This document shows positions 1 to 64,000 of a stretch of 64,000 bases of DNA, in pieces. The position numbers were made by a program, and so were the translations under genes. The stretch covers positions 186,001-250,000 of the forward strand of contig CP075497.1 in assembly GCA_021613535.1 (NCBI GenBank), in the 5' to 3' direction. Numbering within the stretch: the stretch's first letter is position 1; every line of letters begins with the position of its first letter. Under the pieces are notes generated by a model. That model searched no databases. It saw nothing but the letters and a program-made list of their open reading frames with translations, and was not told where the DNA came from. The DNA is from Adineta vaga (lineage: Eukaryota; Animalia; Rotifera).

Positions 1-840
1 ATGCTTCCGAGGTCCAAATTCTTAGATAGAAGTTGTTAAAAGATTGTTATTTCTCAAAAATAATAAGATCGATGAAGAGTCACTATTGTTATATATGCAG
101 TGTAATTTTCTTCACATCTCTAAGTAAGAAATATTTCAGTGAAAGTTAATATTGTTCAATGAAAGTGACATAATTAATGATTTTATTAGAAATATTGTGC
201 GCATTAGTTATGATGCAGAAGAATTTCTTGATATTGTCAAACTGCATCATCAACATATTTTATGACGCAATGCAACCATTACTATAATATTTTATCATAC
301 ATCTTTCCAAATCAAAGTTAAAATATCATTACCAAAAGTGCTGTTTTTGGATCTGACGAAATCCCTTAATTTCTTGTTTAGATAAGAATTACACTAACTG
401 GAAATTATTCTCCTCATAGAAAAATAGTTTACGCAATCTTTTTCTTTTCCTGGAAATATTTATTATTTGTGAAGTAATATTATTAATAGACATTTATATT
501 TACGCAAAAAAATGTCCAAGCTCGATAAGAAAATGATCGATGCTTTATTCAACTGTCTTTTAATACTGGGCTCGATGAATAAATATTATCTACATTTAAT
601 ATTAAAGTTGAACATCTTCAATTACATACCCAGGTTAATGAAAATGGCGTCGCCTACAATCCGAAAACGAGCCGTAAACATGCCATATTATATTCATTTA
701 TGATATTTTTTATATTTCAATCACCCCAGAACGAGACTTTTCTAGCTCAGATGCTGCTAGATATCTAGAACTAAAACAGATATTACCTGTACCATGGATC
801 TTCCACTCCTTAGGTTCTTTCATTTTAACACGTAATATAA

Positions 841-1065
841 ATGACATTAATTAGTCTAATTGGATGGCTAAATTATGTTTCGTATCATGCTGTTTTCTAT
901 AATGTGACAGGTAACTAGAAGTTTTCAATCAGTTATAGTGATTATATATAGTAACGCACTATTACTAATTATAACTGGTTACATAACTATATTTACTTGT
1001 AACATTACAGAAACAGCATAGTAAGAAAAAGAATTTAGTCATCCAGTCAGACTAATCGGTGCCAT
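841..1065. mobile_element. Fold-back (MITE-like) element, ~225 bp imperfect palindrome
   Basis: TTAGTCTAATTGGATGGCTAAATT pairs with AATTTAGTCATCCAGTCAGACTAA, and ATGCTGTTTTCTATAATGTGACAGGTAA pairs with TTACTTGTAACATTACAGAAACAGCAT; no ORF, no clear TSD. Confidence 0.7.
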
Positions 1066-1189
1066 CTCACTCGATTTAATACTATCCATAGGATGAGGTA
1101 TGGGTGAGTAAAGCATACTACGACACGTTTCGACCTAGCTTAAGAGTTTCGTAAGGCATTTTAGACTACAATGTGTTGTGAATCAATCA

Positions 1190-1237
1190 GGTGTGGGTGT
1201 AGATATGAGTGAAGAAAATATAGCCGCACCCACACCC
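1190..1237. repeat. Telomere-repeat mini-hairpin (GGTGTGGGTG ... CACCCACACCC)
   Basis: G-rich TGTGGG-type arm, spacer containing GAAGAAAATATA, then C-rich arm. Confidence 0.65.
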
Positions 1238-1697
1238 TTTCGTATTCTGTTTTGGAAAATGTAATAGAAATGTATATAGCTTTATTACCCATATATTCTA
1301 TTTCCTCGTGATTAAATCATATTTTCCTTTTTTTTTGTTTATAATATAGAAGAGCGCGTGAGTGTAGATGAGATATATATATACCTCATTCATAACCAAC
1401 ATCGAGAGAAAATAATTAATCATACGTAGACAGGTATAAACTACATTATGGTAGAAATCAATCATCATATTAACATGGTATTCTCCTAAAATGTCATGAG
1501 TTTTTATTTAAAATAATTGAAGCTTTTTAGAATAATCATTCAAGTAATAATAAACTAATGCGATATTGTCGTAGTATGTATAGCAGTTGTATGTGAGCTG
1601 ATTAATGAATAAAAATTTGAAACTATACTGCATAATATTGTTCACCATGAGAATAGATATCAATATATTATATTCTATTGGTAATTCGTAATTTCTT

Positions 1698-2654
1698 TTA
1701 CTTTGCATAAGCAAAAAGAGTATTGAGAAATTTTGTTCGATCATAATCAACGATGATTTTAACATTTGGATGTTCAACTATTTTTGATCCCCACTGTTTG
1801 ACATTTTCATCATAGTAAAGTTCAACATCTTTCCATTGACCAATTGTTGGATCAATTGCACAACAAGCTGTTAAAGGATCATGAAATAATTTTCCATAAA
1901 TATCATTTCGACGTAAATAAATATTCATAACACGATGTATTTCTTGTAATGAAAAACTTTTATTTTTAATTAATTCAAGTTCTTTATGTGTATCTCTTGT
2001 ATAATGTACTCGATGACAAACATTTTTTGAAACAAAAAATTTTTCTCGAATTGTTTTATCTTTTAATACGATTAATGCAGATTCAACATCACAATCTAAA
2101 TTAAATGCTGAACTTGTTATTTGACCATTAAATCTTTTAATACGTTTTTTTGGTGGGATAATATTATCACCTGCAAATCCACCTTGTATAACTAATCGAC
2201 CTACTTGTAATTTTCCACTTTCAATAGCTTTACGAATATTACTTAATGGACCTCCACATATAATAATTGTATATTCATCACTATAAGTTAATAAGATATG
2301 ACATGCATCTAATGCTTCTCGAGATTCTTTTATATCGTTAGTATCATATACTTTTAAATGAAATCTTGATAGAGATGGTTTTGCATTTATATCAAATACA
2401 CCTAAAGGTAAATCCGAACGATTAAATAATGATAAAACATGTCGAATAAAACCAATTTGATCAGGTGTACCAGGAACAATTGTAATAGCTTTAAGATTAA
2501 CTAATGGATGTCCAAGAAGAAAAATAAGAGTAATAAAATCATCCATATCACCAGTTTCCATATCAAATATAATTTGTAAACGATTATTAATATAAAATCG
2601 ATCACAATTCAATGTTTCTTTGTTAAATGTATTCCAATCAAAAGCTTGTGCCAT
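1698..2654 (-). CDS. Inosine/uridine-preferring nucleoside hydrolase family protein, intronless
   Basis: 318 aa intact ORF; N-terminal acidic metal-binding motif DMETGDMDD, GGPLSN, QGG, FN and C-terminal HDP (FHDPLTACCAIDP). Confidence 0.85.
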   Translation of the reverse strand: MAQAFDWNTFNKETLNCDRFYINNRLQIIFDMETGDMDDFITLIFLLGHPLVNLKAITIVPGTPDQIGFIRHVLSLFNRSDLPLGVFDINAKPSLSRFHLKVYDTNDIKESREALDACHILLTYSDEYTIIICGGPLSNIRKAIESGKLQVGRLVIQGGFAGDNIIPPKKRIKRFNGQITSSAFNLDCDVESALIVLKDKTIREKFFVSKNVCHRVHYTRDTHKELELIKNKSFSLQEIHRVMNIYLRRNDIYGKLFHDPLTACCAIDPTIGQWKDVELYYDENVKQWGSKIVEHPNVKIIVDYDRTKFLNTLFAYAK

Positions 2655-3169
2655 AATTATATTTTTGATCTATTTTGTGCCAAAATCTTCAATGAAATAA
2701 TCATATGCGACATAATATTGAGTCATATTGTGTAATTACTGAAAAATGACGCATTAGATGAAAATAAAATATACTTGAAATTCGAATTACTGACGAATGG
2801 AGACATTTGTTGTTACCTAATGAAGGTTATAAATAAATAAATATGACAGAAAGGATTACAAATAGACATTCTGTCAAATTTTATATTTAATTTTCATATA
2901 AACTTAATTTTCTTGATCGATGGCGCCACAGGTAACGTTATTTTTAGTTGGAGTCTAAAGTAGAGGATCAATGAATACTATTTTCTTTAGACAAAAAATT
3001 ACCATAGATAAAATATATCACAAAACGAACGTTGTTCTTTCTCATTTGTTACTTCTTTTTATCTATTTTTGTAATTTTCAAGATATTTAGCAAAAAAAAC
3101 AATATTCAGATATTGTTATTCTTCATGTTAAATGATCTCCATATATTACATAGTTATTAATCAATAACA

Positions 3170-3870
3170 AAGAAAACTTTCTTACAGTTTTGCTAGATAG
3201 ATACAAGGATGACAGTGAAAATGTGACTAGTATAAATAAACATAAATCTCATCGACAAGGTAAATAACATGATACATACATATAAATGTTTCATTACGTG
3301 TAATATTTAATTATACCATTTGATAAAAAAATGTAATAATGATTTTATTCGAGTTTCACTCATCAATACTAAAAAATCAATGAGAATATAATTTAAAAAA
3401 GAACATTAATGATCATTGATAAGAGTAAATTAATCAAATATTTTCAAAAGAGATGTTCGACAAAAAGTAAATATTATACATGTGAACTATTAGAAATAGA
3501 AAGAATACAAAAACCTAGTTCAAATATAATCAGACAAGAATCTGCCGATCTTATTTTAACATTTTCATTTCTTTCGAAGTATCCAATAGCATCATTAGTT
3601 AAATACACAAAGACTATGTGAATTAACATGATTTGTTGTATTAAACTGTATATATCTTCAATATACAAAAGAAAAATATGGAATTGTCATTGATAACTAA
3701 AGTTCCTTTCTTATCATTATTATATGACTTTACCATTTAAATAAATATCAACATTATAATTCAATTAAAATTTATTCAAAAGTTGCTCGACATGTTGCAC
3801 AATTAATAATACCTAAAATATTCTCTACTTTCCGATCTATCAATCGTATTTTGTTACATTCAATCATACA
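3170..3870 (-). pseudogene. Possible degraded 7TM/GPCR-like gene remnant
   Basis: Disjoint fragments TIDR..., ATCR and LYLSSKTVRK resemble TM3 and TM7 ends of rhodopsin-like GPCRs; many stops and frameshifts; boundaries approximate. Confidence 0.3.
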
Positions 3871-4959
3871 TATCTTTGTTAGACAATGTGAATAACTTTA
3901 AGATTTTTATATGTTAAATGTTTTGATTATGAAAGATTAAAACGATATTGAAAAGAAGACTGATAGAAATAAAATATTTTGAGTAAGAAAAGATACGGTA
4001 AGGAAGAAGCAAAACTAATGAAAAGTTGAACAAAATTGTATGAAGAGTAATAATCATAATCAATAATTAACTGATCATTGTCTTGTTAATAATTACATCT
4101 GATTTCAACAAGAAGTTGATTGGAAGAAATAAAGTTAATCTATTTTGCGATTGATCAACGATATATCGATACATTATATTGGTAATAAAAAGATATAATT
4201 GCTTTAGTTTTATAAAGAAAATAAAGAAAACGGAGTGTAGTTTACGAGAAGAAAAGAATCATTTCTTATCAACATGTTTATGATGACACAAAAATTAATA
4301 AAACTAAAATATACAGTTTCTTTCAGAGTAGAATTTCAGAAAGTAAATATTTAAATAAATAGATTATTTTGTGAAAAACATCTTATTCACATTAACTATG
4401 TCAATTGTTCTCAAGATGCGGAAAATTGTTCAATTATTAAATATTTTTCTATCTATAGACACAAGTGTATTCTTGAGGGTGAGAGAATGTAAATCAGATC
4501 ATTGATATTTCAGAAGAGTTTCTTTTTTAATAAAAATTGTTTATATTGATTTCCTTAAATATTCATATAATCGAACAGAGCGATTGATACTAAATATTTT
4601 ACTTTCTTTAGTTGATCTGCTGCAATCTCAGTGATTATTTCATGAGAAAACTATTCATCTTTGTTAAACAATCTTCAATTTGAAAATATTTCTAATCGAT
4701 ATTTATAGTTTCTTGTTTTCTAAATGATTATAAAATTCAACGGTAAAACAAGTTTTTATATTCGATTGTTAATAAATTACATATGCTTTTATATTCTCAA
4801 CCTCATAGCAATGTCTATATAAAGTCAAAATATGATATGAAAACTTTTAGTTTATTCGTGAAGAAAAAGTTTTAAAATAAATTAATAATTGAATTTATCG
4901 AATATCAGAAACAAAGAAGAAATAACACAGGTTGTGCAAATCTTCTTATACGATATAAA

Positions 4960-5950
4960 ATGATTCGATTTGTATTCGTCTTTTTGATCATATTAAGTTC
5001 AGAAGTATTTGATTTTGATAAAATTGTTGAGAAGATGTTTTGATAAGAGGTTCTATGAAACTATTTTTTGATTTTAATTCTAAAAGATTCTACTTATCAT
5101 TGTTCAATATTCAAAACAAAAGAGGAAATTTTCGAATCTTTTTCTTTTTCCGTATTCTTTCAACCTGTTAATGTGTCGAATGATACAACATACGAGAAAT
5201 TTGGATCCAAATCAGTTATCAATGAACTTTATCTTTTCAATGAAATCAATATTTTTACTTTCTATCTTTTGTCTCCAAATCTTATAAAACTAGTAATTAC
5301 TTTCGATAATATTATTATTCCACTAGAAATTGGTCTACTCAATTAAATAGAATTAACTCCTCTAAATCTTCAGACACTACCATCGACTATTGAACAATTA
5401 TACAGATTAACAACGCTCGGAATAAGCTATTGTCGTCTTCAAGCATTACTAGAAACTTTTGAAACATTGATTTATTTACAAACATTAAAGTTTAATGGGA
5501 ATCGACTCAGATCTCTTCCTATAACTATAAAACGTTTAAATGCGCTTTCAACAATGGATATAAGTATTATAATCGATTTCTTGATTCTCTTGATGCTATT
5601 AGTGGATAAAAAAAAGTTAATTATTCGAATGCAACAAACTGTACAATTAATAATCTGCCACTCTATTTTATAACGGTATTAGATCTGTCGAATAATAATC
5701 TTGTCTCTCTCGATACGGTATTGATACATTAGTAGCATAGCATCAAGATATGTAGGAAGAGGTGAATTTTACTTTAGTAATAATTAAATTGAATCTCTAC
5801 CTGTCACTATCAATCAAACAAAAGATTTCCATCTCAAACTTGATTCAAATAATTTAATAATGATACCATTAGAGATTTTTGATATTTACGAACTCAAAGC
5901 ACTTTATGTTCAAAACAATTCGTTCAGCGCTAAACAACATGATTCGATAG
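4960..5950 (+). pseudogene. Secreted leucine-rich-repeat protein pseudogene
   Basis: Signal-peptide-like MIRFVFVFLIILSS, then LRRs (LQTLPSTIEQLYRL, LQTLKFNGNRLRSLP, LDLSNNNL, LKLDSNNLIMIPLEI, LKALYVQNN) broken by stops and frameshifts. Confidence 0.75.
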
Positions 5951-5953
5951 CTG

Positions 5954-6004
5954 TGAGGGTGTGGGTGTGGGTAGAAAGAGAAGACACCCACACCCTCAAG
6001 ATGG
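5954..6004. repeat. Telomere-repeat mini-hairpin with perfect 14-bp arms, followed by AGATGG
   Basis: TGAGGGTGTGGGTG (5954-5967) and CACCCACACCCTCA (5985-5998) are exact reverse complements. Confidence 0.85.
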
Positions 6005-6035
6005 AATTTTTTATTCAAAATGTATTAAATAAAAC

Positions 6036-6812
6036 TCATGTAGAATTTTGAAAGATATTCAAAGCATGTCCATCATAAGCATTAGATAATTTATTAATCC
6101 AATTTATTAATTCTTCTCCTTGATCTTCCCAAATAACTTTTGTTAATTGTGGATCAATCATACGACAATATGCATAACGACCAAATATAATATAATCAAC
6201 TTGTCCAGGGTATTTACCTTGAAAATATTCATTTGAACGTTCTCGTAAAATTTGTACTAAAGGTTGAACATTCATTTTAGCACGTCGTATAAGTTCTTGT
6301 TGATTAAGTGATATTAATCTTTGATAACCTTGTGGACCGTGTCTAGAATCCGATCGAAAATAATCACGAATTTCACCTTCTGCCATTAATTGATCAAGTT
6401 TAGGTAAAAATAAATCAAACCAAACAGCCCATTCAGGTTTTGATGCACCAAGACCTAAATCAATCATACGTGCATAGTTTTTTCCTGTGATTATATGTTC
6501 TAATTGAGCTATATTTGTTGGTTTTCCATCACCTGTAAATAGAGATGGACGATCTGGATAAGTATTTTCTAACCATTCAGCAATACGATAGGAGTCATAA
6601 ATAAATTCTCCATTTGGTAATTCAATTGCCGGTACAGATATATTAGGTAGATTAGAACGAACTGCCAAATCACGTCGAACATCGATCAAAGTAACAGGAA
6701 TTGTTTCAAATTCAACACCTTTATGAAGAAATCCCATTCGAGTTTTCCATGTATTTGGAGAAAAATAACATTTAGAATTGACAGATGGTACTAATTCATA
6801 AAATTTAATCAT
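6036..6812 (-). CDS. Glutathione S-transferase, beta-etherase (LigE)/fungal GSTFuA-like, intronless
   Basis: 258 aa intact ORF; FSPNTWKTRMGFLHKGVEFETIP, SVPAI, YDSYRIAEWLENTYPDRPSLF and C-terminal N-capping box PGQVDY. Confidence 0.85.
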   Translation of the reverse strand: MIKFYELVPSVNSKCYFSPNTWKTRMGFLHKGVEFETIPVTLIDVRRDLAVRSNLPNISVPAIELPNGEFIYDSYRIAEWLENTYPDRPSLFTGDGKPTNIAQLEHIITGKNYARMIDLGLGASKPEWAVWFDLFLPKLDQLMAEGEIRDYFRSDSRHGPQGYQRLISLNQQELIRRAKMNVQPLVQILRERSNEYFQGKYPGQVDYIIFGRYAYCRMIDPQLTKVIWEDQGEELINWINKLSNAYDGHALNIFQNST

Positions 6813-7222
6813 TTTTTATAACAAACGTTATTTGCGAATTGACCCTTTATTTTTATTCGATGTCAAACTTAATCAGAAAAAAAACTTAGTAGAAATAAAT
6901 ATAAATCGTGATAAAGTAAAGAAAATAGAATGAATATCTACTATTCATCTATGATGTATCCAATCATATTTTATCACTTTTCAAATGCGTAATCACCTAC
7001 CATCTATTACTTTTTTTTTATTCTTCTATCTATGCTCTTCCATGTTGGCGTCTAAAAACAAACTGAATCAAATACTAAATTTACAAATACACATACCAAT
7101 TCGAATGGAATTCTTGTCAAATTTTCTAAAAGCAAGAAACAGTAGTCTCTTCGACTTTTCTGATTGATTCAGGTCTTAAATATCTCATAAGCAAAGATGT
7201 ATCTTATAGTGATATCGGAGGA

Positions 7223-7263
7223 TGGGTGTGGATGAAGAAGATATACCCACCCACACCCACACC
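7223..7263. repeat. Telomere-repeat mini-hairpin
   Basis: TGGGTGTGG, spacer ATGAAGAAGATATA, then CCCACCCACACCCACACC. Confidence 0.7.
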
Positions 7264-7812
7264 GTGGTACTTAGAGTGTGCTCTTGAAATGTACAGACAA
7301 ATCGTGTTTTAGCAGAAATTGATCTATAATGTGCAAGAACAGTGAATTGAAGCCGACAGATGAAGAGAATTTGTAGATTTGCTTGTAATTTTTGTATAGT
7401 GAACTTAAAATATAATAAAATTGTACAGAGAACGAATAAAAACCAGATCAAATCAGTGCATCAGTACACATGGTATTGTTCAAAGTATTTGATGATCAAG
7501 TAAAACAAGTCATTACGTCACTAAATATAGTTTCATCTACATTTTTATAGATAAGATGTAGAAAATGAAACATCAATAGGAAGAATAGTATACAAAAAAA
7601 TTCGATATTGTGACGACATATTTTGTATAACAGAGTTATAACTAGGTGGTACATCATCATCATCCTCCTCAAACACACGTGGTTCTGGACATGAAGAAGC
7701 ATTCTTGTCCAATACGACGCCGTTCTAATATATCTTTAGCAGAATATAATGGTATATAATCAAATTTCTTTAGGAATGAAGAATTTAGGAGACCGATTTT
7801 TCCCGACAGTGT

Positions 7813-7829
7813 TGAGGGTGTGGGTGTGG
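7813..7829 (+). repeat. Interstitial telomere-type repeat
   Basis: TGAGGGTGTGGGTGTGG. Confidence 0.7.
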
Positions 7830-7983
7830 ATTCAAATATTTTATTCAGAATGTTCAGCAGTTGCTGGCGTAAACATGTGGCGGTTGAAAAGACGTCTTGC
7901 TAGTAAAGTCGCGGAGTTGTGAACACAAAATGCCCTCGAAAATTCAAGATTTCAATTGAAATAATTCTTATAGATAACGTCAT

Positions 7984-8045
7984 TTGAAACTTGAATTGAA
8001 ACATTGCAATTGAAGCAGAAATTTTCAATTGAATTCAAGTTTCAA
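7984..8045. repeat. Short palindrome at the 5' truncation point of the Athena element
   Basis: TTGAAACTTGAATT ... AATTCAAGTTTCAA, 14-bp perfect arms. Confidence 0.7.
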
Positions 8046-8049
8046 GTTC

Positions 8050-9304
8050 GACTCTACTGATTTTCTTCGACCACTATTTGATCACGTGGCGAAACAGACG
8101 ACATTCATCAATGGTATTGATCTTGTTCGACAATTAGAAGAATACCAACGAGATGGTCGTCTTTCGATATCAACTCAGTTTCTTACATTTGATGTCACTG
8201 ATCTATATACGATGATACCAAGAAATGGATCATTGGAAGCATTAGGACGATTTCTAAATAAAACGTCGACAAAAGGCAAAATTGGTAATTTATCTATCAA
8301 TACGATCTTAAAACTAGCTCGTCTAGTATTAGATACAAATTAAAGGTGGTGCAATGGGTTCAGCATTTACAATGACATTAGCCAATGTCTACATGTTAGA
8401 ATGGGAACAACCATTAGTCGAATTGCAAGCACAACAAGGAGAGTTGTATAGAAGGTAAGATGGCAGGAAGTTTATATTCATGGAGTATTCTATGTCTTCT
8501 TTATAGATATATCGATGATGTATTCATGACATCGAATATGTCTATTGATGAAATTCGTGCAAAGCTCGATTGGATGAATGAGAAGGATGGTGAACATATA
8601 CGAATCACTTATTCAGTTGGTTTCGAAGTCGAATTTCTCGATGTTCAAATTGAAAATCATCATAGTTCATTGATCGTAAACCAGCTGCTGAGCCGTATGT
8701 ATTACCATATTCATCTGATCATCCTCGTCATGTACATATCACCATACCGTATGATGCATTGTTACATGCTGCTCGATTATGTTCAGATGTGTATGCATTC
8801 GACAATGAACGATTAGACATCGAAATGAAACTTCTATTAAATGGATATCCGCCAAGATTTCTTAATTATAATTTCGATCGATTCTTTCGATTGAATCAGG
8901 CGATAGAAGTTCATACTCAGTTAGATGTGGAGCAATATCAAACTTTACATCGAAAATTATTATATTTGCCTACACGACGTGAAAAGAAACATCAACGACA
9001 GTTAACAGATCAAACTAGTGAAGAGTTAGTTGCAAATAATGATGTGGTAACAAAGAAGCAATGGAATAGGAAGATCTTAATGTTACCACATACATTCGAA
9101 AGTGGTCCATCGAAGGATTTCAGTCGTCAGTTTCGGAAATTATGGACGAAATATTATGGTTACAAAGGATCAGCTGTCAAAGACGTACGTGTCATGATAA
9201 CAGCATTGACGAATCCATCTTTGAATGATCTATTTGTTCGAAAGAAACCTTCGGCATCATTATTGACCAGAATGGAAGCAACAGACGTTGAACAGTTGAT
9301 CTGA
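8050..9304 (+). pseudogene. Athena reverse transcriptase, disrupted
   Basis: TFDVTDLYTMIP; KGGAMGSAFTMTLANVYM; LYRR|YIDD joined across intron 8455-8506; EFLDVQI; RKPAAEPYVLPYSSDHPRH; LLNGYP; frameshifting deletions at ~8340 and ~8670. Confidence 0.9.
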
Positions 9305-9480
9305 AGTAGTGTTTTCTTTTCTTTTTATTATTGTATGTGTTCGTTTTTGCATGATCATTTGTTACGTGTCAGACTGAAATAAAGTTGCATGACGTACTCT
9401 TGTATTGATGTAGAGCATAGAGATATATTGTATTTTTATTTTATACTTTAGATTTAAGTATAAATATTTACTCGTCAGAT

Positions 9481-10218
9481 ATGCCTAGCCGCAAGAAGTC
9501 AGTCGAGCAGAAGTCGTTGGTAAAAAAGACTCCTCGATGGTCTTATTCCAACGAAAGCAAAAAGGCGGCCTATAGTCAGAAGACTGTCTGATGATACTAC
9601 TCAGTCATCATCAGATGAAGCCGTCACTCGGTCTTCTTCTGGTTTAAAACGCCATGAAGAAGTACCACAGAAGGTATCAACATCACCTGAACCAAGCCTT
9701 ATTTCAGGTCACAGGCCATCAAGCAGCAGACCTGATGGTGTAGAACAAGAAGGATCAGTGGTAAGGACAGCTTTGAATAAACATGAATTTCGTAATCGAA
9801 CTTGTTTGATACTACTTTTATCCTATAGGCAACTCCATTGGTGTCGGCTAATAGTCAATTCTTTTATTCACCAATTTATCGGCGATACTATGGATTAACA
9901 CCTCCAAATCCGAGGTTAAATAATCCTCGGTTATTGGAGGATTACATTGATTGGTACATCAATGTGTACATGGAAGAAGAACTTCCATGGCAATGGGTAA
10001 GATGTGTAGAAAAGAATTCTTATGAGAAATATTAAATATTGAACTATTTCCATATTAAATAGATCGATGTTGGTAATCCAGCAGAACGTAGACAACGAGA
10101 TGAAGATGAAGCAAAAGAAGAATCCAAAAGGCTCGGTGTTACTCCATCGACATCGACAAACAAATAGTATTATGTCGATTTAACACCAGAGACAAATGAT
10201 AATTCGTCGAAAAAGTAA
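9481..10218 (+). pseudogene. Degraded intron-containing companion ORF of the retroelement
   Basis: Begins MPSRKKSVEQKS; GTAAG donors at 9761 and 9997 with nearby AG acceptors; frameshifted; function unknown. Confidence 0.4.
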
Positions 10219-10633
10219 CTTTTTCTGTTATCGATGAGTTTTATTTCATTTAATAAAAAGAAAATTAAGAATAAATACGATGACTATTTTTCATTATCTT
10301 ATATCAAAGGTGAAGACGAGACTTTCCATGGCTATGCGTAGCCGACCGGTTTCGATGAGAAGTTACTATTTTGCTTTTCCATGTACTTGTCTATTGATCC
10401 TTTGAATATTCTTCTCTTATTTTGTGTTGAAGATGAGAACGTTATTTTCGAATATCTTATCAGTATGAAAAACGACCGTTACTATTTGAGTAGTTGAGTA
10501 CTGCGAAGAGTCACAAGACAGACACACACCGGTCATGGTAGTCCATGTCTGTATATCACATCATTTCTCTCGAATGCTTTTCTTCATAAATAGACATTCA
10601 GCATTTAAAGTCGTGATGCGAGGCTATGCAGAC

Positions 10634-10682
10634 ATAATCCATCTGATGAGACCCTTGGACAAGGTCGAAACCGGTAGATTAT
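10634..10682 (+). ncRNA. Type I minimal hammerhead ribozyme motif
   Basis: CTGATGA (10643-10649), stem II GACC...GGTC, GAAA (10667-10670), palindromic stem III ACCGGT with GUA triplet; stem I ATAATC/GATTAT is offset by 3 nt. Confidence 0.75.
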
Positions 10683-10904
10683 TTTAAAATGGAAATTGCA
10701 AAAGAGGAAAAGATAGTAAGATTGAGAGGGGCACAAACAACAGATAACTGCATTTCCGAAAACGTGAACTCTATTGCTAGCTACGAATCAACGGAAATAG
10801 ATAGTACAACGATGACTTTAGAACAACAATGCGAGAGGAACAACGATTACGAAAAGCAAAGTCTCATTGAAGCATCAGCCATTCTAATATGATGTGATCG
10901 TGAA

Positions 10905-10977
10905 AACCAGAACGGTATTCAGCCAATATCCTCCGACTGATTATCGGAAGATGTGAGTTCGAGTCCTGCTTTGATTT
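10905..10977 (+). other. tRNA-like cloverleaf (degenerate; anticodon position GAT)
   Basis: Acceptor AACCAGA/TTTGATT, D stem GGTA/TATC, perfect anticodon stem TCCGA/TCGGA with 7-nt loop CTGATTA, T loop TTCGAGT; canonical spacing but no D-loop GG. Confidence 0.55.
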
Positions 10978-11115
10978 CATGATCTTTTTGGATAAGTTTT
11001 TCGTACTTATCTAAGGATATCGCTGTGGATACTTCAAATGAATTAGATCGAGTTGTATCGTGGACAAATGAAAGGATTTCTAATTAAAGTTTCTTTACAA
11101 TCCTATTGTCAAACT

Positions 11116-11132
11116 CACCCACACCCACACCC
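11116..11132 (-). repeat. C-rich telomere-type repeat
   Basis: CACCCACACCCACACCC. Confidence 0.75.
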
Positions 11133-11547
11133 GTCAAATATTTGTGCCTCAGAATATCGGTGTAAGATGATGAATTTTCATCAATTTATATCCATTGATA
11201 CATTGTTTTTAAACGATAAAAGCTGTTTGACATTGTCGATGAACTCGAAAAGAAAACGTTCTGATTTTCCAAATGATCCATTGCAGCTTTATCAGTTGTA
11301 CACTCATTGAAAAATTTGCAAGTATAATCATTTCGGACAACAAGGAATGGATAATAAGAATATCAGCAAAAAAATTACTATGGAAAAGATAAAAATCAAT
11401 TACCGATTGATCAGTTAGAATATAGTGAAGCATTTGAAATGAAAAGAATGTATATTAAAAAAAAGAAAAAAATTGATTATTTTATGCATATAGTATTGAT
11501 GGTTAAATAAAAAATGTGAAATTGTCCAAAAGAAAGAGAAAGTGGTT

Positions 11548-14053
11548 TTAATATTGAAGGATTCTTTTCATTTGAATATCGTGTCTTCGTTTTGCATTAA
11601 TATATACTGGATTGAACATATTTGAAAATTTTGTAAAACCAGCATACATCACCAGAGTATATATGGGCATGCAGATCAACATCATAACAATGTTCATAAT
11701 TAATATCGGCTGTTGACATAATCTCTCCTATTATATAAATAAAATATATTTAGATAATTTATCATATTTATCTGATAAATAATACAATATCTTGTGGATT
11801 TATGGCACCAATTGTATCACTGACTGAAACTAAAGCAGTTGAACCAGTTGTTGTAGCTACAAAATGAAAATAATATGTATATGTATATGATGACAATGTG
11901 TAAGTCTTGCTCACTTGTTGAAGATGCACTCGTTGTGGGTGTTACAGTTGTTGTAACTGGAGTTGTTGTTGTTATCACAATACCAGTTGTAGTTAACTGT
12001 TGATAGACAGAATAGTATTCATATAAAATTAGATATAAATAAACTTACAAGTGTATTGATACTTGTTGTTGATGTTGGTTTTGTTGTAACTGTTACTGTT
12101 GTAAATGGTGTTGTCGTTGTTGTCGTTGTTGATGAAACTGCTGGATCCCAAATATTGAATCGCCAATATGATGGATCACTGATTGATTCCGATTCAGCAT
12201 CTTTAAAAATACATTAATCACATAGAATTTGATAAAAATAAAACGTACGACAAAATTCTTGTCCACTGGAAAATCCACTATCCATTGTCACATAATAAAA
12301 TTTACCAGGTGTCCATGTATAATTTGTAATAATCACAATTACATTTCCAGTATATATTATATTAGATGCATATCCAGCATCATATTTTAGGACGGTTGCA
12401 TTTGTATCGGCTTCTTTGAAATAGATATTTGTTCCATTACGAGTTGGACGACCAACTGGACCTTTTGCTATATAATTAAAATGAAGAAAAACAGATCTAG
12501 TTTGTTTTTTTGTTTCAAAAATATGTACCTTCTATGGTAAATCTGGATTCATTTTGAAAGACAGTGCCTACTGGACTTGCTGAATGTTGTACGTATTTAG
12601 GCTGAACTAAATCTGGTGCAGTATAATTAACTAAATATGTAACACACCATGGAGCGGATTGTAAATTACTGTTATCAAGAGCAGCAGCACAAAAAGTTTG
12701 AGGAACAGCCTGAAGTGCCTCAGGCGTCCATGTCAATATCATTGTCCATTTAGCTATAAATTTGTATTTCAAATTCAAATGTTTTTCTCATTCTAACAGA
12801 CGAAAATGAATAACTTACAAGTACTTATTTGAGTAATAGGACTATGCGTCATTCCATATGGTGAAGCAGTAATAAAATCAACGATTGTTTGACCAGGACA
12901 ATGTGTTTCTACAATGATAGTTTCACTGAATGTGATATCTTGAATAAAAAATTAAAAGTAGTAAAGATGACGAAATGTAGTTATTGATTGTACTTACTAA
13001 TAGGAACTCCAATACAAGCTGAAATAAATGCAAGAAAAGTATAGGTGAGTGTAATTTAAATAAGAATATTAATTTTCATACCTCGATTTGGACGAACACC
13101 GATGATTGAAGGAGCTGTACAACTACTGGAAGGAATATACCCGCGAAATAAGAATTGTATAGGAACGGAACTCATTGGAGTTGTATAAGTACTATCATAA
13201 AAATCTTCAATTTGTAGAGCAACTGGATAATATGTAATAGCACTTGTTAAAATGAAAGATAATGTGCAATTGGATTCGGTCAATGTATAGCTAAGAGGTG
13301 GTCCATAGCAGATGCCTTTACATTCGTCTTCTTGATTGTAATTCGATGCAGAATTTGCATTAGACCACCGACATCTCAGTATATCACTGGGATCATTATC
13401 TGCCATTTGTACAATGTGAACAATTGGAGTATTTATTAGATAAAATATGACTGGTAATGTATTTGTAACAGGACTACTATTGATATAACCATCAGGTCTT
13501 AAACCTAAATTCAATCGATTGACAATTGACCAGTCACCATTACCGCCTTCAGCAAGATTCGACATCCATTGATTGGATTGATAACCTATTGTAATCGATG
13601 TTGTCAAAGGTAAAGTCAACTTAACATAAGTTTCACCAGCCAATGATTCAATCAATTGTTGACAATCTGTAGTTTTAGTACTAACTGAAAGCCCAGGACT
13701 AGGATAAGTCGAACTTGGACAATTTTGTAAACAAGTCAAGTTATCATTAGGATTTACATTGATAGGTGTCTGAGCAGCAACATCTGCTTCTGTACAAACA
13801 AAATTAGTCGGCTCAAAATAACCCCACCCTCGATTCCAAAAGTATCGTTGATGTATGAGGATTTTAGCGGTAGTACCGAATGGTTTAGGATTTAACGGTC
13901 GCCTAAGAAGAAAATTCGAGTGAAGAAAATAAACGCTATGACTGAGGATACTCACCATGAAATAATACCACCACGAAAATGTGCTCCATCAATCACATCA
14001 TATAATGTAAGTAAAACTAAGAATGAAAAATATAAGAATGCCTTCATTCTCAT
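11548..14053 (-). CDS. Multi-exon type I membrane/cell-surface protein with N-terminal HFRGG motif and Thr-rich stalk
   Basis: Exon 1 MRMKAFLYFSFLVLLTLYDVIDGAHFRGGIISW; intron 13955-13903; NSSPV and DPSDILRCRWS motifs; TTT-rich exons; hydrophobic LIMNIVMMLICMPIYTLVMYAGF; ends KRILQY-stop at 11548; not all internal junctions were resolved. Confidence 0.75.
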
Positions 14054-14884
14054 CTGTTGCACTATATATAATGAAATAGATGAAGATTAAACGTTCGTAT
14101 TTATAGTTACTTAATAAACTTTAAATCAACAATAAAATAATATTTAGTCGCGGAAACTTTTCTGTCTAGCGGTCGAAAGAAAATATTTTTAATGGACTAC
14201 CCTCACGGTTTTATGGAAGAAAAATAAATCTACATTTAATACATCTTATCCGTATATTTATGTCATGCATTTCTAACTACTTATTTGATCAAGGGTAAAT
14301 TGTATTTTATGCATTACAAAATTTCGAATAGAGTATTTATGTGACAATCTCTCTGACATGCGCTGTACGCGTGATACGGTTTTTCTCATCTAATGGATTA
14401 TCCTGATGATGTTCTTACTTCAGTACATTTTTATGTACTTTGACATGATATTCTCTTGCGTTCTCTTTTACGGACGAGTATATAAGCGTGTGTTTTGTAT
14501 CAGAACGATGCGATTTACGAGGAAGAAATAAATAAAGGCGTAGTTCCATCAGCGCATACATCTCTTCCATCAAAAATCGTCACAATTTACATTTCAGTGA
14601 TGGAGAAAAAACATCGACGACAAACTTCTACAGACTATGACAAACAAAAAGTACTTATTCCGTGAATCCGAACTGAATTTTTTTTGGATTTCAAGAAACT
14701 TTTTTTTCAGAGTTTTTTTTCATCTGTCGTCGAAAATGCAGTTGTAACTATACAAAATTGAACTATAATCCAAGCTCACATAAGCAACTATAAAGAATTC
14801 ATACTATCAGCACATGAAATATTTAGACCTACCTGTTCTAGAAATCAAAATGAAGATAAACGTAACTAAAAGGTTTGGTCATTT

Positions 14885-14972
14885 CAAGGGGGAACAAACT
14901 GATTTCTTGATTTCTCTTGATTTCTATGATTTCTCGGTGATTTCCGGCTAGAAATCAGTTTGTTACCCCTTG
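14885..14972. mobile_element. 88-bp mini TIR element
   Basis: CAAGGGGGAACAAACTGATTTCT and AGAAATCAGTTTGTTACCCCTTG (23-bp arms, 1 mismatch) enclose TGATTTC tandem copies. Confidence 0.65.
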
Positions 14973-15107
14973 TATGAATCGTTGAATAATTGTTTTATAA
15001 AGAGGATGTTGATTTTTGTATAAGAAGAAGAGACTAATTTTTGTAAAAGTAGACAGATTTTTTTAATGTACGGGACATGCGGGACATTGAAATTTTTATG
15101 AAAATAG

Positions 15108-15110
<3 letters not shown>

Positions 15111-15163
<53 letters not shown>
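15111..15163. repeat. (AG)n microsatellite between two ~65-bp degenerate direct repeats
   Basis: Pure AG run; both flanks contain TTTTGTAAAAG...AGATTTTTT...CGGGACATNCGGGACATT. Confidence 0.95.
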
Positions 15164-15166
<3 letters not shown>

Positions 15167-16339
15167 GTTTTGTAAAAGAATAGATAGATTTTTTCATGAG
15201 CGGGACATTCGGGACATTAAATTTTATATTGCAAGATAGAGATTTTCGTAGAAAAAATAGTTTTCTTTTCTAGGTGAGAAATGCGGCACATAGAATTTTC
15301 TTTCGTTTTGTATTAAGAGAAAGCTTTTTGCTTCCTAGTTTTCCTGTTACGGTATATTTGACTCTGATTTAAATATATATTTCTCTTTTCCTTTTTTTAA
15401 AAATTAGTTTTCTGCAGTTTCTTATTTAAAATATAGGTGAGACTGCTTCCGAATATTTCAATGTGTAAAAAAATATGTTTGTATGCATAGAATAAATATT
15501 TGCGACGCATAAATTATATGGGTGAAAAATGAATTATCTATCAGATATTTTTTAGAAAATAGAGGTTTTGTTAAATATTTTTATTAATTAACTGGAAATA
15601 GAATGTAATGAATGGTACACTACTTTAGATATTGATAAAAATTTAGAGAAGTTTGAAAATCATTACGAGCAGAGAGTTGATGAAAATGGCGACATAAATT
15701 AAAACGAGAAATAAAGTAGTTCAGTTTGAGAAATAGGAATATCGTTTTTTAGTGCCCCTTGAAATCAAAATAAATTTGGAATAGTTTAGACGAAATGATT
15801 TCGAGTAGAAGGTAAAAAAGACAGGGAGTACAATTGGTTAATGAAGTGAATATTTCTACAAAATTTGACAAGTTAAACATGAAACAACGAATTTAATAAC
15901 TTAATTTAAAAAGATTATCATAGGACTATCGCTAAATCTTCGTTTTGTAGGAACTAACATCTACTATGAGAATATAAAATAGAGAAATGATTGTACCACG
16001 TAGATCTCTTACATAATAATATTTTGGAATACACTCTTTTATGAATTGTTCATTTATTATTATCAATGAAATGGAATCCTTATAAATATAGTCTATGTAT
16101 AATCTTACGAATATAGCGAAAATGAAACTATTCTTTGATAAAAAGAAAACGGTATGAATGACAAAATGTTTCTTTATGAAAATCCGTTTATAATATTCCA
16201 TTCGATTCAGTTAGATTTATTGATGAAGAAATCTATTTAATTTTTATTCTATTTCTCATTTTTGAATCTCTGTCTTTATTTAATTTTCGTTTCTCTATTT
16301 TTGTCTATTTTTTCGCGCATTCCAATCTCAACTGAATTC

Positions 16340-16792
16340 TCATGTCAACTGTGACATATAAATCCAACGACGTAAAACATCCATGGCTGTGAATTTATTA
16401 TCAACACCATAAGCGGAAAGTATAAATGGTTTTGGAGGATTATTTGGATTATGTTCCGTTGGTATGCTTTGGGACGTATGTACATTTAATAACGGTGCTA
16501 TTTGACTAGAATCATAAATAAATTTAAAATCGTCGAATGAACTAGCATGATAATGTTTCATTTGTGGAATTCCATCAACAATTGGTATAGCAAATCCTGT
16601 GAACGTGTTTGTCGATGAATCATACTCGACCTTCGGAATAACTCCAGTAGTGTCTTCAGAGCAAAATCCAAATCCAGCGTGAAATTCTTGAAGTGAATCA
16701 AATTTAAATTCTGCTTCAGTTAAAGTCATATTCGATTTGTGTATCAAATTACCAAGCGTTGTCAAAGCTGGCATGGAACCAGATATGTTTAA
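16340..16792 (-). pseudogene. DNA transposase remnant (probably P-element/THAP9-related)
   Basis: LNISGSMPALTTL...FCSEDTTGVIPKVEYDSSTNTFTGFAIP...PFILSAYGVDNKFTAMDVLRRW; truncated at both ends; superfamily call tentative. Confidence 0.55.
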
Positions 16793-18932
16793 CCCATTCA
16801 CCACGATTCAGTTTTCTTAGAAAATTCATTGAAATATCTATTTGTGTCAAAAGTTAGTTTCAAATAAATGCATTTAATAACCTTTCCATCATCTTCTATC
16901 AATTATCCATTATTCTCTTTTTTATATCATCACATAATGAGTCATTTTTTGCGAACATATGAAAAATCCCTCAAGTTCTTTTTTACATTCTTTCACATCT
17001 TACGAGTAACACATATAAGATAAACGAAAGAAACTTCCAGATTTTTTTCTTTGTTCTTATCTCTATTCTTGTATGTATAAAAGTGACCCAAATTTCGGAA
17101 TATTGCATATGTCGTCCGAAGAAATTGATACACAAGAAAGCACTAGCTCACTAAGTGAAGTGAGTTCTTTAGATGATGATTTAGATAACATGCACCTGGA
17201 ATCAGAAAGTTCCGTCGAAGAAATGTCTGACGACGAGATGGATTCTAACAGCTGGAATGAGATAGAATCAGAATCGGATGAAGAATTTATGGAAGACCAT
17301 GGACTCGTCGAAGAAGTAACTTCCGCTTCAGAAGATAATACAGTGCATCCTATCGATTGTTATCGACATCTCATCACAGACGAAATTATTGATCTTATGG
17401 TTCGTGAAACTAATCGATATGCGGAGCAATTTTTTCGAGCCCATAACATTACCAGTGGATCCAAATTTCGTCAATGGAAACCAGCTACTGATCAAGAGAT
17501 TCTCAAGTTTCTTGGAATCGTTATCCAAATGGGGTTGGTACAAATGCCGAAACTGAGCCATTACTGGAGTAGCAGCCAGCTGTACGGATCGGAGATTATT
17601 CGAAACTCTATGCCGAGAGAGAGGTTCGAATTGCTTCTCAAGTTTTGGCATTTTTCGAACAACGTCAACAACAATTCGAATCAGGACAGGCTGTTCAAGT
17701 TGAGACCACTCTTGGATTTACTGAAAGCCAGATTTTCGTCAGTGTATATACCTGGTTCGGTTGTCACTATCGATGAAAGTATGGTACCATGGCAAGACAG
17801 GCTTTCGTTCAAGCAATATACTCCTGGAAAAGCGCACAAGTACGGCGTCAAAATTTACAAACTGGCGCCTACCAATGGATACACCTGGAATTATATAATC
17901 TATACCGGTCAACAAGATTCAATGGCAGGTCTTGGGCATGCTCAAACAGTGGTGATGCATTTATTGGATGATCTTGAGGGATATTATCGAACCGTGGTAG
18001 CTGACAACTTCTTTACCAGCATTCTCCTGGCAAAGCGTTTGTTAGAACATGATACGTATCTTATTGGGACACTGAGAAGTAATCGTGCCGGATCAGGCAG
18101 CGAAGTTGCTCAAAAAAACCTTCGACGTGGTGAAGTTTACGGACTTCAGAATAAAGGAGGCGTAAAATTGATCAAATGGAAAGACAAGAAAGACGTTTTG
18201 ATGATATCTACACGGCCGTTGCATTCAGCAACTTTGGTGGATACTGGAAATAGCAATAGTAAAAATGAACGCATCATGAAGCCACAAGTTGTACTGGATT
18301 ACAATGAAGGAAGAATAGGTACTGATTTATCTGATCAGCTATCATCATATTACACGTGCCTCAGGCGGTCAATAAAGTGGTACCGAAAAGTAGCATTTGA
18401 ATTAGTTTTTGGGACGGCACTGGTAAATAGCTATTTAATAAACAAGGAAAACTACGCAGCAAGCAAAGTGACCATTCTGCAATTTCGTGAAAGTCTTGTC
18501 CGATCTTTTCTGCTTGGCATGCCATTCGAGAAGATGAAGCCGGGTCCAAGACAAAAATCAATAGGTCAAACGAAACGCAAACTTGCTGATCACAAACTTG
18601 AAGAGAAAGAAGGAGCTGGTCGTGATGTCCGAAGACGTTGTGCTGGTTGTTACGAGAAAAATAGGGAACAACAATCAAGAGAAGCGTGTCATTCAACAAC
18701 AAAGAGAGTAAAAACTTTCTATTCTGATTGTAACAAATTTTTGTGTCTTGATTGTTTTAACGAGAAGCATCATGCTATGTAACAGATGATTCTGAAAATA
18801 GCGAAGGCAAAGCAGATCGCACATTATGTGTAACCTTCCGCTTAAGAATAAAAGAAAAGAAAGCGTTTTTCTATTAAGTTTCTTACTAAAATATAGTGGG
18901 GTCCACCGGTGGACCCCATCGTGGTGAATGGG
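16793..18932 (+). mobile_element. Complete piggyBac DNA transposon (2140 bp)
   Basis: Perfect 15-bp TIRs CCCATTCACCACGAT (16793-16807) and ATCGTGGTGAATGGG (18918-18932); TTAA on both sides (16789-16792, 18933-18936). Confidence 0.95.
17073..18782 (+). CDS. piggyBac transposase
   Basis: 569 aa; DDD triad TIDESMV / ADNFFTS / GTDLSDQ; KAHKYGVK; acidic N-terminus; C-terminal cysteine-rich domain. Confidence 0.95.
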   Translation: MYKSDPNFGILHMSSEEIDTQESTSSLSEVSSLDDDLDNMHLESESSVEEMSDDEMDSNSWNEIESESDEEFMEDHGLVEEVTSASEDNTVHPIDCYRHLITDEIIDLMVRETNRYAEQFFRAHNITSGSKFRQWKPATDQEILKFLGIVIQMGLVQMPKLSHYWSSSQLYGSEIIRNSMPRERFELLLKFWHFSNNVNNNSNQDRLFKLRPLLDLLKARFSSVYIPGSVVTIDESMVPWQDRLSFKQYTPGKAHKYGVKIYKLAPTNGYTWNYIIYTGQQDSMAGLGHAQTVVMHLLDDLEGYYRTVVADNFFTSILLAKRLLEHDTYLIGTLRSNRAGSGSEVAQKNLRRGEVYGLQNKGGVKLIKWKDKKDVLMISTRPLHSATLVDTGNSNSKNERIMKPQVVLDYNEGRIGTDLSDQLSSYYTCLRRSIKWYRKVAFELVFGTALVNSYLINKENYAASKVTILQFRESLVRSFLLGMPFEKMKPGPRQKSIGQTKRKLADHKLEEKEGAGRDVRRRCAGCYEKNREQQSREACHSTTKRVKTFYSDCNKFLCLDCFNEKHHAM

Positions 18933-19956
18933 TTAAATATAAAATAAAGAACAGATTGTCATAATCAAGATTTGTTTTATTGGTTTAACATGTTATAGCG
19001 TTTTGGGGGAAATTCTTAAGTTCTTACTTATGTTCATTAATGAATTTCCATAATGCGTGTATAAGGAGTAGTCGGAGTATCAGATCACATTACTTTCTCG
19101 AAGCACCATTTTTTCAGATAAAAAAACTATATAAGAACAAATTCATACATAAACCGAATTCTTGAAAATAACGTTAAATATATATATAATTGGTTCAATG
19201 TGGAATGTTCATTATTTCCTATAGTTCCAGTACTATCATTATGAAAAGTCTGTAATTCGAAAAGTATTCAAGTTTCGTAAATTAAGTTGTTATCTATGAT
19301 ATACAGTTTTCTGGAAATCACTATAAAACATCATATGATTAAAATAGAGATGATGAAATTTATTTAAGACAAAAGAAGAATATTAATATTTTAATTGGGG
19401 GGATATTGAAACATGTGGTAGATAAATCAATTGATATTTGATATATGAAAACAGAAACAGAGACGAAAATAAAATAAAGCCAGAGTAACTAATTTTATCA
19501 CTGAAAGATTTTCTACAAGAGAAATACTAGAAATTAAAGTTTTTTGTTGTTGTGGTAGATTGAGAATTCTTAATAGTAGAACTTGAACCACTATTTGTTA
19601 ATGTCATAGACGTAGTTGGCACGATTGAAATACCTCCTCTTCATGTTGATCCATTGCTAAAAGTGAAGAGATACGATGGAATATTCATACCAATCATATA
19701 CGTTGCAAAATCAATATAGCATTAAACCTCTACTTAGTCAAGTTGAAGGTGCAAAAAAACGTTATTTTTCATTTTTGAGATGAAATTCTTTAAACAAAAT
19801 TTAACGGTCTAGGACTGTGAAAAGTACTATCTTCTCTGAAGTAATGTGTTTTGGATGTTCGAGAGTGAAAATCACTGAATCATAAAATCTCTACAAATAG
19901 CCCCTAATTGAGGATAAATTCTGAGAACCAGATTTGTGGTAAATAATAATCTACCG

Positions 19957-20097
19957 AAGAAACATTATCTCTATCCAGATTCCAAAATAAAAAAAATTGT
20001 TGAAATTCGATTGGAACCTAAAACCAATCGAACACTTGAAGATTTCTTTATTCATAGGAAACCACGACAAGATGTGCTGACTAAGATGAGTCTATAA
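19957..20097 (+). pseudogene. Second Athena RT remnant (extreme C-terminus only)
   Basis: KKHYLYPDSKIKKIVEIRLEPKTNRTLEDFFIHRKPRQDVLTKMSL-stop aligns by eye with TKYYGYKGSAVKDVRVMITALTNPSLNDLFVRKKPSASLLTRME at 9.2 kb. Confidence 0.65.
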
Positions 20098-20730
20098 TTA
20101 AAATTCCTTTTATTTTCTAAATATAATAACCTTTAAAATATCCATATATGTTTTTCTTCTTCATTGTTAAAATCTCTTACATATAGCCTACTCCTTCTAT
20201 ACATTAGATATTGAATCATTTCTTCTATGTGTATTGATTTTTCATTGTATTTTAGATGTAAATGCAACTCTTCTCTAAATAATAAAACATATCAAACAAT
20301 AAATAAACCTTTCCGCGATCATAAGATTGTCTGGAATAATTTCTTGTTATCTCACCAAGAAACTTTATCCTTCTGTGTATTTGATGAAGTTTCCTACTTT
20401 CATTCTTATTTGGTAAGATTTTATTGAATAATCAACATCTGATGGGAGAAACAAAAGATATCAATCAAATTCAAAATTTCTCGAAAGTTCTCGAATTGCA
20501 CAAATCGATAACTGAAAGAAAATTATGACGAAAAAAAAGTGATTCAAATGGTTGATGATACAAGTCAAGAAATATTACAATTCATGCAGTGTAAAAAGAT
20601 CCGAGATCATCCAAGAGATTAACATACGACAAGATATTAATGATTTTATTCAAAAATAACATTCAATGATTGAATAAAATGATTTATAGTCTTCAAAAAA
20701 TTTTACATAGTTCGACCAGAAAGAATAACA

Positions 20731-20757
20731 ACACCCTCACCCTCACCATCAAGATGG
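20731..20757 (-). repeat. C-rich telomere-type motif ending TCAAGATGG
   Basis: ACACCCTCACCCTCACCATCAAGATGG. Confidence 0.6.
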
Positions 20758-21556
20758 GAACGTTGAATTTCATCATTTGAAATAACAAACGATGATTTCA
20801 CTATTATTTTGTTTGTCCATTGAAATGAATTTTAAATAAATAAGGTTTTTTCTTTCAACAAAAGTCATAAATATGACACATGCATTGGTTTTCGTTTATG
20901 TAATTTGATGATTTATTCAAACGAAACGAAAAAAGATCTTTCTCTCGTGTATTATGTATATGGCATCTACTCTGAAAATATCAGTTAATTGCTGCAAATT
21001 CTATGTGTATTCTTTTTACATATATGTTCTTGTCGCCTTAGAAAATCTGAAAAGTTTAACTTTCATTAACTATACGAAATCGAATTGGTCGACTTGAGTA
21101 AAAGAATACAAAATTTTGTTTATTTACCTATGAATTTCTTTCAAATTCGATAGATATTTAAAACAATAGCTGATTTTTACGGTTGGTATAGTTTAATTGT
21201 TCTATGGAAAAAAGATACTAATCAAGGTGTCCAACAGGAATCTAAAGCATAATATACAAATACATTCTGCTTTTGGTGTCGACGACAAAATATATTGTGC
21301 ACATTTTGCTTTTCTGAGGAAAGTGTGAAATAGCGTGTACAACAATCAATACAGATATTCTGTACATCTGCTGTTGAAAACGCTGATAATAATCAAATTT
21401 GGAGAAAATTTTCACATTCATTTCATATCTATCATCTTTTTGTTGTCTTTTTGTTTTTATCTCTCAGATAAGAATGTCATTACACCATCCTATGAAATGA
21501 CTATTGAATATAAAACCAGTCGTATAACACTTTTTTGTCAGTTTCATATAGTCACA

Positions 21557-23359
21557 ATGAATGTGAATGATAAAAAACGATCATGGAATTCAACATTCGA
21601 CAATTCTAATGATGAATGTATTACAAATAAAAAGTTTCAATCAAATACTTCTTTCGAACATCTTTCCAATGAACTTATTTATGAAATATTTTCTTATCTT
21701 GATGCTTTTCATATTTATCAAAGTTTCTTTCAACTTAATATACGATTTCAAAATCTTTCTAAACATTTATTACAACTTAACGTTCAAATCAATATGTTAT
21801 CAATGTCGAAATCAGTATTTGAATCTTATTATAATAATTTTATTCTACCAAATCAACATCAAATTCAAACTTTATATTTATTCGATCCATTTGTGGTCGA
21901 ATCGTTTTCATCAACTATATCACAATATTTTCATTTACATCAATTAAAACTATGTGAAATATCAGTTGAATGTCTCGAAAATCTTCTTCATAATTTAGTT
22001 TCATTAAACAATTTATCATCTTTATCTGTTCATGTTGGTCATGGTGCAAATAAATCGAATGTCTATCAAAATATATTTCATCTTCCAGCATTAAAATTTT
22101 GTACACTTCGTTTTGAAGACAATAACCCAATGTGGTCATTATCAATGTCATCAAATTCATTACAAAGTCCTATTGAAAATCTAATCATCTATGATAGTTT
22201 TGCTTTGGATAATATCAATACACTTTTGTCATATTTACCTAAACTGCAGCGTTTATCTATCAAACACCGATGTGAGTTTGGTATTGAATATTCACTGATA
22301 TTTGCCGTTGTTTTCAACGATCTAAAACATATCTCTGTCATGGGTTCTCGTTTTACACAGCTCGACATCGAGAAATTTACTAAAATTTATTCACTCAATA
22401 TTAAAATACTGCATATTTCATCAACTAATTACGGAGGGATTTTCCAATGGAATAAATTTATTCAACCATACATTCCATATTTCAAACACAATGGTTTTAC
22501 ATTTGGAAATTTATCAGAGTGTGGTCGTTCGATGAAACTATATCATAGCTTGTATGAAGATAATTCATCACCACGGGCATATATAGAACAATGGTTTTTT
22601 ACTCATGAAGTAATGTCAGATGAAGATCTACATGAGATGTTTTGTTCTATTCAACCATATACACGACATTCATTTTTATTACTTCATCAATATTGTATGG
22701 ATTCAAAATGTCATGTAGATAGGAATTATCGTTCTATTCGTCATTTAATTATTCCTAAACAAATTCAGCCTTGTAAATGTCTTCCATACTTTCCAAATGT
22801 CACAAAAATGACGTTCACTGATGACTATGCTCGTTCATCTTACCTTAGTGATGCAGAATTCAGTTTTATTCTTTCTCTCAAACAGCTTACCAGTTTGGCT
22901 ATCCGCGCGGTAATGGAAGAATTTGATATTATTGTTGGTATTCTACGCTACACACCACATGCTCATAGTCTTATATTTACATTCACAACTACGCGCTCAA
23001 AACGATTATCGTCTTTTCATAAGGATGAAAGATATCAATATATTGTCAATCATAATAAAATTAAAACGATTGTTTTCAACGCACATTATACAAAGAAATT
23101 GGTACAGTTTTATATGGATCTTTGTCCTAGATTAGAATATTTAAGTTATAGGATATCTGAAAAGTCTCTTGAAGCAACATTTCAATATGTATTAACCGAA
23201 ACGAATCAAACAGCATATAATCAATTTTCATTATGCATATTTGGTGTAAATACAAATTGGATTGATAAATTACAAGCGATAATCGAATCACAAGAATTAA
23301 TGAAGAATTATTTAACTAAAACTGTAAATAATAAATTTTATTTCAAATGGTGGTATTAA
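21557..23359 (+). CDS. F-box-like/LRR protein
   Basis: Likely ATG at 21557 (MNVNDKKRSW) within the 674-codon ORF; F-box-like FEHLSNELIYEIFSYL followed by degenerate LRRs. Confidence 0.8.
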   Translation: MNVNDKKRSWNSTFDNSNDECITNKKFQSNTSFEHLSNELIYEIFSYLDAFHIYQSFFQLNIRFQNLSKHLLQLNVQINMLSMSKSVFESYYNNFILPNQHQIQTLYLFDPFVVESFSSTISQYFHLHQLKLCEISVECLENLLHNLVSLNNLSSLSVHVGHGANKSNVYQNIFHLPALKFCTLRFEDNNPMWSLSMSSNSLQSPIENLIIYDSFALDNINTLLSYLPKLQRLSIKHRCEFGIEYSLIFAVVFNDLKHISVMGSRFTQLDIEKFTKIYSLNIKILHISSTNYGGIFQWNKFIQPYIPYFKHNGFTFGNLSECGRSMKLYHSLYEDNSSPRAYIEQWFFTHEVMSDEDLHEMFCSIQPYTRHSFLLLHQYCMDSKCHVDRNYRSIRHLIIPKQIQPCKCLPYFPNVTKMTFTDDYARSSYLSDAEFSFILSLKQLTSLAIRAVMEEFDIIVGILRYTPHAHSLIFTFTTTRSKRLSSFHKDERYQYIVNHNKIKTIVFNAHYTKKLVQFYMDLCPRLEYLSYRISEKSLEATFQYVLTETNQTAYNQFSLCIFGVNTNWIDKLQAIIESQELMKNYLTKTVNNKFYFKWWY

Positions 23360-23644
23360 TACTAGATCTACTAAAATTTTAATAAAAATCTTCACATTTA
23401 CATCTTAAACAAAGAGAATCTTGTCACAGAATATGGATGATATATTTGTTCTTTAACATCTACATTGATTGACCTTCACTCACAATTTCTTATCTTTATA
23501 AAAGAATAAACAGACTGATATATATATAAAGAAAGATGTATAATATGAGTATCTCTACTCAAATAAATAACTATTTCATATTTACCTTCGTACTATCTTA
23601 AGAATCCAAGATGGATCATCGATTGCCGTTAATGGTTTATTCGG

Positions 23645-23738
23645 AGGACATCTTTTCATAGGATTTTATTGAGAAGGACTATTTCTAAAGGACATTTTTC
23701 CGAGGACATTTTGGAAAGGACATTTTTTGAAGGACATT
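23645..23738 (+). repeat. Short ~15-bp-period AGGACATTTT minisatellite
   Basis: About seven AGGACA/AGGATT copies at regular spacing. Confidence 0.6.
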
Positions 23739-24326
23739 CGCTGCTGTTACCAAGATATGATCCATTTGCAAGATAAAATAAAATTCCAAACTTACAATTG
23801 ATCTGTTGTGACCTTTCAAATTATCATTTAAGTCTCATCAACGCAGGTATTTAACCGACGAAATATAGAATAGTTTCTATATGGGATTTAGTCAGAGCTG
23901 CTCGTGTAAACATCATCGTTTCAACTTTTTCGTCTACAACATTTGTTTACTGTATACACGCGTAGAATATTCGTTTTATTATTGTGTAAACACAGATTCT
24001 CCTCGGTCTGCGTGATTTAACCAAAACATTTTCGTTATTAAGAGTTTTCACACCTCATTTCATAGGTTTCTATGCGGGTTAATACTATACCTGATCTTAA
24101 ATCTTCACAAAATCATGACCATGTTCTAAAAGCGTTGAAATAGTTTTCACGTTTTTGATTGTCAGTCGAGAACCGCGATTGACATACAAAAATGTACAGA
24201 AGTTTTGTAATATCTTCACATGTCTTTGGTAACTTTTGTCTGTTTGGGTATTTGATTAAGATGGATAGGATAAGGCAACTTATTGATCATATACAACTCT
24301 CATTTTATTTATAGACAGAAAAAAAA

Positions 24327-24658
24327 TCATCAGTGCGAAGCTAGCCCCACAAAAAAAACGAATTTTGTAAAAACGAATTCCGGTCGATGAAAACTAGTTT
24401 GTTCGATGCATAATTCGATTCTACATCGAATGGTGGTACATTTATTCATGGGAAAACAATTGGGAAAAAGTTTATCTTAATCTATATTTTTTTCCTTTAT
24501 GTATCTATACGAAAGAAAAATCCGAGTAAAACTTTTCCAGTCGTTTTCCCATGAATAAAAGTATCACCATTGGACTAAGAATGAAATTCTGCATCGAATA
24601 GATTCGTTTTCGTCGATGGGAATTCGTTTTATTTGTGGGGCTAGTTTCGCACAGATGA
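24327..24658. mobile_element. Fold-back (MITE-like) element, ~330 bp
   Basis: TCATCAGTGCGAAGCTAGCCCCACAAA pairs with TTTGTGGGGCTAGTTTCGCACAGATGA; internal TTTATTCATGGGAAAAC pairs with GTTTTCCCATGAATAAA. Confidence 0.8.
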
Positions 24659-24872
24659 AACATCCATATCACAAATCTTTTCTAGGAGATCATCACCAAA
24701 TCAAAAAGTATGTAAAATGTTTGTTTTTAATGCATTAGAAAATTGCTTTGATGAAGTTACATGAGTATTGTTAATATAGAAATCAGATGGAGAAATGTGT
24801 GTTGTCTATTTTTAGATAATATTGCATTAAAAATGTCATCATTCATTTGTTCAAATAATGCTTTTAGTGGCA

Positions 24873-24944
24873 CCATCTTGAGGGTGTGGGTGTGGGTGGG
24901 TGTGGGTGTGGGTGAAGATACAGTAAGAATCACACCCACACCCT
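24873..24944. repeat. Telomere-repeat mini-hairpin beginning CCATCTTGAGGG
   Basis: CCATCTTGAGGGTGTGGGTGTGGGTGGGTGTGGGTGTGGGTG, spacer AAGATACAGTAAGAAT, then CACACCCACACCCT. Confidence 0.85.
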
Positions 24945-25143
24945 TAGATCAATACTTTATATGAGAGATTTTTTCTGAAGAATCAAAAGCCAAAGATATT
25001 GTTTTTATTTGATAAATATATTTAAATATGAATAGAAAAGAAAAGAAAGGTAAACAGCAATTGATATTTCATATTTATCGACATCTCGAGACTTCCGATG
25101 ATGATAGGAAGCAAGTGTCACACCCCTAATCACAGTGTATTTT

Positions 25144-28100
25144 CTAACTCATCGCACACACTACCCTCGTCTTCATATTTTTCTGACTGCTTTCCAATAT
25201 GTCTCGATAAATAGTAAAAACAGGATGATTCTGCGGTAATTTTTCATGAGCAATATTCAGTGCCTGTTGAGCATTTTGTAGAGCAAGAGAATATTGTCGA
25301 GTTTCAAAATGTAATTTCGCCATATTATAAAATACAGCAGCAACATCAGGATGATGTTTCGATAATATCTTTTCACGAATATCCATTCCTTTTTTATAAT
25401 ATGTCAGTGCTCTCGTATAATCTTTCATTTCACGATATGTTTCACCTAAATTCACATAAGTTGTTGCACAATCAAGAGGATTACAATTATTATCAACTTT
25501 TTCTTGAATATTCAATGCATTCTGATGAAATGAAATTGCTTTATGATAGTCACCCATCAATCGATGCACATCACTTATACGGGTGTAATATTTAGCCAAC
25601 CATGGATCGTTTTCAGGTGATGTTTTCTGTATTATGTCAAAGCATTTTTGAAAGAAATCCAAAGCCTTTGAGTATTCCTTCATACTTCGATACACATTTC
25701 CAAGACAAGAATAGGTGGAAATACAATCTTGATTACCTTCTGCAAAACCATTTTTCAGAATTTGTAAAGCGTTTTCGAGGAACTTTAGAGCTGCTTGATA
25801 ATCACCCATTCTTTCATAACATAATGCTATATCTGAATAACTCGCAGCCATATCAATATGATCCGGCGTTAGAATCATCCTCCAGATTTCATGAACTTTC
25901 TGGAAATATCCGAGTGCTGTCATGTAATCACCCATGTCATAATGAACGAAACCGAAATCTTCATAGCAAGAAGCTAATAAATGATTGTTTAGATCCAGAC
26001 TACTCTCATAAATTTGACGTAATTTTTCATAATATTCTAGAGCTTTTGAATAGTCATTCATCTTATTATATATCGTTGCAATATCATTAAACGAATCAGC
26101 TATATCAGGATGATTTGGATGTAGGGTCTTTTGACGTATGTCTAGTGATTTTTTGTAATATTCGACGACTTTCCCATACTCACCCGTAGACTTATAGACT
26201 TCTGCTATGTTAATAAATGACACAGCGAAGTCAAGATGATTTGAAGAAAGAATTTTTTCATAAATTTCATATGCTCTCTCATGGCATTCAAGAGCTTTCG
26301 AGTGTTCACCCATGTTATTATAGACGCAACCGATGAATCCGTGGCTACGAGCCAGTCAATGAGGATTCGGCGGTACAATCTTTTTCTGTATGTCGAATGA
26401 ACGTTGAAAATATTCGAGTGCTTGCTTATAATCACCCATTGAGTTATACACTTTTGCGATGTTGTTTAATGACCGAGCCAAAACAGGATGGATGGGTGGA
26501 AGTATTGCTTCCAAAATATGATGTGCCTTTTCATGATATTCTTTTGCTTCCGTAAATTCACTCATGTTATAGTACACATCTCCAATACTACCCAATGAAT
26601 CAGCTAAAATAGGATCGTTGGGAAGAAGAACTTTTGTGTAGATCTCATTTGCTAATTCATAATATTCAAGTGCTTTTTGGTAATTACTCATTTCCATGTA
26701 TATTGCTCCCATGGAACTGAACGAAACAGCAAAATCACGATGACCTACAGGAAGGTTTTCTTCTAAAATTCTATGTGCTTTATTAGAATATTCGAGAGCT
26801 TTAGAATAATCGCCCATATGTAAGTACACTTCTGTAATACTCTTAAAAGAATCAATTATTTGAGGATCATTTGAGGGCAAAGATCGCTGTCGTATTTGCA
26901 GCGCTTTTTCTTGACATTCCATTGCTTTCTCATATTGTTGCACGCCATTGTACTCGTTTCCCAAGAGAGAAAACGATGAGGCTATTGACGGATGATCCTC
27001 GGGTAGACTTTTAAGCTTTCTTTCAAGTGCTTTCTCACCAAGAGAAATTGCTTCCATGTAGTCTCCTTGAAGACTTTTCAACATTGCTAATGCATTGAGA
27101 ATATCAGCTCGATCAATTTCACTAGAATAACCATCCATTAGTGCTGTCAAAATTTGTTCTGCTGACTCGTATTGCATAATTTCAATCATTAAATTTGCTA
27201 GACTAAACCATTTGTTACTCATTCGCATCTTGTTAGATAATTGTGCATGAAGTTTTTCCAATTCTGGATCATTTTCATCGGTAAGCGTAAGTTGTACTTC
27301 TCAAAGCCGATTGTCTTCGATCAATTGTTCAATATTTTCTATGCGAAATACAGTATGCGTAGTGAATAGAATTTCGTCTTCTTCAGGAAGAGCACTTTTT
27401 TTCTCGAATTGATGCAAACGGAGTCGATGTTGTTTCGGGATTTATATTTAAAACAAAAAGAACGGGAACCATGTTTTTCTTTGTTAGAACAGATTTGGTG
27501 AATTCTATCGATTGTTTTCGGTCTCGAATAGTCGATAAGAAATTATTAAACGATAAAAGACCATGTTTACTCGCTGCTAGTTTTGCAAAATCATCTTTCG
27601 ACAAACCTTGACCTCGGTAAAGAGGTTTTCCATCGAACTTACTCAATTGTTCTTTATATAACTTTTCTATTTGAGTATGTAAATCTCTCAAAAAGAAATT
27701 CATCTTAATAAACACTGCACCATCAAGTAATCGTAATGCTTTATTGAGCATTTTATACGTAAAACATTCAAATGAATACCAATAGATGACTTTTTCGGGG
27801 CCGTATTCACGTTCAAATGTATCGATTATTCTCATTTCAACGGGATTATTTTTGTATTCTTCTCGACAAAATTTAGTTAGCTTGACAATGGCTTCAGGAT
27901 CATCTTCCATTTTGAGAACAATGTCTTTGAAAATGTGTGTATACATAAACGATGGTTCCAGCTTACTAAGACGTTCTTTCGGAATCTTCTAGATTAGAAG
28001 CCATAAAACCTAATACAGTGTTATTTTGATCACATTGATTAACTTCCATCTTAAGTGCATTACATATAAGTTTTATAGAAATATAGATACCTTTAATTTT

Positions 28101-28421
28101 CATCCAATCTTTTGTCCATTCCAAAAGATCCTGTTTATTGTTAGATAGGATGAAAATAGCCCCTAGTTTTGGCATATCATGAATATGTGGTACTAGATGC
28201 TGCGCGACTGTATCAGAATAGATTACAAAGCTAGTTTCTGTTTCATTTCGTTTAAGCTGTTCAATGCATTCTTCAGCAGTCTTGCATTCTTCCACTTGAT
28301 TGACAATGCTACGCAGCGTTTCAATTGTACTTTGATAATCAGAATTTCGGGAATCGATGTTTTGATTTACCCATATAACTAAACAGTTTTCAACAATTCG
28401 TTGTCTACTTTTTTTACTCAT
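25144..28421 (-). pseudogene. ADP-ribosyltransferase (R-S-E type) + TPR protein, disrupted
   Basis: LYRGQG, FNNFLST and EEDEILFTTHTVFRI, then 42-aa TPR repeats; frameshifts at ~27965, ~27400 and ~26360 plus in-frame TGA at 27303-27301. Confidence 0.85.
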
Positions 28422-29044
28422 CACGAATGGAAATATTATGGAGTAGAAACTCAAAGTGAGTTAATATTATATATATATGAAGCTTGCACAAGACATTTCG
28501 TCGAAAGTTCATAAGATGTTGCACTTGGTTACCAATGAAAGAGAATTATTCACGAAAAGAAAAAACAAAGAATAGTAGTAACTATTACTTCTTGTGACAC
28601 TCTTCTACATCTTCTATAATGAATAGAAGAAAAGGTTAAAAAATGCGGAAACTTCGGATTTTATCCGAGAGTTGTGTGTACTGCAAAAAGTGTTATGTTG
28701 AGTTATGAATGAATTTTTGTATTGGAATCTATCAGAATAACGGTCATATGCAACCTCATGAATCTATAGAAGATCTATGATAGATACACATATCAGCATT
28801 TTCATAATAGATCATCAGTATCAATAGGTATGGAGATCAGGTTTTTCTCTTTTGATGGTTCTTCTGACTAGCTACAAAACCGAGCATTTGTGAAACTCCA
28901 AAACCTAACACCATCTCATATGTATGACTCACCGATACAACAAACATATCTGTCATTTGTGAAAAAAATGGCATATTTTTTTTCATAATTTTTTGTATTG
29001 GTTGAATTGAATTAGCCAATAAGTGACCTTGCTATAGGTGATTA

Positions 29045-29390
29045 TAGCATGTTGCTATAAATTAGTACTTTTCTCGGCGATGGATTCATCAGAATTGGTG
29101 AATGACATGTGGAATCGGTAGGGCTCATCGAGATCTATCTGGAACCGTTGAGATTCGTTTTCGAAGCAGCTTGGAATCGGATTTCCGAGAAAAATACGAG
29201 ATTTCAGTATTCTCTGACCGATTTTTGGCATTAATTTGGATTTTTCGGAGGATTCCGAAGGGTTTCGGCGAAAAATAACATGTGCAATCGACAGAGCAGC
29301 TCGAGATCTATATGGAACCATTGAGGGCAGAGTTGGAACCAGTCGTTGGCCGAATCGTAGACGAAAAAACTCGAATCCTATACTAAGATA
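29045..29390. repeat. Probable non-autonomous repeat fragment
   Basis: GC-richer than flanks; 25-bp direct repeat TCGAGATCTATNTGGAACCNTTGAG at 29128 and 29301. Confidence 0.35.
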
Positions 29391-29398
29391 TCCTACGC

Positions 29399-29419
29399 GA
29401 GGGTGATGAGGGTGTGGGT
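29399..29419 (+). repeat. Degenerate telomere-type motif
   Basis: GAGGGTGATGAGGGTGTGGGT. Confidence 0.6.
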
Positions 29420-29515
29420 AAGGATGTGAATGTTGTTTTATTGCCGAACCCTTTTCGGCATAAATAAGACAGAGAAAAATAATAAATATTCTAACAAATG
29501 TTCAAAGGCTTCATG

Positions 29516-30937
29516 TTAAAATAAAAGACGATCCATACCACCGAACTGAGTGTTTCTTTGACGAATTCTTTCAAGTATTGGTGAACAAACGTAGTAACCA
29601 ATAAAATACCAGAAACTAAACCGATAAAACAAAAAAAAATCAGCTATTATTGTCAATGGACCGATAAGTAAACCAACAAAACCAGCTGCTGTTGGAAAGT
29701 ATCTATTAAGTTCATGAATCATGGTTTTTTCGCGATAACCATGAACAACCATTTGTGGTTCTTTCAATTGTTCTGATATGTCAATCGATATTCTTGAAAA
29801 ACATGAACATGAACCAAGTATAAATACAATAGAAATGAACGCATGTATAGGGTCAGTTAGCATATCTTGAAATGATTCTGGTGGTGTTAAATAATAACAT
29901 AAACCATCTATTGGATGTAAACGTTGTATACCATTATCGATCCAAATACCTACTAAATCAATAAGAATATTTCCTGCGAACTTTTTCGATAATATCTTTG
30001 ATATCATATATAAGCTTGAAATAAGTGTCGAATGAAGAAAAAATGGCTTATTGAATGTGTACAACAATTTTATTGGATACATTGATGCTTGACCACGATA
30101 ACGGGCTGATTTAATTGGTAGGTCAACACAAAAATACTATAAAAATCAAATTATAAATATACAAAAGAAAGTTTTTATCTTTTTTATACTTGAATATAAA
30201 TAGCAAGAATAAGAAGGATTACAACAGCAAATAAATTCATTAAACTGGGTAAATTTTGACGAAAAGCTTCACAGACAAGTGCTGCAGTAAAGAATGGGTT
30301 ACCAAAATTGAGACCATAACCTTTTTGAAGTAATTCATCAAATAATAAAATAACAAAGCTACCAAGAAATAATTGAATGATAATTAAAAGACAAACACCC
30401 ATACCGATTTCTGATGGAATACCATATCTATTAAAGAATCATAGTAATCTATCTCTTTAATCTTTGATAAACTTACATGCCAGCTATCACATAAATAGTA
30501 GCCTGTCCAATACTAATAACCATTGTACAGAATTTTTGAGCACTTGAAAACAGAGCACGATCTCTAGGTGTATCCGAGGCTTCAATTATTCTAGTACCAA
30601 CTAACCATGCTATGACTAGATTCGATGTAATCATTGGTAAAATACCTAATTCGCTTAATGTACCATAATTTGATCTAAAGATAAGTCGATATCTAAAGAT
30701 AGAAATCAATGAAAATTTTCAAATGCTTTTTGTTTGAGATATTTACTGGTAGAATGGATCAGCTGAACCCAATGATATAATACCAAAAACTGGTGTCTGA
30801 TAATAAATCAAAAATATAATTAGTGCTATACATGTCCATATAACTTTTTCTCGAAATTCAATATAACGTTTAGGTCTTTGAATTTCTGGTATAAATCGAC
30901 AAAATGGTTTGACAAATTCAAGAAAGTTTTTATCCAT
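29516..30937 (-). pseudogene. SEC61A: Divergent/decaying Sec61 alpha paralog (4 exons)
   Basis: [81 protein letters not shown]; internal deletions and paired frameshifts in the last TM. Confidence 0.85.
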
Positions 30938-31382
30938 TTTTTCATGAAATTTCTATTGTACACTATTGATATGTAAATTCAATAAATAAATGTTGCTGCA
31001 GATTGTTCGTGAAGTGTTTACTTTCAGCCGTTTTTCTTTCGATCGATTTATAATTTTTTCAATTTTACATAATAAACACGTTTTTCTGCTCTTTTTTCTT
31101 CTATAAAATTCATTTTCCTACTTGCTTGCTCGGTAGTAATGCAGCAGAAAGAGAAAAGATTTTTTCTAGTCTTGCATCTGCGCCATCCTTCAACATGAAA
31201 CATGCACCGCTTTTCGACCAGAAATAAATGAGGATGCAGCAGTCCTGACTCGGCTTGTACAATGAATTTTTCATTATTAAAACATGTTTGAAAATTTGTT
31301 TTTGTGCTAAAAACACGCAGCAGAAGACGCTCTACAAACCTAGACCATAATCAATACCTCTTAATTCGTTTAGGTAGAAAAT

Positions 31383-31400
31383 TGGGTGTGGGTGAGGGTG
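31383..31400 (+). repeat. Telomere-type motif
   Basis: TGGGTGTGGGTGAGGGTG. Confidence 0.7.
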
Positions 31401-31718
31401 TTGTTGTCGTTGAGGCTTTCTTTTCTTTTACAATCATTCTATTCGAATACTTGTGTTCCGTATAGTATATCAATATAAACAATAATCATCTATATTTTGA
31501 TCTATTTAATAACATCAACTATTCAACACATAAATTCTACCATATAACTTTTTAGACACCGGTCTATACCTGTAGGAGTCTTTTTCATAATACATGTTTA
31601 ACAAACAAGTATTGTGCTACTCTGGACAGTGAGTGATGCTACTCATTTATGTTTTCATGAAATAGCATAAGAGTTTTTCTACTCGTGCGTATGCGCAAAT
31701 CTCTTTATTGAAATCGTT

Positions 31719-32732
31719 TTATTTAGTTTTCACAGATTCAAGATTGTTTCTGTATCTTTTGAGATTCGGGTGGTTCGAAGGTAATGATTGTTCTCCAATT
31801 TCTATTGCCTGCTGATAAAATGAACGAGCTTTAGGATAATTCTTTGCACTAATATATACGTGACCAATGTTGTTGTAAGACATACCCAAGTGAGGATGAT
31901 TTGGCGGAAGTGATTGCTTTTGAATTACCAGAGCTTCGTCGTATGAAGAAAGTGCTCTCTCGTAATCACCCATGCTGTAATATACTAAACCTATGTTGTT
32001 GTAAGATGCAGCCAAGTCAGGATGGTTTGGAGGAAGTGATTTTAAATCAATAGCAAGCACTTTCTTATAATATAAAAGTGCTTTTTCGTAATCACCCATG
32101 CAGTTATACACATTACCAATATTGTTATAAGATTTAGCCAAGTCTGAATGATTTTCAGAAAGTGATTCTTGTCGAATTGTCAAAGCTTTGTTGTGAGCAG
32201 AAAGTGCTTCCAAATTGTTACCCATATTATAAAATGCATTGCCCATCCAGTTATACACATTTGCCATATCAATTGAGCTAGTAGAAAGTGTTCTTTGATG
32301 AATGCCAAGTGATTTCTCATACAATTTTATTGCTTCATCATATTTTCCCTGATTAATTTTAACCATACCGAGTTGATAGTAAATCGAAGCCTTTTCAACG
32401 TCACTCGTTGTTTTATCAAGTAAAGTCCAATAAATTTCTTCAGCTCTATTATATTCACCCATCATTAATAACAGTGCACCTGCTCGATACCATGGATCTT
32501 TATCAGAATAACTTTCTGCTCGAATATATTCACTCAATTTACATAATTCTGGATCATTTTCACTTGTCAGTGTTAAATACACTTCATATAGATGATCTTC
32601 ATTAGACATTGGTCTGATATCATTGATACGAAATACTGAATGCATCGAAAACAGTACTTCATCTTCTCTTTTATAAGCACTAATTTTAGCTACGGATGCA
32701 AATGGTGTTGTTGTTTGAGCAGGATTGACTGA
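31719..32732 (-). pseudogene. 3' half of an ART-TPR gene, cut within the ART domain
   Basis: Frame extends upstream of the listed ORF as VNPAQTTTPFASVAKISAYKREDEVLFSMHSVFRI (paralog: INPETTSTPFAS...EEDEILF); homology stops at ~32730; TPR part intact. Confidence 0.85.
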
Positions 32733-32850
32733 GTAGCTGCCTAATTCGACTTATAATATAAATGGATTTTCATTACTATATATCTATACATCTATAAACA
32801 GATATAGATATAGATATAGATATAGATATACACCTATAGATATAGAAACA

Positions 32851-35800
32851 TATAGATATATATACCTCACCCATGTTAAGTTAGGAATATAGGAATAGAT
32901 ATAGTTTCATTTATATATAGATATAGATATATATACCTCACCCATGTTAAGTTAGGAATATAGGAATAGATATAGTTTCATTTATGTATAGATATATATA
33001 CCTCACCCATGTTATGTTAGGAATATAGGAATAGATAAAGTTTCATTTATATATAGATATATATACCTCACCCATATTAAGTTAGGAATATAGGAATCGA
33101 TATAGTTTCATTTATATATAGATATATATACCTCACCCATGTTAAGTTAGGAATATAGGAATAGATATAGTTTCATTTATATATAGATATATATACCTCA
33201 CCCATGTTAAGTTAGGAATATAGGAATAGATATAGTTTCATTTATATATAGATATATATACCTCACCCATGTTAAGTTAGGAATATAGGAATAGATATAG
33301 TTTCATTTATATATAGATATATATAGATATATATACCTCACCCATGTTAAGTTAGGAATATAGGAATAGATATAGTTTCATTTATGTATAGATATATATA
33401 CCTCACCCATGTTAAGTTAGGAATATAGGAATCGATATAGTTTCATTTATATATAGATATATATACCTCACCCATGTTAAGTTAGGAATATAGGAATAGA
33501 TATAGTTTCATTTATATATAGATATATATACCTCACCCATGTTAAGTTAGGAATATAGGAATAGATATAGTTTCATTTATATATAGATATATAGATATAT
33601 ATACCTCACCCATGTTAAGTTAGGAATATAGGAATAGATATAGTTTCATTTATGTATAGATATATATACCTCACCCATGTTATGTTAGGAATATAGGAAT
33701 AGATAAAGTTTCATTTATATATAGATATATATACCTCACCCATGTTATGTTAGGAATATAGGAATAGATAAAGTTTCATTTATATATAGATATATATACC
33801 TCACCCATGTTAAGTTAGGAATATAGGAATAGATATAGTTTCATTTATATATAGATATATATACCTCACCCATGTTAAGTTAGGAATATAGGAATAGATA
33901 TAGTTTCATTTATATATAGATATATAGATATATATACCTCACCCATGTTAAGTTAGGAATATAGGAATAGATATAGTTTCATTTATATATAGATATATAT
34001 ACCTCACCCATGTTAAGTTAGGAATATAGGAATAGATATAGTTTCATTTATATATATATATATATACCTCACCCATGTTAAGTTAGGAATATAGGAATAG
34101 ATATAGTTTCATTTATATATAGATATATAGATATATATACCTCACCCATGTTAAGTTAGGAATATAGGAATAGATATAGTTTCATTTATGTATAGATATA
34201 TATACCTCACCCATGTTATGTTAGGAATATAGGAATAGATATAGTTTCATTTATATATAGATATATATACCTCACCCATGTTAAGTTAGGAATATAGGAA
34301 TAGATATAGTTTCATTTATATATAGATATATATACCTCACCCATGTTAAGTTAGGAATATAGGAATAGATATAGTTTCATTTATGTATAGATATATATAC
34401 CTCACCCATGTTATGTTAGGAATATAGGAATCGATATAGTTTCATTTATATATAGATATATATACCTCACCCATGTTAAGTTAGGAATATAGGAATAGAT
34501 ATAGTTTCATTTATATATAGATATATATACCTCACCCATGTTAAGTTAGGAATATAGGAATAGATATAGTTTCATTTATATATAGATATATATACCTCAC
34601 CCATGTTAAGTTAGGAATATAGGAATAGATATAGTTTCATTTATATATAGATATATAGATATATATACCTCACCCATGTTAAGTTAGGAATATAGGAATA
34701 GATATAGTTTCATTTATGTATAGATATATATACCTCACCCATGTTATGTTAGGAATATAGGAATAGATAAAGTTTCATTTATATATAGATATATATACCT
34801 CACCCATGTTAAGTTAGGAATATAGGAATCGATATAGTTTCATTTATATATAGATATATATACCTCACCCATGTTAAGTTAGGAATATAGGAATAGATAT
34901 AGTTTCATTTATATATAGATATATATACCTCACCCATGTTAAGTTAGGAATATAGGAATAGATATAGTTTCATTTATATATAGATATATATACCTCACCC
35001 ATGTTAAGTTAGGAATATAGGAATAGATATAGTTTCATTTATATATAGATATATAGATATATATACCTCACCCATGTTAAGTTAGGAATATAGGAATAGA
35101 TATAGTTTCATTTATGTATAGATATATATACCTCACCCATGTTATGTTAGGAATATAGGAATAGATAAAGTTTCATTTATATATAGATATATATACCTCA
35201 CCCATGTTAAGTTAGGAATATAGGAATAGATATAGTTTCATTTATATATAGATATATATACCTCACCCATGTTAAGTTAGGAATATAGGAATAGATATAG
35301 TTTCATTTATATATAGATATATATACCTCACCCATGTTAAGTTAGGAATATAGGAATAGATATAGTTTCATTTATATATAGATATATAGATATATATACC
35401 TCACCCATGTTAAGTTAGGAATATAGGAATAGATATAGTTTCATTTATGTATAGATATATATACCTCACCCATGTTATGTTAGGAATATAGGAATAGATA
35501 AAGTTTCATTTATATATAGATATATATACCTCACCCATGTTAAGTTAGGAATATAGGAATAGATATAGTTTCATTTATATATAGATATATATACCTCACC
35601 CATGTTAAGTTAGGAATATAGGAATAGATATAGTTTCATTTATATATAGATATATAGATATATATACCTCACCCATGTTAAGTTAGGAATATAGGAATAG
35701 ATATAGTTTCATTTATGTATAGATATATATACCTCACCCATGTTATGTTAGGAATATAGGAATAGATAAAGTTTCATTTATATATAGATATATATACCTC

Positions 35801-38800
35801 ACCCATGTTAAGTTAGGAATATAGGAATCGATATAGTTTCATTTATATATAGATATATATACCTCACCCATGTTAAGTTAGGAATATAGGAATAGATATA
35901 GTTTCATTTATATATAGATATATATACCTCACCCATGTTAAGTTAGGAATATAGGAATAGATATAGTTTCATTTATATATAGATATATATACCTCACCCA
36001 TGTTAAGTTAGGAATATAGGAATAGATATAGTTTCATTTATATATAGATATATAGATATATATACCTCACCCATGTTATGTTAGGAATATAGGAATAGAT
36101 AAAGTTTCATTTATATATAGATATATATACCTCACCCATGTTAAGTTAGGAATATAGGAATCGATATAGTTTCATTTATATATAGATATATATACCTCAC
36201 CCATGTTAAGTTAGGAATATAGGAATAGATATAGTTTCATTTATATATAGATATATATACCTCACCCATGTTAAGTTAGGAATATAGGAATAGATATAGT
36301 TTCATTTATATATAGATATATATACCTCACCCATGTTAAGTTAGGAATATAGGAATCGATATAGTTTCATTTATATATAGATATATATACCTCACCCATG
36401 TTAAGTTAGGAATATAGGAATAGATATAGTTTCATTTATATATAGATATATATACCTCACCCATGTTAAGTTAGGAATATAGGAATAGATATAGTTTCAT
36501 TTATATATAGATATATAGATATATATACCTCACCCATGTTAAGTTAGGAATATAGGAATAGATATAGTTTCATTTATGTATAGATATATATACCTCACCC
36601 ATGTTATGTTAGGAATATAGGAATAGATAAAGTTTCATTTATATATAGATATATATACCTCACCCATGTTAAGTTAGGAATATAGGAATCGATATAGTTT
36701 CATTTATATATAGATATATATACCTCACCCATGTTAAGTTAGGAATATAGGAATAGATATAGTTTCATTTATATATAGATATATAGATATATATACCTCA
36801 CCCATGTTAAGTTAGGAATATAGGAATAGATATAGTTTCATTTATGTATAGATATATATACCTCACCCATGTTATGTTAGGAATATAGGAATAGATAAAG
36901 TTTCATTTATATATAGATATATATACCTCACCCATGTTATGTTAGGAATATAGGAATAGATAAAGTTTCATTTATATATAGATATATATACCTCACCCAT
37001 GTTAAGTTAGGAATATAGGAATAGATATAGTTTCATTTATATATAGATATATATACCTCACCCATGTTAAGTTAGGAATATAGGAATAGATATAGTTTCA
37101 TTTATATATAGATATATAGATATATATACCTCACCCATGTTAAGTTAGGAATATAGGAATAGATATAGTTTCATTTATGTATAGATATATATACCTCACC
37201 CATGTTATGTTAGGAATATAGGAATAGATATAGTTTCATTTATATATAGATATATAGATATATATACCTCACCCATGTTAAGTTAGGAATATAGGAATAG
37301 ATATAGTTTCATTTATGTATAGATATATATACCTCACCCATGTTATGTTAGGAATATAGGAATAGATATAGTTTCATTTATATATAGATATATATACCTC
37401 ACCCATGTTAAGTTAGGAATATAGGAATAGATATAGTTTCATTTATATATAGATATATAGATATATATACCTCACCCATGTTATGTTAGGAATATAGGAA
37501 TAGATAAAGTTTCATTTATATATAGATATATATACCTCACCCATGTTAAGTTAGGAATATAGGAATCGATATAGTTTCATTTATATATAGATATATATAC
37601 CTCACCCATGTTAAGTTAGGAATATAGGAATAGATATAGTTTCATTTATATATAGATATATATACCTCACCCATGTTAAGTTAGGAATATAGGAATAGAT
37701 ATAGTTTCATTTATATATAGATATATATACCTCACCCATGTTAAGTTAGGAATATAGGAATCGATATAGTTTCATTTATATATAGATATATATACCTCAC
37801 CCATGTTAAGTTAGGAATATAGGAATAGATATAGTTTCATTTATATATAGATATATATACCTCACCCATGTTAAGTTAGGAATATAGGAATAGATATAGT
37901 TTCATTTATGTATAGATATATATACCTCACCCATGTTATGTTAGGAATATAGGAATAGATAAAGTTTCATTTATATATAGATATATATATACCTCACCCA
38001 TGTTATGTTAGGAATATAGGAATAGATAAAGTTTCATTTATATATAGATATATATACCTCACCCATGTTAAGTTAGGAATATAGGAATAGATATAGTTTC
38101 ATTTATATATAGATATATATACCTCACCCATGTTAAGTTAGGAATATAGGAATAGATATAGTTTCATTTATATATAGATATATAGATATATATACCTCAC
38201 CCATGTTAAGTTAGGAATATAGGAATAGATATAGTTTCATTTATGTATAGATATATATACCTCACCCATGTTATGTTAGGAATATAGGAATAGATATAGT
38301 TTCATTTATATATAGATATATAGATATATATACCTCACCCATGTTAAGTTAGGAATATAGGAATAGATATAGTTTCATTTATGTATAGATATATATACCT
38401 CACCCATGTTATGTTAGGAATATAGGAATAGATATAGTTTCATTTATATATAGATATATATACCTCACCCATGTTAAGTTAGGAATATAGGAATAGATAT
38501 AGTTTCATTTATATATAGATATATATACCTCACCCATGTTAAGTTAGGAATATAGGAATAGATATAGTTTCATTTATATATAGATATATATACCTCACCC
38601 ATGTTAAGTTAGGAATATAGGAATAGATATAGTTTCATTTATGTATAGATATATATACCTCACCCATGTTATGTTAGGAATATAGGAATAGATAAAGTTT
38701 CATTTATATATAGATATATATACCTCACCCATGTTAAGTTAGGAATATAGGAATCGATATAGTTTCATTTATATATAGATATATATACCTCACCCATGTT

Positions 38801-41800
38801 AAGTTAGGAATATAGGAATAGATATAGTTTCATTTATATATAGATATATATACCTCACCCATGTTAAGTTAGGAATATAGGAATAGATATAGTTTCATTT
38901 ATATATAGATATATATACCTCACCCATGTTAAGTTAGGAATATAGGAATAGATATAGTTTCATTTATATATAGATATATAGATATATATACCTCACCCAT
39001 GTTATGTTAGGAATATAGGAATAGATAAAGTTTCATTTATATATAGATATATATACCTCACCCATGTTAAGTTAGGAATATAGGAATCGATATAGTTTCA
39101 TTTATATATAGATATATATACCTCACCCATGTTAAGTTAGGAATATAGGAATAGATATAGTTTCATTTATATATATAGATATATATACCTCACCCATGTT
39201 AAGTTAGGAATATAGGAATAGATATAGTTTCATTTATATATAGATATATATACCTCACCCATGTTAAGTTAGGAATATAGGAATCGATATAGTTTCATTT
39301 ATATATAGATATATATACCTCACCCATGTTAAGTTAGGAATATAGGAATAGATATAGTTTCATTTATATATAGATATATATACCTCACCCATGTTAAGTT
39401 AGGAATATAGGAATAGATATAGTTTCATTTATATATAGATATATAGATATATATACCTCACCCATGTTAAGTTAGGAATATAGGAATAGATATAGTTTCA
39501 TTTATGTATAGATATATATACCTCACCCATGTTATGTTAGGAATATAGGAATAGATAAAGTTTCATTTATATATAGATATATATACCTCACCCATGTTAA
39601 GTTAGGAATATAGGAATCGATATAGTTTCATTTATATATAGATATATATACCTCACCCATGTTAAGTTAGGAATATAGGAATAGATATAGTTTCATTTAT
39701 ATATAGATATATAGATATATATACCTCACCCATGTTAAGTTAGGAATATAGGAATAGATATAGTTTCATTTATGTATAGATATATATACCTCACCCATGT
39801 TATGTTAGGAATATAGGAATAGATAAAGTTTCATTTATATATAGATATATATACCTCACCCATGTTATGTTAGGAATATAGGAATAGATAAAGTTTCATT
39901 TATATATAGATATATATACCTCACCCATGTTAAGTTAGGAATATAGGAATAGATATAGTTTCATTTATATATAGATATATATACCTCACCCATGTTAAGT
40001 TAGGAATATAGGAATAGATATAGTTTCATTTATATATAGATATATAGATATATATACCTCACCCATGTTAAGTTAGGAATATAGGAATAGATATAGTTTC
40101 ATTTATGTATAGATATATATACCTCACCCATGTTATGTTAGGAATATAGGAATAGATAAAGTTTCATTTATATATAGATATATATACCTCACCCATGTTA
40201 AGTTAGGAATATAGGAATAGATATAGTTTCATTTATATATAGATATATAGATATATATACCTCACCCATGTTAAGTTAGGAATATAGGAATAGATATAGT
40301 TTCATTTATGTATAGATATATATACCCTCACCCATGTTATGTTAGGAATATAGGAATAGATAAAGTTTCATTTATATATAGATATATATACCTCACCCAT
40401 GTTATGTTAGGAATATAGGAATAGATAAAGTTTCATTTATATATAGATATATATACCTCACCCATGTTAAGTTAGGAATATAGGAATAGATATAGTTTCA
40501 TTTATATATAGATATATATACCTCACCCATGTTAAGTTAGGAATATAGGAATAGATATAGTTTCATTTATATATAGATATATAGATATATATACCTCACC
40601 CATGTTAAGTTAGGAATATAGGAATAGATATAGTTTCATTTATGTATAGATATATAGATATATATACCTCACCCATGTTAAGTTAGGAATATAGGAATAG
40701 ATATAGTTTCATTTATGTATAGATATATATACCTCACCCATGTTATGTTAGGAATATAGGAATAGATAAAGTTTCATTTATATATAGATATATATACCTC
40801 ACCCATGTTAAGTTAGGAATATAGGAATCGATATAGTTTCATTTATATATAGATATATATACCTCACCCATGTTAAGTTAGGAATATAGGAATAGATATA
40901 GTTTCATTTATATATAGATATATATACCTCACCCATGTTAAGTTAGGAATATAGGAATAGATATAGTTTCATTTATATATAGATATATATACCTCACCCA
41001 TGTTAAGTTAGGAATATAGGAATCGATATAGTTTCATTTATATATAGATATATATACCTCACCCATGTTAAGTTAGGAATATAGGAATAGATATAGTTTC
41101 ATTTATATATAGATATATATACCTCACCCATGTTAAGTTAGGAATATAGGAATAGATATAGTTTCATTTATATATAGATATATATACCTCACCCATGTTA
41201 AGTTAGGAATAATAGGAATAGATATAGTTTCATTTATATATAGATATATATACCTCACCCATGTTAAGTTAGGAATATAGGAATAGATATAGTTTCATTT
41301 ATATATAGATATATATACCTCACCCATGTTAAGTTAGGAATATAGGAATAGATATAGTTTCATTTATATATAGATATATAGATATATATACCTCACCCAT
41401 GTTAAGTTAGGAATATAGGAATAGATATAGTTTCATTTATGTATAGATATATATACCTCACCCATGTTATGTTAGGAATATAGGAATAGATATAGTTTCA
41501 TTTATATATAGATATATATACCTCACCCATGTTAAGTTAGGAATATAGGAATCGATATAGTTTCATTTATATATAGATATATATACCTCACCCATGTTAA
41601 GTTAGGAATATAGGAATAGATATAGTTTCATTTATATATAGATATATAGATATATATACCTCACCCATGTTAAGTTAGGAATATAGGAATAGATATAGTT
41701 TCATTTATGTATAGATATATATACCTCACCCATGTTATGTTAGGAATATAGGAATAGATAAAGTTTCATTTATATATAGATATATATACCTCACCCATGT

Positions 41801-44800
41801 TAAGTTAGGAATATAGGAATCGATATAGTTTCATTTATATATAGATATATATACCTCACCCATGTTAAGTTAGGAATATAGGAATAGATATAGTTTCATT
41901 TATATATAGATATATAGATATATATACCTCACCCATGTTAAGTTAGGAATATAGGAATAGATATAGTTTCATTTATGTATAGATATATATACCTCACCCA
42001 TGTTATGTTAGGAATATAGGAATAGATAAAGTTTCATTTATATATAGATATATATACCTCACCCATGTTAAGTTAGGAATATAGGAATCGATATAGTTTC
42101 ATTTATATATAGATATATATACCTCACCCATGTTAAGTTAGGAATATAGGAATAGATATAGTTTCATTTATATATAGATATATAGATATATATACCTCAC
42201 CCATGTTAAGTTAGGAATATAGGAATAGATATAGTTTCATTTATGTATAGATATATATACCTCACCCATGTTATGTTAGGAATATAGGAATAGATAAAGT
42301 TTCATTTATATATAGATATATATACCTCACCCATGTTATGTTAGGAATATAGGAATAGATAAAGTTTCATTTATATATAGATATATATACCTCACCCATG
42401 TTAAGTTAGGAATATAGGAATAGATATAGTTTCATTTATATATAGATATATATACCTCACCCATGTTAAGTTAGGAATATAGGAATAGATATAGTTTCAT
42501 TTATATATAGATATATAGATATATATACCTCACCCATGTTAAGTTAGGAATATAGGAATAGATATAGTTTCATTTATGTATAGATATATATACCTCACCC
42601 ATGTTATGTTAGGAATATAGGAATAGATATAGTTTCATTTATATATAGATATATATACCTCACCCATGTTAAGTTAGGAATATAGGAATAGATATAGTTT
42701 CATTTATATATAGATATATATACCTCACCCATGTTAAGTTAGGAATATAGGAATAGATATAGTTTCATTTATATATAGATATATATACCTCACCCATGTT
42801 AAGTTAGGAATATAGGAATAGATATAGTTTCATTTATATATAGATATATATACCTCACCCATGTTAAGTTAGGAATATAGGAATAGATATAGTTTCATTT
42901 ATATATAGATATATATACCTCACCCATGTTAAGTTAGGAATATAGGAATAGATATAGTTTCATTTATGTATAGATATATATACCTCACCCATGTTATGTT
43001 AGGAATATAGGAATAGATAAAGTTTCATTTATATATAGATATATATACCTCACCCATGTTAAGTTAGGAATATAGGAATCGATATAGTTTCATTTATATA
43101 TAGATATATATACCTCACCCATGTTAAGTTAGGAATATAGGAATAGATATAGTTTCATTTATATATAGATATATATACCTCACCCATGTTAAGTTAGGAA
43201 TATAGGAATAGATATAGTTTCATTTATATATAGATATATATACCTCACCCATGTTAAGTTAGGAATATAGGAATAGATATAGTTTCATTTATATATAGAT
43301 ATATAGATATATATACCTCACCCATGTTAAGTTAGGAATATAGGAATAGATATAGTTTCATTTATGTATAGATATATATACCTCACCCATGTTATGTTAG
43401 GAATATAGGAATAGATAAAGTTTCATTTATATATAGATATATATACCTCACCCATGTTAAGTTAGGAATATAGGAATCGATATAGTTTCATTTATATATA
43501 GATATATATACCTCACCCATGTTAAGTTAGGAATATAGGAATAGATAAAGTTTCATTTATATATAGATATATATACCTCACCCATGTTAAGTTAGGAATA
43601 TAGGAATAGATATAGTTTCATTTATGTATAGATATATATACCTCACCCATGTTATGTTAGGAATATAGGAATAGATAAAGTTTCATTTATATATAGATAT
43701 ATATACCTCACCCATGTTATGTTAGGAATATAGGAATAGATAAAGTTTCATTTATATATAGATATATATACCTCACCCATGTTAAGTTAGGAATATAGGA
43801 ATAGATATAGTTTCATTTATATATAGATATATATACCTCACCCATGTTATGTTAGGAATATAGGAATAGATAAAGTTTCATTTATATATAGATATATATA
43901 CCTCACCCATGTTAAGTTAGGAATATAGGAATAGATATAGTTTCATTTATATATAGATATATATACCTCACCCATGTTAAGTTAGGAATATAGGAATAGA
44001 TATAGTTTCATTTATATATAGATATATATACCTCACCCATGTTAAGTTAGGAATATAGGAATAGATATAGTTTCATTTATATATAGATATATATACCTCA
44101 CCCATGTTAAGTTAGGAATATAGGAATAGATATAGTTTCATTTATATATAGATATATATACCTCACCCATGTTAAGTTAGGAATATAGGAATAGATATAG
44201 TTTCATTTATATATAGATATATATACCTCACCCATGTTAAGTTAGGAATATAGGAATAGATATAGTTTCATTTATATATAGATATATATATACCTCACCC
44301 ATGTTAAGTTAGGAATATAGGAATAGATATAGTTTCATTTATATAGATATATATATATATACCTCACCCATGTTAAGTTAGGAATATAGGAATAGATATA
44401 GTTTCATTTATGTATAGATATATATACCTCACCCATGTTATGTTAGGAATATAGGAATAGATAAAGTTTCATTTATATATAGATATATATACCTCACCCA
44501 TGTTAAGTTAGGAATATAGGAATCGATATAGTTTCATTTATATATAGATATATATACCTCACCCATGTTAAGTTAGGAATATAGGAATAGATATAGTTTC
44601 ATTTATATATAGATATATATATACCTCACCCATGTTATGTTAGGAATATAGGAATAGATAAGTTTCATTTATATATAGATATATATACCTCACCCATGTT
44701 ATGTTAGGAATATAGGAATAGATAAAGTTTCATTTATATATAGATATATATACCTCACCCATGTTAAGTTAGGAATATAGGAATAGATATAGTTTCATTT

Positions 44801-47800
44801 ATATATAGATATATATACCTCACCCATGTTAAGTTAGGAATATAGGAATAGATATAGTTTCATTTATATATAGATATATATACCTCACCCATGTTAAGTT
44901 AGGAATATAGGAATAGATATAGTTTCATTTATATATAGATATATATACCTCACCCATGTTAAGTTAGGAATATAGGAATCGATATAGTTTCATTTATATA
45001 TAGATATATATACCTCACCCATGTTAAGTTAGGAATATAGGAATAGATATAGTTTCATTTATATATAGATATATATACCTCACCCATGTTAAGTTAGGAA
45101 TATAGGAATAGATATAGTTTCATTTATATATAGATATATATACCTCACCCATGTTAAGTTAGGAATATAGGAATAGATATAGTTTCATTTATATATAGAT
45201 ATATATACCTCACCCATGTTAAGTTAGGAATATAGGAATAGATATAGTTTCATTTATATATAGATATATATACCTCACCCATGTTAAGTTAGGAATATAG
45301 GAATAGATATAGTTTCATTTATATATAGATATATATACCTCACCCATGTTAAGTTAGGAATATAGGAATAGATATAGTTTCATTTATATATAGATATATA
45401 TACCTCACCCATGTTAAGTTAGGAATATAGGAATAGATATAGTTTCATTTATATATAGATATATATACCTCACCCATGTTAAGTTAGGAATATAGGAATA
45501 GATATAGTTTCATTTATATATAGATATATATACCTCACCCATGTTAAGTTAGGAATATAGGAATAGATATAGTTTCATTTATATATAGATATATATACCT
45601 CACCCATGTTAAGTTAGGAATATAGGAATAGATATAGTTTCATTTATATATAGATATATATACCTCACCCATGTTAAGTTAGGAATATAGGAATATAGTT
45701 TCATTTATATATAGATATATATACCTCACCCATGTTAAGTTAGGAATATAGGAATAGATATAGTTTCATTTATATATAGATATATATACCTCACCCATGT
45801 TAAGTTAGGAATATAGGAATAGATATAGTTTCATTTATATATAGATATATATACCTCACCCATGTTAAGTTAGGAATATAGGAATAGATATAGTTTCATT
45901 TATATATAGATATATATATATATATACCTCACCCATGTTAAGTTAGGAATATAGGAATAGATATAGTTTCATTTATATATAGATATATATACCTCACCCA
46001 TGTTCAGTTAGGAATATAGGAATAGAGATAGTTCCATTTACATATAGATATACCTCACCCATGTTCAGTTAGGAATATAGGAATAGATATACTTTCATTT
46101 ATATATAGATATACCTCACTCATGTTAAGTAAGGAATATAGGAATAGATATAGTTTCATTTATATATAGATATATATACCTCACCCATGTTAAGTTAGGA
46201 ATATAGGAATAGATATAGTTTCATTTATATATAGATATATAGATATATATACCTCACCCATGTTAAGTTAGGAATATAGGAATAGATATAGTTTCATTTA
46301 TATATAGATATATATACCTCACCCATGTTAAGTTAGGAATATAGGAATAGATATAGTTTCATTTATATATAGATATATAGATATATATACCTCACCCATG
46401 TTAAGTTAGGAATATAGGAATAGATATAGTTTCATTTATATATAGATATATATACCTCACCCATGTTAAGTTAGGAATATAGGAATAGATATAGTTTCAT
46501 TTATATATAGATATATATACCTCACCCATGTTAAGTTAGGAATATAGGAATAGATATAGTTTCATTTATATATAGATATATATACCTCACCCATGTTATG
46601 TTAGGAATACAGGAATAGATATAGTTTCATTTATATATAGATATATATACCTCACCCATGTTAAGTTAGGAATACAGGAATAGATATAGTTTCATTTATA
46701 TATAGATATATATACCTCACCCATGTTATGTTAGGAATACAGGAGTAGATATAGTTTCATTTATATATAGATATATATATACCTCACCCATGTTATGTTA
46801 GGAATACAGGAATAGATATAGTTTCATTTATATATAGATATATAGATATATATACCTCACCCATGTTAAGTTAGGAATATAGGAATAGATATAGTTTCAT
46901 TTATATATAGATATATAGATATATATACCTCACCCATGTTAAGTTAGGAATATAGGAATAGATATAGTTTCATTTATATATAGATATATATACCTCACCC
47001 ATGTTAAGTTAGGAATATAGGAATAGATATAGTTTCATTTATATATAGATATATATACCTCACCCATGTTAAGTTAGGAATATAGGAATAGATATAGTTT
47101 CATTTATATATAGATATATATACCTCACCCATGTTAAGTTAGGAATATAGGAATAGATATAGTTTCATTTATATATAGATATATATATATAACCCATGTT
47201 AAGTTAGGAATATAGGAATAGATATAGTTTCATTTATATATAGATATATAGATATATATACCTCACCCATGTTAAGTTAGGAATATAGGAATAGATATAG
47301 TTTCATTTATATATAGATATATATTCCTCACCCATGTTATGTTAGGAATACAGGAGTAGATATAGTTTCATTTATATATAGATATATATATACCTCACCC
47401 ATGTTATGTTAGGAATACAGGAATAGATATAGTTTCGTTTAAATATAGATATATATACCTCACCCATGTTAAGTTAGGAATACAGGAATAGATATAGTTT
47501 CATTTATATATAGATATATAGATATATATACCTCACCCATGTTAAGTTAGGAATATAGGAATAGATATAGTTTCATTTATATATAGATATATATACCTCA
47601 CCCATGTTAAGTTAGGAATATAGGAATAGATATAGTTTCATTTATATATAGATATATATACCTCACCCATGTTAAGTTAGGAATATAGGAATAGATATAG
47701 TTTCATTTATATATAGATATATAGATATATATACCTCACCCATGTTAAGTTAGGAATATAGGAATAGATATAGTTTCATTTATATATAGATATATATACC

Positions 47801-50800
47801 TCACCCATGTTAAGTTAGGAATATAGGAATAGATATAGTTTCATTTATATATAGATATATATACCTCACCCATGTTAAGTTAGGAATATAGGAATAGATA
47901 TAGTTTCATTTATATATAGATATATACCTCACCCATGTTAAGTTAGGAATATAGGAATAGATATAGTTTCATTTATATATAGATATATAGATATATATAC
48001 CTCACCCATGTTAAGTTAGGAATATAGGAATAGATATAGTTTCATTTATATATAGATATATATACCTCACCCATGTTAAGTTAGGAATATAGGAATAGAT
48101 ATAGTTTCATTTATATATAGATATATATACCTCACCCATGTTAAGTTAGGAATATAGGAATAGATATAGTTTCATTTATATATAGATATATATATATATA
48201 CCTCACCCATGTTAAGTTAGGAATATAGGAATAGATATAGTTTCATTTATATATAGATATATATACCTCACCCATGTTAAGTTAGGAATATAGGAATAGA
48301 TATAGTTTCATTTATATATAGATATAATATATATACCTCACCCATGTTAAGTTAGGAATATAGGAATAGATATAGTTTCATTTATATATAGATATATATA
48401 CCTCACCCATGTTAAGTTAGGAATATAGGAATAGATATAGTTTCATTTATATATAGATATATAGATATATATACCTTTAAGTTATTAATATAGGAATAGA
48501 TATAGTTTCATTTATATATATATATATAGATATATATACCTCACCCATGTTAAGTTAGGAATATAGGAATAGATATAGTTTCATTTATATATAGATATAT
48601 ATACCTCACCCATGTTAAGTTAGGAATATAGGAATAGATATAGTTTCATTTATATATAGATATATATATATATATACCTCACCCATGTTAAGTTAGGAAT
48701 ATAGGAATCGATATAGTTTCATTTATATATAGATATATATACCTCACCCATGTTAAGTTAGGAATATAGGAATAGATATAGTTTCATTTATATATAGATA
48801 TATAGATATATATACCTCACCCATGTTAAGTTAGGAATATAGGAATAGATATAGTTTCATTTATGTATAGATATATATACCTCACCCATGTTAAGTTAGG
48901 AATATAGGAATAGATATAGTTTCATTTATATATAGATATATATACCTCACCCATGTTAAGTTAGGAATATAGGAATCGATATAGTTTCATTTATATATAG
49001 ATATATATACCTCACCCATGTTAAGTTAGGAATATAGGAATAGATATAGTTTCATTTATATATAGATATATATACCTCACCCATGTTAAGTTAGGAATAT
49101 AGGAATAGATATAGTTTCATTTATATATAGATATATATACCTCACCCATGTTAAGTTAGGAATATAGGAATAGATATAGTTTCATTTATATATAGATATA
49201 TAGATATATATACCTCACCCATGTTAAGTTAGGAATATAGGAATAGATATAGTTTCATTTATATATAGATATATATACCTCACCCATGTTAAGTTAGGAA
49301 TATAGGAATAGATATAGTTTCATTTATATATAGATATATAGATATATATACCTCACCCATGTTAAGTTAGGAATATAGGAATCGATATAGTTTCATTTAT
49401 ATATAGATATATATACCTCACCCATGTTAAGTTAGGAATATAGGAATAGATATAGTTTCATTTATATATAGATATATATACCTCACCCATGTTAAGTTAG
49501 GAATATAGGAATAGATATAGTTTCATTTATATATAGATATATAGATATATATACCTCACCCATGTTAAGTTAGGAATATAGGAATAGATATAGTTTCATT
49601 TATGTATAGATATATATACCTCACCCATGTTAAGTTAGGAATATAGGAATAGATATAGTTTCATTTATATATAGATATATATACCTCACCCATGTTAAGT
49701 TAGGAATATAGGAATAGATATAGTTTCATTTATATATAGATATATATACCTCACCCATGTTAAGTTAGGAATATAGGAATAGATATAGTTTCATTTATAT
49801 ATAGATATATAGATATATATACCTCACCCATGTTAAGTTAGGAATATAGGAATAGATATAGTTTCATTTATATATAGATATATAGATATATATACCTCAC
49901 CCATGTTAAGTTAGGAATATAGGAATAGATATAGTTTCATTTATATATAGATATATATACCTCACCCATGTTAAGTTAGGAATATAGGAATAGATATAGT
50001 TTCATTTATATATAGATATATAGATATATATACCTCACCCATGTTAAGTTAGGAATATAGGAATCGATATAGTTTCATTTATATATAGATATATATACCT
50101 CACCCATGTTAAGTTAGGAATATAGGAATAGATATAGTTTCATTTATATATAGATATATATACCTCACCCATGTTAAGTTAGGAATATAGGAATAGATAT
50201 AGTTTCATTTATATATAGATATATATACCTCACCCATGTTAAGTTAGGAATATAGGAATAGATATAGTTTCATTTATATATAGATATATATACCTCACCC
50301 ATGTTATGTTAGGAATATAGGAATAGATATAGTTTCATTTATATATAGATATATATACCTCACCCATGTTAAGTTAGGAATATAGGAATAGATATAGTTT
50401 CATTTATATATAGATATATAGATATATATACCTCACACATGTTAAGTTAGGAATATAGGAATAGATATAGTTTCATTTATATATAGATATATAGATATAT
50501 ATACCTCACCCAATGTTAAGTTAGGAATATAGGAATAGATATAGTTTAGTTATAGATATATATAGATATATATACCTCACCCATGTTAAGTTAGGAATAT
50601 AGGAATAGATATAGTTTCATTTATGTATAGATATATATACCTCACCCATGTTATGTTAGGAATATAGGAATAGATAAAGTTTCATTTATATATAGATATA
50701 TATACCTCACCCATGTTAAGTTAGGAATATAGGAATCGATATAGTTTCATTTATATATAGATATATATACCTCACCCATGTTAAGTTAGGAATATAGGAA

Positions 50801-53800
50801 TAGATATAGTTTCATTTATATATAGATATATATACCTCACCCATGTTAAGTTAGGAATATAGGAATAGATATAGTTTCATATATATATAGATATATATAC
50901 CTCACCCATGTTAAGTTAGGAATATAGGAATAGATATAGTTTCATTTATATATAGATATATATACCTCACCCATGTTAAGTTAGGAATATAGGAATAGAT
51001 ATAGTTTCATTTATATATAGATATATATATATATATACCTCACCCATGTTAAGTTAGGAATATAGGAATAGATATAGTTTCATTTATATATAGATATATA
51101 TACCTCACCCATGTTAAGTTAGGAATATAGGAATAGATATAGTTTCATTTATATATAGATATATATACCTCACCCATGTTAAGTTAGGAATATAGGAATA
51201 GATATAGTTTCATTTATATATAGATATATATACCTCACCCATGTTAAGTTAGGAATATAGGAATAGATATAGTTTCATTTATATATAGATATATATACCT
51301 CACCCATGTTAAGTTAGGAATATAGGAATAGATATAGTTTCATTTATATATATATATATATACCTCACCCATGTTAAGTTAGGAATATAGGAATAGATAT
51401 AGTTTCATTTATATATAGATATATATACCTCACCCATGTTAAGTTAGGAATATAGGAATAGATATAGTTTCATTTATATATAGATATATATACCTCACCC
51501 ATGTTAAGTTAGGAATATAGGAATAGATAAAGTTTCATTTATATATAGATATATATACCTCACCCATGTTAAGTTAGGAATATAGGAATAGATATAGTTT
51601 CATTTATATATAGATATATATACCTCACCCATGTTAAGTTAGGAATATAGGAATAGATATAGTTTCATTTATATATAGATATATATACCTCACCCATGTT
51701 AAGTTAGGAATATAGGAATAGATATAGTTTCATTTATATATAGATATATATACCTCACCCATGTTAAGTTAGGAATATAGGAATAGATATAGTTTCATTT
51801 ATATATAGATATATAGATATATATACCTCACCCATGTTAAGTTAGGAATATAGGAATAGATATAGTTTCATTTATGTATAGATATATATACCTCACCCAT
51901 GTTATGTTAGGAATATAGGAATAGATATAGTTTCATTTATATATAGATATATATACCTCACCCATGTTAAGTTAGGAATATAGGAATCGATATAGTTTCA
52001 TTTATATATAGATATATATACCTCACCCATGTTAAGTTAGGAATATAGGAATAGATATAGTTTCATTTATATATAGATATATATACCTCACCCATGTTAA
52101 GTTAGGAATATAGGAATAGATATAGTTTCATTTATATATAGATATATATACCTCACCCATGTTAAGTTAGGAATATAGGAATAGATATAGTTTCATTTAT
52201 ATATAGATATATATACCTCACCCATGTTAAGTTAGGAATATAGGAATAGATATAGTTTCATTTATATATAGATATATATATACCTCACCCATGTTAAGTT
52301 AGGAATATAGGAATAGATATAGTTTCATTTATATATAGATATATATACCTCACCCATGTTAAGTTAGGAATATAGGAATAGATATAGTTTCATTTATATA
52401 TAGATATATATACCTCACCCATGTTAAGTTAGGAATATAGGAATAGATATAGTTTCATTTATATATAGATATATATACCTCACCCATGTTAAGTTAGGAA
52501 TATAGGAATAGATATAGTTTCATTTATATATAGATATATATACCTCACCCATGTTAAGTTAGGAATATAGGAATAGATATAGTTTCATTTATATATAGAT
52601 ATATATACCTCACCCATGTTAAGTTAGGAATATAGGAATAGATATAGTTTCATTTATATATAGATATATATACCTCACCCATGTTAAGTTAGGAATATAG
52701 GAATAGATATAGTTTCATTTATATATAGATATATATACCTCACCCATGTTAAGTTAGGAATATAGGAATCGATATAGTTTCATTTATATATAGATATATA
52801 TACCTCACCCATGTTAAGTTAGGAATATAGGAATAGATATAGTTTCATTTATATATAGATATATATACCTCACCCATGTTAAGTTAGGAATATAGGAATA
52901 GATATAGTTTCATTTATATATAGATATATATACCTCACCCATGTTAAGTTAGGAATATAGGAATAGATATAGTTTCATTTATATATAGATATATAGATAT
53001 ATATACCTCACCCATGTTAAGTTAGGAATATAGGAATAGATATAGTTTCATTTATATATAGATATATATACCTCACCCATGTTATGTTAGGAATATAGGA
53101 ATAGATATAGTTTCATTTATATATAGATATATATACCTCACCCATGTTAAGTTAGGAATATAGGAATAGATATAGTTTCATTTATATATAGATATATATA
53201 CCTCACCCATGTTAAGTTAGGAATATAGGAATAGATATAGTTTCATTTATATATAGATATATAGATATATATACCTCACCCATGTTAAGTTAGGAATATA
53301 GGAATAGATATAGTTTCATTTATATATAGATATATATACCTCACCCATGTTAAGTTAGGAATATAGGAATAGATATAGTTTCATTTATATATAGATATAT
53401 ATACCTCACCCATGTTAAGTTAGGAATATAGGAATAGATATAGTTTCATTTATATATAGATATATATACCTCACCCATGTTATGTTAGGAATACAGGAAC
53501 AGATATAGTTTCATTTATATATAGATATATATATACCTCACCCATGTTATGTTAGGAATACAGGAATAGATATAGTTTCATTTAAATATAGATATATATA
53601 TACCTCACCCATGTTATGTTAGGAATACAGGAATAGATATAGTTTCGTTTAAATATAGATATATATACCTCACCCATGTTAAGTTAGGAATATAGGAATA
53701 GATATAGTTTCATTTTATATATAGATATATATACCTCACCCATGTTAAGTTAGGAATATAGGAATAGATATAGTTTCATTTATATATAGATATATATACC

Positions 53801-55395
53801 TCACCCATGTTAAGTTAGGAATATAGGAATAGATATAGTTTCATTTATATATAGATATATATACCTCACCCATGTTAAGTTAGGAATATAGGAATAGATA
53901 TAGTTTCATTTATATATAGATATATAGATATATATACCTCACCCATGTTAAGTTAGGAATATAGGAATAGATATAGTTTCATTTATATATAGATATATAT
54001 ACCTCACCCATGTTAAGTTAGGAATATAGGAATAGATATAGTTTCATTTATATATAGATATATATACCTCACCCATGTTAAGTTAGGAATATAGGAATAG
54101 ATATAGTTTCATTTATATATAGATATATAGATATATATACCTCACCCATGTTAAGTTAGGAATATAGGAATAGATATAGTTTCATTTATATATAGATATA
54201 TAGATACCTCACCCATGTTAAGTTAGGAATATAGGAATAGATATAGTTTCATTTATATATAGATATATATACCTCACCCATGTTAAGTTAGGAATATAGG
54301 AATAGATATAGTTTCATTTATATATAGATATATAGATATATATACCTCACCCATGTTAAGTTAGGAATATAGGAATAGATATAGTTTCATTTATGTATAG
54401 ATATATATACCGTAAACATGTTAAGTTAGGAATATAGGAATAGATATAGTTTCATTTATATATAGATATATATACCTCACCCATGTTATGTTAGGAATAC
54501 AGGAATAGATATAGTTTCATTTATATATAGATATATATATACCTCACCCATGTTATGTTAGGAATACAGGAATAGATATAGTTTCGTTTATATATAGATA
54601 TATATACCTCACCCATGTTAAGTTAGGAATATAGGAATAGATATAGTTTCATTTATATATAGATATATATACCTCACCCATGTTAAGTTAGGAATATAGG
54701 AATAGATATAGTTTCATTTATATATAGATATATATACCTCACCCATGTTAAGTTAGGAATATAGGAATAGATATAGTTTCATTTATATATAGATATATAT
54801 ACCTCACCCATGTTAAGTTAGGAATATAGGAATAGATATAGTTTCATTTATATATAGATATATATACACTCACCCATGTTCAGTTAGGAATATAGGAATA
54901 GATATAGTTTCATTTATATATAGATATATATACCTCACCCATGTTAAGTTAGGAATATAGGAATAGATATAGTTTCATTTATATATAATATATATATATA
55001 TACCTCACCCATGTTAAGTTAGGAATATAGGAATAGATATAGTTTCATTTATGTATAGATATATATACCTCACCCATGTTATGTTAGGAATATAGGAATA
55101 GATAAAGTTTCATTTATATATAGATATATATACCTCACCCATGTTAAGTTAGGAATATAGGAATCGATATAGTTTCATTTATATATAGATATATATACCT
55201 CACCCATGTTAAGTTAGGAATATAGGAATAGATATAGTTTCATTTATATATAGATATATATACCTCACCCATGTTAAGTTAGGAATATAGGAATAGATAT
55301 AGTTTCATTTATATATAGATATATATACCTCACCCATGTTAAGTTAGGAATATAGGAATAGATATAGTTTCATTTATATATAGATATATAGATAT
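32851..55395. repeat. ~22.5 kb tandem array of a 65-bp unit (roughly 340 copies, estimated from length/unit)
   Basis: Consensus ATGTTAAGTTAGGAATATAGGAATAGATATAGTTTCATTTATATATAGATATATATACCTCACCC; frequent 73-bp variants with an extra AGATATAT. Confidence 0.98.
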
Positions 55396-57377
55396 GTTTG
55401 GAAAGTTTTAGTGAGAGCAAAATGTTTGTTAGAATCGAATGTTCAAGTGAAATCGCGTTAGATGTAGGTCTTTTTCAGCTTGTGCTGATATAGGTATGGA
55501 GAAAGAACACCTTCAAAATGTCGGGCTTTCGAGGATAGTGGACTTTCTAGTGTATCTGTCCTTCGGGGGTATCTGTCCTTCGAGGGTACCGGGTTTTCTG
55601 CGCGGCGCCTACTCCTTCCTCGGACCCACGCGCTGCTTAGGAGCGCATTGTGGGTCTTTGGGGTTTTTTGATAAATGGACCCTGCAGGCGAGTGAATGAG
55701 TGTAGCGTGGGTGTCTCGCTTTCTTTGACGATCAGTTAACAGCAGATTTCTTGATTTTCAAAGGTGATGAATTTGTTTTATTCGGGATAGTAATATATAT
55801 GCTTATGATCCATCTGCTTCTGCTAGAAGGCTGATTTCGTAAATTTCTAAATTTTCAAGTGTTTCGAACAACGATCACGGCGATACTCCCCTTTACACAC
55901 AAGCTCAAGATTTCAATCGCTCATATATAATATTTGAATTATTGAACTGAATGATTCAGAATTGAGATCGAAAGTTTTGGTCTTACATTCCTTTATAAGT
56001 ACACTCACACGCTCAAATTTATATGACTGTGTTTATCTATATCTATACAACTATAACTGTATAACAATAAATAAATCTATTCCTGTCGTTGCCTATTCTA
56101 TACAGTGTCGGTAAGATAGGTTTATTTGTTTATTTTATAAATCATATATGACTGTGGTATAGCCATTTGTTTCATAATTCGCAAAATGCAACTCATGCGA
56201 TATTCTCTTATAGTGAAACCACGACAACTATTACTTCGAGTCATCTATATCTGTATATTTTTGCGAATTTACTCGTATACTCGTGTAAATCGCGATATTG
56301 AATAATATATAGCATCATCATCGCCGTTCATGGGACAACTTTGAGCAGTAATATGCAACTATTTTGAAAAGTTTTAATCGGAATTTTCAATTGAAAAACT
56401 TATCTTACGAAATTGTTTTACTTTCAGCTGAAATAAATTTTTTAAATTGATAACAAAATTTTCTATTGAAACCGAATGTCACATTTGATTTGTATGCCAT
56501 GTTAGGGGTAGGGATAGATTTAGTTTAAGACTGAATTATATAGATATACATAGGTATTATTGTTTTTGTAGGAGTATATTTAAGTTCTGATTTAGTTTGA
56601 TATATTGAGGAATGCGTGCAGGTTGGAAATTATCACTAATGATGGATAGGTTTGTTTTGTGTTTGCATATATATTCCTATAGTTTTTCTTTTAAGTTCAT
56701 GAATGGAGAGAAAGTACTTTTTTCTTTCGTGTTTTGTTAATTTGATTTGAATAGGTTGGATTTATATTGATTTAAAATTTTTCTACTTCATTTTAATATT
56801 TTTAGAAATTATTATACTGAGTATAATATTTATTTTTCTATTTATTCTTTGGGTGCATATCATTTAGTTGCGTTTTTTTGTTCCAGGGGTTGTACGAATT
56901 TTATTATATGAATATAGTCTTTGCTGTGATGGACGAGAAGAAGGAAAGAATTGTCGAGGTGAATACTGCACTTTGGTCTATACATCTTCAGAAAGAAGAT
57001 GTTTTATATAGGCGTCTCTATTACATTCTTTGTTTTACGTTTGCTGTTAGTAATCAATTCAAGGGTAAATGTTGTTGAAATTTAGTCGGATTCGTTTCGA
57101 TTTATATACGTCGACGGTATGTTACCTTTGTTTGTGGGTATGTATAAATATCGAAATTTTATTCGTACATAGAAGTGATAAATTTTTCGTCGATTCATCC
57201 GCTGTACCGTCGAATTTATATTTTTTATTTTAGAATGCGTGATTAAGTCTATCAAACATTATTACTGTTATTATTCAAGTGGTGAAATTCGTTATTATTG
57301 ATTTATTTTTGAATTTAAATATTCTGATACATATTTAAATCTTATCAAATATTTGTTTGCTGAAAAGTCGTTTGAAT

Positions 57378-60300
57378 ATGTTGTCTCGTTTACAAAAGCC
57401 AAGTCTTCGTGATTTTATGATGATGCAAGGACAAACTCGAACACGATTATGTGTTAATAGTGCCATTTTTGATCCATGTGAAAAGTTGACGGAATTAACA
57501 CCGTTTGAAAAGGCATCACTTATGTCTTGGTATTCCGACACCACTGTTGACAAAGGTCTCAATCTGTATATATTGTTACATTATTTATCTGCTGTGAATA
57601 ACAATTCATATTATTATCACTATGTAAATAATGGTAATCCTGATGGTACAAATATGTTCGGACATGTGATTGGTACATCTGGTAATTATTGAAAATATAT
57701 CGCTATCTATTTTCCAAACAACGCGTCATCTTTACATAGGTAGTGGTAAATCATCAGCTTTAACACCTCATATGGATGCGTTAAATCGAACGTTGTCACA
57801 AATGGATATCAAGCAAGAATATATCCAAAAACCAAATAAAAACATCGAGTTGTTATTTGAACAACCATTCATTGTTTCAAATGTAAGAAAAACATTGTAG
57901 ATACTATTTTATTTGTTTTATCGTATTGTAGTCGACAACTCTTCAAGTATTCCGAAGTTTAATATATGGTAATCGCATATTGTGTTCGACCGAATGCGAT
58001 ACATTACTTTCGAATTTGGGTGTTTATGGAAATCAATACAATGATCCTCGTTTTGCTGAAAATGTCAATATGCTTATTCAAATGTTCGATGGAACTAAAC
58101 ATCAGAATCGAGCAACTCTTTCCACATCATACAATATTCCTGAAGGAAGACGTGCTTCAATTATTGGTGCAAGTGTTGGCGATCCATATGCACGTGTATC
58201 TCAACAACATTACGAGTAGGACTGAATAAGACTTTGAATTTTTCTAAATCTATTCATCTACATAGAGGAAATGGTGTTAGTGGTGCTCATAATCGTTTCA
58301 CACATTATCCTTGTCCTGTTATGAAAGCTATCAAAACCAATTCTGGTACCAGTGGAGTGGTATCGAATATGGTACCATCACTTCAACATGTATATACAGT
58401 ATCGTTTTTGCTGGATAAAGTTGAATATATCCCACGACAGAATGTATATGACAAATCCGAAAAGAAACAATCAAGTAAATATGCTTTTCAATTTATTCAT
58501 GATGTTTGTTTATTTTTTCCTCTAGACGTATTTCATTCGGACGTTGAAGAGAAATGGAATCGTTTACGTCCGACATCTGATCGTGAATATTGTCACTCGC
58601 CTTCAAAAATCAAAATTGATCTTGAAGCAGCTGAAAATGATGCTTCATATGAACACAGTAAAAGTGCTCATTATTATATGTTCAATCGTGTTTATCAGCA
58701 ATGGCAAGAAGCTACAGAAACGGAAAAACAGGAACATGAAGCTATCATTAGCTTTAAAAATTCAACGAAAATTCCTCGGTAATAAATATTCAGTGTATGC
58801 ATTTTGAATTATTTGTTATTGACCAAATTTAGTTTTATTTGTAATTTTGCTCGATTTCGAACAATTATGGATATTTTATGGGATGATGATGTGTATCCAT
58901 TGATTGAAATATCAGAAATCGTTAAATCACCATACCGTGTTTCCGATGATTTTATTGACGCTGTTAAAAAGGTTATCGAAAAACGATTTCCAGTAAATTT
59001 ACGTACAGATGATGGCACGAAAATCGTCGTTATTGAAAAAAGCACTGCTATTATGGGTGACTTATTTTTTGGTCATGTTGACTATGTGTCTCGACAATTG
59101 TTTGATCTATCTTCAATTCAAGAAAAATTTAGTGCATCTCCGATTGTATCTCGATTACAAAATAGGTATGTTTTTCTTTACTTGACTTGCGCGATTTATT
59201 TCATTAACAGTAGTGGTGGTGCCCAAGAAAAGAACAGTTCCGGTGTAACTGTGTATGCCGATGCTTTGGTTATAATCTTATCGAAATTCATTTTTTTTTC
59301 AACAGCTACATTCACTTCTTATCGAGAATTTCATAACAATAAAGAACGATTATCGGCAGCGATCAAATACTTAATTGACAATGGATTAGTATTTCAACCA
59401 TTGAACAAAAGTCGATTTATCAAAGGAACTCGTTCAAGTTATGCAATGGCAACACCCAAGCAAATCAAGCAAAATAACTTGGCTATTGAAGCATTGATCA
59501 ATTTGAATTTAACTACAATTGATTATGAACAATTGTGGCAAGATTGCTTATTATTTTCACCTGATGTTGCATCAAAAATCGATAAAACTGCAATTGATCA
59601 TATTAATTCTAATTTAATTGATTATATTTCAATTATTCACCGTTTGGGTGATGCCAATGATCCTGTTGCTCAAGAAATTTTAAAGCCTGGCTTATTTAAT
59701 GGTCAAATTGGTATCAATCCTTTAGCAAATACATTTTCTTTGTCACCAGAACACACCCTTCAATCCAAAGATGATGATTACATTACGAATCTAATGCATA
59801 AACTGTGCATTTCGGCTGTTGCTCAAACCCAAAACAACGACTCATCAAAAAAAGAACGAACGTCATTAACCGTCCACAATCATCCGATCAATAATACTGA
59901 AACAACCATGATCGATTTATCTGAAAATGTTCAACGGCTACAAACGCAATTCCAATCTTCATCAATTTCTATCGATGTTCTTTCAAGTAAAAACGATCGA
60001 ATCGAAAATTCTAGAGATCAAGTTTTATTGAAAGAAAAAGGTAAGCTGTTATCATATAAAAAATATGTCTTTATTAAATATTTTGATTTGTTTGCAATCC
60101 AGGGAATGAAACTTTTTCAATGTCGCATATGGACAGCATCATCATGAATGAATATGTAAACGTATCTGAAGCACTCGATACTGGTAAAATGATTTTTCAC
60201 ATAGATCAAATATATTTGATTTTTTTTTCTTAAGAATTGGAAAATAATCATGCGAAAACGAAAATTATCCACAATGATGTAGAAATTATTTATAACATGG

Positions 60301-61740
60301 ATTATACAAGTAAAAGACATTGACTAATATTCCCTTGTTGTGATATTATTTTTATTCTTTCCTCAGATAATTCAACTTCAGATATTAATAAATCCTTACC
60401 AACTGCTTTCAAAAGTATCGTTGTAGAAAATATGTCCGCTATTGATATCATGAATATTGATACAGCAACTGACCGTATGTAAAACATATATCTTAATGCG
60501 AATCTTTTATCCGTTCATTTAGTTTCGACTTCTGTTGAATATGATTATGTACTCGATGTTTCTATGAATATTCATACTGCTGATTCAAGTTTACAACAAC
60601 AACAACAACAACAACGACGAAATCAGGTCTTATATTTCTAATGATTTCATTGGATTTTCAAACTATCTTCTTTAGGAATCGTTTTCTGAACTTTCATCAT
60701 TTGTTTCAACTGAAAAGAATAATGACGAACATCATGATTATTTTGAATCCAATTCTATGGAAACCGGTATCTAGACAGTTGAATTTTTTCTCATGCATCT
60801 AGTGGTCACATTTAGATTTTCAATCCGATTTCAAAACAACATCATTTTCCCATACAACATCTACTGAATATATCAATGTATCAAAAGATATGAATGAAAA
60901 TTCTACTGAAAGCAATACTGAAAGCAATACCGAACCAAATACAACTCCTGGTAAAATCAACAAAGTTTTATATAATCTTTTATTTTTATATTTTTCTAAA
61001 TTAGAACTTGTTGCTTTATCAAAGAGACTTATGTTAAAATCATTTATTGCATTTACAAAAACAGATGTTACTCGATTATTTAATAGTGCTGAAACAAAAA
61101 ATTCTGTTATTGGATATTTAAAACATCATAAATTGATTAAGGAAATTGCTGATTTATTTGTATCAAGTATTCCAACAAAAAAAACAATCAAATATGAGAC
61201 TGGCTATGTAAAAATATTTCCTGCTTCTAAATCGGCATCTGACACATCTTCTTTTGAATCCAAACTTCGAGTAACAGTTGGAATTGGATTAGATGAATAT
61301 ATTGATAATGTTTTGATCGATGAAAACTTACCGACAGAAAGTCCAATTGTTAACAACATATTTAATACAACATATCATAAATGGTTATTAAATCGTCATT
61401 GGTACGATAAAATCAAAGCTGGAGAAGTTAATGTATATTTTCAAAACAAAGTTAAATGCTTAGAAGAGAACATTAGTTCTCCTATTCAGCCTATTACTAC
61501 AATATCAAAGGATAACGGTAAAGAAACATTCAATTCTTTTCAATTCAATTGTATAAAAAATTTCATTTTTTTACTTCAGTTATTGATTTGTTTGATCAGC
61601 CACGCTCCAGTATGACTTCTACTCAACGAACAGACAAGGAATTACGACGACTTGGTGTTAAACGACAAAAAAAGTCGAATAATGAACCATTACCAAAACG
61701 ACAACGAAAACCAAAACGATTTCCTGACGATGATCAATAA
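57378..61740 (+). CDS. Multi-exon DUF3987-like (MCM-related AAA+) P-loop ATPase/putative helicase with possible winged-helix regions and a basic C-terminal NLS
   Basis: Splicing 57682-57739, 57883-57931 and 58216-58265 gives NMFGHVIGTSGSGKSSA (Walker A), ILCSTECDTLL (Walker B-like), LIQMFDG...RAT, SIIGAS and SGAHNRF (Arg finger); ends PKRQRKPKRFPDDDQ-stop; start codon and exons at 60.0-60.9 kb uncertain. Confidence 0.7.
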
Positions 61741-62187
61741 TTACGAACTAATGTATATTTTTATCCTTATCATGTGTGTATTATTTCCATTGATTTTCTA
61801 ACTTCATTTCCATCATTAATATTTGATTTTGTTTTTATATTTGTCTATATTATGTCTATTTCTTCTCACTTTCTTGAGAAAACCTTTTGAAGATTGTTCT
61901 TGTAGTTTTTCTTCTTTCATATTTGAAAATGATTTTCTTTTCTATTCTATACGAAAGAAATTAATAATTGTTATATTTTCATTTCTAGTTGTGAAAATAA
62001 TCTTCTTTCTTTCTATTCCTATTTTAATTTTATTGTCAATCATTGTTATTCTTATCAACATATATAATAAAGAAAGAAGATAAGAAGCTCGAACCGATTG
62101 AAAGCATTCTTTATGCACTAAATAACTTTTTGATTTGATAGCATCTTATTCAAACTTCTAGATAGTACACAAACATTACTATTAGCA

Positions 62188-64000
62188 ATGGACATATCAG
62201 AATCTAATAGAAAATTCTTGTTGAATATTTTCCAATATATTGCACCATCACATATAGCTTTATTCTTACGTCTTATTAGACTGTATCCAATGAATATTCT
62301 CAACGATAATAGGAAGAGAGAACAAACGATTTTGACTATTGTTAATGAAGTTACTGGTAATAACTATCAAGCCGATATTTGGCCAAACATCATGTCGATT
62401 AATCGTCTACCAGAGTTAGTTGAACAAGTTCTACTCAATGATGAACATCAACGATTATTATCGGCTATTGAAAAGTTACAAACAAGATTTGAATTACAAC
62501 CACATCGTTTTCGAATCTATCAACTACTTCCAAAAATCAAAATATGTGTTATATGTGGAAATCAATTGGGAGAAGCCATTTTCGATGAAATATGCATTAT
62601 TATAGGTCGTACTAATATAAATCATGGAGTACTTTATAAGAATGAATGCTGTAATATTGTTTATAAATATGGACATGCACGCAATCGACGAACACGTGAA
62701 AGATTTGTTGTACCAAATGCAATATTCAAACAAGAATATATTCATTTATTCGATCATTTAATATATGAACGCTTATTGTTAATTGGATTTACTAATCTTA
62801 TTCAACAAGCGGCATCGAACTTTCAAACATATACAAGTGCAACTAACGCTGATATTGATCAAAATCGACATTTTAATGAACAAGATTCTACTCAAGATAA
62901 ACTGCAATCAAAATCGTTTGCATCAGTAAATATTGTTAAATGATTATCGATGAAAAAATTCTCATTTTTTTCGATTATTCTCATATTAGACTTGGATATG
63001 GTTTGAAATATCTCGATATCTATTGTTTATGACTAATTCACAGACCATTCAAATTCCAGATATTATCCAGCGCTTATCTCATGATTTATATTTCGAAGCA
63101 AACAGCCTTTATTTTTATGAACTTTTCGTTAAATTTTGGTCTCGACATGGGCAAGTCAAAGGATGTGAATGTCAAGCCAAAGACACATGTATGCTCAATT
63201 TTGTTTTTGACACACATATGAAGGCGCATCGATTAGTATGTGCATACACTGGATCATGTGATGAATCAATACCAGAATTAGGACCTGTAGCTATTGGCTG
63301 TCCTCGTCCACCACTTCGTTCATCATCAAGTATATTAAAAAATGAATTAGGTATGTACAGAGAAGATTGTTCATAATACAGTTGTTGATTCTATGTATTT
63401 TTTTCTTCGAAGTTAATGATAAGATGAAATGTAAATACTATTGTATAAATCATTACAATCAATCTTTAATTAAAAATGATTCACACGATCCTTTAGTTAC
63501 TGAAGCACTTGAACGAGATCGTATTGCAGATTTATTCGAAGCAAATGATGAATGTACCGTTCATCGTGATGAAGATGATAGAGAACATAAACGACGTACT
63601 GCTGGATTTATGGCTATAGTATCCAATTGTAACATTATCATAGGATGGAATGAAAGTGTTCGTTCTGAAGGAATGCGTCGTAATACTTATCATCTATTAA
63701 AATACCTTCATTTAGGTGGAATATTACCACCAGCTGCTGCATATGATTCAGCATGTACTTTTATTGCATATTTAAAAAATCAATATTGTTTATCAATTCA
63801 ACAATCACCTTATGTCGATGAGTTATTACAAAAAAAATACTGTATTGATAGATTTCATAGACGTAACCATACACGACCTGAATGTAAATCAACGTTATCA
63901 TGTTCACATCCTGATAATCGCCCATTTTTCGATAATGAAAATACACAAGTGTGTGAACAATTATTTTCTCATTTCACAAAACTCAAAGCTACTTTACGAT
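62188..64000 (+). CDS. KDZ (Kyakuja-Dileera-Zisupton) transposase with CxC-type cysteine clusters; runs off the window
   Basis: Exons 62188-62925, 62990-63350, 63413-end; CVIC...CCNIVY, FVFDTHMKAHRLVC, GC..PP, YYCINH, RTAGFMAIVSNCNII, RSEG, YDSAC, IDRFHRRNH...C, NTQVCEQ; no stops. Confidence 0.88.

Follow-up and report, generated by a model that had tools for sequence, protein, structure and literature searches.

A 36-kb KDZ/Zisupton-type transposon of a bdelloid rotifer with a putative MCM-like ATPase gene, a TatD nuclease gene and a 22.5-kb end-repeat array

Introduction

Cut-and-paste transposons of eukaryotes are, to our knowledge, generally thought to need a transposase only, sometimes assisted by a protein that binds DNA. 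Having an AAA+ partner of their own is characteristic of the bacterial elements Mu, Tn7 and IS21, in which the gene for the DDE transposase (MuA, TnsB, IstA) adjoins that for an AAA+ ATPase (MuB, TnsC, IstB) as a conserved unit, and in which the ATPase takes care of transposition-complex assembly and target capture. A 64,000-bp stretch of the Adineta vaga genome (contig CP075497.1, positions 186,001 to 250,000; hereafter the window) raises the question of whether an animal transposon may have such a partner. An initial annotation, made from the letters of the window, had listed a cut host gene, a short unique end, a long repeat array, a non-coding spacer, a spliced ATPase gene and a spliced KDZ transposase gene, and had proposed one mobile element of more than 31 kb; all of the listed items are present. 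We consider it likely that the locus is an autonomous KDZ/Zisupton-type cut-and-paste transposon that inserted recently, with the ATPase as its putative dedicated cofactor and an array that expanded in place.

Results

The element spans positions 32731 to 68795, or 36,065 bp, and its right end lies 4.8 kb beyond the window in locus L011 (C6:250001-260000; L011 coordinates plus 64000 give window-equivalent coordinates; Table 1). Its terminal inverted repeats (TIRs) are 36 bp long and imperfect, with 30 of 36 positions identical when the left end is compared with the right end in reverse complement. They are flanked by a perfect target duplication of 8 bp, the length known for Zisupton (PMC12730594). 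With right end and target duplication located, the single element of more than 31 kb is borne out, as is its short unique left end, which truly starts at 32731 and not at 32733. The left TIR end is found at more than 30 genomic sites, and Rotaria sp. (L055:7559) has the same first 19 bases. Small relatives with common ends are 257–961 bp long; one of them, in L020, has the same boundaries and the perfect 8-bp duplication CGATCACT.

Table 1 Features of the element and of the interrupted host gene (window coordinates unless prefixed L011).
Feature	Position	Strand	Details
Host ART-TPR gene, C-terminal (TPR) half	31719..32730	-	includes left target-duplication copy; TPR_12/TPR_10 Pfam, E 6.5e-53
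Left target-site duplication	32723..32730	.	8 bp, GATTGACT
Left TIR	32731..32773	+	begins GAGTAGCTGCCTAATT
Left end-repeat array	32850..55390	+	period 65, 339.2 copies (22.5 kb), 94% matches; TRF score 38849
Non-coding spacer	55391..57377	+	~2 kb, upstream of ATPase gene
Putative MCM-like (DUF3987-related) AAA+ ATPase gene	57378..61740	+	multi-exon
ATPase exons	57378-57681, 57740-57882, 57932-58215, 58266-58779, about 58834-60038	+
ATPase exons, rest	60101-60182, 60234-60309, 60367 onward up to 61516, 61579-61740	+
KDZ transposase gene	62188..64167	+	exons about 62188-62940, 62990-63373, 63397-64167; last overruns window end by 167 bp
TatD-type nuclease gene	L011:2353-3590	+	Pfam TatD_DNase on three exons
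Right end-repeat array	L011:4248-4733	opposite to left units	~6 inverted 65-mers and AT-rich tail
Right TIR	L011:4753-4795
Right target duplication	L011:4796-4803		GATTGACT, directly outside right end
Host ART-TPR gene, N-terminal (ART) half	L011:4796-5849	-	just past element; 352-aa open ORF

The insertion, probably a recent one, lies in an exon of a host ART-TPR gene close to a chromosome end. The frame of the TPR half, reading VNPAQTTTPFASV..., runs for 330 codons without a stop and matches ...INPETTSTPFASI of the adjacent paralog, and the host part of the ART half ends ...ILFIMKVN plus one base within the target duplication; read separately, both halves are open, and their codon phase at the target duplication is the same. 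An assembly artefact, with a chimeric or inflated array or with such joins, is extremely improbable. Long tandem arrays are difficult to assemble, and the array length given here is that of the assembly, but the terminal repeats match, the host gene is split in phase around an 8-bp duplication, an independent 2013 data set is 100% identical over 5.9 kb of the interior (57318-63217), and the array is an irregular mix of 51 unit variants, typical of real arrays. Inverted repeats, duplication and split host gene are mutually consistent, and the joins, which the initial annotation had named as counting against its reading if chimeric, are not chimeric.

Between array and genes, the spacer has no Pfam match and no meaningful Rfam match, and from 55603 onward it is 80% identical to the family copy at C1:16.19 Mb. 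Its part 55398-55700 has an inverted copy 32 kb downstream at 88–91% identity. The ~300-bp inverted match at 55398-55700 and 100647-100877 was rejected as a candidate for the element ends, because the target duplication and the split host gene put the ends elsewhere.

The left array holds 336 anchor motifs, with 253 units of 65 bp and 53 of 73 bp, and its commonest sequence variant accounts for 132 of the 336. Units of the right array, an inverted mini-array overlooked by the initial annotation, match those of the left array at 92–97% identity, on the other strand. The unit core ACCCATGTTA...GGAATAGAT is common to the 51–59-bp units of the C1:16.19 Mb copy and points inward at both ends. The unit as such is a genuine end repeat and could plausibly serve as a binding site. 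Outside the 36-kb element the 65-mer occurs in stretches of at most 540 bp only, mostly at sites that also bear the terminal repeat, so it was rejected as an independent satellite; neither is it mostly unlinked from the family, an outcome that had been named as counting against a joint system. No second large array of the unit was found in the genome.

Left-end unit counts differ widely between copies: 339 here, 20.7 in C1:16.19 Mb, 2.5 in C1:18.07 Mb and 1.9 in Rotaria. Copies with 2–21 left-end units retain the same genes under selection, and the giant array therefore looks like a copy-specific expansion; the most fitting reading is that end repeats expanded in place in one copy, and that the element does not require the array as a platform. 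The initial annotation had made the array a part of the system that supplies iterated sites, a claim that did not hold up against the ~21, 2.5 and 1.9 units of the other copies. In its strongest form, with the array as a working platform of iterated binding or unwinding sites for ATPase loading and its size under selection, we judge this idea highly unlikely. It would agree with a unit core conserved between diverged copies and pointing inward at both ends, and with left arrays that exceed the right ones in both copies with both ends seen (339 versus ~6; 20.7 versus 2.8 in C1:16.19 Mb), but all three genes are kept under purifying selection in the members with few units, there is no second giant array, and the near-identity of the units points to very recent expansion.

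Direct Pfam scans of the ATPase and KDZ exons were empty, and identity was therefore taken from paralogs, profiles and structure; single exons and P0042, the annotated spliced ortholog from Rotaria, served for searches and fold. Neither the window exons nor P0042 match PF13148 (DUF3987) directly. In a library-wide phmmer search, P0042 finds P0101 (E 1.7e-10), P0110 (7.2e-5) and P0111 (2.8e-4), which score 48.7, 44.4 and 47.2 bits on PF13148, above the Pfam cut-off. With a local profile, exons 57932-58216 and 58144-58779 are the top 2 of 1942 ORFs (E 1.3e-4), hhalign aligns the ATPase with DUF3987 at E 1.4e-3, and one Didymodactylos gene is matched both by the window ATPase exons and by a true DUF3987 ORF. 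The motifs include a Walker A, GTSGSGKS, after splicing and an NRF in a nearly conserved GxxGxxNRF block; the Walker B, L-C-S-T-E, retains the glutamate and has threonine in place of aspartate in the window lineage.

For the P0042 structure model, which is of moderate quality (mean pLDDT 62), all of the top 50 entries are MCM ATPase domains (Z 9.2–10.5); its first 400 residues align over 208–291 residues, the compact alignments with an rmsd of ~4 A over 208–234. Foldseek alone gave no match against the PDB at E <= 0.001 (E >= 0.02), the C-terminal ATPase exon had no usable match in the ESM Atlas, and a true rotifer DUF3987 ORF had none in phages by tblastn. No ATPase homologs were found outside Bdelloidea, the named-protein searches, whose matches were all from bdelloids, reaching close relatives only. 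Together, the intermediates that pass the Pfam cut-off and the predicted fold of the ortholog support placing the ATPase in the DUF3987/MCM-like group, in agreement with the DUF3987-type assignment of the initial annotation. DUF3987 is an MCM-related helicase family with demonstrated 5'-3' helicase activity (PMC4889955, PMC11724360).

Intron 57682-57739 of the ATPase gene fuses GTSG to SGKSS, giving the canonical Walker A, and the identical join is seen in P0054, an annotated protein of another bdelloid. Between copies, exon 57932-58215 has 96–97% protein identity at a DNA identity of only ~80%, and dN/dS is 0.02–0.35 overall and 0.02–0.12 in the NTPase exons, values that indicate strong purifying selection on the ATPase. 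Spliced transcripts of the window copy exist: run X16 has spliced contigs of 100% identity that show four GT..AG introns, and the reading phases remain open. None of the introns in the NTPase part is RNA-supported. RNA runs of the same species contain almost none of the element sequence, and expression is therefore low or conditional.

The window's KDZ exon has no direct Pfam match. Over 257 residues, the last KDZ exon shares 68% identity with a paralog (L037:1297-2106(-)) that scores 33.7 bits on Pfam KDZ PF18758 (cut-off 26.6), and the exon keeps 15 of 15 positions invariant in 16 aligned KDZ sequences, including D134, D168, H171, H175, C180 and E204, which supports the KDZ-type transposase of the initial annotation. 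Exons 62188-63373 are cysteine-rich without a Pfam CxC match; in the homologous gene of Didymodactylos, CxC5 matches weakly, and a second bdelloid KDZ lineage passes CxC5 at 38.6 bits. The gene is collinear with Rotaria L055:13350-15334, and its dN/dS is 0.14–0.27.

Three consecutive exons past the KDZ gene match TatD (PF01026) at E 5.2e-10, 6.8e-7 and 2.5e-3 (39.6, 29.4 and 17.7 bits; profile positions 43-208), an upstream exon has the motif DSHCHF (N-terminal HxH metal motif), and a genome scan gives TatD 86.8 bits at C6:252791-253396. TatD lies downstream of KDZ in 3 of 3 genomic copies, and six TatD exon segments are conserved with Rotaria. This third conserved gene had been overlooked by the initial annotation.

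The gene order ATPase, KDZ, TatD, all on the plus strand, recurs in two diverged copies of the same genome and in Rotaria sp., where the three genes are collinear with the window element; in Didymodactylos the ATPase is followed by KDZ. A second lineage has KDZ and DUF3987 genes head to head, a pair that A. ricciae, A. steineri and R. socialis have all conserved. Of the 25 ATPase-like loci in the genome, 18 have a KDZ locus within 12 kb; in 14 of these 18, both genes are on one strand with the ATPase upstream. By pairwise identity, the lineages fall into one and the same order for ATPase and KDZ, except for the last KDZ exon of C1:18.07 Mb. The ATPase-KDZ pairing is real and recurrent, both within the window genome and across three further genera of bdelloids; the co-occurrence that the initial annotation had proposed to look for was found, and other KDZ copies do carry the ATPase. 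We found no paper that combines KDZ names with DUF3987, and none with the combination of MCM-like ATPase, TatD and KDZ.

Discussion

The element shares with known Zisupton/KDZ transposons the KDZ catalytic domain, an N-terminal part that is cysteine-rich, though here with no Pfam CxC match, TIRs, the 8-bp duplication, a multi-exon transposase, large size (giant members reach 31.7 kb in Chlamydomonas and 30.3 kb in Ectocarpus) and accessory genes (PMC12730594, PMC12477816, 10.1101/2022.05.23.493040). It differs in its host, a bdelloid rotifer, in having a putative MCM-like AAA+ ATPase and a TatD nuclease as accessory genes, and in owing its size mostly to the 22.5-kb end-repeat array and not to cargo or nested insertions. 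DNA transposons whose tandem repeats gave rise to satellite arrays are known, for example the Tetris foldback elements of Drosophila virilis. There, too, short repeats from the inside or the ends of a transposon grew into a long homogeneous array; the rotifer array, however, is still within its element, which looks intact, bears genes and has both ends as well as a perfect target duplication. Here an array of satellite size is arising in a transposon that has not yet broken down.

With Mu, Tn7 and IS21 the likeness is one of analogy and concerns the transposase-ATPase layout only; the rotifer ATPase appears to belong to the MCM-like (DUF3987) branch and not to that of DnaC/IstB or MuB/TnsC, and the rotifer system is eukaryotic and has introns. 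Kin of the ATPase would be the DUF3987 superfamily 6 helicases of phages and bacterial mobile elements (for example AgaPH), which share the P-loop core, the Walker A, the Walker B glutamate, the NRF motif at the place of the MCM arginine finger, the MCM-like fold and homology via intermediates (PMC4889955, PMC11724360). Unlike these, the rotifer ATPase has no primase partner, has T-E in its Walker B, is linked to a transposase, has an extra conserved C-terminal region of ~400 residues and, in the searches made, is found in bdelloids only.

In the reading that we prefer, the transposase would recognise both the TIRs and the core that the end-repeat units conserve, and the ATPase, loading on DNA as an oligomer, would be a dedicated cofactor that either acts on the AT-rich ends, opening or remodelling them, or governs transposition-complex assembly and target capture; TatD may trim or repair DNA ends. 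The array would have grown in place, the left end repeats having undergone unequal exchange or slippage during replication, and would be dispensable for the system. More speculatively, and with less than even confidence, bdelloid KDZ elements might be the first eukaryotic DDE transposons dependent on their own AAA+ motor, with an MCM-like ring that loads at the end repeats and either licenses complex assembly and target capture, as a counterpart of the Mu, Tn7 and IS21 ATPases, or drives a replicative step, and with growth and shrinkage of the array tuning its loading.

We think it quite unlikely that the ATPase is a replicative helicase and that the element moves or amplifies replicatively (copy-out or as an extrachromosomal replicon) with host primase and polymerase. 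The MCM-like fold and DUF3987 kinship would suit such a role, DUF3987 helicases of phages and bacterial mobile elements act alongside primases (PMC4889955, PMC11724360), and the AT-rich iterated repeats resemble origin iterons, but the element's ORFs include no primase or polymerase domain (the ATPase's neighbours being KDZ and TatD), full-length family copies are few and diverged, Zisupton elements excise by cut-and-paste (10.1101/2022.05.23.493040), and the Walker B is altered.

A transposase-ATPase(-nuclease) module conserved in bdelloids would extend two-component logic to animals and offers a testable system for the question of how a DDE transposase profits from an MCM-like motor; the element, with its defined ends and genes, is also a starting point for a possible large-cargo transposition tool.

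It is unlikely, though somewhat less so than replicative movement, that ATPase and TatD are passengers or serve in interaction with the host (for example in anti-silencing or DNA repair), with no role in transposition. In four bdelloid genera the linkage persists, in tandem and head-to-head arrangements, and its order and spacing are fixed; the ATPase is under selection at least as strong as that on the transposase, and the ATPase family is confined, as far as found, to bdelloids and mostly adjoins KDZ. For a passenger role speak the accessory genes that are frequent in KDZ elements, with TET/JBP of fungi as an example (PMC12730594, PMC12477816), the seven ATPase-like loci that have no KDZ nearby, and a Rotaria sordida derivative that has kept ATPase and TatD and lost most of KDZ, which indicates that the accessory genes might have a life of their own.

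Results and discussion

The ends of the element could be placed on both sides. Downstream extension and self-comparison located a right-end array of about six inverted 65-mer copies, and the outer junctions form an imperfect inverted repeat with 30 of 36 positions matching. The 8-mer GATTGACT abuts the outer side of both ends as a perfect target duplication, and 8 bp is the length reported for Zisupton (PMC12730594). Family ends were found at more than 30 further genomic sites. Five small elements with paired ends that were read, 257-961 bp long, mostly bear one or two end-repeat units on each side. The exact boundaries are fixed because a small family member of 428 bp (L020) carries a perfect 8-bp duplication. 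The initial annotation proposed one element of more than 31 kb and left its right end and duplication to be found; both are now located, and the single element stands at 36,065 bp between matched ends. The window corresponds to C6:186001-250000, and the locus lies ~220-255 kb from a contig end in an assembly of 100.8 Mb (six contigs, ~30% G+C).

Features of the element and its surroundings (window positions; those beyond 64,000 are window-equivalent, counted on past the window end)
Feature	Position	Strand	Basis or remark
ART-TPR paralog of host gene	26356-28454	-	just upstream
Whole element	32731-68795 (36,065 bp)		terminal repeats, 8-bp duplication, L020 boundaries
Left array	32850-55390		period 65, 339.2 copies, 94% matches (Tandem Repeats Finder, in assembly)
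ATPase gene	57378-61740	+	frames recur piecewise in both contig-1 copies
KDZ gene	62188-64167	+	last exon runs over window end; paralog identity and invariant residues
TatD nuclease gene (third gene)	66353-67590	+	Pfam matches on three exons
Right-end array	68248-68733 (L011:4248-4733, L011 being the 10 kb past the window)		~6 inverted 65-mer copies

The interrupted host gene is a minus-strand member of the ART-TPR family, and the element separates its N-terminal half, on the right, from its C-terminal (TPR) half, on the left. Read separately, the N-terminal half is open over ~351 host codons and the C-terminal half is stop-free over 330 codons; the codon phase is the same where each reaches its copy of the duplication, and the two correspond to residues that adjoin in the neighbouring paralog. 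That both halves are intact and the duplication is perfect argues that insertion into this gene was recent. Its TPR-coding part contains a 126-bp tandem repeat of 2.8 copies (31863-32209), and just upstream on the minus strand lies a multi-exon gene (29516-30937) that we take, from reading its translations, to be Sec61-alpha-like.

The left array is very homogeneous. Splitting at an anchor motif gave 336 units, mostly of 65 bp (253) or 73 bp (53), with 51 irregularly scattered sequence variants, the commonest seen 132 times. The units of Adineta have a common core, ACCCATGTTA then GGAATAGAT, which faces inward at both ends, as would be expected of a candidate binding site for an element protein. 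It had been left open whether the array occurs mostly unlinked; elsewhere in the genome the 65-mer forms only stretches of up to 540 bp, and most of these sit at sites that also bear the family terminal repeat. The end repeat is thus a true family feature, and the 22.5-kb size is unique to the window copy. We read this size as an expansion in place, which looks recent because the units are near-identical. The first 300 bp past the array (55398-55700) of the element have an inverted 88-91% copy at window-equivalent 100647-100877 (L007/L008), 32 kb past its right end. Neither a terminal repeat nor a 65-mer adjoins this copy, which is probably a stray piece of some family member. Another transposon is marked by two perfect inverted repeats of 761 bp at window-equivalent 93724-94484 and 97281-98041 (C6:279724-284041; L013/L014), 2.8 kb apart.

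Gene content and end-repeat units of the copies and lineages compared
Copy	Genes	Left units	Right units
Window element	ATPase, KDZ, TatD, one strand	339 x 65 bp	~6
C1:16.19 Mb copy (diverged)	ATPase, KDZ, TatD, one strand	20.7 x 51-59 bp	2.8
C1:18.07 Mb copy (diverged)	ATPase, KDZ, TatD, one strand	2.5 x 57 bp	
Rotaria sp. Silwood2 (terminal 19 bases identical)	same collinear ATPase, KDZ, TatD set	1.9 x 82 bp	
Didymodactylos	ATPase then KDZ		
A. ricciae, A. steineri, R. socialis (second lineage)	KDZ/DUF3987 pair, head-to-head		

Between the array and the genes, ~2 kb without coding signal are followed by a succession of short plus-strand frames, for which the two contig-1 copies (C1:16179026-16194519, and one with its left end at C1:18074520; 70-84% DNA identity) served as comparison. 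Splicing out an intron at 57682-57739 brings GTSG and SGKSS together as a canonical Walker A motif, and P0054, an annotated protein of another bdelloid, has the identical spliced sequence. The exon at 57932-58215 encodes a Walker B-like L-C-S-T-E and retains 96-97% protein identity between copies that are only ~80% identical in DNA. Ratios of dN/dS are 0.02-0.12 for the NTPase exons, 0.25-0.39 for the C-terminal ATPase exons and 0.14-0.27 for the transposase exons. Homology and the annotation of another species place the introns of the NTPase part, and four further ones have RNA support: in a public run from this organism, contigs 100% identical to the element copy skip GT..AG introns at 60039-60100, 60183-60233, 60310-60366 and 61517-61578, over which the reading phases remain open. 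The ATPase gene thus yields spliced transcripts at low abundance; the species' other RNA runs contain almost no sequence of it. Two runs labelled as other organisms (X14, X15) contain a few contigs of 151-227 bases identical or nearly identical to the element copy over 57300-63299, one of which covers the first ATPase intron unspliced; these look like DNA carry-over or mislabelling, not expression.

To place the ATPase, every search used single exons or P0042, a Rotaria sordida ortholog that is already annotated in spliced form and whose exons are 47-88% identical to those of the window. Direct Pfam scans of the window exons and of P0042 gave no match. With a profile of the genome's own DUF3987-like ORFs, two adjacent ATPase exons took the first two places (E 1.3e-4 and 4e-3) among 1,942 ORFs from 124 kb, and profile-profile comparison (E 1.4e-3) set S-T-E-C-D opposite the Walker B D-E. 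Searching P0042 against 1.84 billion representative proteins returned 64 matches, all bdelloid where the source was looked up, and distant ones among them (P0101, P0110, P0111, P0103) exceed the DUF3987 cut-off; the window exons and a true DUF3987 ORF both match one and the same Didymodactylos gene. Every protein relative found belongs to a bdelloid rotifer, and identity reaches 95% for proteins of Adineta ricciae, which marks the source as an Adineta-like bdelloid. With the AlphaFold model of P0042, which is of moderate quality (pLDDT 62), Foldseek returned nothing at E <= 0.001. After structural re-alignment the 50 top entries were all MCM ATPase domains (Z 9.2-10.5), the compact alignments having an rmsd of ~4 A over 208-234 residues. 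The literature places DUF3987 among the MCM-related helicases of superfamily 6, with 5'-3' helicase activity demonstrated (PMC4889955, PMC11724360), and the MCM-like match of the predicted structure agrees with this placement. In the head-to-head lineage (L029/L052; C1:17431424-17432644 and relatives) Walker A reads G-Y-P-S-V-N-K-S, with asparagine replacing the last glycine, and is conserved across genera.

The pairing of ATPase and KDZ transposase is a recurrent one. A profile scan found 25 ATPase-like loci in the genome. For 18 of them a KDZ locus lies no more than 12 kb away, and in 14 of these 18 the ATPase lies upstream on the same strand; by our estimate, ~0.1 such pairs are expected for 25 randomly placed loci. 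The possibility that other KDZ copies lack both ATPase and array, raised in the initial annotation, thus fails for the ATPase but holds for the large array, which the other copies do lack. Co-occurrence extends to Rotaria, Didymodactylos and other Adineta. Accessory genes are already known from giant KDZ elements, and excision of a 31.7-kb Zisupton has been observed in Chlamydomonas (PMC12477816, 10.1101/2022.05.23.493040). Our literature search found no paper joining KDZ names with DUF3987 and no description of KDZ elements in bdelloids, and the combination is absent from a review of giant eukaryotic transposons.

The structure of the element, its conservation, the selection on its genes and their transcription were observed directly, whereas a role of the ATPase in transposition is inferred. 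We favour a cofactor, which as a DNA-loaded oligomer might prepare the ends or control assembly and target choice, on the model of MuB, TnsC and IstB. A replicative helicase is our second choice, ranked lower because the element is without primase or polymerase. The TatD nuclease would most likely trim or repair DNA ends.

The last KDZ exon has no direct Pfam match. A paralog with which it shares 68% identity does pass the KDZ model, and the exon retains all residues invariant among 16 diverse KDZ sequences. Over window 63346-64167, protein identity is 68% to C1:18066458-18067267 (L037, the paralog at C1:18.07 Mb) versus 69% to Rotaria (dS ~1.1), whereas the remaining exons place the two contig-1 copies together; the odd last exon of the C1:18.07 Mb copy suggests recombination between family members. 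In Rotaria sp. Silwood2 a 153-bp tandem repeat of nine copies (L055:17833-19214) lies between KDZ and TatD and is annotated within an 809-residue TatD fusion product; it has no counterpart in the window. A derivative in Rotaria sordida (L053, CAJNOT010000819.1) has kept the whole ATPase gene and TatD and lost most of the KDZ gene.

Follow-up and report, generated by a model that had tools for sequence, protein, structure and literature searches.

Introduction

The nearest described relatives of the gene analysed here are the DUF3987 proteins of phages and bacterial mobile elements, which are classified as an MCM-related SF6 family whose members have a wHTH at the C-terminus (PMC4889955) and have been described as replicative-type helicases (PMC4889955, PMC11724360); one of them, AgaPH, is a 5′-3′ helicase for whose activity Walker A and Walker B are required (PMC11724360). 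Bdelloid rotifers possess canonical DUF3987 genes next to KDZ+CxC5 transposase genes (e.g., at C1:17.43 Mb of the genome analysed here), encoding proteins of about 400 aa with an intronless domain, a clear PF13148 match (92 bits) and a match to the phage 'DNA helicase' PHROG; a UniProt example is the 'DUF3987 domain-containing protein' of Rotaria socialis. The second group of relevance comprises the Zisupton/KDZ transposons, which combine the KDZ domain with inverted terminal repeats, multi-exon genes and 8-bp target-site duplications (TSDs) (PMC12730594, PMC9297572), the last being produced by Zisupton (PMC12730594). In the literature that we searched, these elements are described with no gene other than that for the transposase, apart from a TET/JBP gene in fungi; neither a helicase-like ATPase nor TatD is mentioned.

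In general, the transposase of eukaryotic cut-and-paste transposons is thought to be sufficient. Helicases are familiar from Helitrons, in which an HUH nuclease is fused to an SF1 (Pif1-like) helicase and which are devoid of terminal inverted repeats (TIRs) and TSDs. The accessory proteins MuB, TnsC and IstB of bacterial transposons, in turn, are P-loop ATPases encoded beside a DDE-type transposase gene within the same element.

Here, we analysed a 64,000-nucleotide window of the genome of the bdelloid rotifer Adineta vaga, which contains what is very probably a transposon-borne DUF3987-type ATPase gene. The predicted protein shares with its phage and bacterial counterparts the order and register of the Walker A motif, Walker B strand, sensor strand and RF motif, as well as residence on a mobile element. 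It differs from them in being eukaryotic and divided by 14 spliceosomal-type introns, in scoring below the Pfam cut-off, in having a Thr-Glu rather than an Asp-Glu pair in Walker B, and in carrying some 800 additional C-terminal residues with an NLS-like tail; unlike in most bacterial DUF3987 contexts, its partner is not a primase or polymerase but a DDE-type KDZ transposase. The host group, the KDZ pairing and a homologous ATPase domain are common to this gene and the canonical bdelloid ones, but the gene in the window is three times longer, intron-rich, far more diverged and accompanied by TatD. The likeness to MuB, TnsC and IstB is one of functional analogy, the ATPase being of another family, whereas Helitrons are comparable in that a eukaryotic transposon encodes a helicase, although the rotifer element has a separate SF6-type gene adjoining a cut-and-paste transposase. 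The combination of a DUF3987-like ATPase with TatD inside a KDZ transposon was not found in the literature searched.

A gene with a predicted 15-exon structure

The gene model read from the sequence has a coding sequence of 3624 nt (1207 aa), with each of the 15 exons open in phase, and 14 introns of 45-62 bp, all GT-AG, with a GC content of 24.4% compared with 32.9% in the exons. Its features are as follows (window positions, all on the forward strand):

57378..61740, +, predicted DUF3987-like ATPase gene: 15 exons, 14 GT-AG introns, 1207 codons; ATG at 57378, TAA at 61738-61740
57378..57681, +, exon 1: N-terminal portion of the ATPase domain; its last base is the first base of a Walker A Gly codon
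57682..57739, +, intron 1: 58 bp, phase 1, dividing Walker A as GTSG/SGKS
57740..57882, +, exon 2: remainder of Walker A (SGKSS) and the next helix
57883-57931, +, intron 2: 49 bp, GT..AG
57932..58215, +, exon 3: ATPase core, recognised by conservation in paralogues and Rotaria and by motif register
57977-58000, +, exon 3: Walker B strand ILCSTECD; MFDG lies in the same exon
58109-58117 and 58154-58186, +, exon 3: RAT and the sensor strand ASIIGASVGDP, respectively
58216-58265, +, intron 3: 50 bp, GT..AG
58266..58474, +, exon 4: NRF motif at 58291-58299, aligned to the DUF3987 arginine-finger-type motif GLLSRF
58475-58525, +, intron preceding exon 5: 51 bp, in frame
58526..58778, +, exon 5
58833..59165, +, exon 6: conserved region past the ATPase core, 74-79% aa identity to the other copies
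59166-59210, +, intron preceding exon 7, in frame
59211..60040, +, exon 7: first 'winged-helix-like' segment at about 59320-59470; no known domain found
60103..60950, +, exons 8-13: low-complexity, poorly conserved linker with a poly-Q run
60103-60183, 60235-60309 and 60367-60474, +, exons 8-10
60523-60626, 60676-60766 and 60816-60950, +, exons 11-13
61005..61517, +, exon 14: conserved C-terminal module; no known domain found
about 61043-61225, +, exon 14: second 'winged-helix-like' segment
61580..61740, +, exon 15: bipartite basic tail KRQKKSNNEPLPKRQRKPKR at 61660-61719, then the stop codon

The original prediction had postulated three GT-AG introns, and these do exist at the places claimed (58, 49 and 50 bp in the sequence), but eleven more had been missed, two of which are in frame and stop-free in the window copy. 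Its central assertion, that the Walker A motif GTSGSGKS is formed solely by splicing, is borne out: intron 1 interrupts a Gly codon and, if it is retained, the frame ends with GTSGNY and a stop. The remaining motifs follow in the predicted spliced product in the order foreseen, with STECDTLL, MFDG, RAT and SIIGAS encoded by exon 3 and NRF by exon 4.

Chance is a poor explanation for this splicing pattern because, in DNA alignments of the three genomic copies, the exons are conserved, with changes at third positions, whereas the introns have diverged and accumulated indels, yet retain GT and AG. Furthermore, the first five intron positions are shared with Rotaria magnacalcarata, and splicing in an independent database gene model of the Rotaria orthologue (P0001) yields the same GTSGSGKSS...STECDTLL...NRF succession. 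Sequence and comparative evidence are in accord that the stretch is a real gene with the predicted 15-exon structure. Existing rotifer annotations wrongly split or fuse this gene.

A divergent DUF3987-type ATPase domain

The affinity of the ATPase with DUF3987 lies below the resolution of conventional domain searches, which were run exon by exon or with database proteins. Pfam yielded nothing relevant on single exons, and the three family members that we scanned, namely, the Rotaria orthologue P0001, P0012 and P0015, matched collinear parts of PF13148 at 18.5, 24.1 and 14.5 bits, none reaching the gathering cut-off of 27 bits. The window locus was absent from the matches of a whole-genome PF13148 search and was not reached when a HMMER profile of genuine rotifer DUF3987 proteins was run against the genome. 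Searches of NCBIfam and PHROGs returned nothing for the family, a sequence search among solved structures gave no match, and BLASTP of exon 3 against a genuine rotifer DUF3987 open reading frame aligned the Walker B strand alone (E 0.35). The AlphaFold model of a fragment of the Rotaria orthologue, built on a 26-row alignment, was too poor for a fold search (pLDDT 42.8).

Profile-to-profile comparison, by contrast, brings the relationship to light. Using hhalign, the family profile matched the profile of genuine rotifer DUF3987 proteins, every member of which carries PF13148, with a probability of 94.5% and an E value of 7.7e-8 over 291 columns, an alignment in which both Walker motifs, the sensor strand and the RF motif coincide in position; a single genuine DUF3987 member was matched at 89% and E 2e-6. 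Intermediate loci were matched by the family profile at E 1e-11 to 9e-16, and three such loci (of the L018-L020 type) were matched by PF13148 at 8e-4 to 0.04 genome-wide. Given that the link emerges from profile-to-profile matching alone and that the HMMER profile misses the gene, the homology is remote. With this qualification, residues 1 to ~430 make up a divergent P-loop domain of the DUF3987 type as judged from sequence, in keeping with the original proposal of a domain typical of prokaryotic mobile genetic elements (MGE) divided by spliceosomal-type introns. Approximately two thirds of the 1207-aa protein are without a recognisable domain.

At the level of individual motifs, GTSGSGKS, which conforms to GxxxxGK[ST], aligns to GYPGANKS of genuine DUF3987 members, and GAHNRF aligns to GLLSRF or GLMARF, in agreement with the arginine-finger-type pattern GLLxRF. 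The Walker B motif departs from the expected Asp-Glu pair: where relatives have SDEID or WDEAL, the ATPase reads ILCS-T-E-CD, with Thr in place of Asp and the Glu retained. This replacement is common to all copies in Adineta and Rotaria. It may slow or otherwise alter the hydrolysis of ATP.

The epithet 'MCM-like', also part of the original prediction, was not reproduced by our comparisons. Similarity to the MCM (PF00493, SF6) AAA+ core was not detected when the family profile was compared by hhalign with the genome's own MCM exon (Walker A to sensor 1), the alignment being confined to a 13-residue Walker B strand (E 0.07); the genuine DUF3987 profile aligned to the same exon over Walker A alone (E 0.015). 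The connection to MCM is thus one drawn from the literature (PMC4889955).

No counterpart of the long C-terminal region was found by hhalign in canonical rotifer DUF3987 proteins. Neither of the two segments previously described as winged-helix-like matched anything in Pfam, and hhalign of exons 6 and 7 against the DUF3987 profile found no match. For exon 7, an ESM Atlas search gave no usable match, the AlphaFold model was too poor for a fold search (pLDDT 33.1), and hhalign aligned the exon weakly to the tail of a related rotifer gene (E 0.03-0.05). The basic C-terminal end that had been noted is genuine, in the form of the conserved bipartite tail in exon 15, an exon with 67-78% aa identity to the other copies.

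A KDZ transposon surrounding the gene

The ATPase gene lies within a 36-kb element that extends from window position 32731 to C6:254795, 4.8 kb beyond the window end. Behind its left inverted repeat come a sub-terminal array of 65-bp repeats and then, in this order, the genes for the ATPase, the KDZ transposase and a TatD-type nuclease; an inverted repeat array precedes the right inverted repeat. In addition to the gene above, the window contains the following parts:

32723-32730, directly before the left inverted repeat: target-site duplication GATTGACT, 8 bp
32731..32765, +, left terminal inverted repeat GAGTAGCTGCCTAATTCGACTTATAATATAAATGG: start shared by 10 copies
32850..55390, strand not given, sub-terminal tandem repeat array: 65-bp unit, 339 copies, 22.5 kb, detected by TRF
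62188..64000, +, KDZ transposase gene (PF18758): continues beyond the window to the equivalent of 64170

Homology among the 10 copies begins precisely at 32731, and the terminal 19-mer occurs 66 times in the genome, compared with once for a control; it is also found 1 kb upstream of the Rotaria orthologue. The inverted ends are imperfect and about 35 bp long. Two of the three copies that carry the ATPase gene are flanked by TSDs identical at all 8 positions (GATTGACT for the C6 copy and CGTGCATC for the copy at C1:16.19 Mb), the third copy having none, and a paralogous, uninterrupted (empty) site is present in the genome. Three short inverted-repeat pairs that were also examined had no TSD at any of them. 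A shared terminus as sharp as this, the presence of TSDs and the empty site led us to reject segmental duplication as the source of the copies. The 65-bp array occupies the equivalent position in the C1:16.19 Mb copy, where it spans about 1.1 kb, and an inverted repeat array adjoins the right end of the element. The 22.5-kb satellite in the window thus represents the greatly expanded sub-terminal repeat of a single transposon.

The KDZ transposase domain is recognised at 30.5 bits (cut-off, 26.6) in the gene starting at 62188, which is kept in both paralogous copies and in Rotaria. TatD (PF01026) is matched in collinear exons at 39, 29 and 18 bits, and each of the three copies contains it. Genes for a capsid, a polymerase or packaging, which would have suggested a virus or provirus, were not seen. 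In Rotaria, the order of ATPase followed by KDZ is retained, with one TatD exon matching at the end of the locus; the flanking genes of the Rotaria and window loci differ, whereas the element terminus is common to both. The ATPase gene is co-mobilised with the transposase.

This arrangement bears directly on the original suggestion that a prokaryotic mobile-element helicase had been domesticated to serve the rotifer. A host gene of this kind might well be under strong purifying selection and have, in another genus, an orthologue that shares its intron positions and its NLS-like tail, as is the case here. However, the gene is enclosed by inverted repeats and 8-bp duplications, along with the KDZ transposase and TatD nuclease genes, in three dispersed copies; no copy was found outside an element (3 of 3 lie within one); a paralogous empty site exists; and what the Rotaria locus has in common is the element terminus rather than the flanking genes. 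With the gene inside a TIR- and TSD-bounded element whose gene order is kept in Rotaria, domestication is unsupported, and we consider it highly improbable.

Beyond this family, the ATPase-plus-KDZ pairing recurs in at least 4 other lineages in the genome, whereas TatD is confined to the family of the window element and absent from the other KDZ plus ATPase loci, which implies that the cargo of KDZ elements varies. It is conceivable, then, that the ATPase itself is a passenger outside the transposition chemistry, replicating the excised copy, acting with TatD in post-excision repair or counteracting silencing, and the long C-terminal region lacking in canonical rotifer DUF3987 proteins might be taken in the same sense. 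Yet, the ATPase is encoded in every KDZ lineage examined in the genome, which favours a core over an optional role, and a passenger function appears rather improbable.

Selection and age of the copies

Comparisons with the two paralogues (dS 0.70) and with Rotaria (dS 1.05) gave dN/dS values of 0.03-0.13 across exons 1-4 (0.08-0.11 for exon 1 and 0.03-0.05 for exon 3) and of 0.23-0.25 overall. Exon 3 retains 90% aa identity to Rotaria and 96-97% to the paralogues, whereas exons 8-13 either have a dN/dS from 0.4 to above 1 or find no match. Judging from these sequence comparisons, the ATPase core is under strong purifying selection across rotifer genera, and the copies of the element are old (dS about 0.7). 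Age alone could suggest a decaying, non-functional relic with motifs left over, and the gene at C1:18.07 Mb is indeed impaired by damage to a splice acceptor, by an insertion of 1 nt and by a stop. The window copy, however, is open across all 15 exons and, given the dN/dS of the core, we regard the relic interpretation as scarcely credible.

Possible role of the ATPase in transposition

Taken as a whole, the explanation that we somewhat favour is that of a transposon-borne, spliced DUF3987-type ATPase that acts in the nucleus and aids the transposase on element DNA. The stretch is very probably the second gene of a large cut-and-paste KDZ (Zisupton-like) DNA transposon in a bdelloid rotifer, and its product would be imported into the nucleus via the C-terminal bipartite basic tail, assemble into an ATP-driven oligomer and act on element DNA together with the transposase and perhaps with the nuclease. 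The likeliest role, by analogy with DUF3987 helicases of bacterial elements, would be unwinding or remodelling of DNA at the transposon ends or at the donor or target gap, although we put the chances of such a helicase function in transposition at about even.

No primase domain was found by Pfam in any exon of the ATPase gene, as had been stated at the outset, and linkage or fusion to a primase (AEP or DnaG) is likewise lacking, the other genes of the element being those for the KDZ transposase and TatD. The absence of primase and polymerase, together with the constant pairing of the ATPase and transposase genes, would also suit an ATP-dependent switch or matchmaker that, similar to MuB, TnsC and IstB, governs target choice or licenses strand transfer instead of unwinding DNA; the Thr that replaces the Walker B Asp in every copy from Adineta and Rotaria fits a slowly hydrolysing nucleotide-state switch better than a processive motor. 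Against this stand the nearest family, DUF3987, which consists of replicative-type helicases with one member that unwinds DNA (PMC4889955, PMC11724360), and the Pfam scans, which show no similarity to the MuB, TnsC and IstB families. We deem such a switch unlikely, albeit worthy of consideration.

Whereas the helicases known from eukaryotic transposons, those of Helitrons, belong to a different chemistry, here it is a KDZ/Zisupton-type element that is always accompanied by a phage-type helicase-like ATPase. As a tentative proposal, bdelloid KDZ transposons might be multi-enzyme machines, in which a DDE-type transposase operates with a recruited replicative-type helicase from prokaryotic MGE and, in the present family, also with a TatD nuclease; if so, their transposition would include an unwinding or a replicative/repair step unknown for eukaryotic cut-and-paste elements. 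The gene is also a clear example of how a gene of prokaryotic mobile elements can become fully 'eukaryotised', having 14 introns and a tail resembling nuclear-import signals, and yet stay within a mobile element. The constancy of the ATPase and the strong selection on its core may point to an unrecognised requirement of KDZ transposition or to a new mode of movement.

Splicing and constraint of the ATPase gene

In the Adineta vaga assembly (100.8 Mb in six contigs; ~30% G+C in the window), the ATPase gene (57378-61740, + strand) opens with an ATG at 57378, and direct reading of the unspliced frame ends at GTSGNY*. Excision of a 58-bp GT..AG intron fuses G|GT into GTSGSGKSS, so that, as originally predicted, Walker A is assembled only after splicing. 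The three introns of that prediction, 57682-57739 (58 bp), 57883-57931 (49 bp) and 58216-58265 (50 bp), proved exact on direct reading, and the predicted order of STECDTLL, MFDG, RAT, SIIGAS and NRF after Walker A is correct. The gene model was extended by DNA alignment of the window copy with its two paralogues, at C1:16.19 Mb and C1:18.07 Mb. Across the three copies, exons are kept, with differences mostly at third positions, and introns have diverged with indels, yet retain GT and AG. The alignments reveal eleven further introns, including two (58475-58525 and 59166-59210) that had been read through because they are in frame and stop-free in the window copy. The final model has 15 exons, all open in phase, and 14 GT-AG introns of 45-62 bp, with a GC content of 24.4% in introns vs 32.9% in exons; the CDS of 3624 nt comprises 1207 aa plus TAA at 61738-61740. 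The gene also occurs in Rotaria magnacalcarata, where its first five introns occupy the same positions, and the splicing of an independent gene model from this species (P0001, CAF2264892.1) exactly matches our prediction.

Nei-Gojobori counts, made exon by exon against the two paralogues and Rotaria, gave an overall dN/dS of 0.23-0.25, with dS of 1.05 vs Rotaria and 0.70 vs the paralogues. The ratio is 0.03-0.13 in exons 1-4, lowest in exon 3 (0.03-0.05; amino acid identity 90-97%), 0.28-0.39 in the conserved C-terminal modules, and ranges from 0.4 to above 1 in the low-complexity linker of exons 8-13. At the level of sequence, these comparisons demonstrate a spliced and constrained gene, predicted to encode a DUF3987-type P-loop protein. 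The window copy is intact, and that at C1:18.07 Mb carries damage (splice acceptor, 1-nt insertion, stop). A reading of the window copy as decaying was excluded.

In the public Rotaria annotation, the orthologue is split into two models of 263 and 889 aa (P0001 / L022:10001-14217, the Rotaria locus), and in another record (P0003, 761 aa) it is fused to an MA3-domain protein, with an intron retained; these models are probably annotation artefacts. The ~1.8 kb from the satellite to the ATG (55603-57377) share ~80% identity with the C1:16.19 Mb copy, equal to that of the coding DNA, contain no long ORF and have no Rotaria counterpart; they may represent a promoter/5' UTR or transposase-binding DNA.

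A remote relative of DUF3987

Homology searches were made with single exons of the gene or with database proteins. Pfam searches of single exons gave no match, and an exhaustive HMMER search of exon 3 against 1.84 billion representatives retrieved only 15 proteins, the credible ones being exclusively of rotifer origin or unnamed fragments in metagenome and read assemblies; the family is therefore narrow. The closest named proteins all come from bdelloid rotifers (Rotaria, Adineta and Didymodactylos). Three family members match PF13148 (DUF3987) below the cut-off, each in a different segment, the segments being collinear: P0001 (18.5 bits, model positions 8-60), P0015 (14.5 bits, 146-230) and P0012 (24.1 bits, 301-363).

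The same genome contains genuine DUF3987 genes, among them an intronless 408-aa ORF at C1:17.43 Mb (PF13148, 92 bits), which matches a phage 'DNA helicase' PHROG (8e-16) and has homologues across bdelloids. Profile-profile comparison of the ATPase family (A4) with genuine rotifer DUF3987 proteins (A6) gave 94.5% probability and E 7.7e-8 over 291 aligned columns, with Walker A, the Walker B strand, the R.T motif, the sensor strand and GxxxRF in register; against the single C1:17.43 Mb ORF, A4 scored 89% (E 2e-6). Intermediate loci are matched by A4 (E 1e-11 to 9e-16), three of them also by PF13148 (8e-4 to 0.04 genome-wide). Given the profile-profile match and the sub-threshold PF13148 hits, yet a HMMER profile of the genuine rotifer family that fails to reach the gene in a search of the genome, we file the ATPase as a remote DUF3987 relative, short of a Pfam-grade member.

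A published classification places DUF3987 in SF6 as an MCM-related family that has a winged helix at its C-terminus (PMC4889955). Of the original DUF3987/MCM-type assignment, the DUF3987 part stands as a remote relationship and the MCM part comes from the literature: in a specificity control, A4 matched the MCM exon of this genome (Walker A to sensor 1) at E 0.07 over 13 residues, and the published link was not reproduced with profiles against this exon. Exon 7, which holds the first of the two segments earlier noted as winged-helix-like, retrieved nothing in an Atlas search and aligned to the tail of a related rotifer gene only at E 0.03-0.05 (hhalign). AlphaFold models of the family (pLDDT 42.8 and 33.1) are too poor to use.

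The ATPase gene belongs to a KDZ transposon

Similarity between the window and both paralogous loci extends well past the ATPase gene, and two further genes lie in the same transposon:

62188 to the equivalent of 64170, + strand (as the ATPase gene), next gene: KDZ transposase (PF18758, 30.5 bits vs cut-off 26.6)
C6:252353-253504 (L021:4853-6004), past the window's end: TatD-type DNase (PF01026)

PF01026 matches three consecutive collinear TatD exons (39, 29 and 18 bits), with the motifs DSHCH, GEIGLD and VVIHS. TatD is present in all three Adineta copies of the transposon, and its first exon also matches the extreme end of the Rotaria locus; none was found at the other KDZ + DUF3987 loci examined. 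ATPase and KDZ genes are paired in at least four other lineages of the genome, diverged from one another. Mutually diverged DUF3987-type + KDZ pairs outside the window lie at C1:17428001-17438000 (L015), C5:773001-783000 (L016), C3:18349001-18359000 (L017) and C3:15250001-15260000 (L018), L015 and L016 being near-identical copies with the intronless 408-aa DUF3987 ORF and a KDZ+CxC5 transposase.

Adineta and Rotaria align over the coding parts and one 34-nt stretch, nothing else; this stretch lies at 32731 in the window and, in Rotaria, 1 kb upstream of the gene. In ten aligned genomic occurrences, the first shared bases are precisely GAGTAGCTGCC..., the DNA to their left being unrelated, and 66 genomic occurrences of the terminal 19-mer were counted vs one of a control. 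The 19-nt terminus is identical in Rotaria (L022:8834-8852) and the window (32731-32749), amid non-coding DNA unalignable between the two and genes with synonymous divergence >1; this identity suggests a strongly constrained, putative transposase-binding end.

The inverted partner of the left terminus (CATGAGCTGCCTAATTATAGTTATAATATAAATGG) lies 4.8 kb beyond the window's end. The window copy carries GATTGACT at both flanks, and the C1:16.19 Mb copy (C1:16179029-16194518) carries CGTGCATC at both; no target-site duplication was found at the C1:18.07 Mb copy. The window transposon is inserted in a gene that belongs to a repeated family, and both flanks align to a single uninterrupted paralogue (L013), with an 8-bp overlap corresponding to the duplication. 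The interrupted ORF comprises 352 aa upstream (31719-32730, - strand) and 308 aa downstream (L021:7296-8349, - strand); the uninterrupted paralogue (L013:1353-3138, C1:18.08 Mb) lies within a few kb of the transposon copy at C1:18.07 Mb. Inverted ends with 8-bp duplications are the Zisupton signature (PMC12730594), which the window transposon shares. Three short loci with the same inverted terminus (L025:255-1213, L026:261-626 and L027:272-635; ~360-960 bp) had no matching duplication at the expected positions.

The 22.5-kb satellite at 32850-55390 (339 copies of 65 bp, 94% matches) is the greatly expanded left sub-terminal repeat of the transposon, and because of this expansion the window element reaches 36 kb. 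The other copies measure 14.6-15.5 kb, that at C1:16.19 Mb having merely ~1.1 kb of the repeat. A short inverted repeat array adjoins the right end (about C6:254248-254734).

Our analysis demonstrates constant linkage of the ATPase gene to a KDZ transposase, together with which it is mobilised. The domestication originally envisaged is not supported, the gene lying within a TIR/TSD-bounded element alongside the transposase and TatD.

Possible role of the ATPase

The C-terminal tail KRQKKSNNEPLPKRQRKPKR is kept in other copies of the gene and matches the classical bipartite nuclear-import pattern. The protein would most likely be imported into the nucleus via this tail, assemble as an oligomer and, together with the transposase and perhaps TatD, drive ATP-dependent unwinding or remodelling of transposon DNA. 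For one DUF3987 member, 5'-3' helicase activity dependent on Walker A and B has been shown (PMC11724360). In every copy of the ATPase family, the Walker B Asp is replaced by Thr (S-T-E-C-D vs S-D-E-I-D or W-D-E-A-L). This replacement leaves room for a role as a switch or matchmaker, which, by analogy with MuB, TnsC and IstB, we keep open beside unwinding or remodelling.

In the literature searched (Repbase not covered), we found no link of DUF3987 or TatD to KDZ, Zisupton, Kyakuja or Dileera elements, nor, in the literature searched, a report of DUF3987 in eukaryotes. Some canonical rotifer homologues are already labelled 'DUF3987 domain-containing' in UniProt; the ATPase gene's own family is unnamed. 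We rate the window element as a KDZ/Zisupton-type transposon bearing a helicase-like accessory gene and a nuclease gene.
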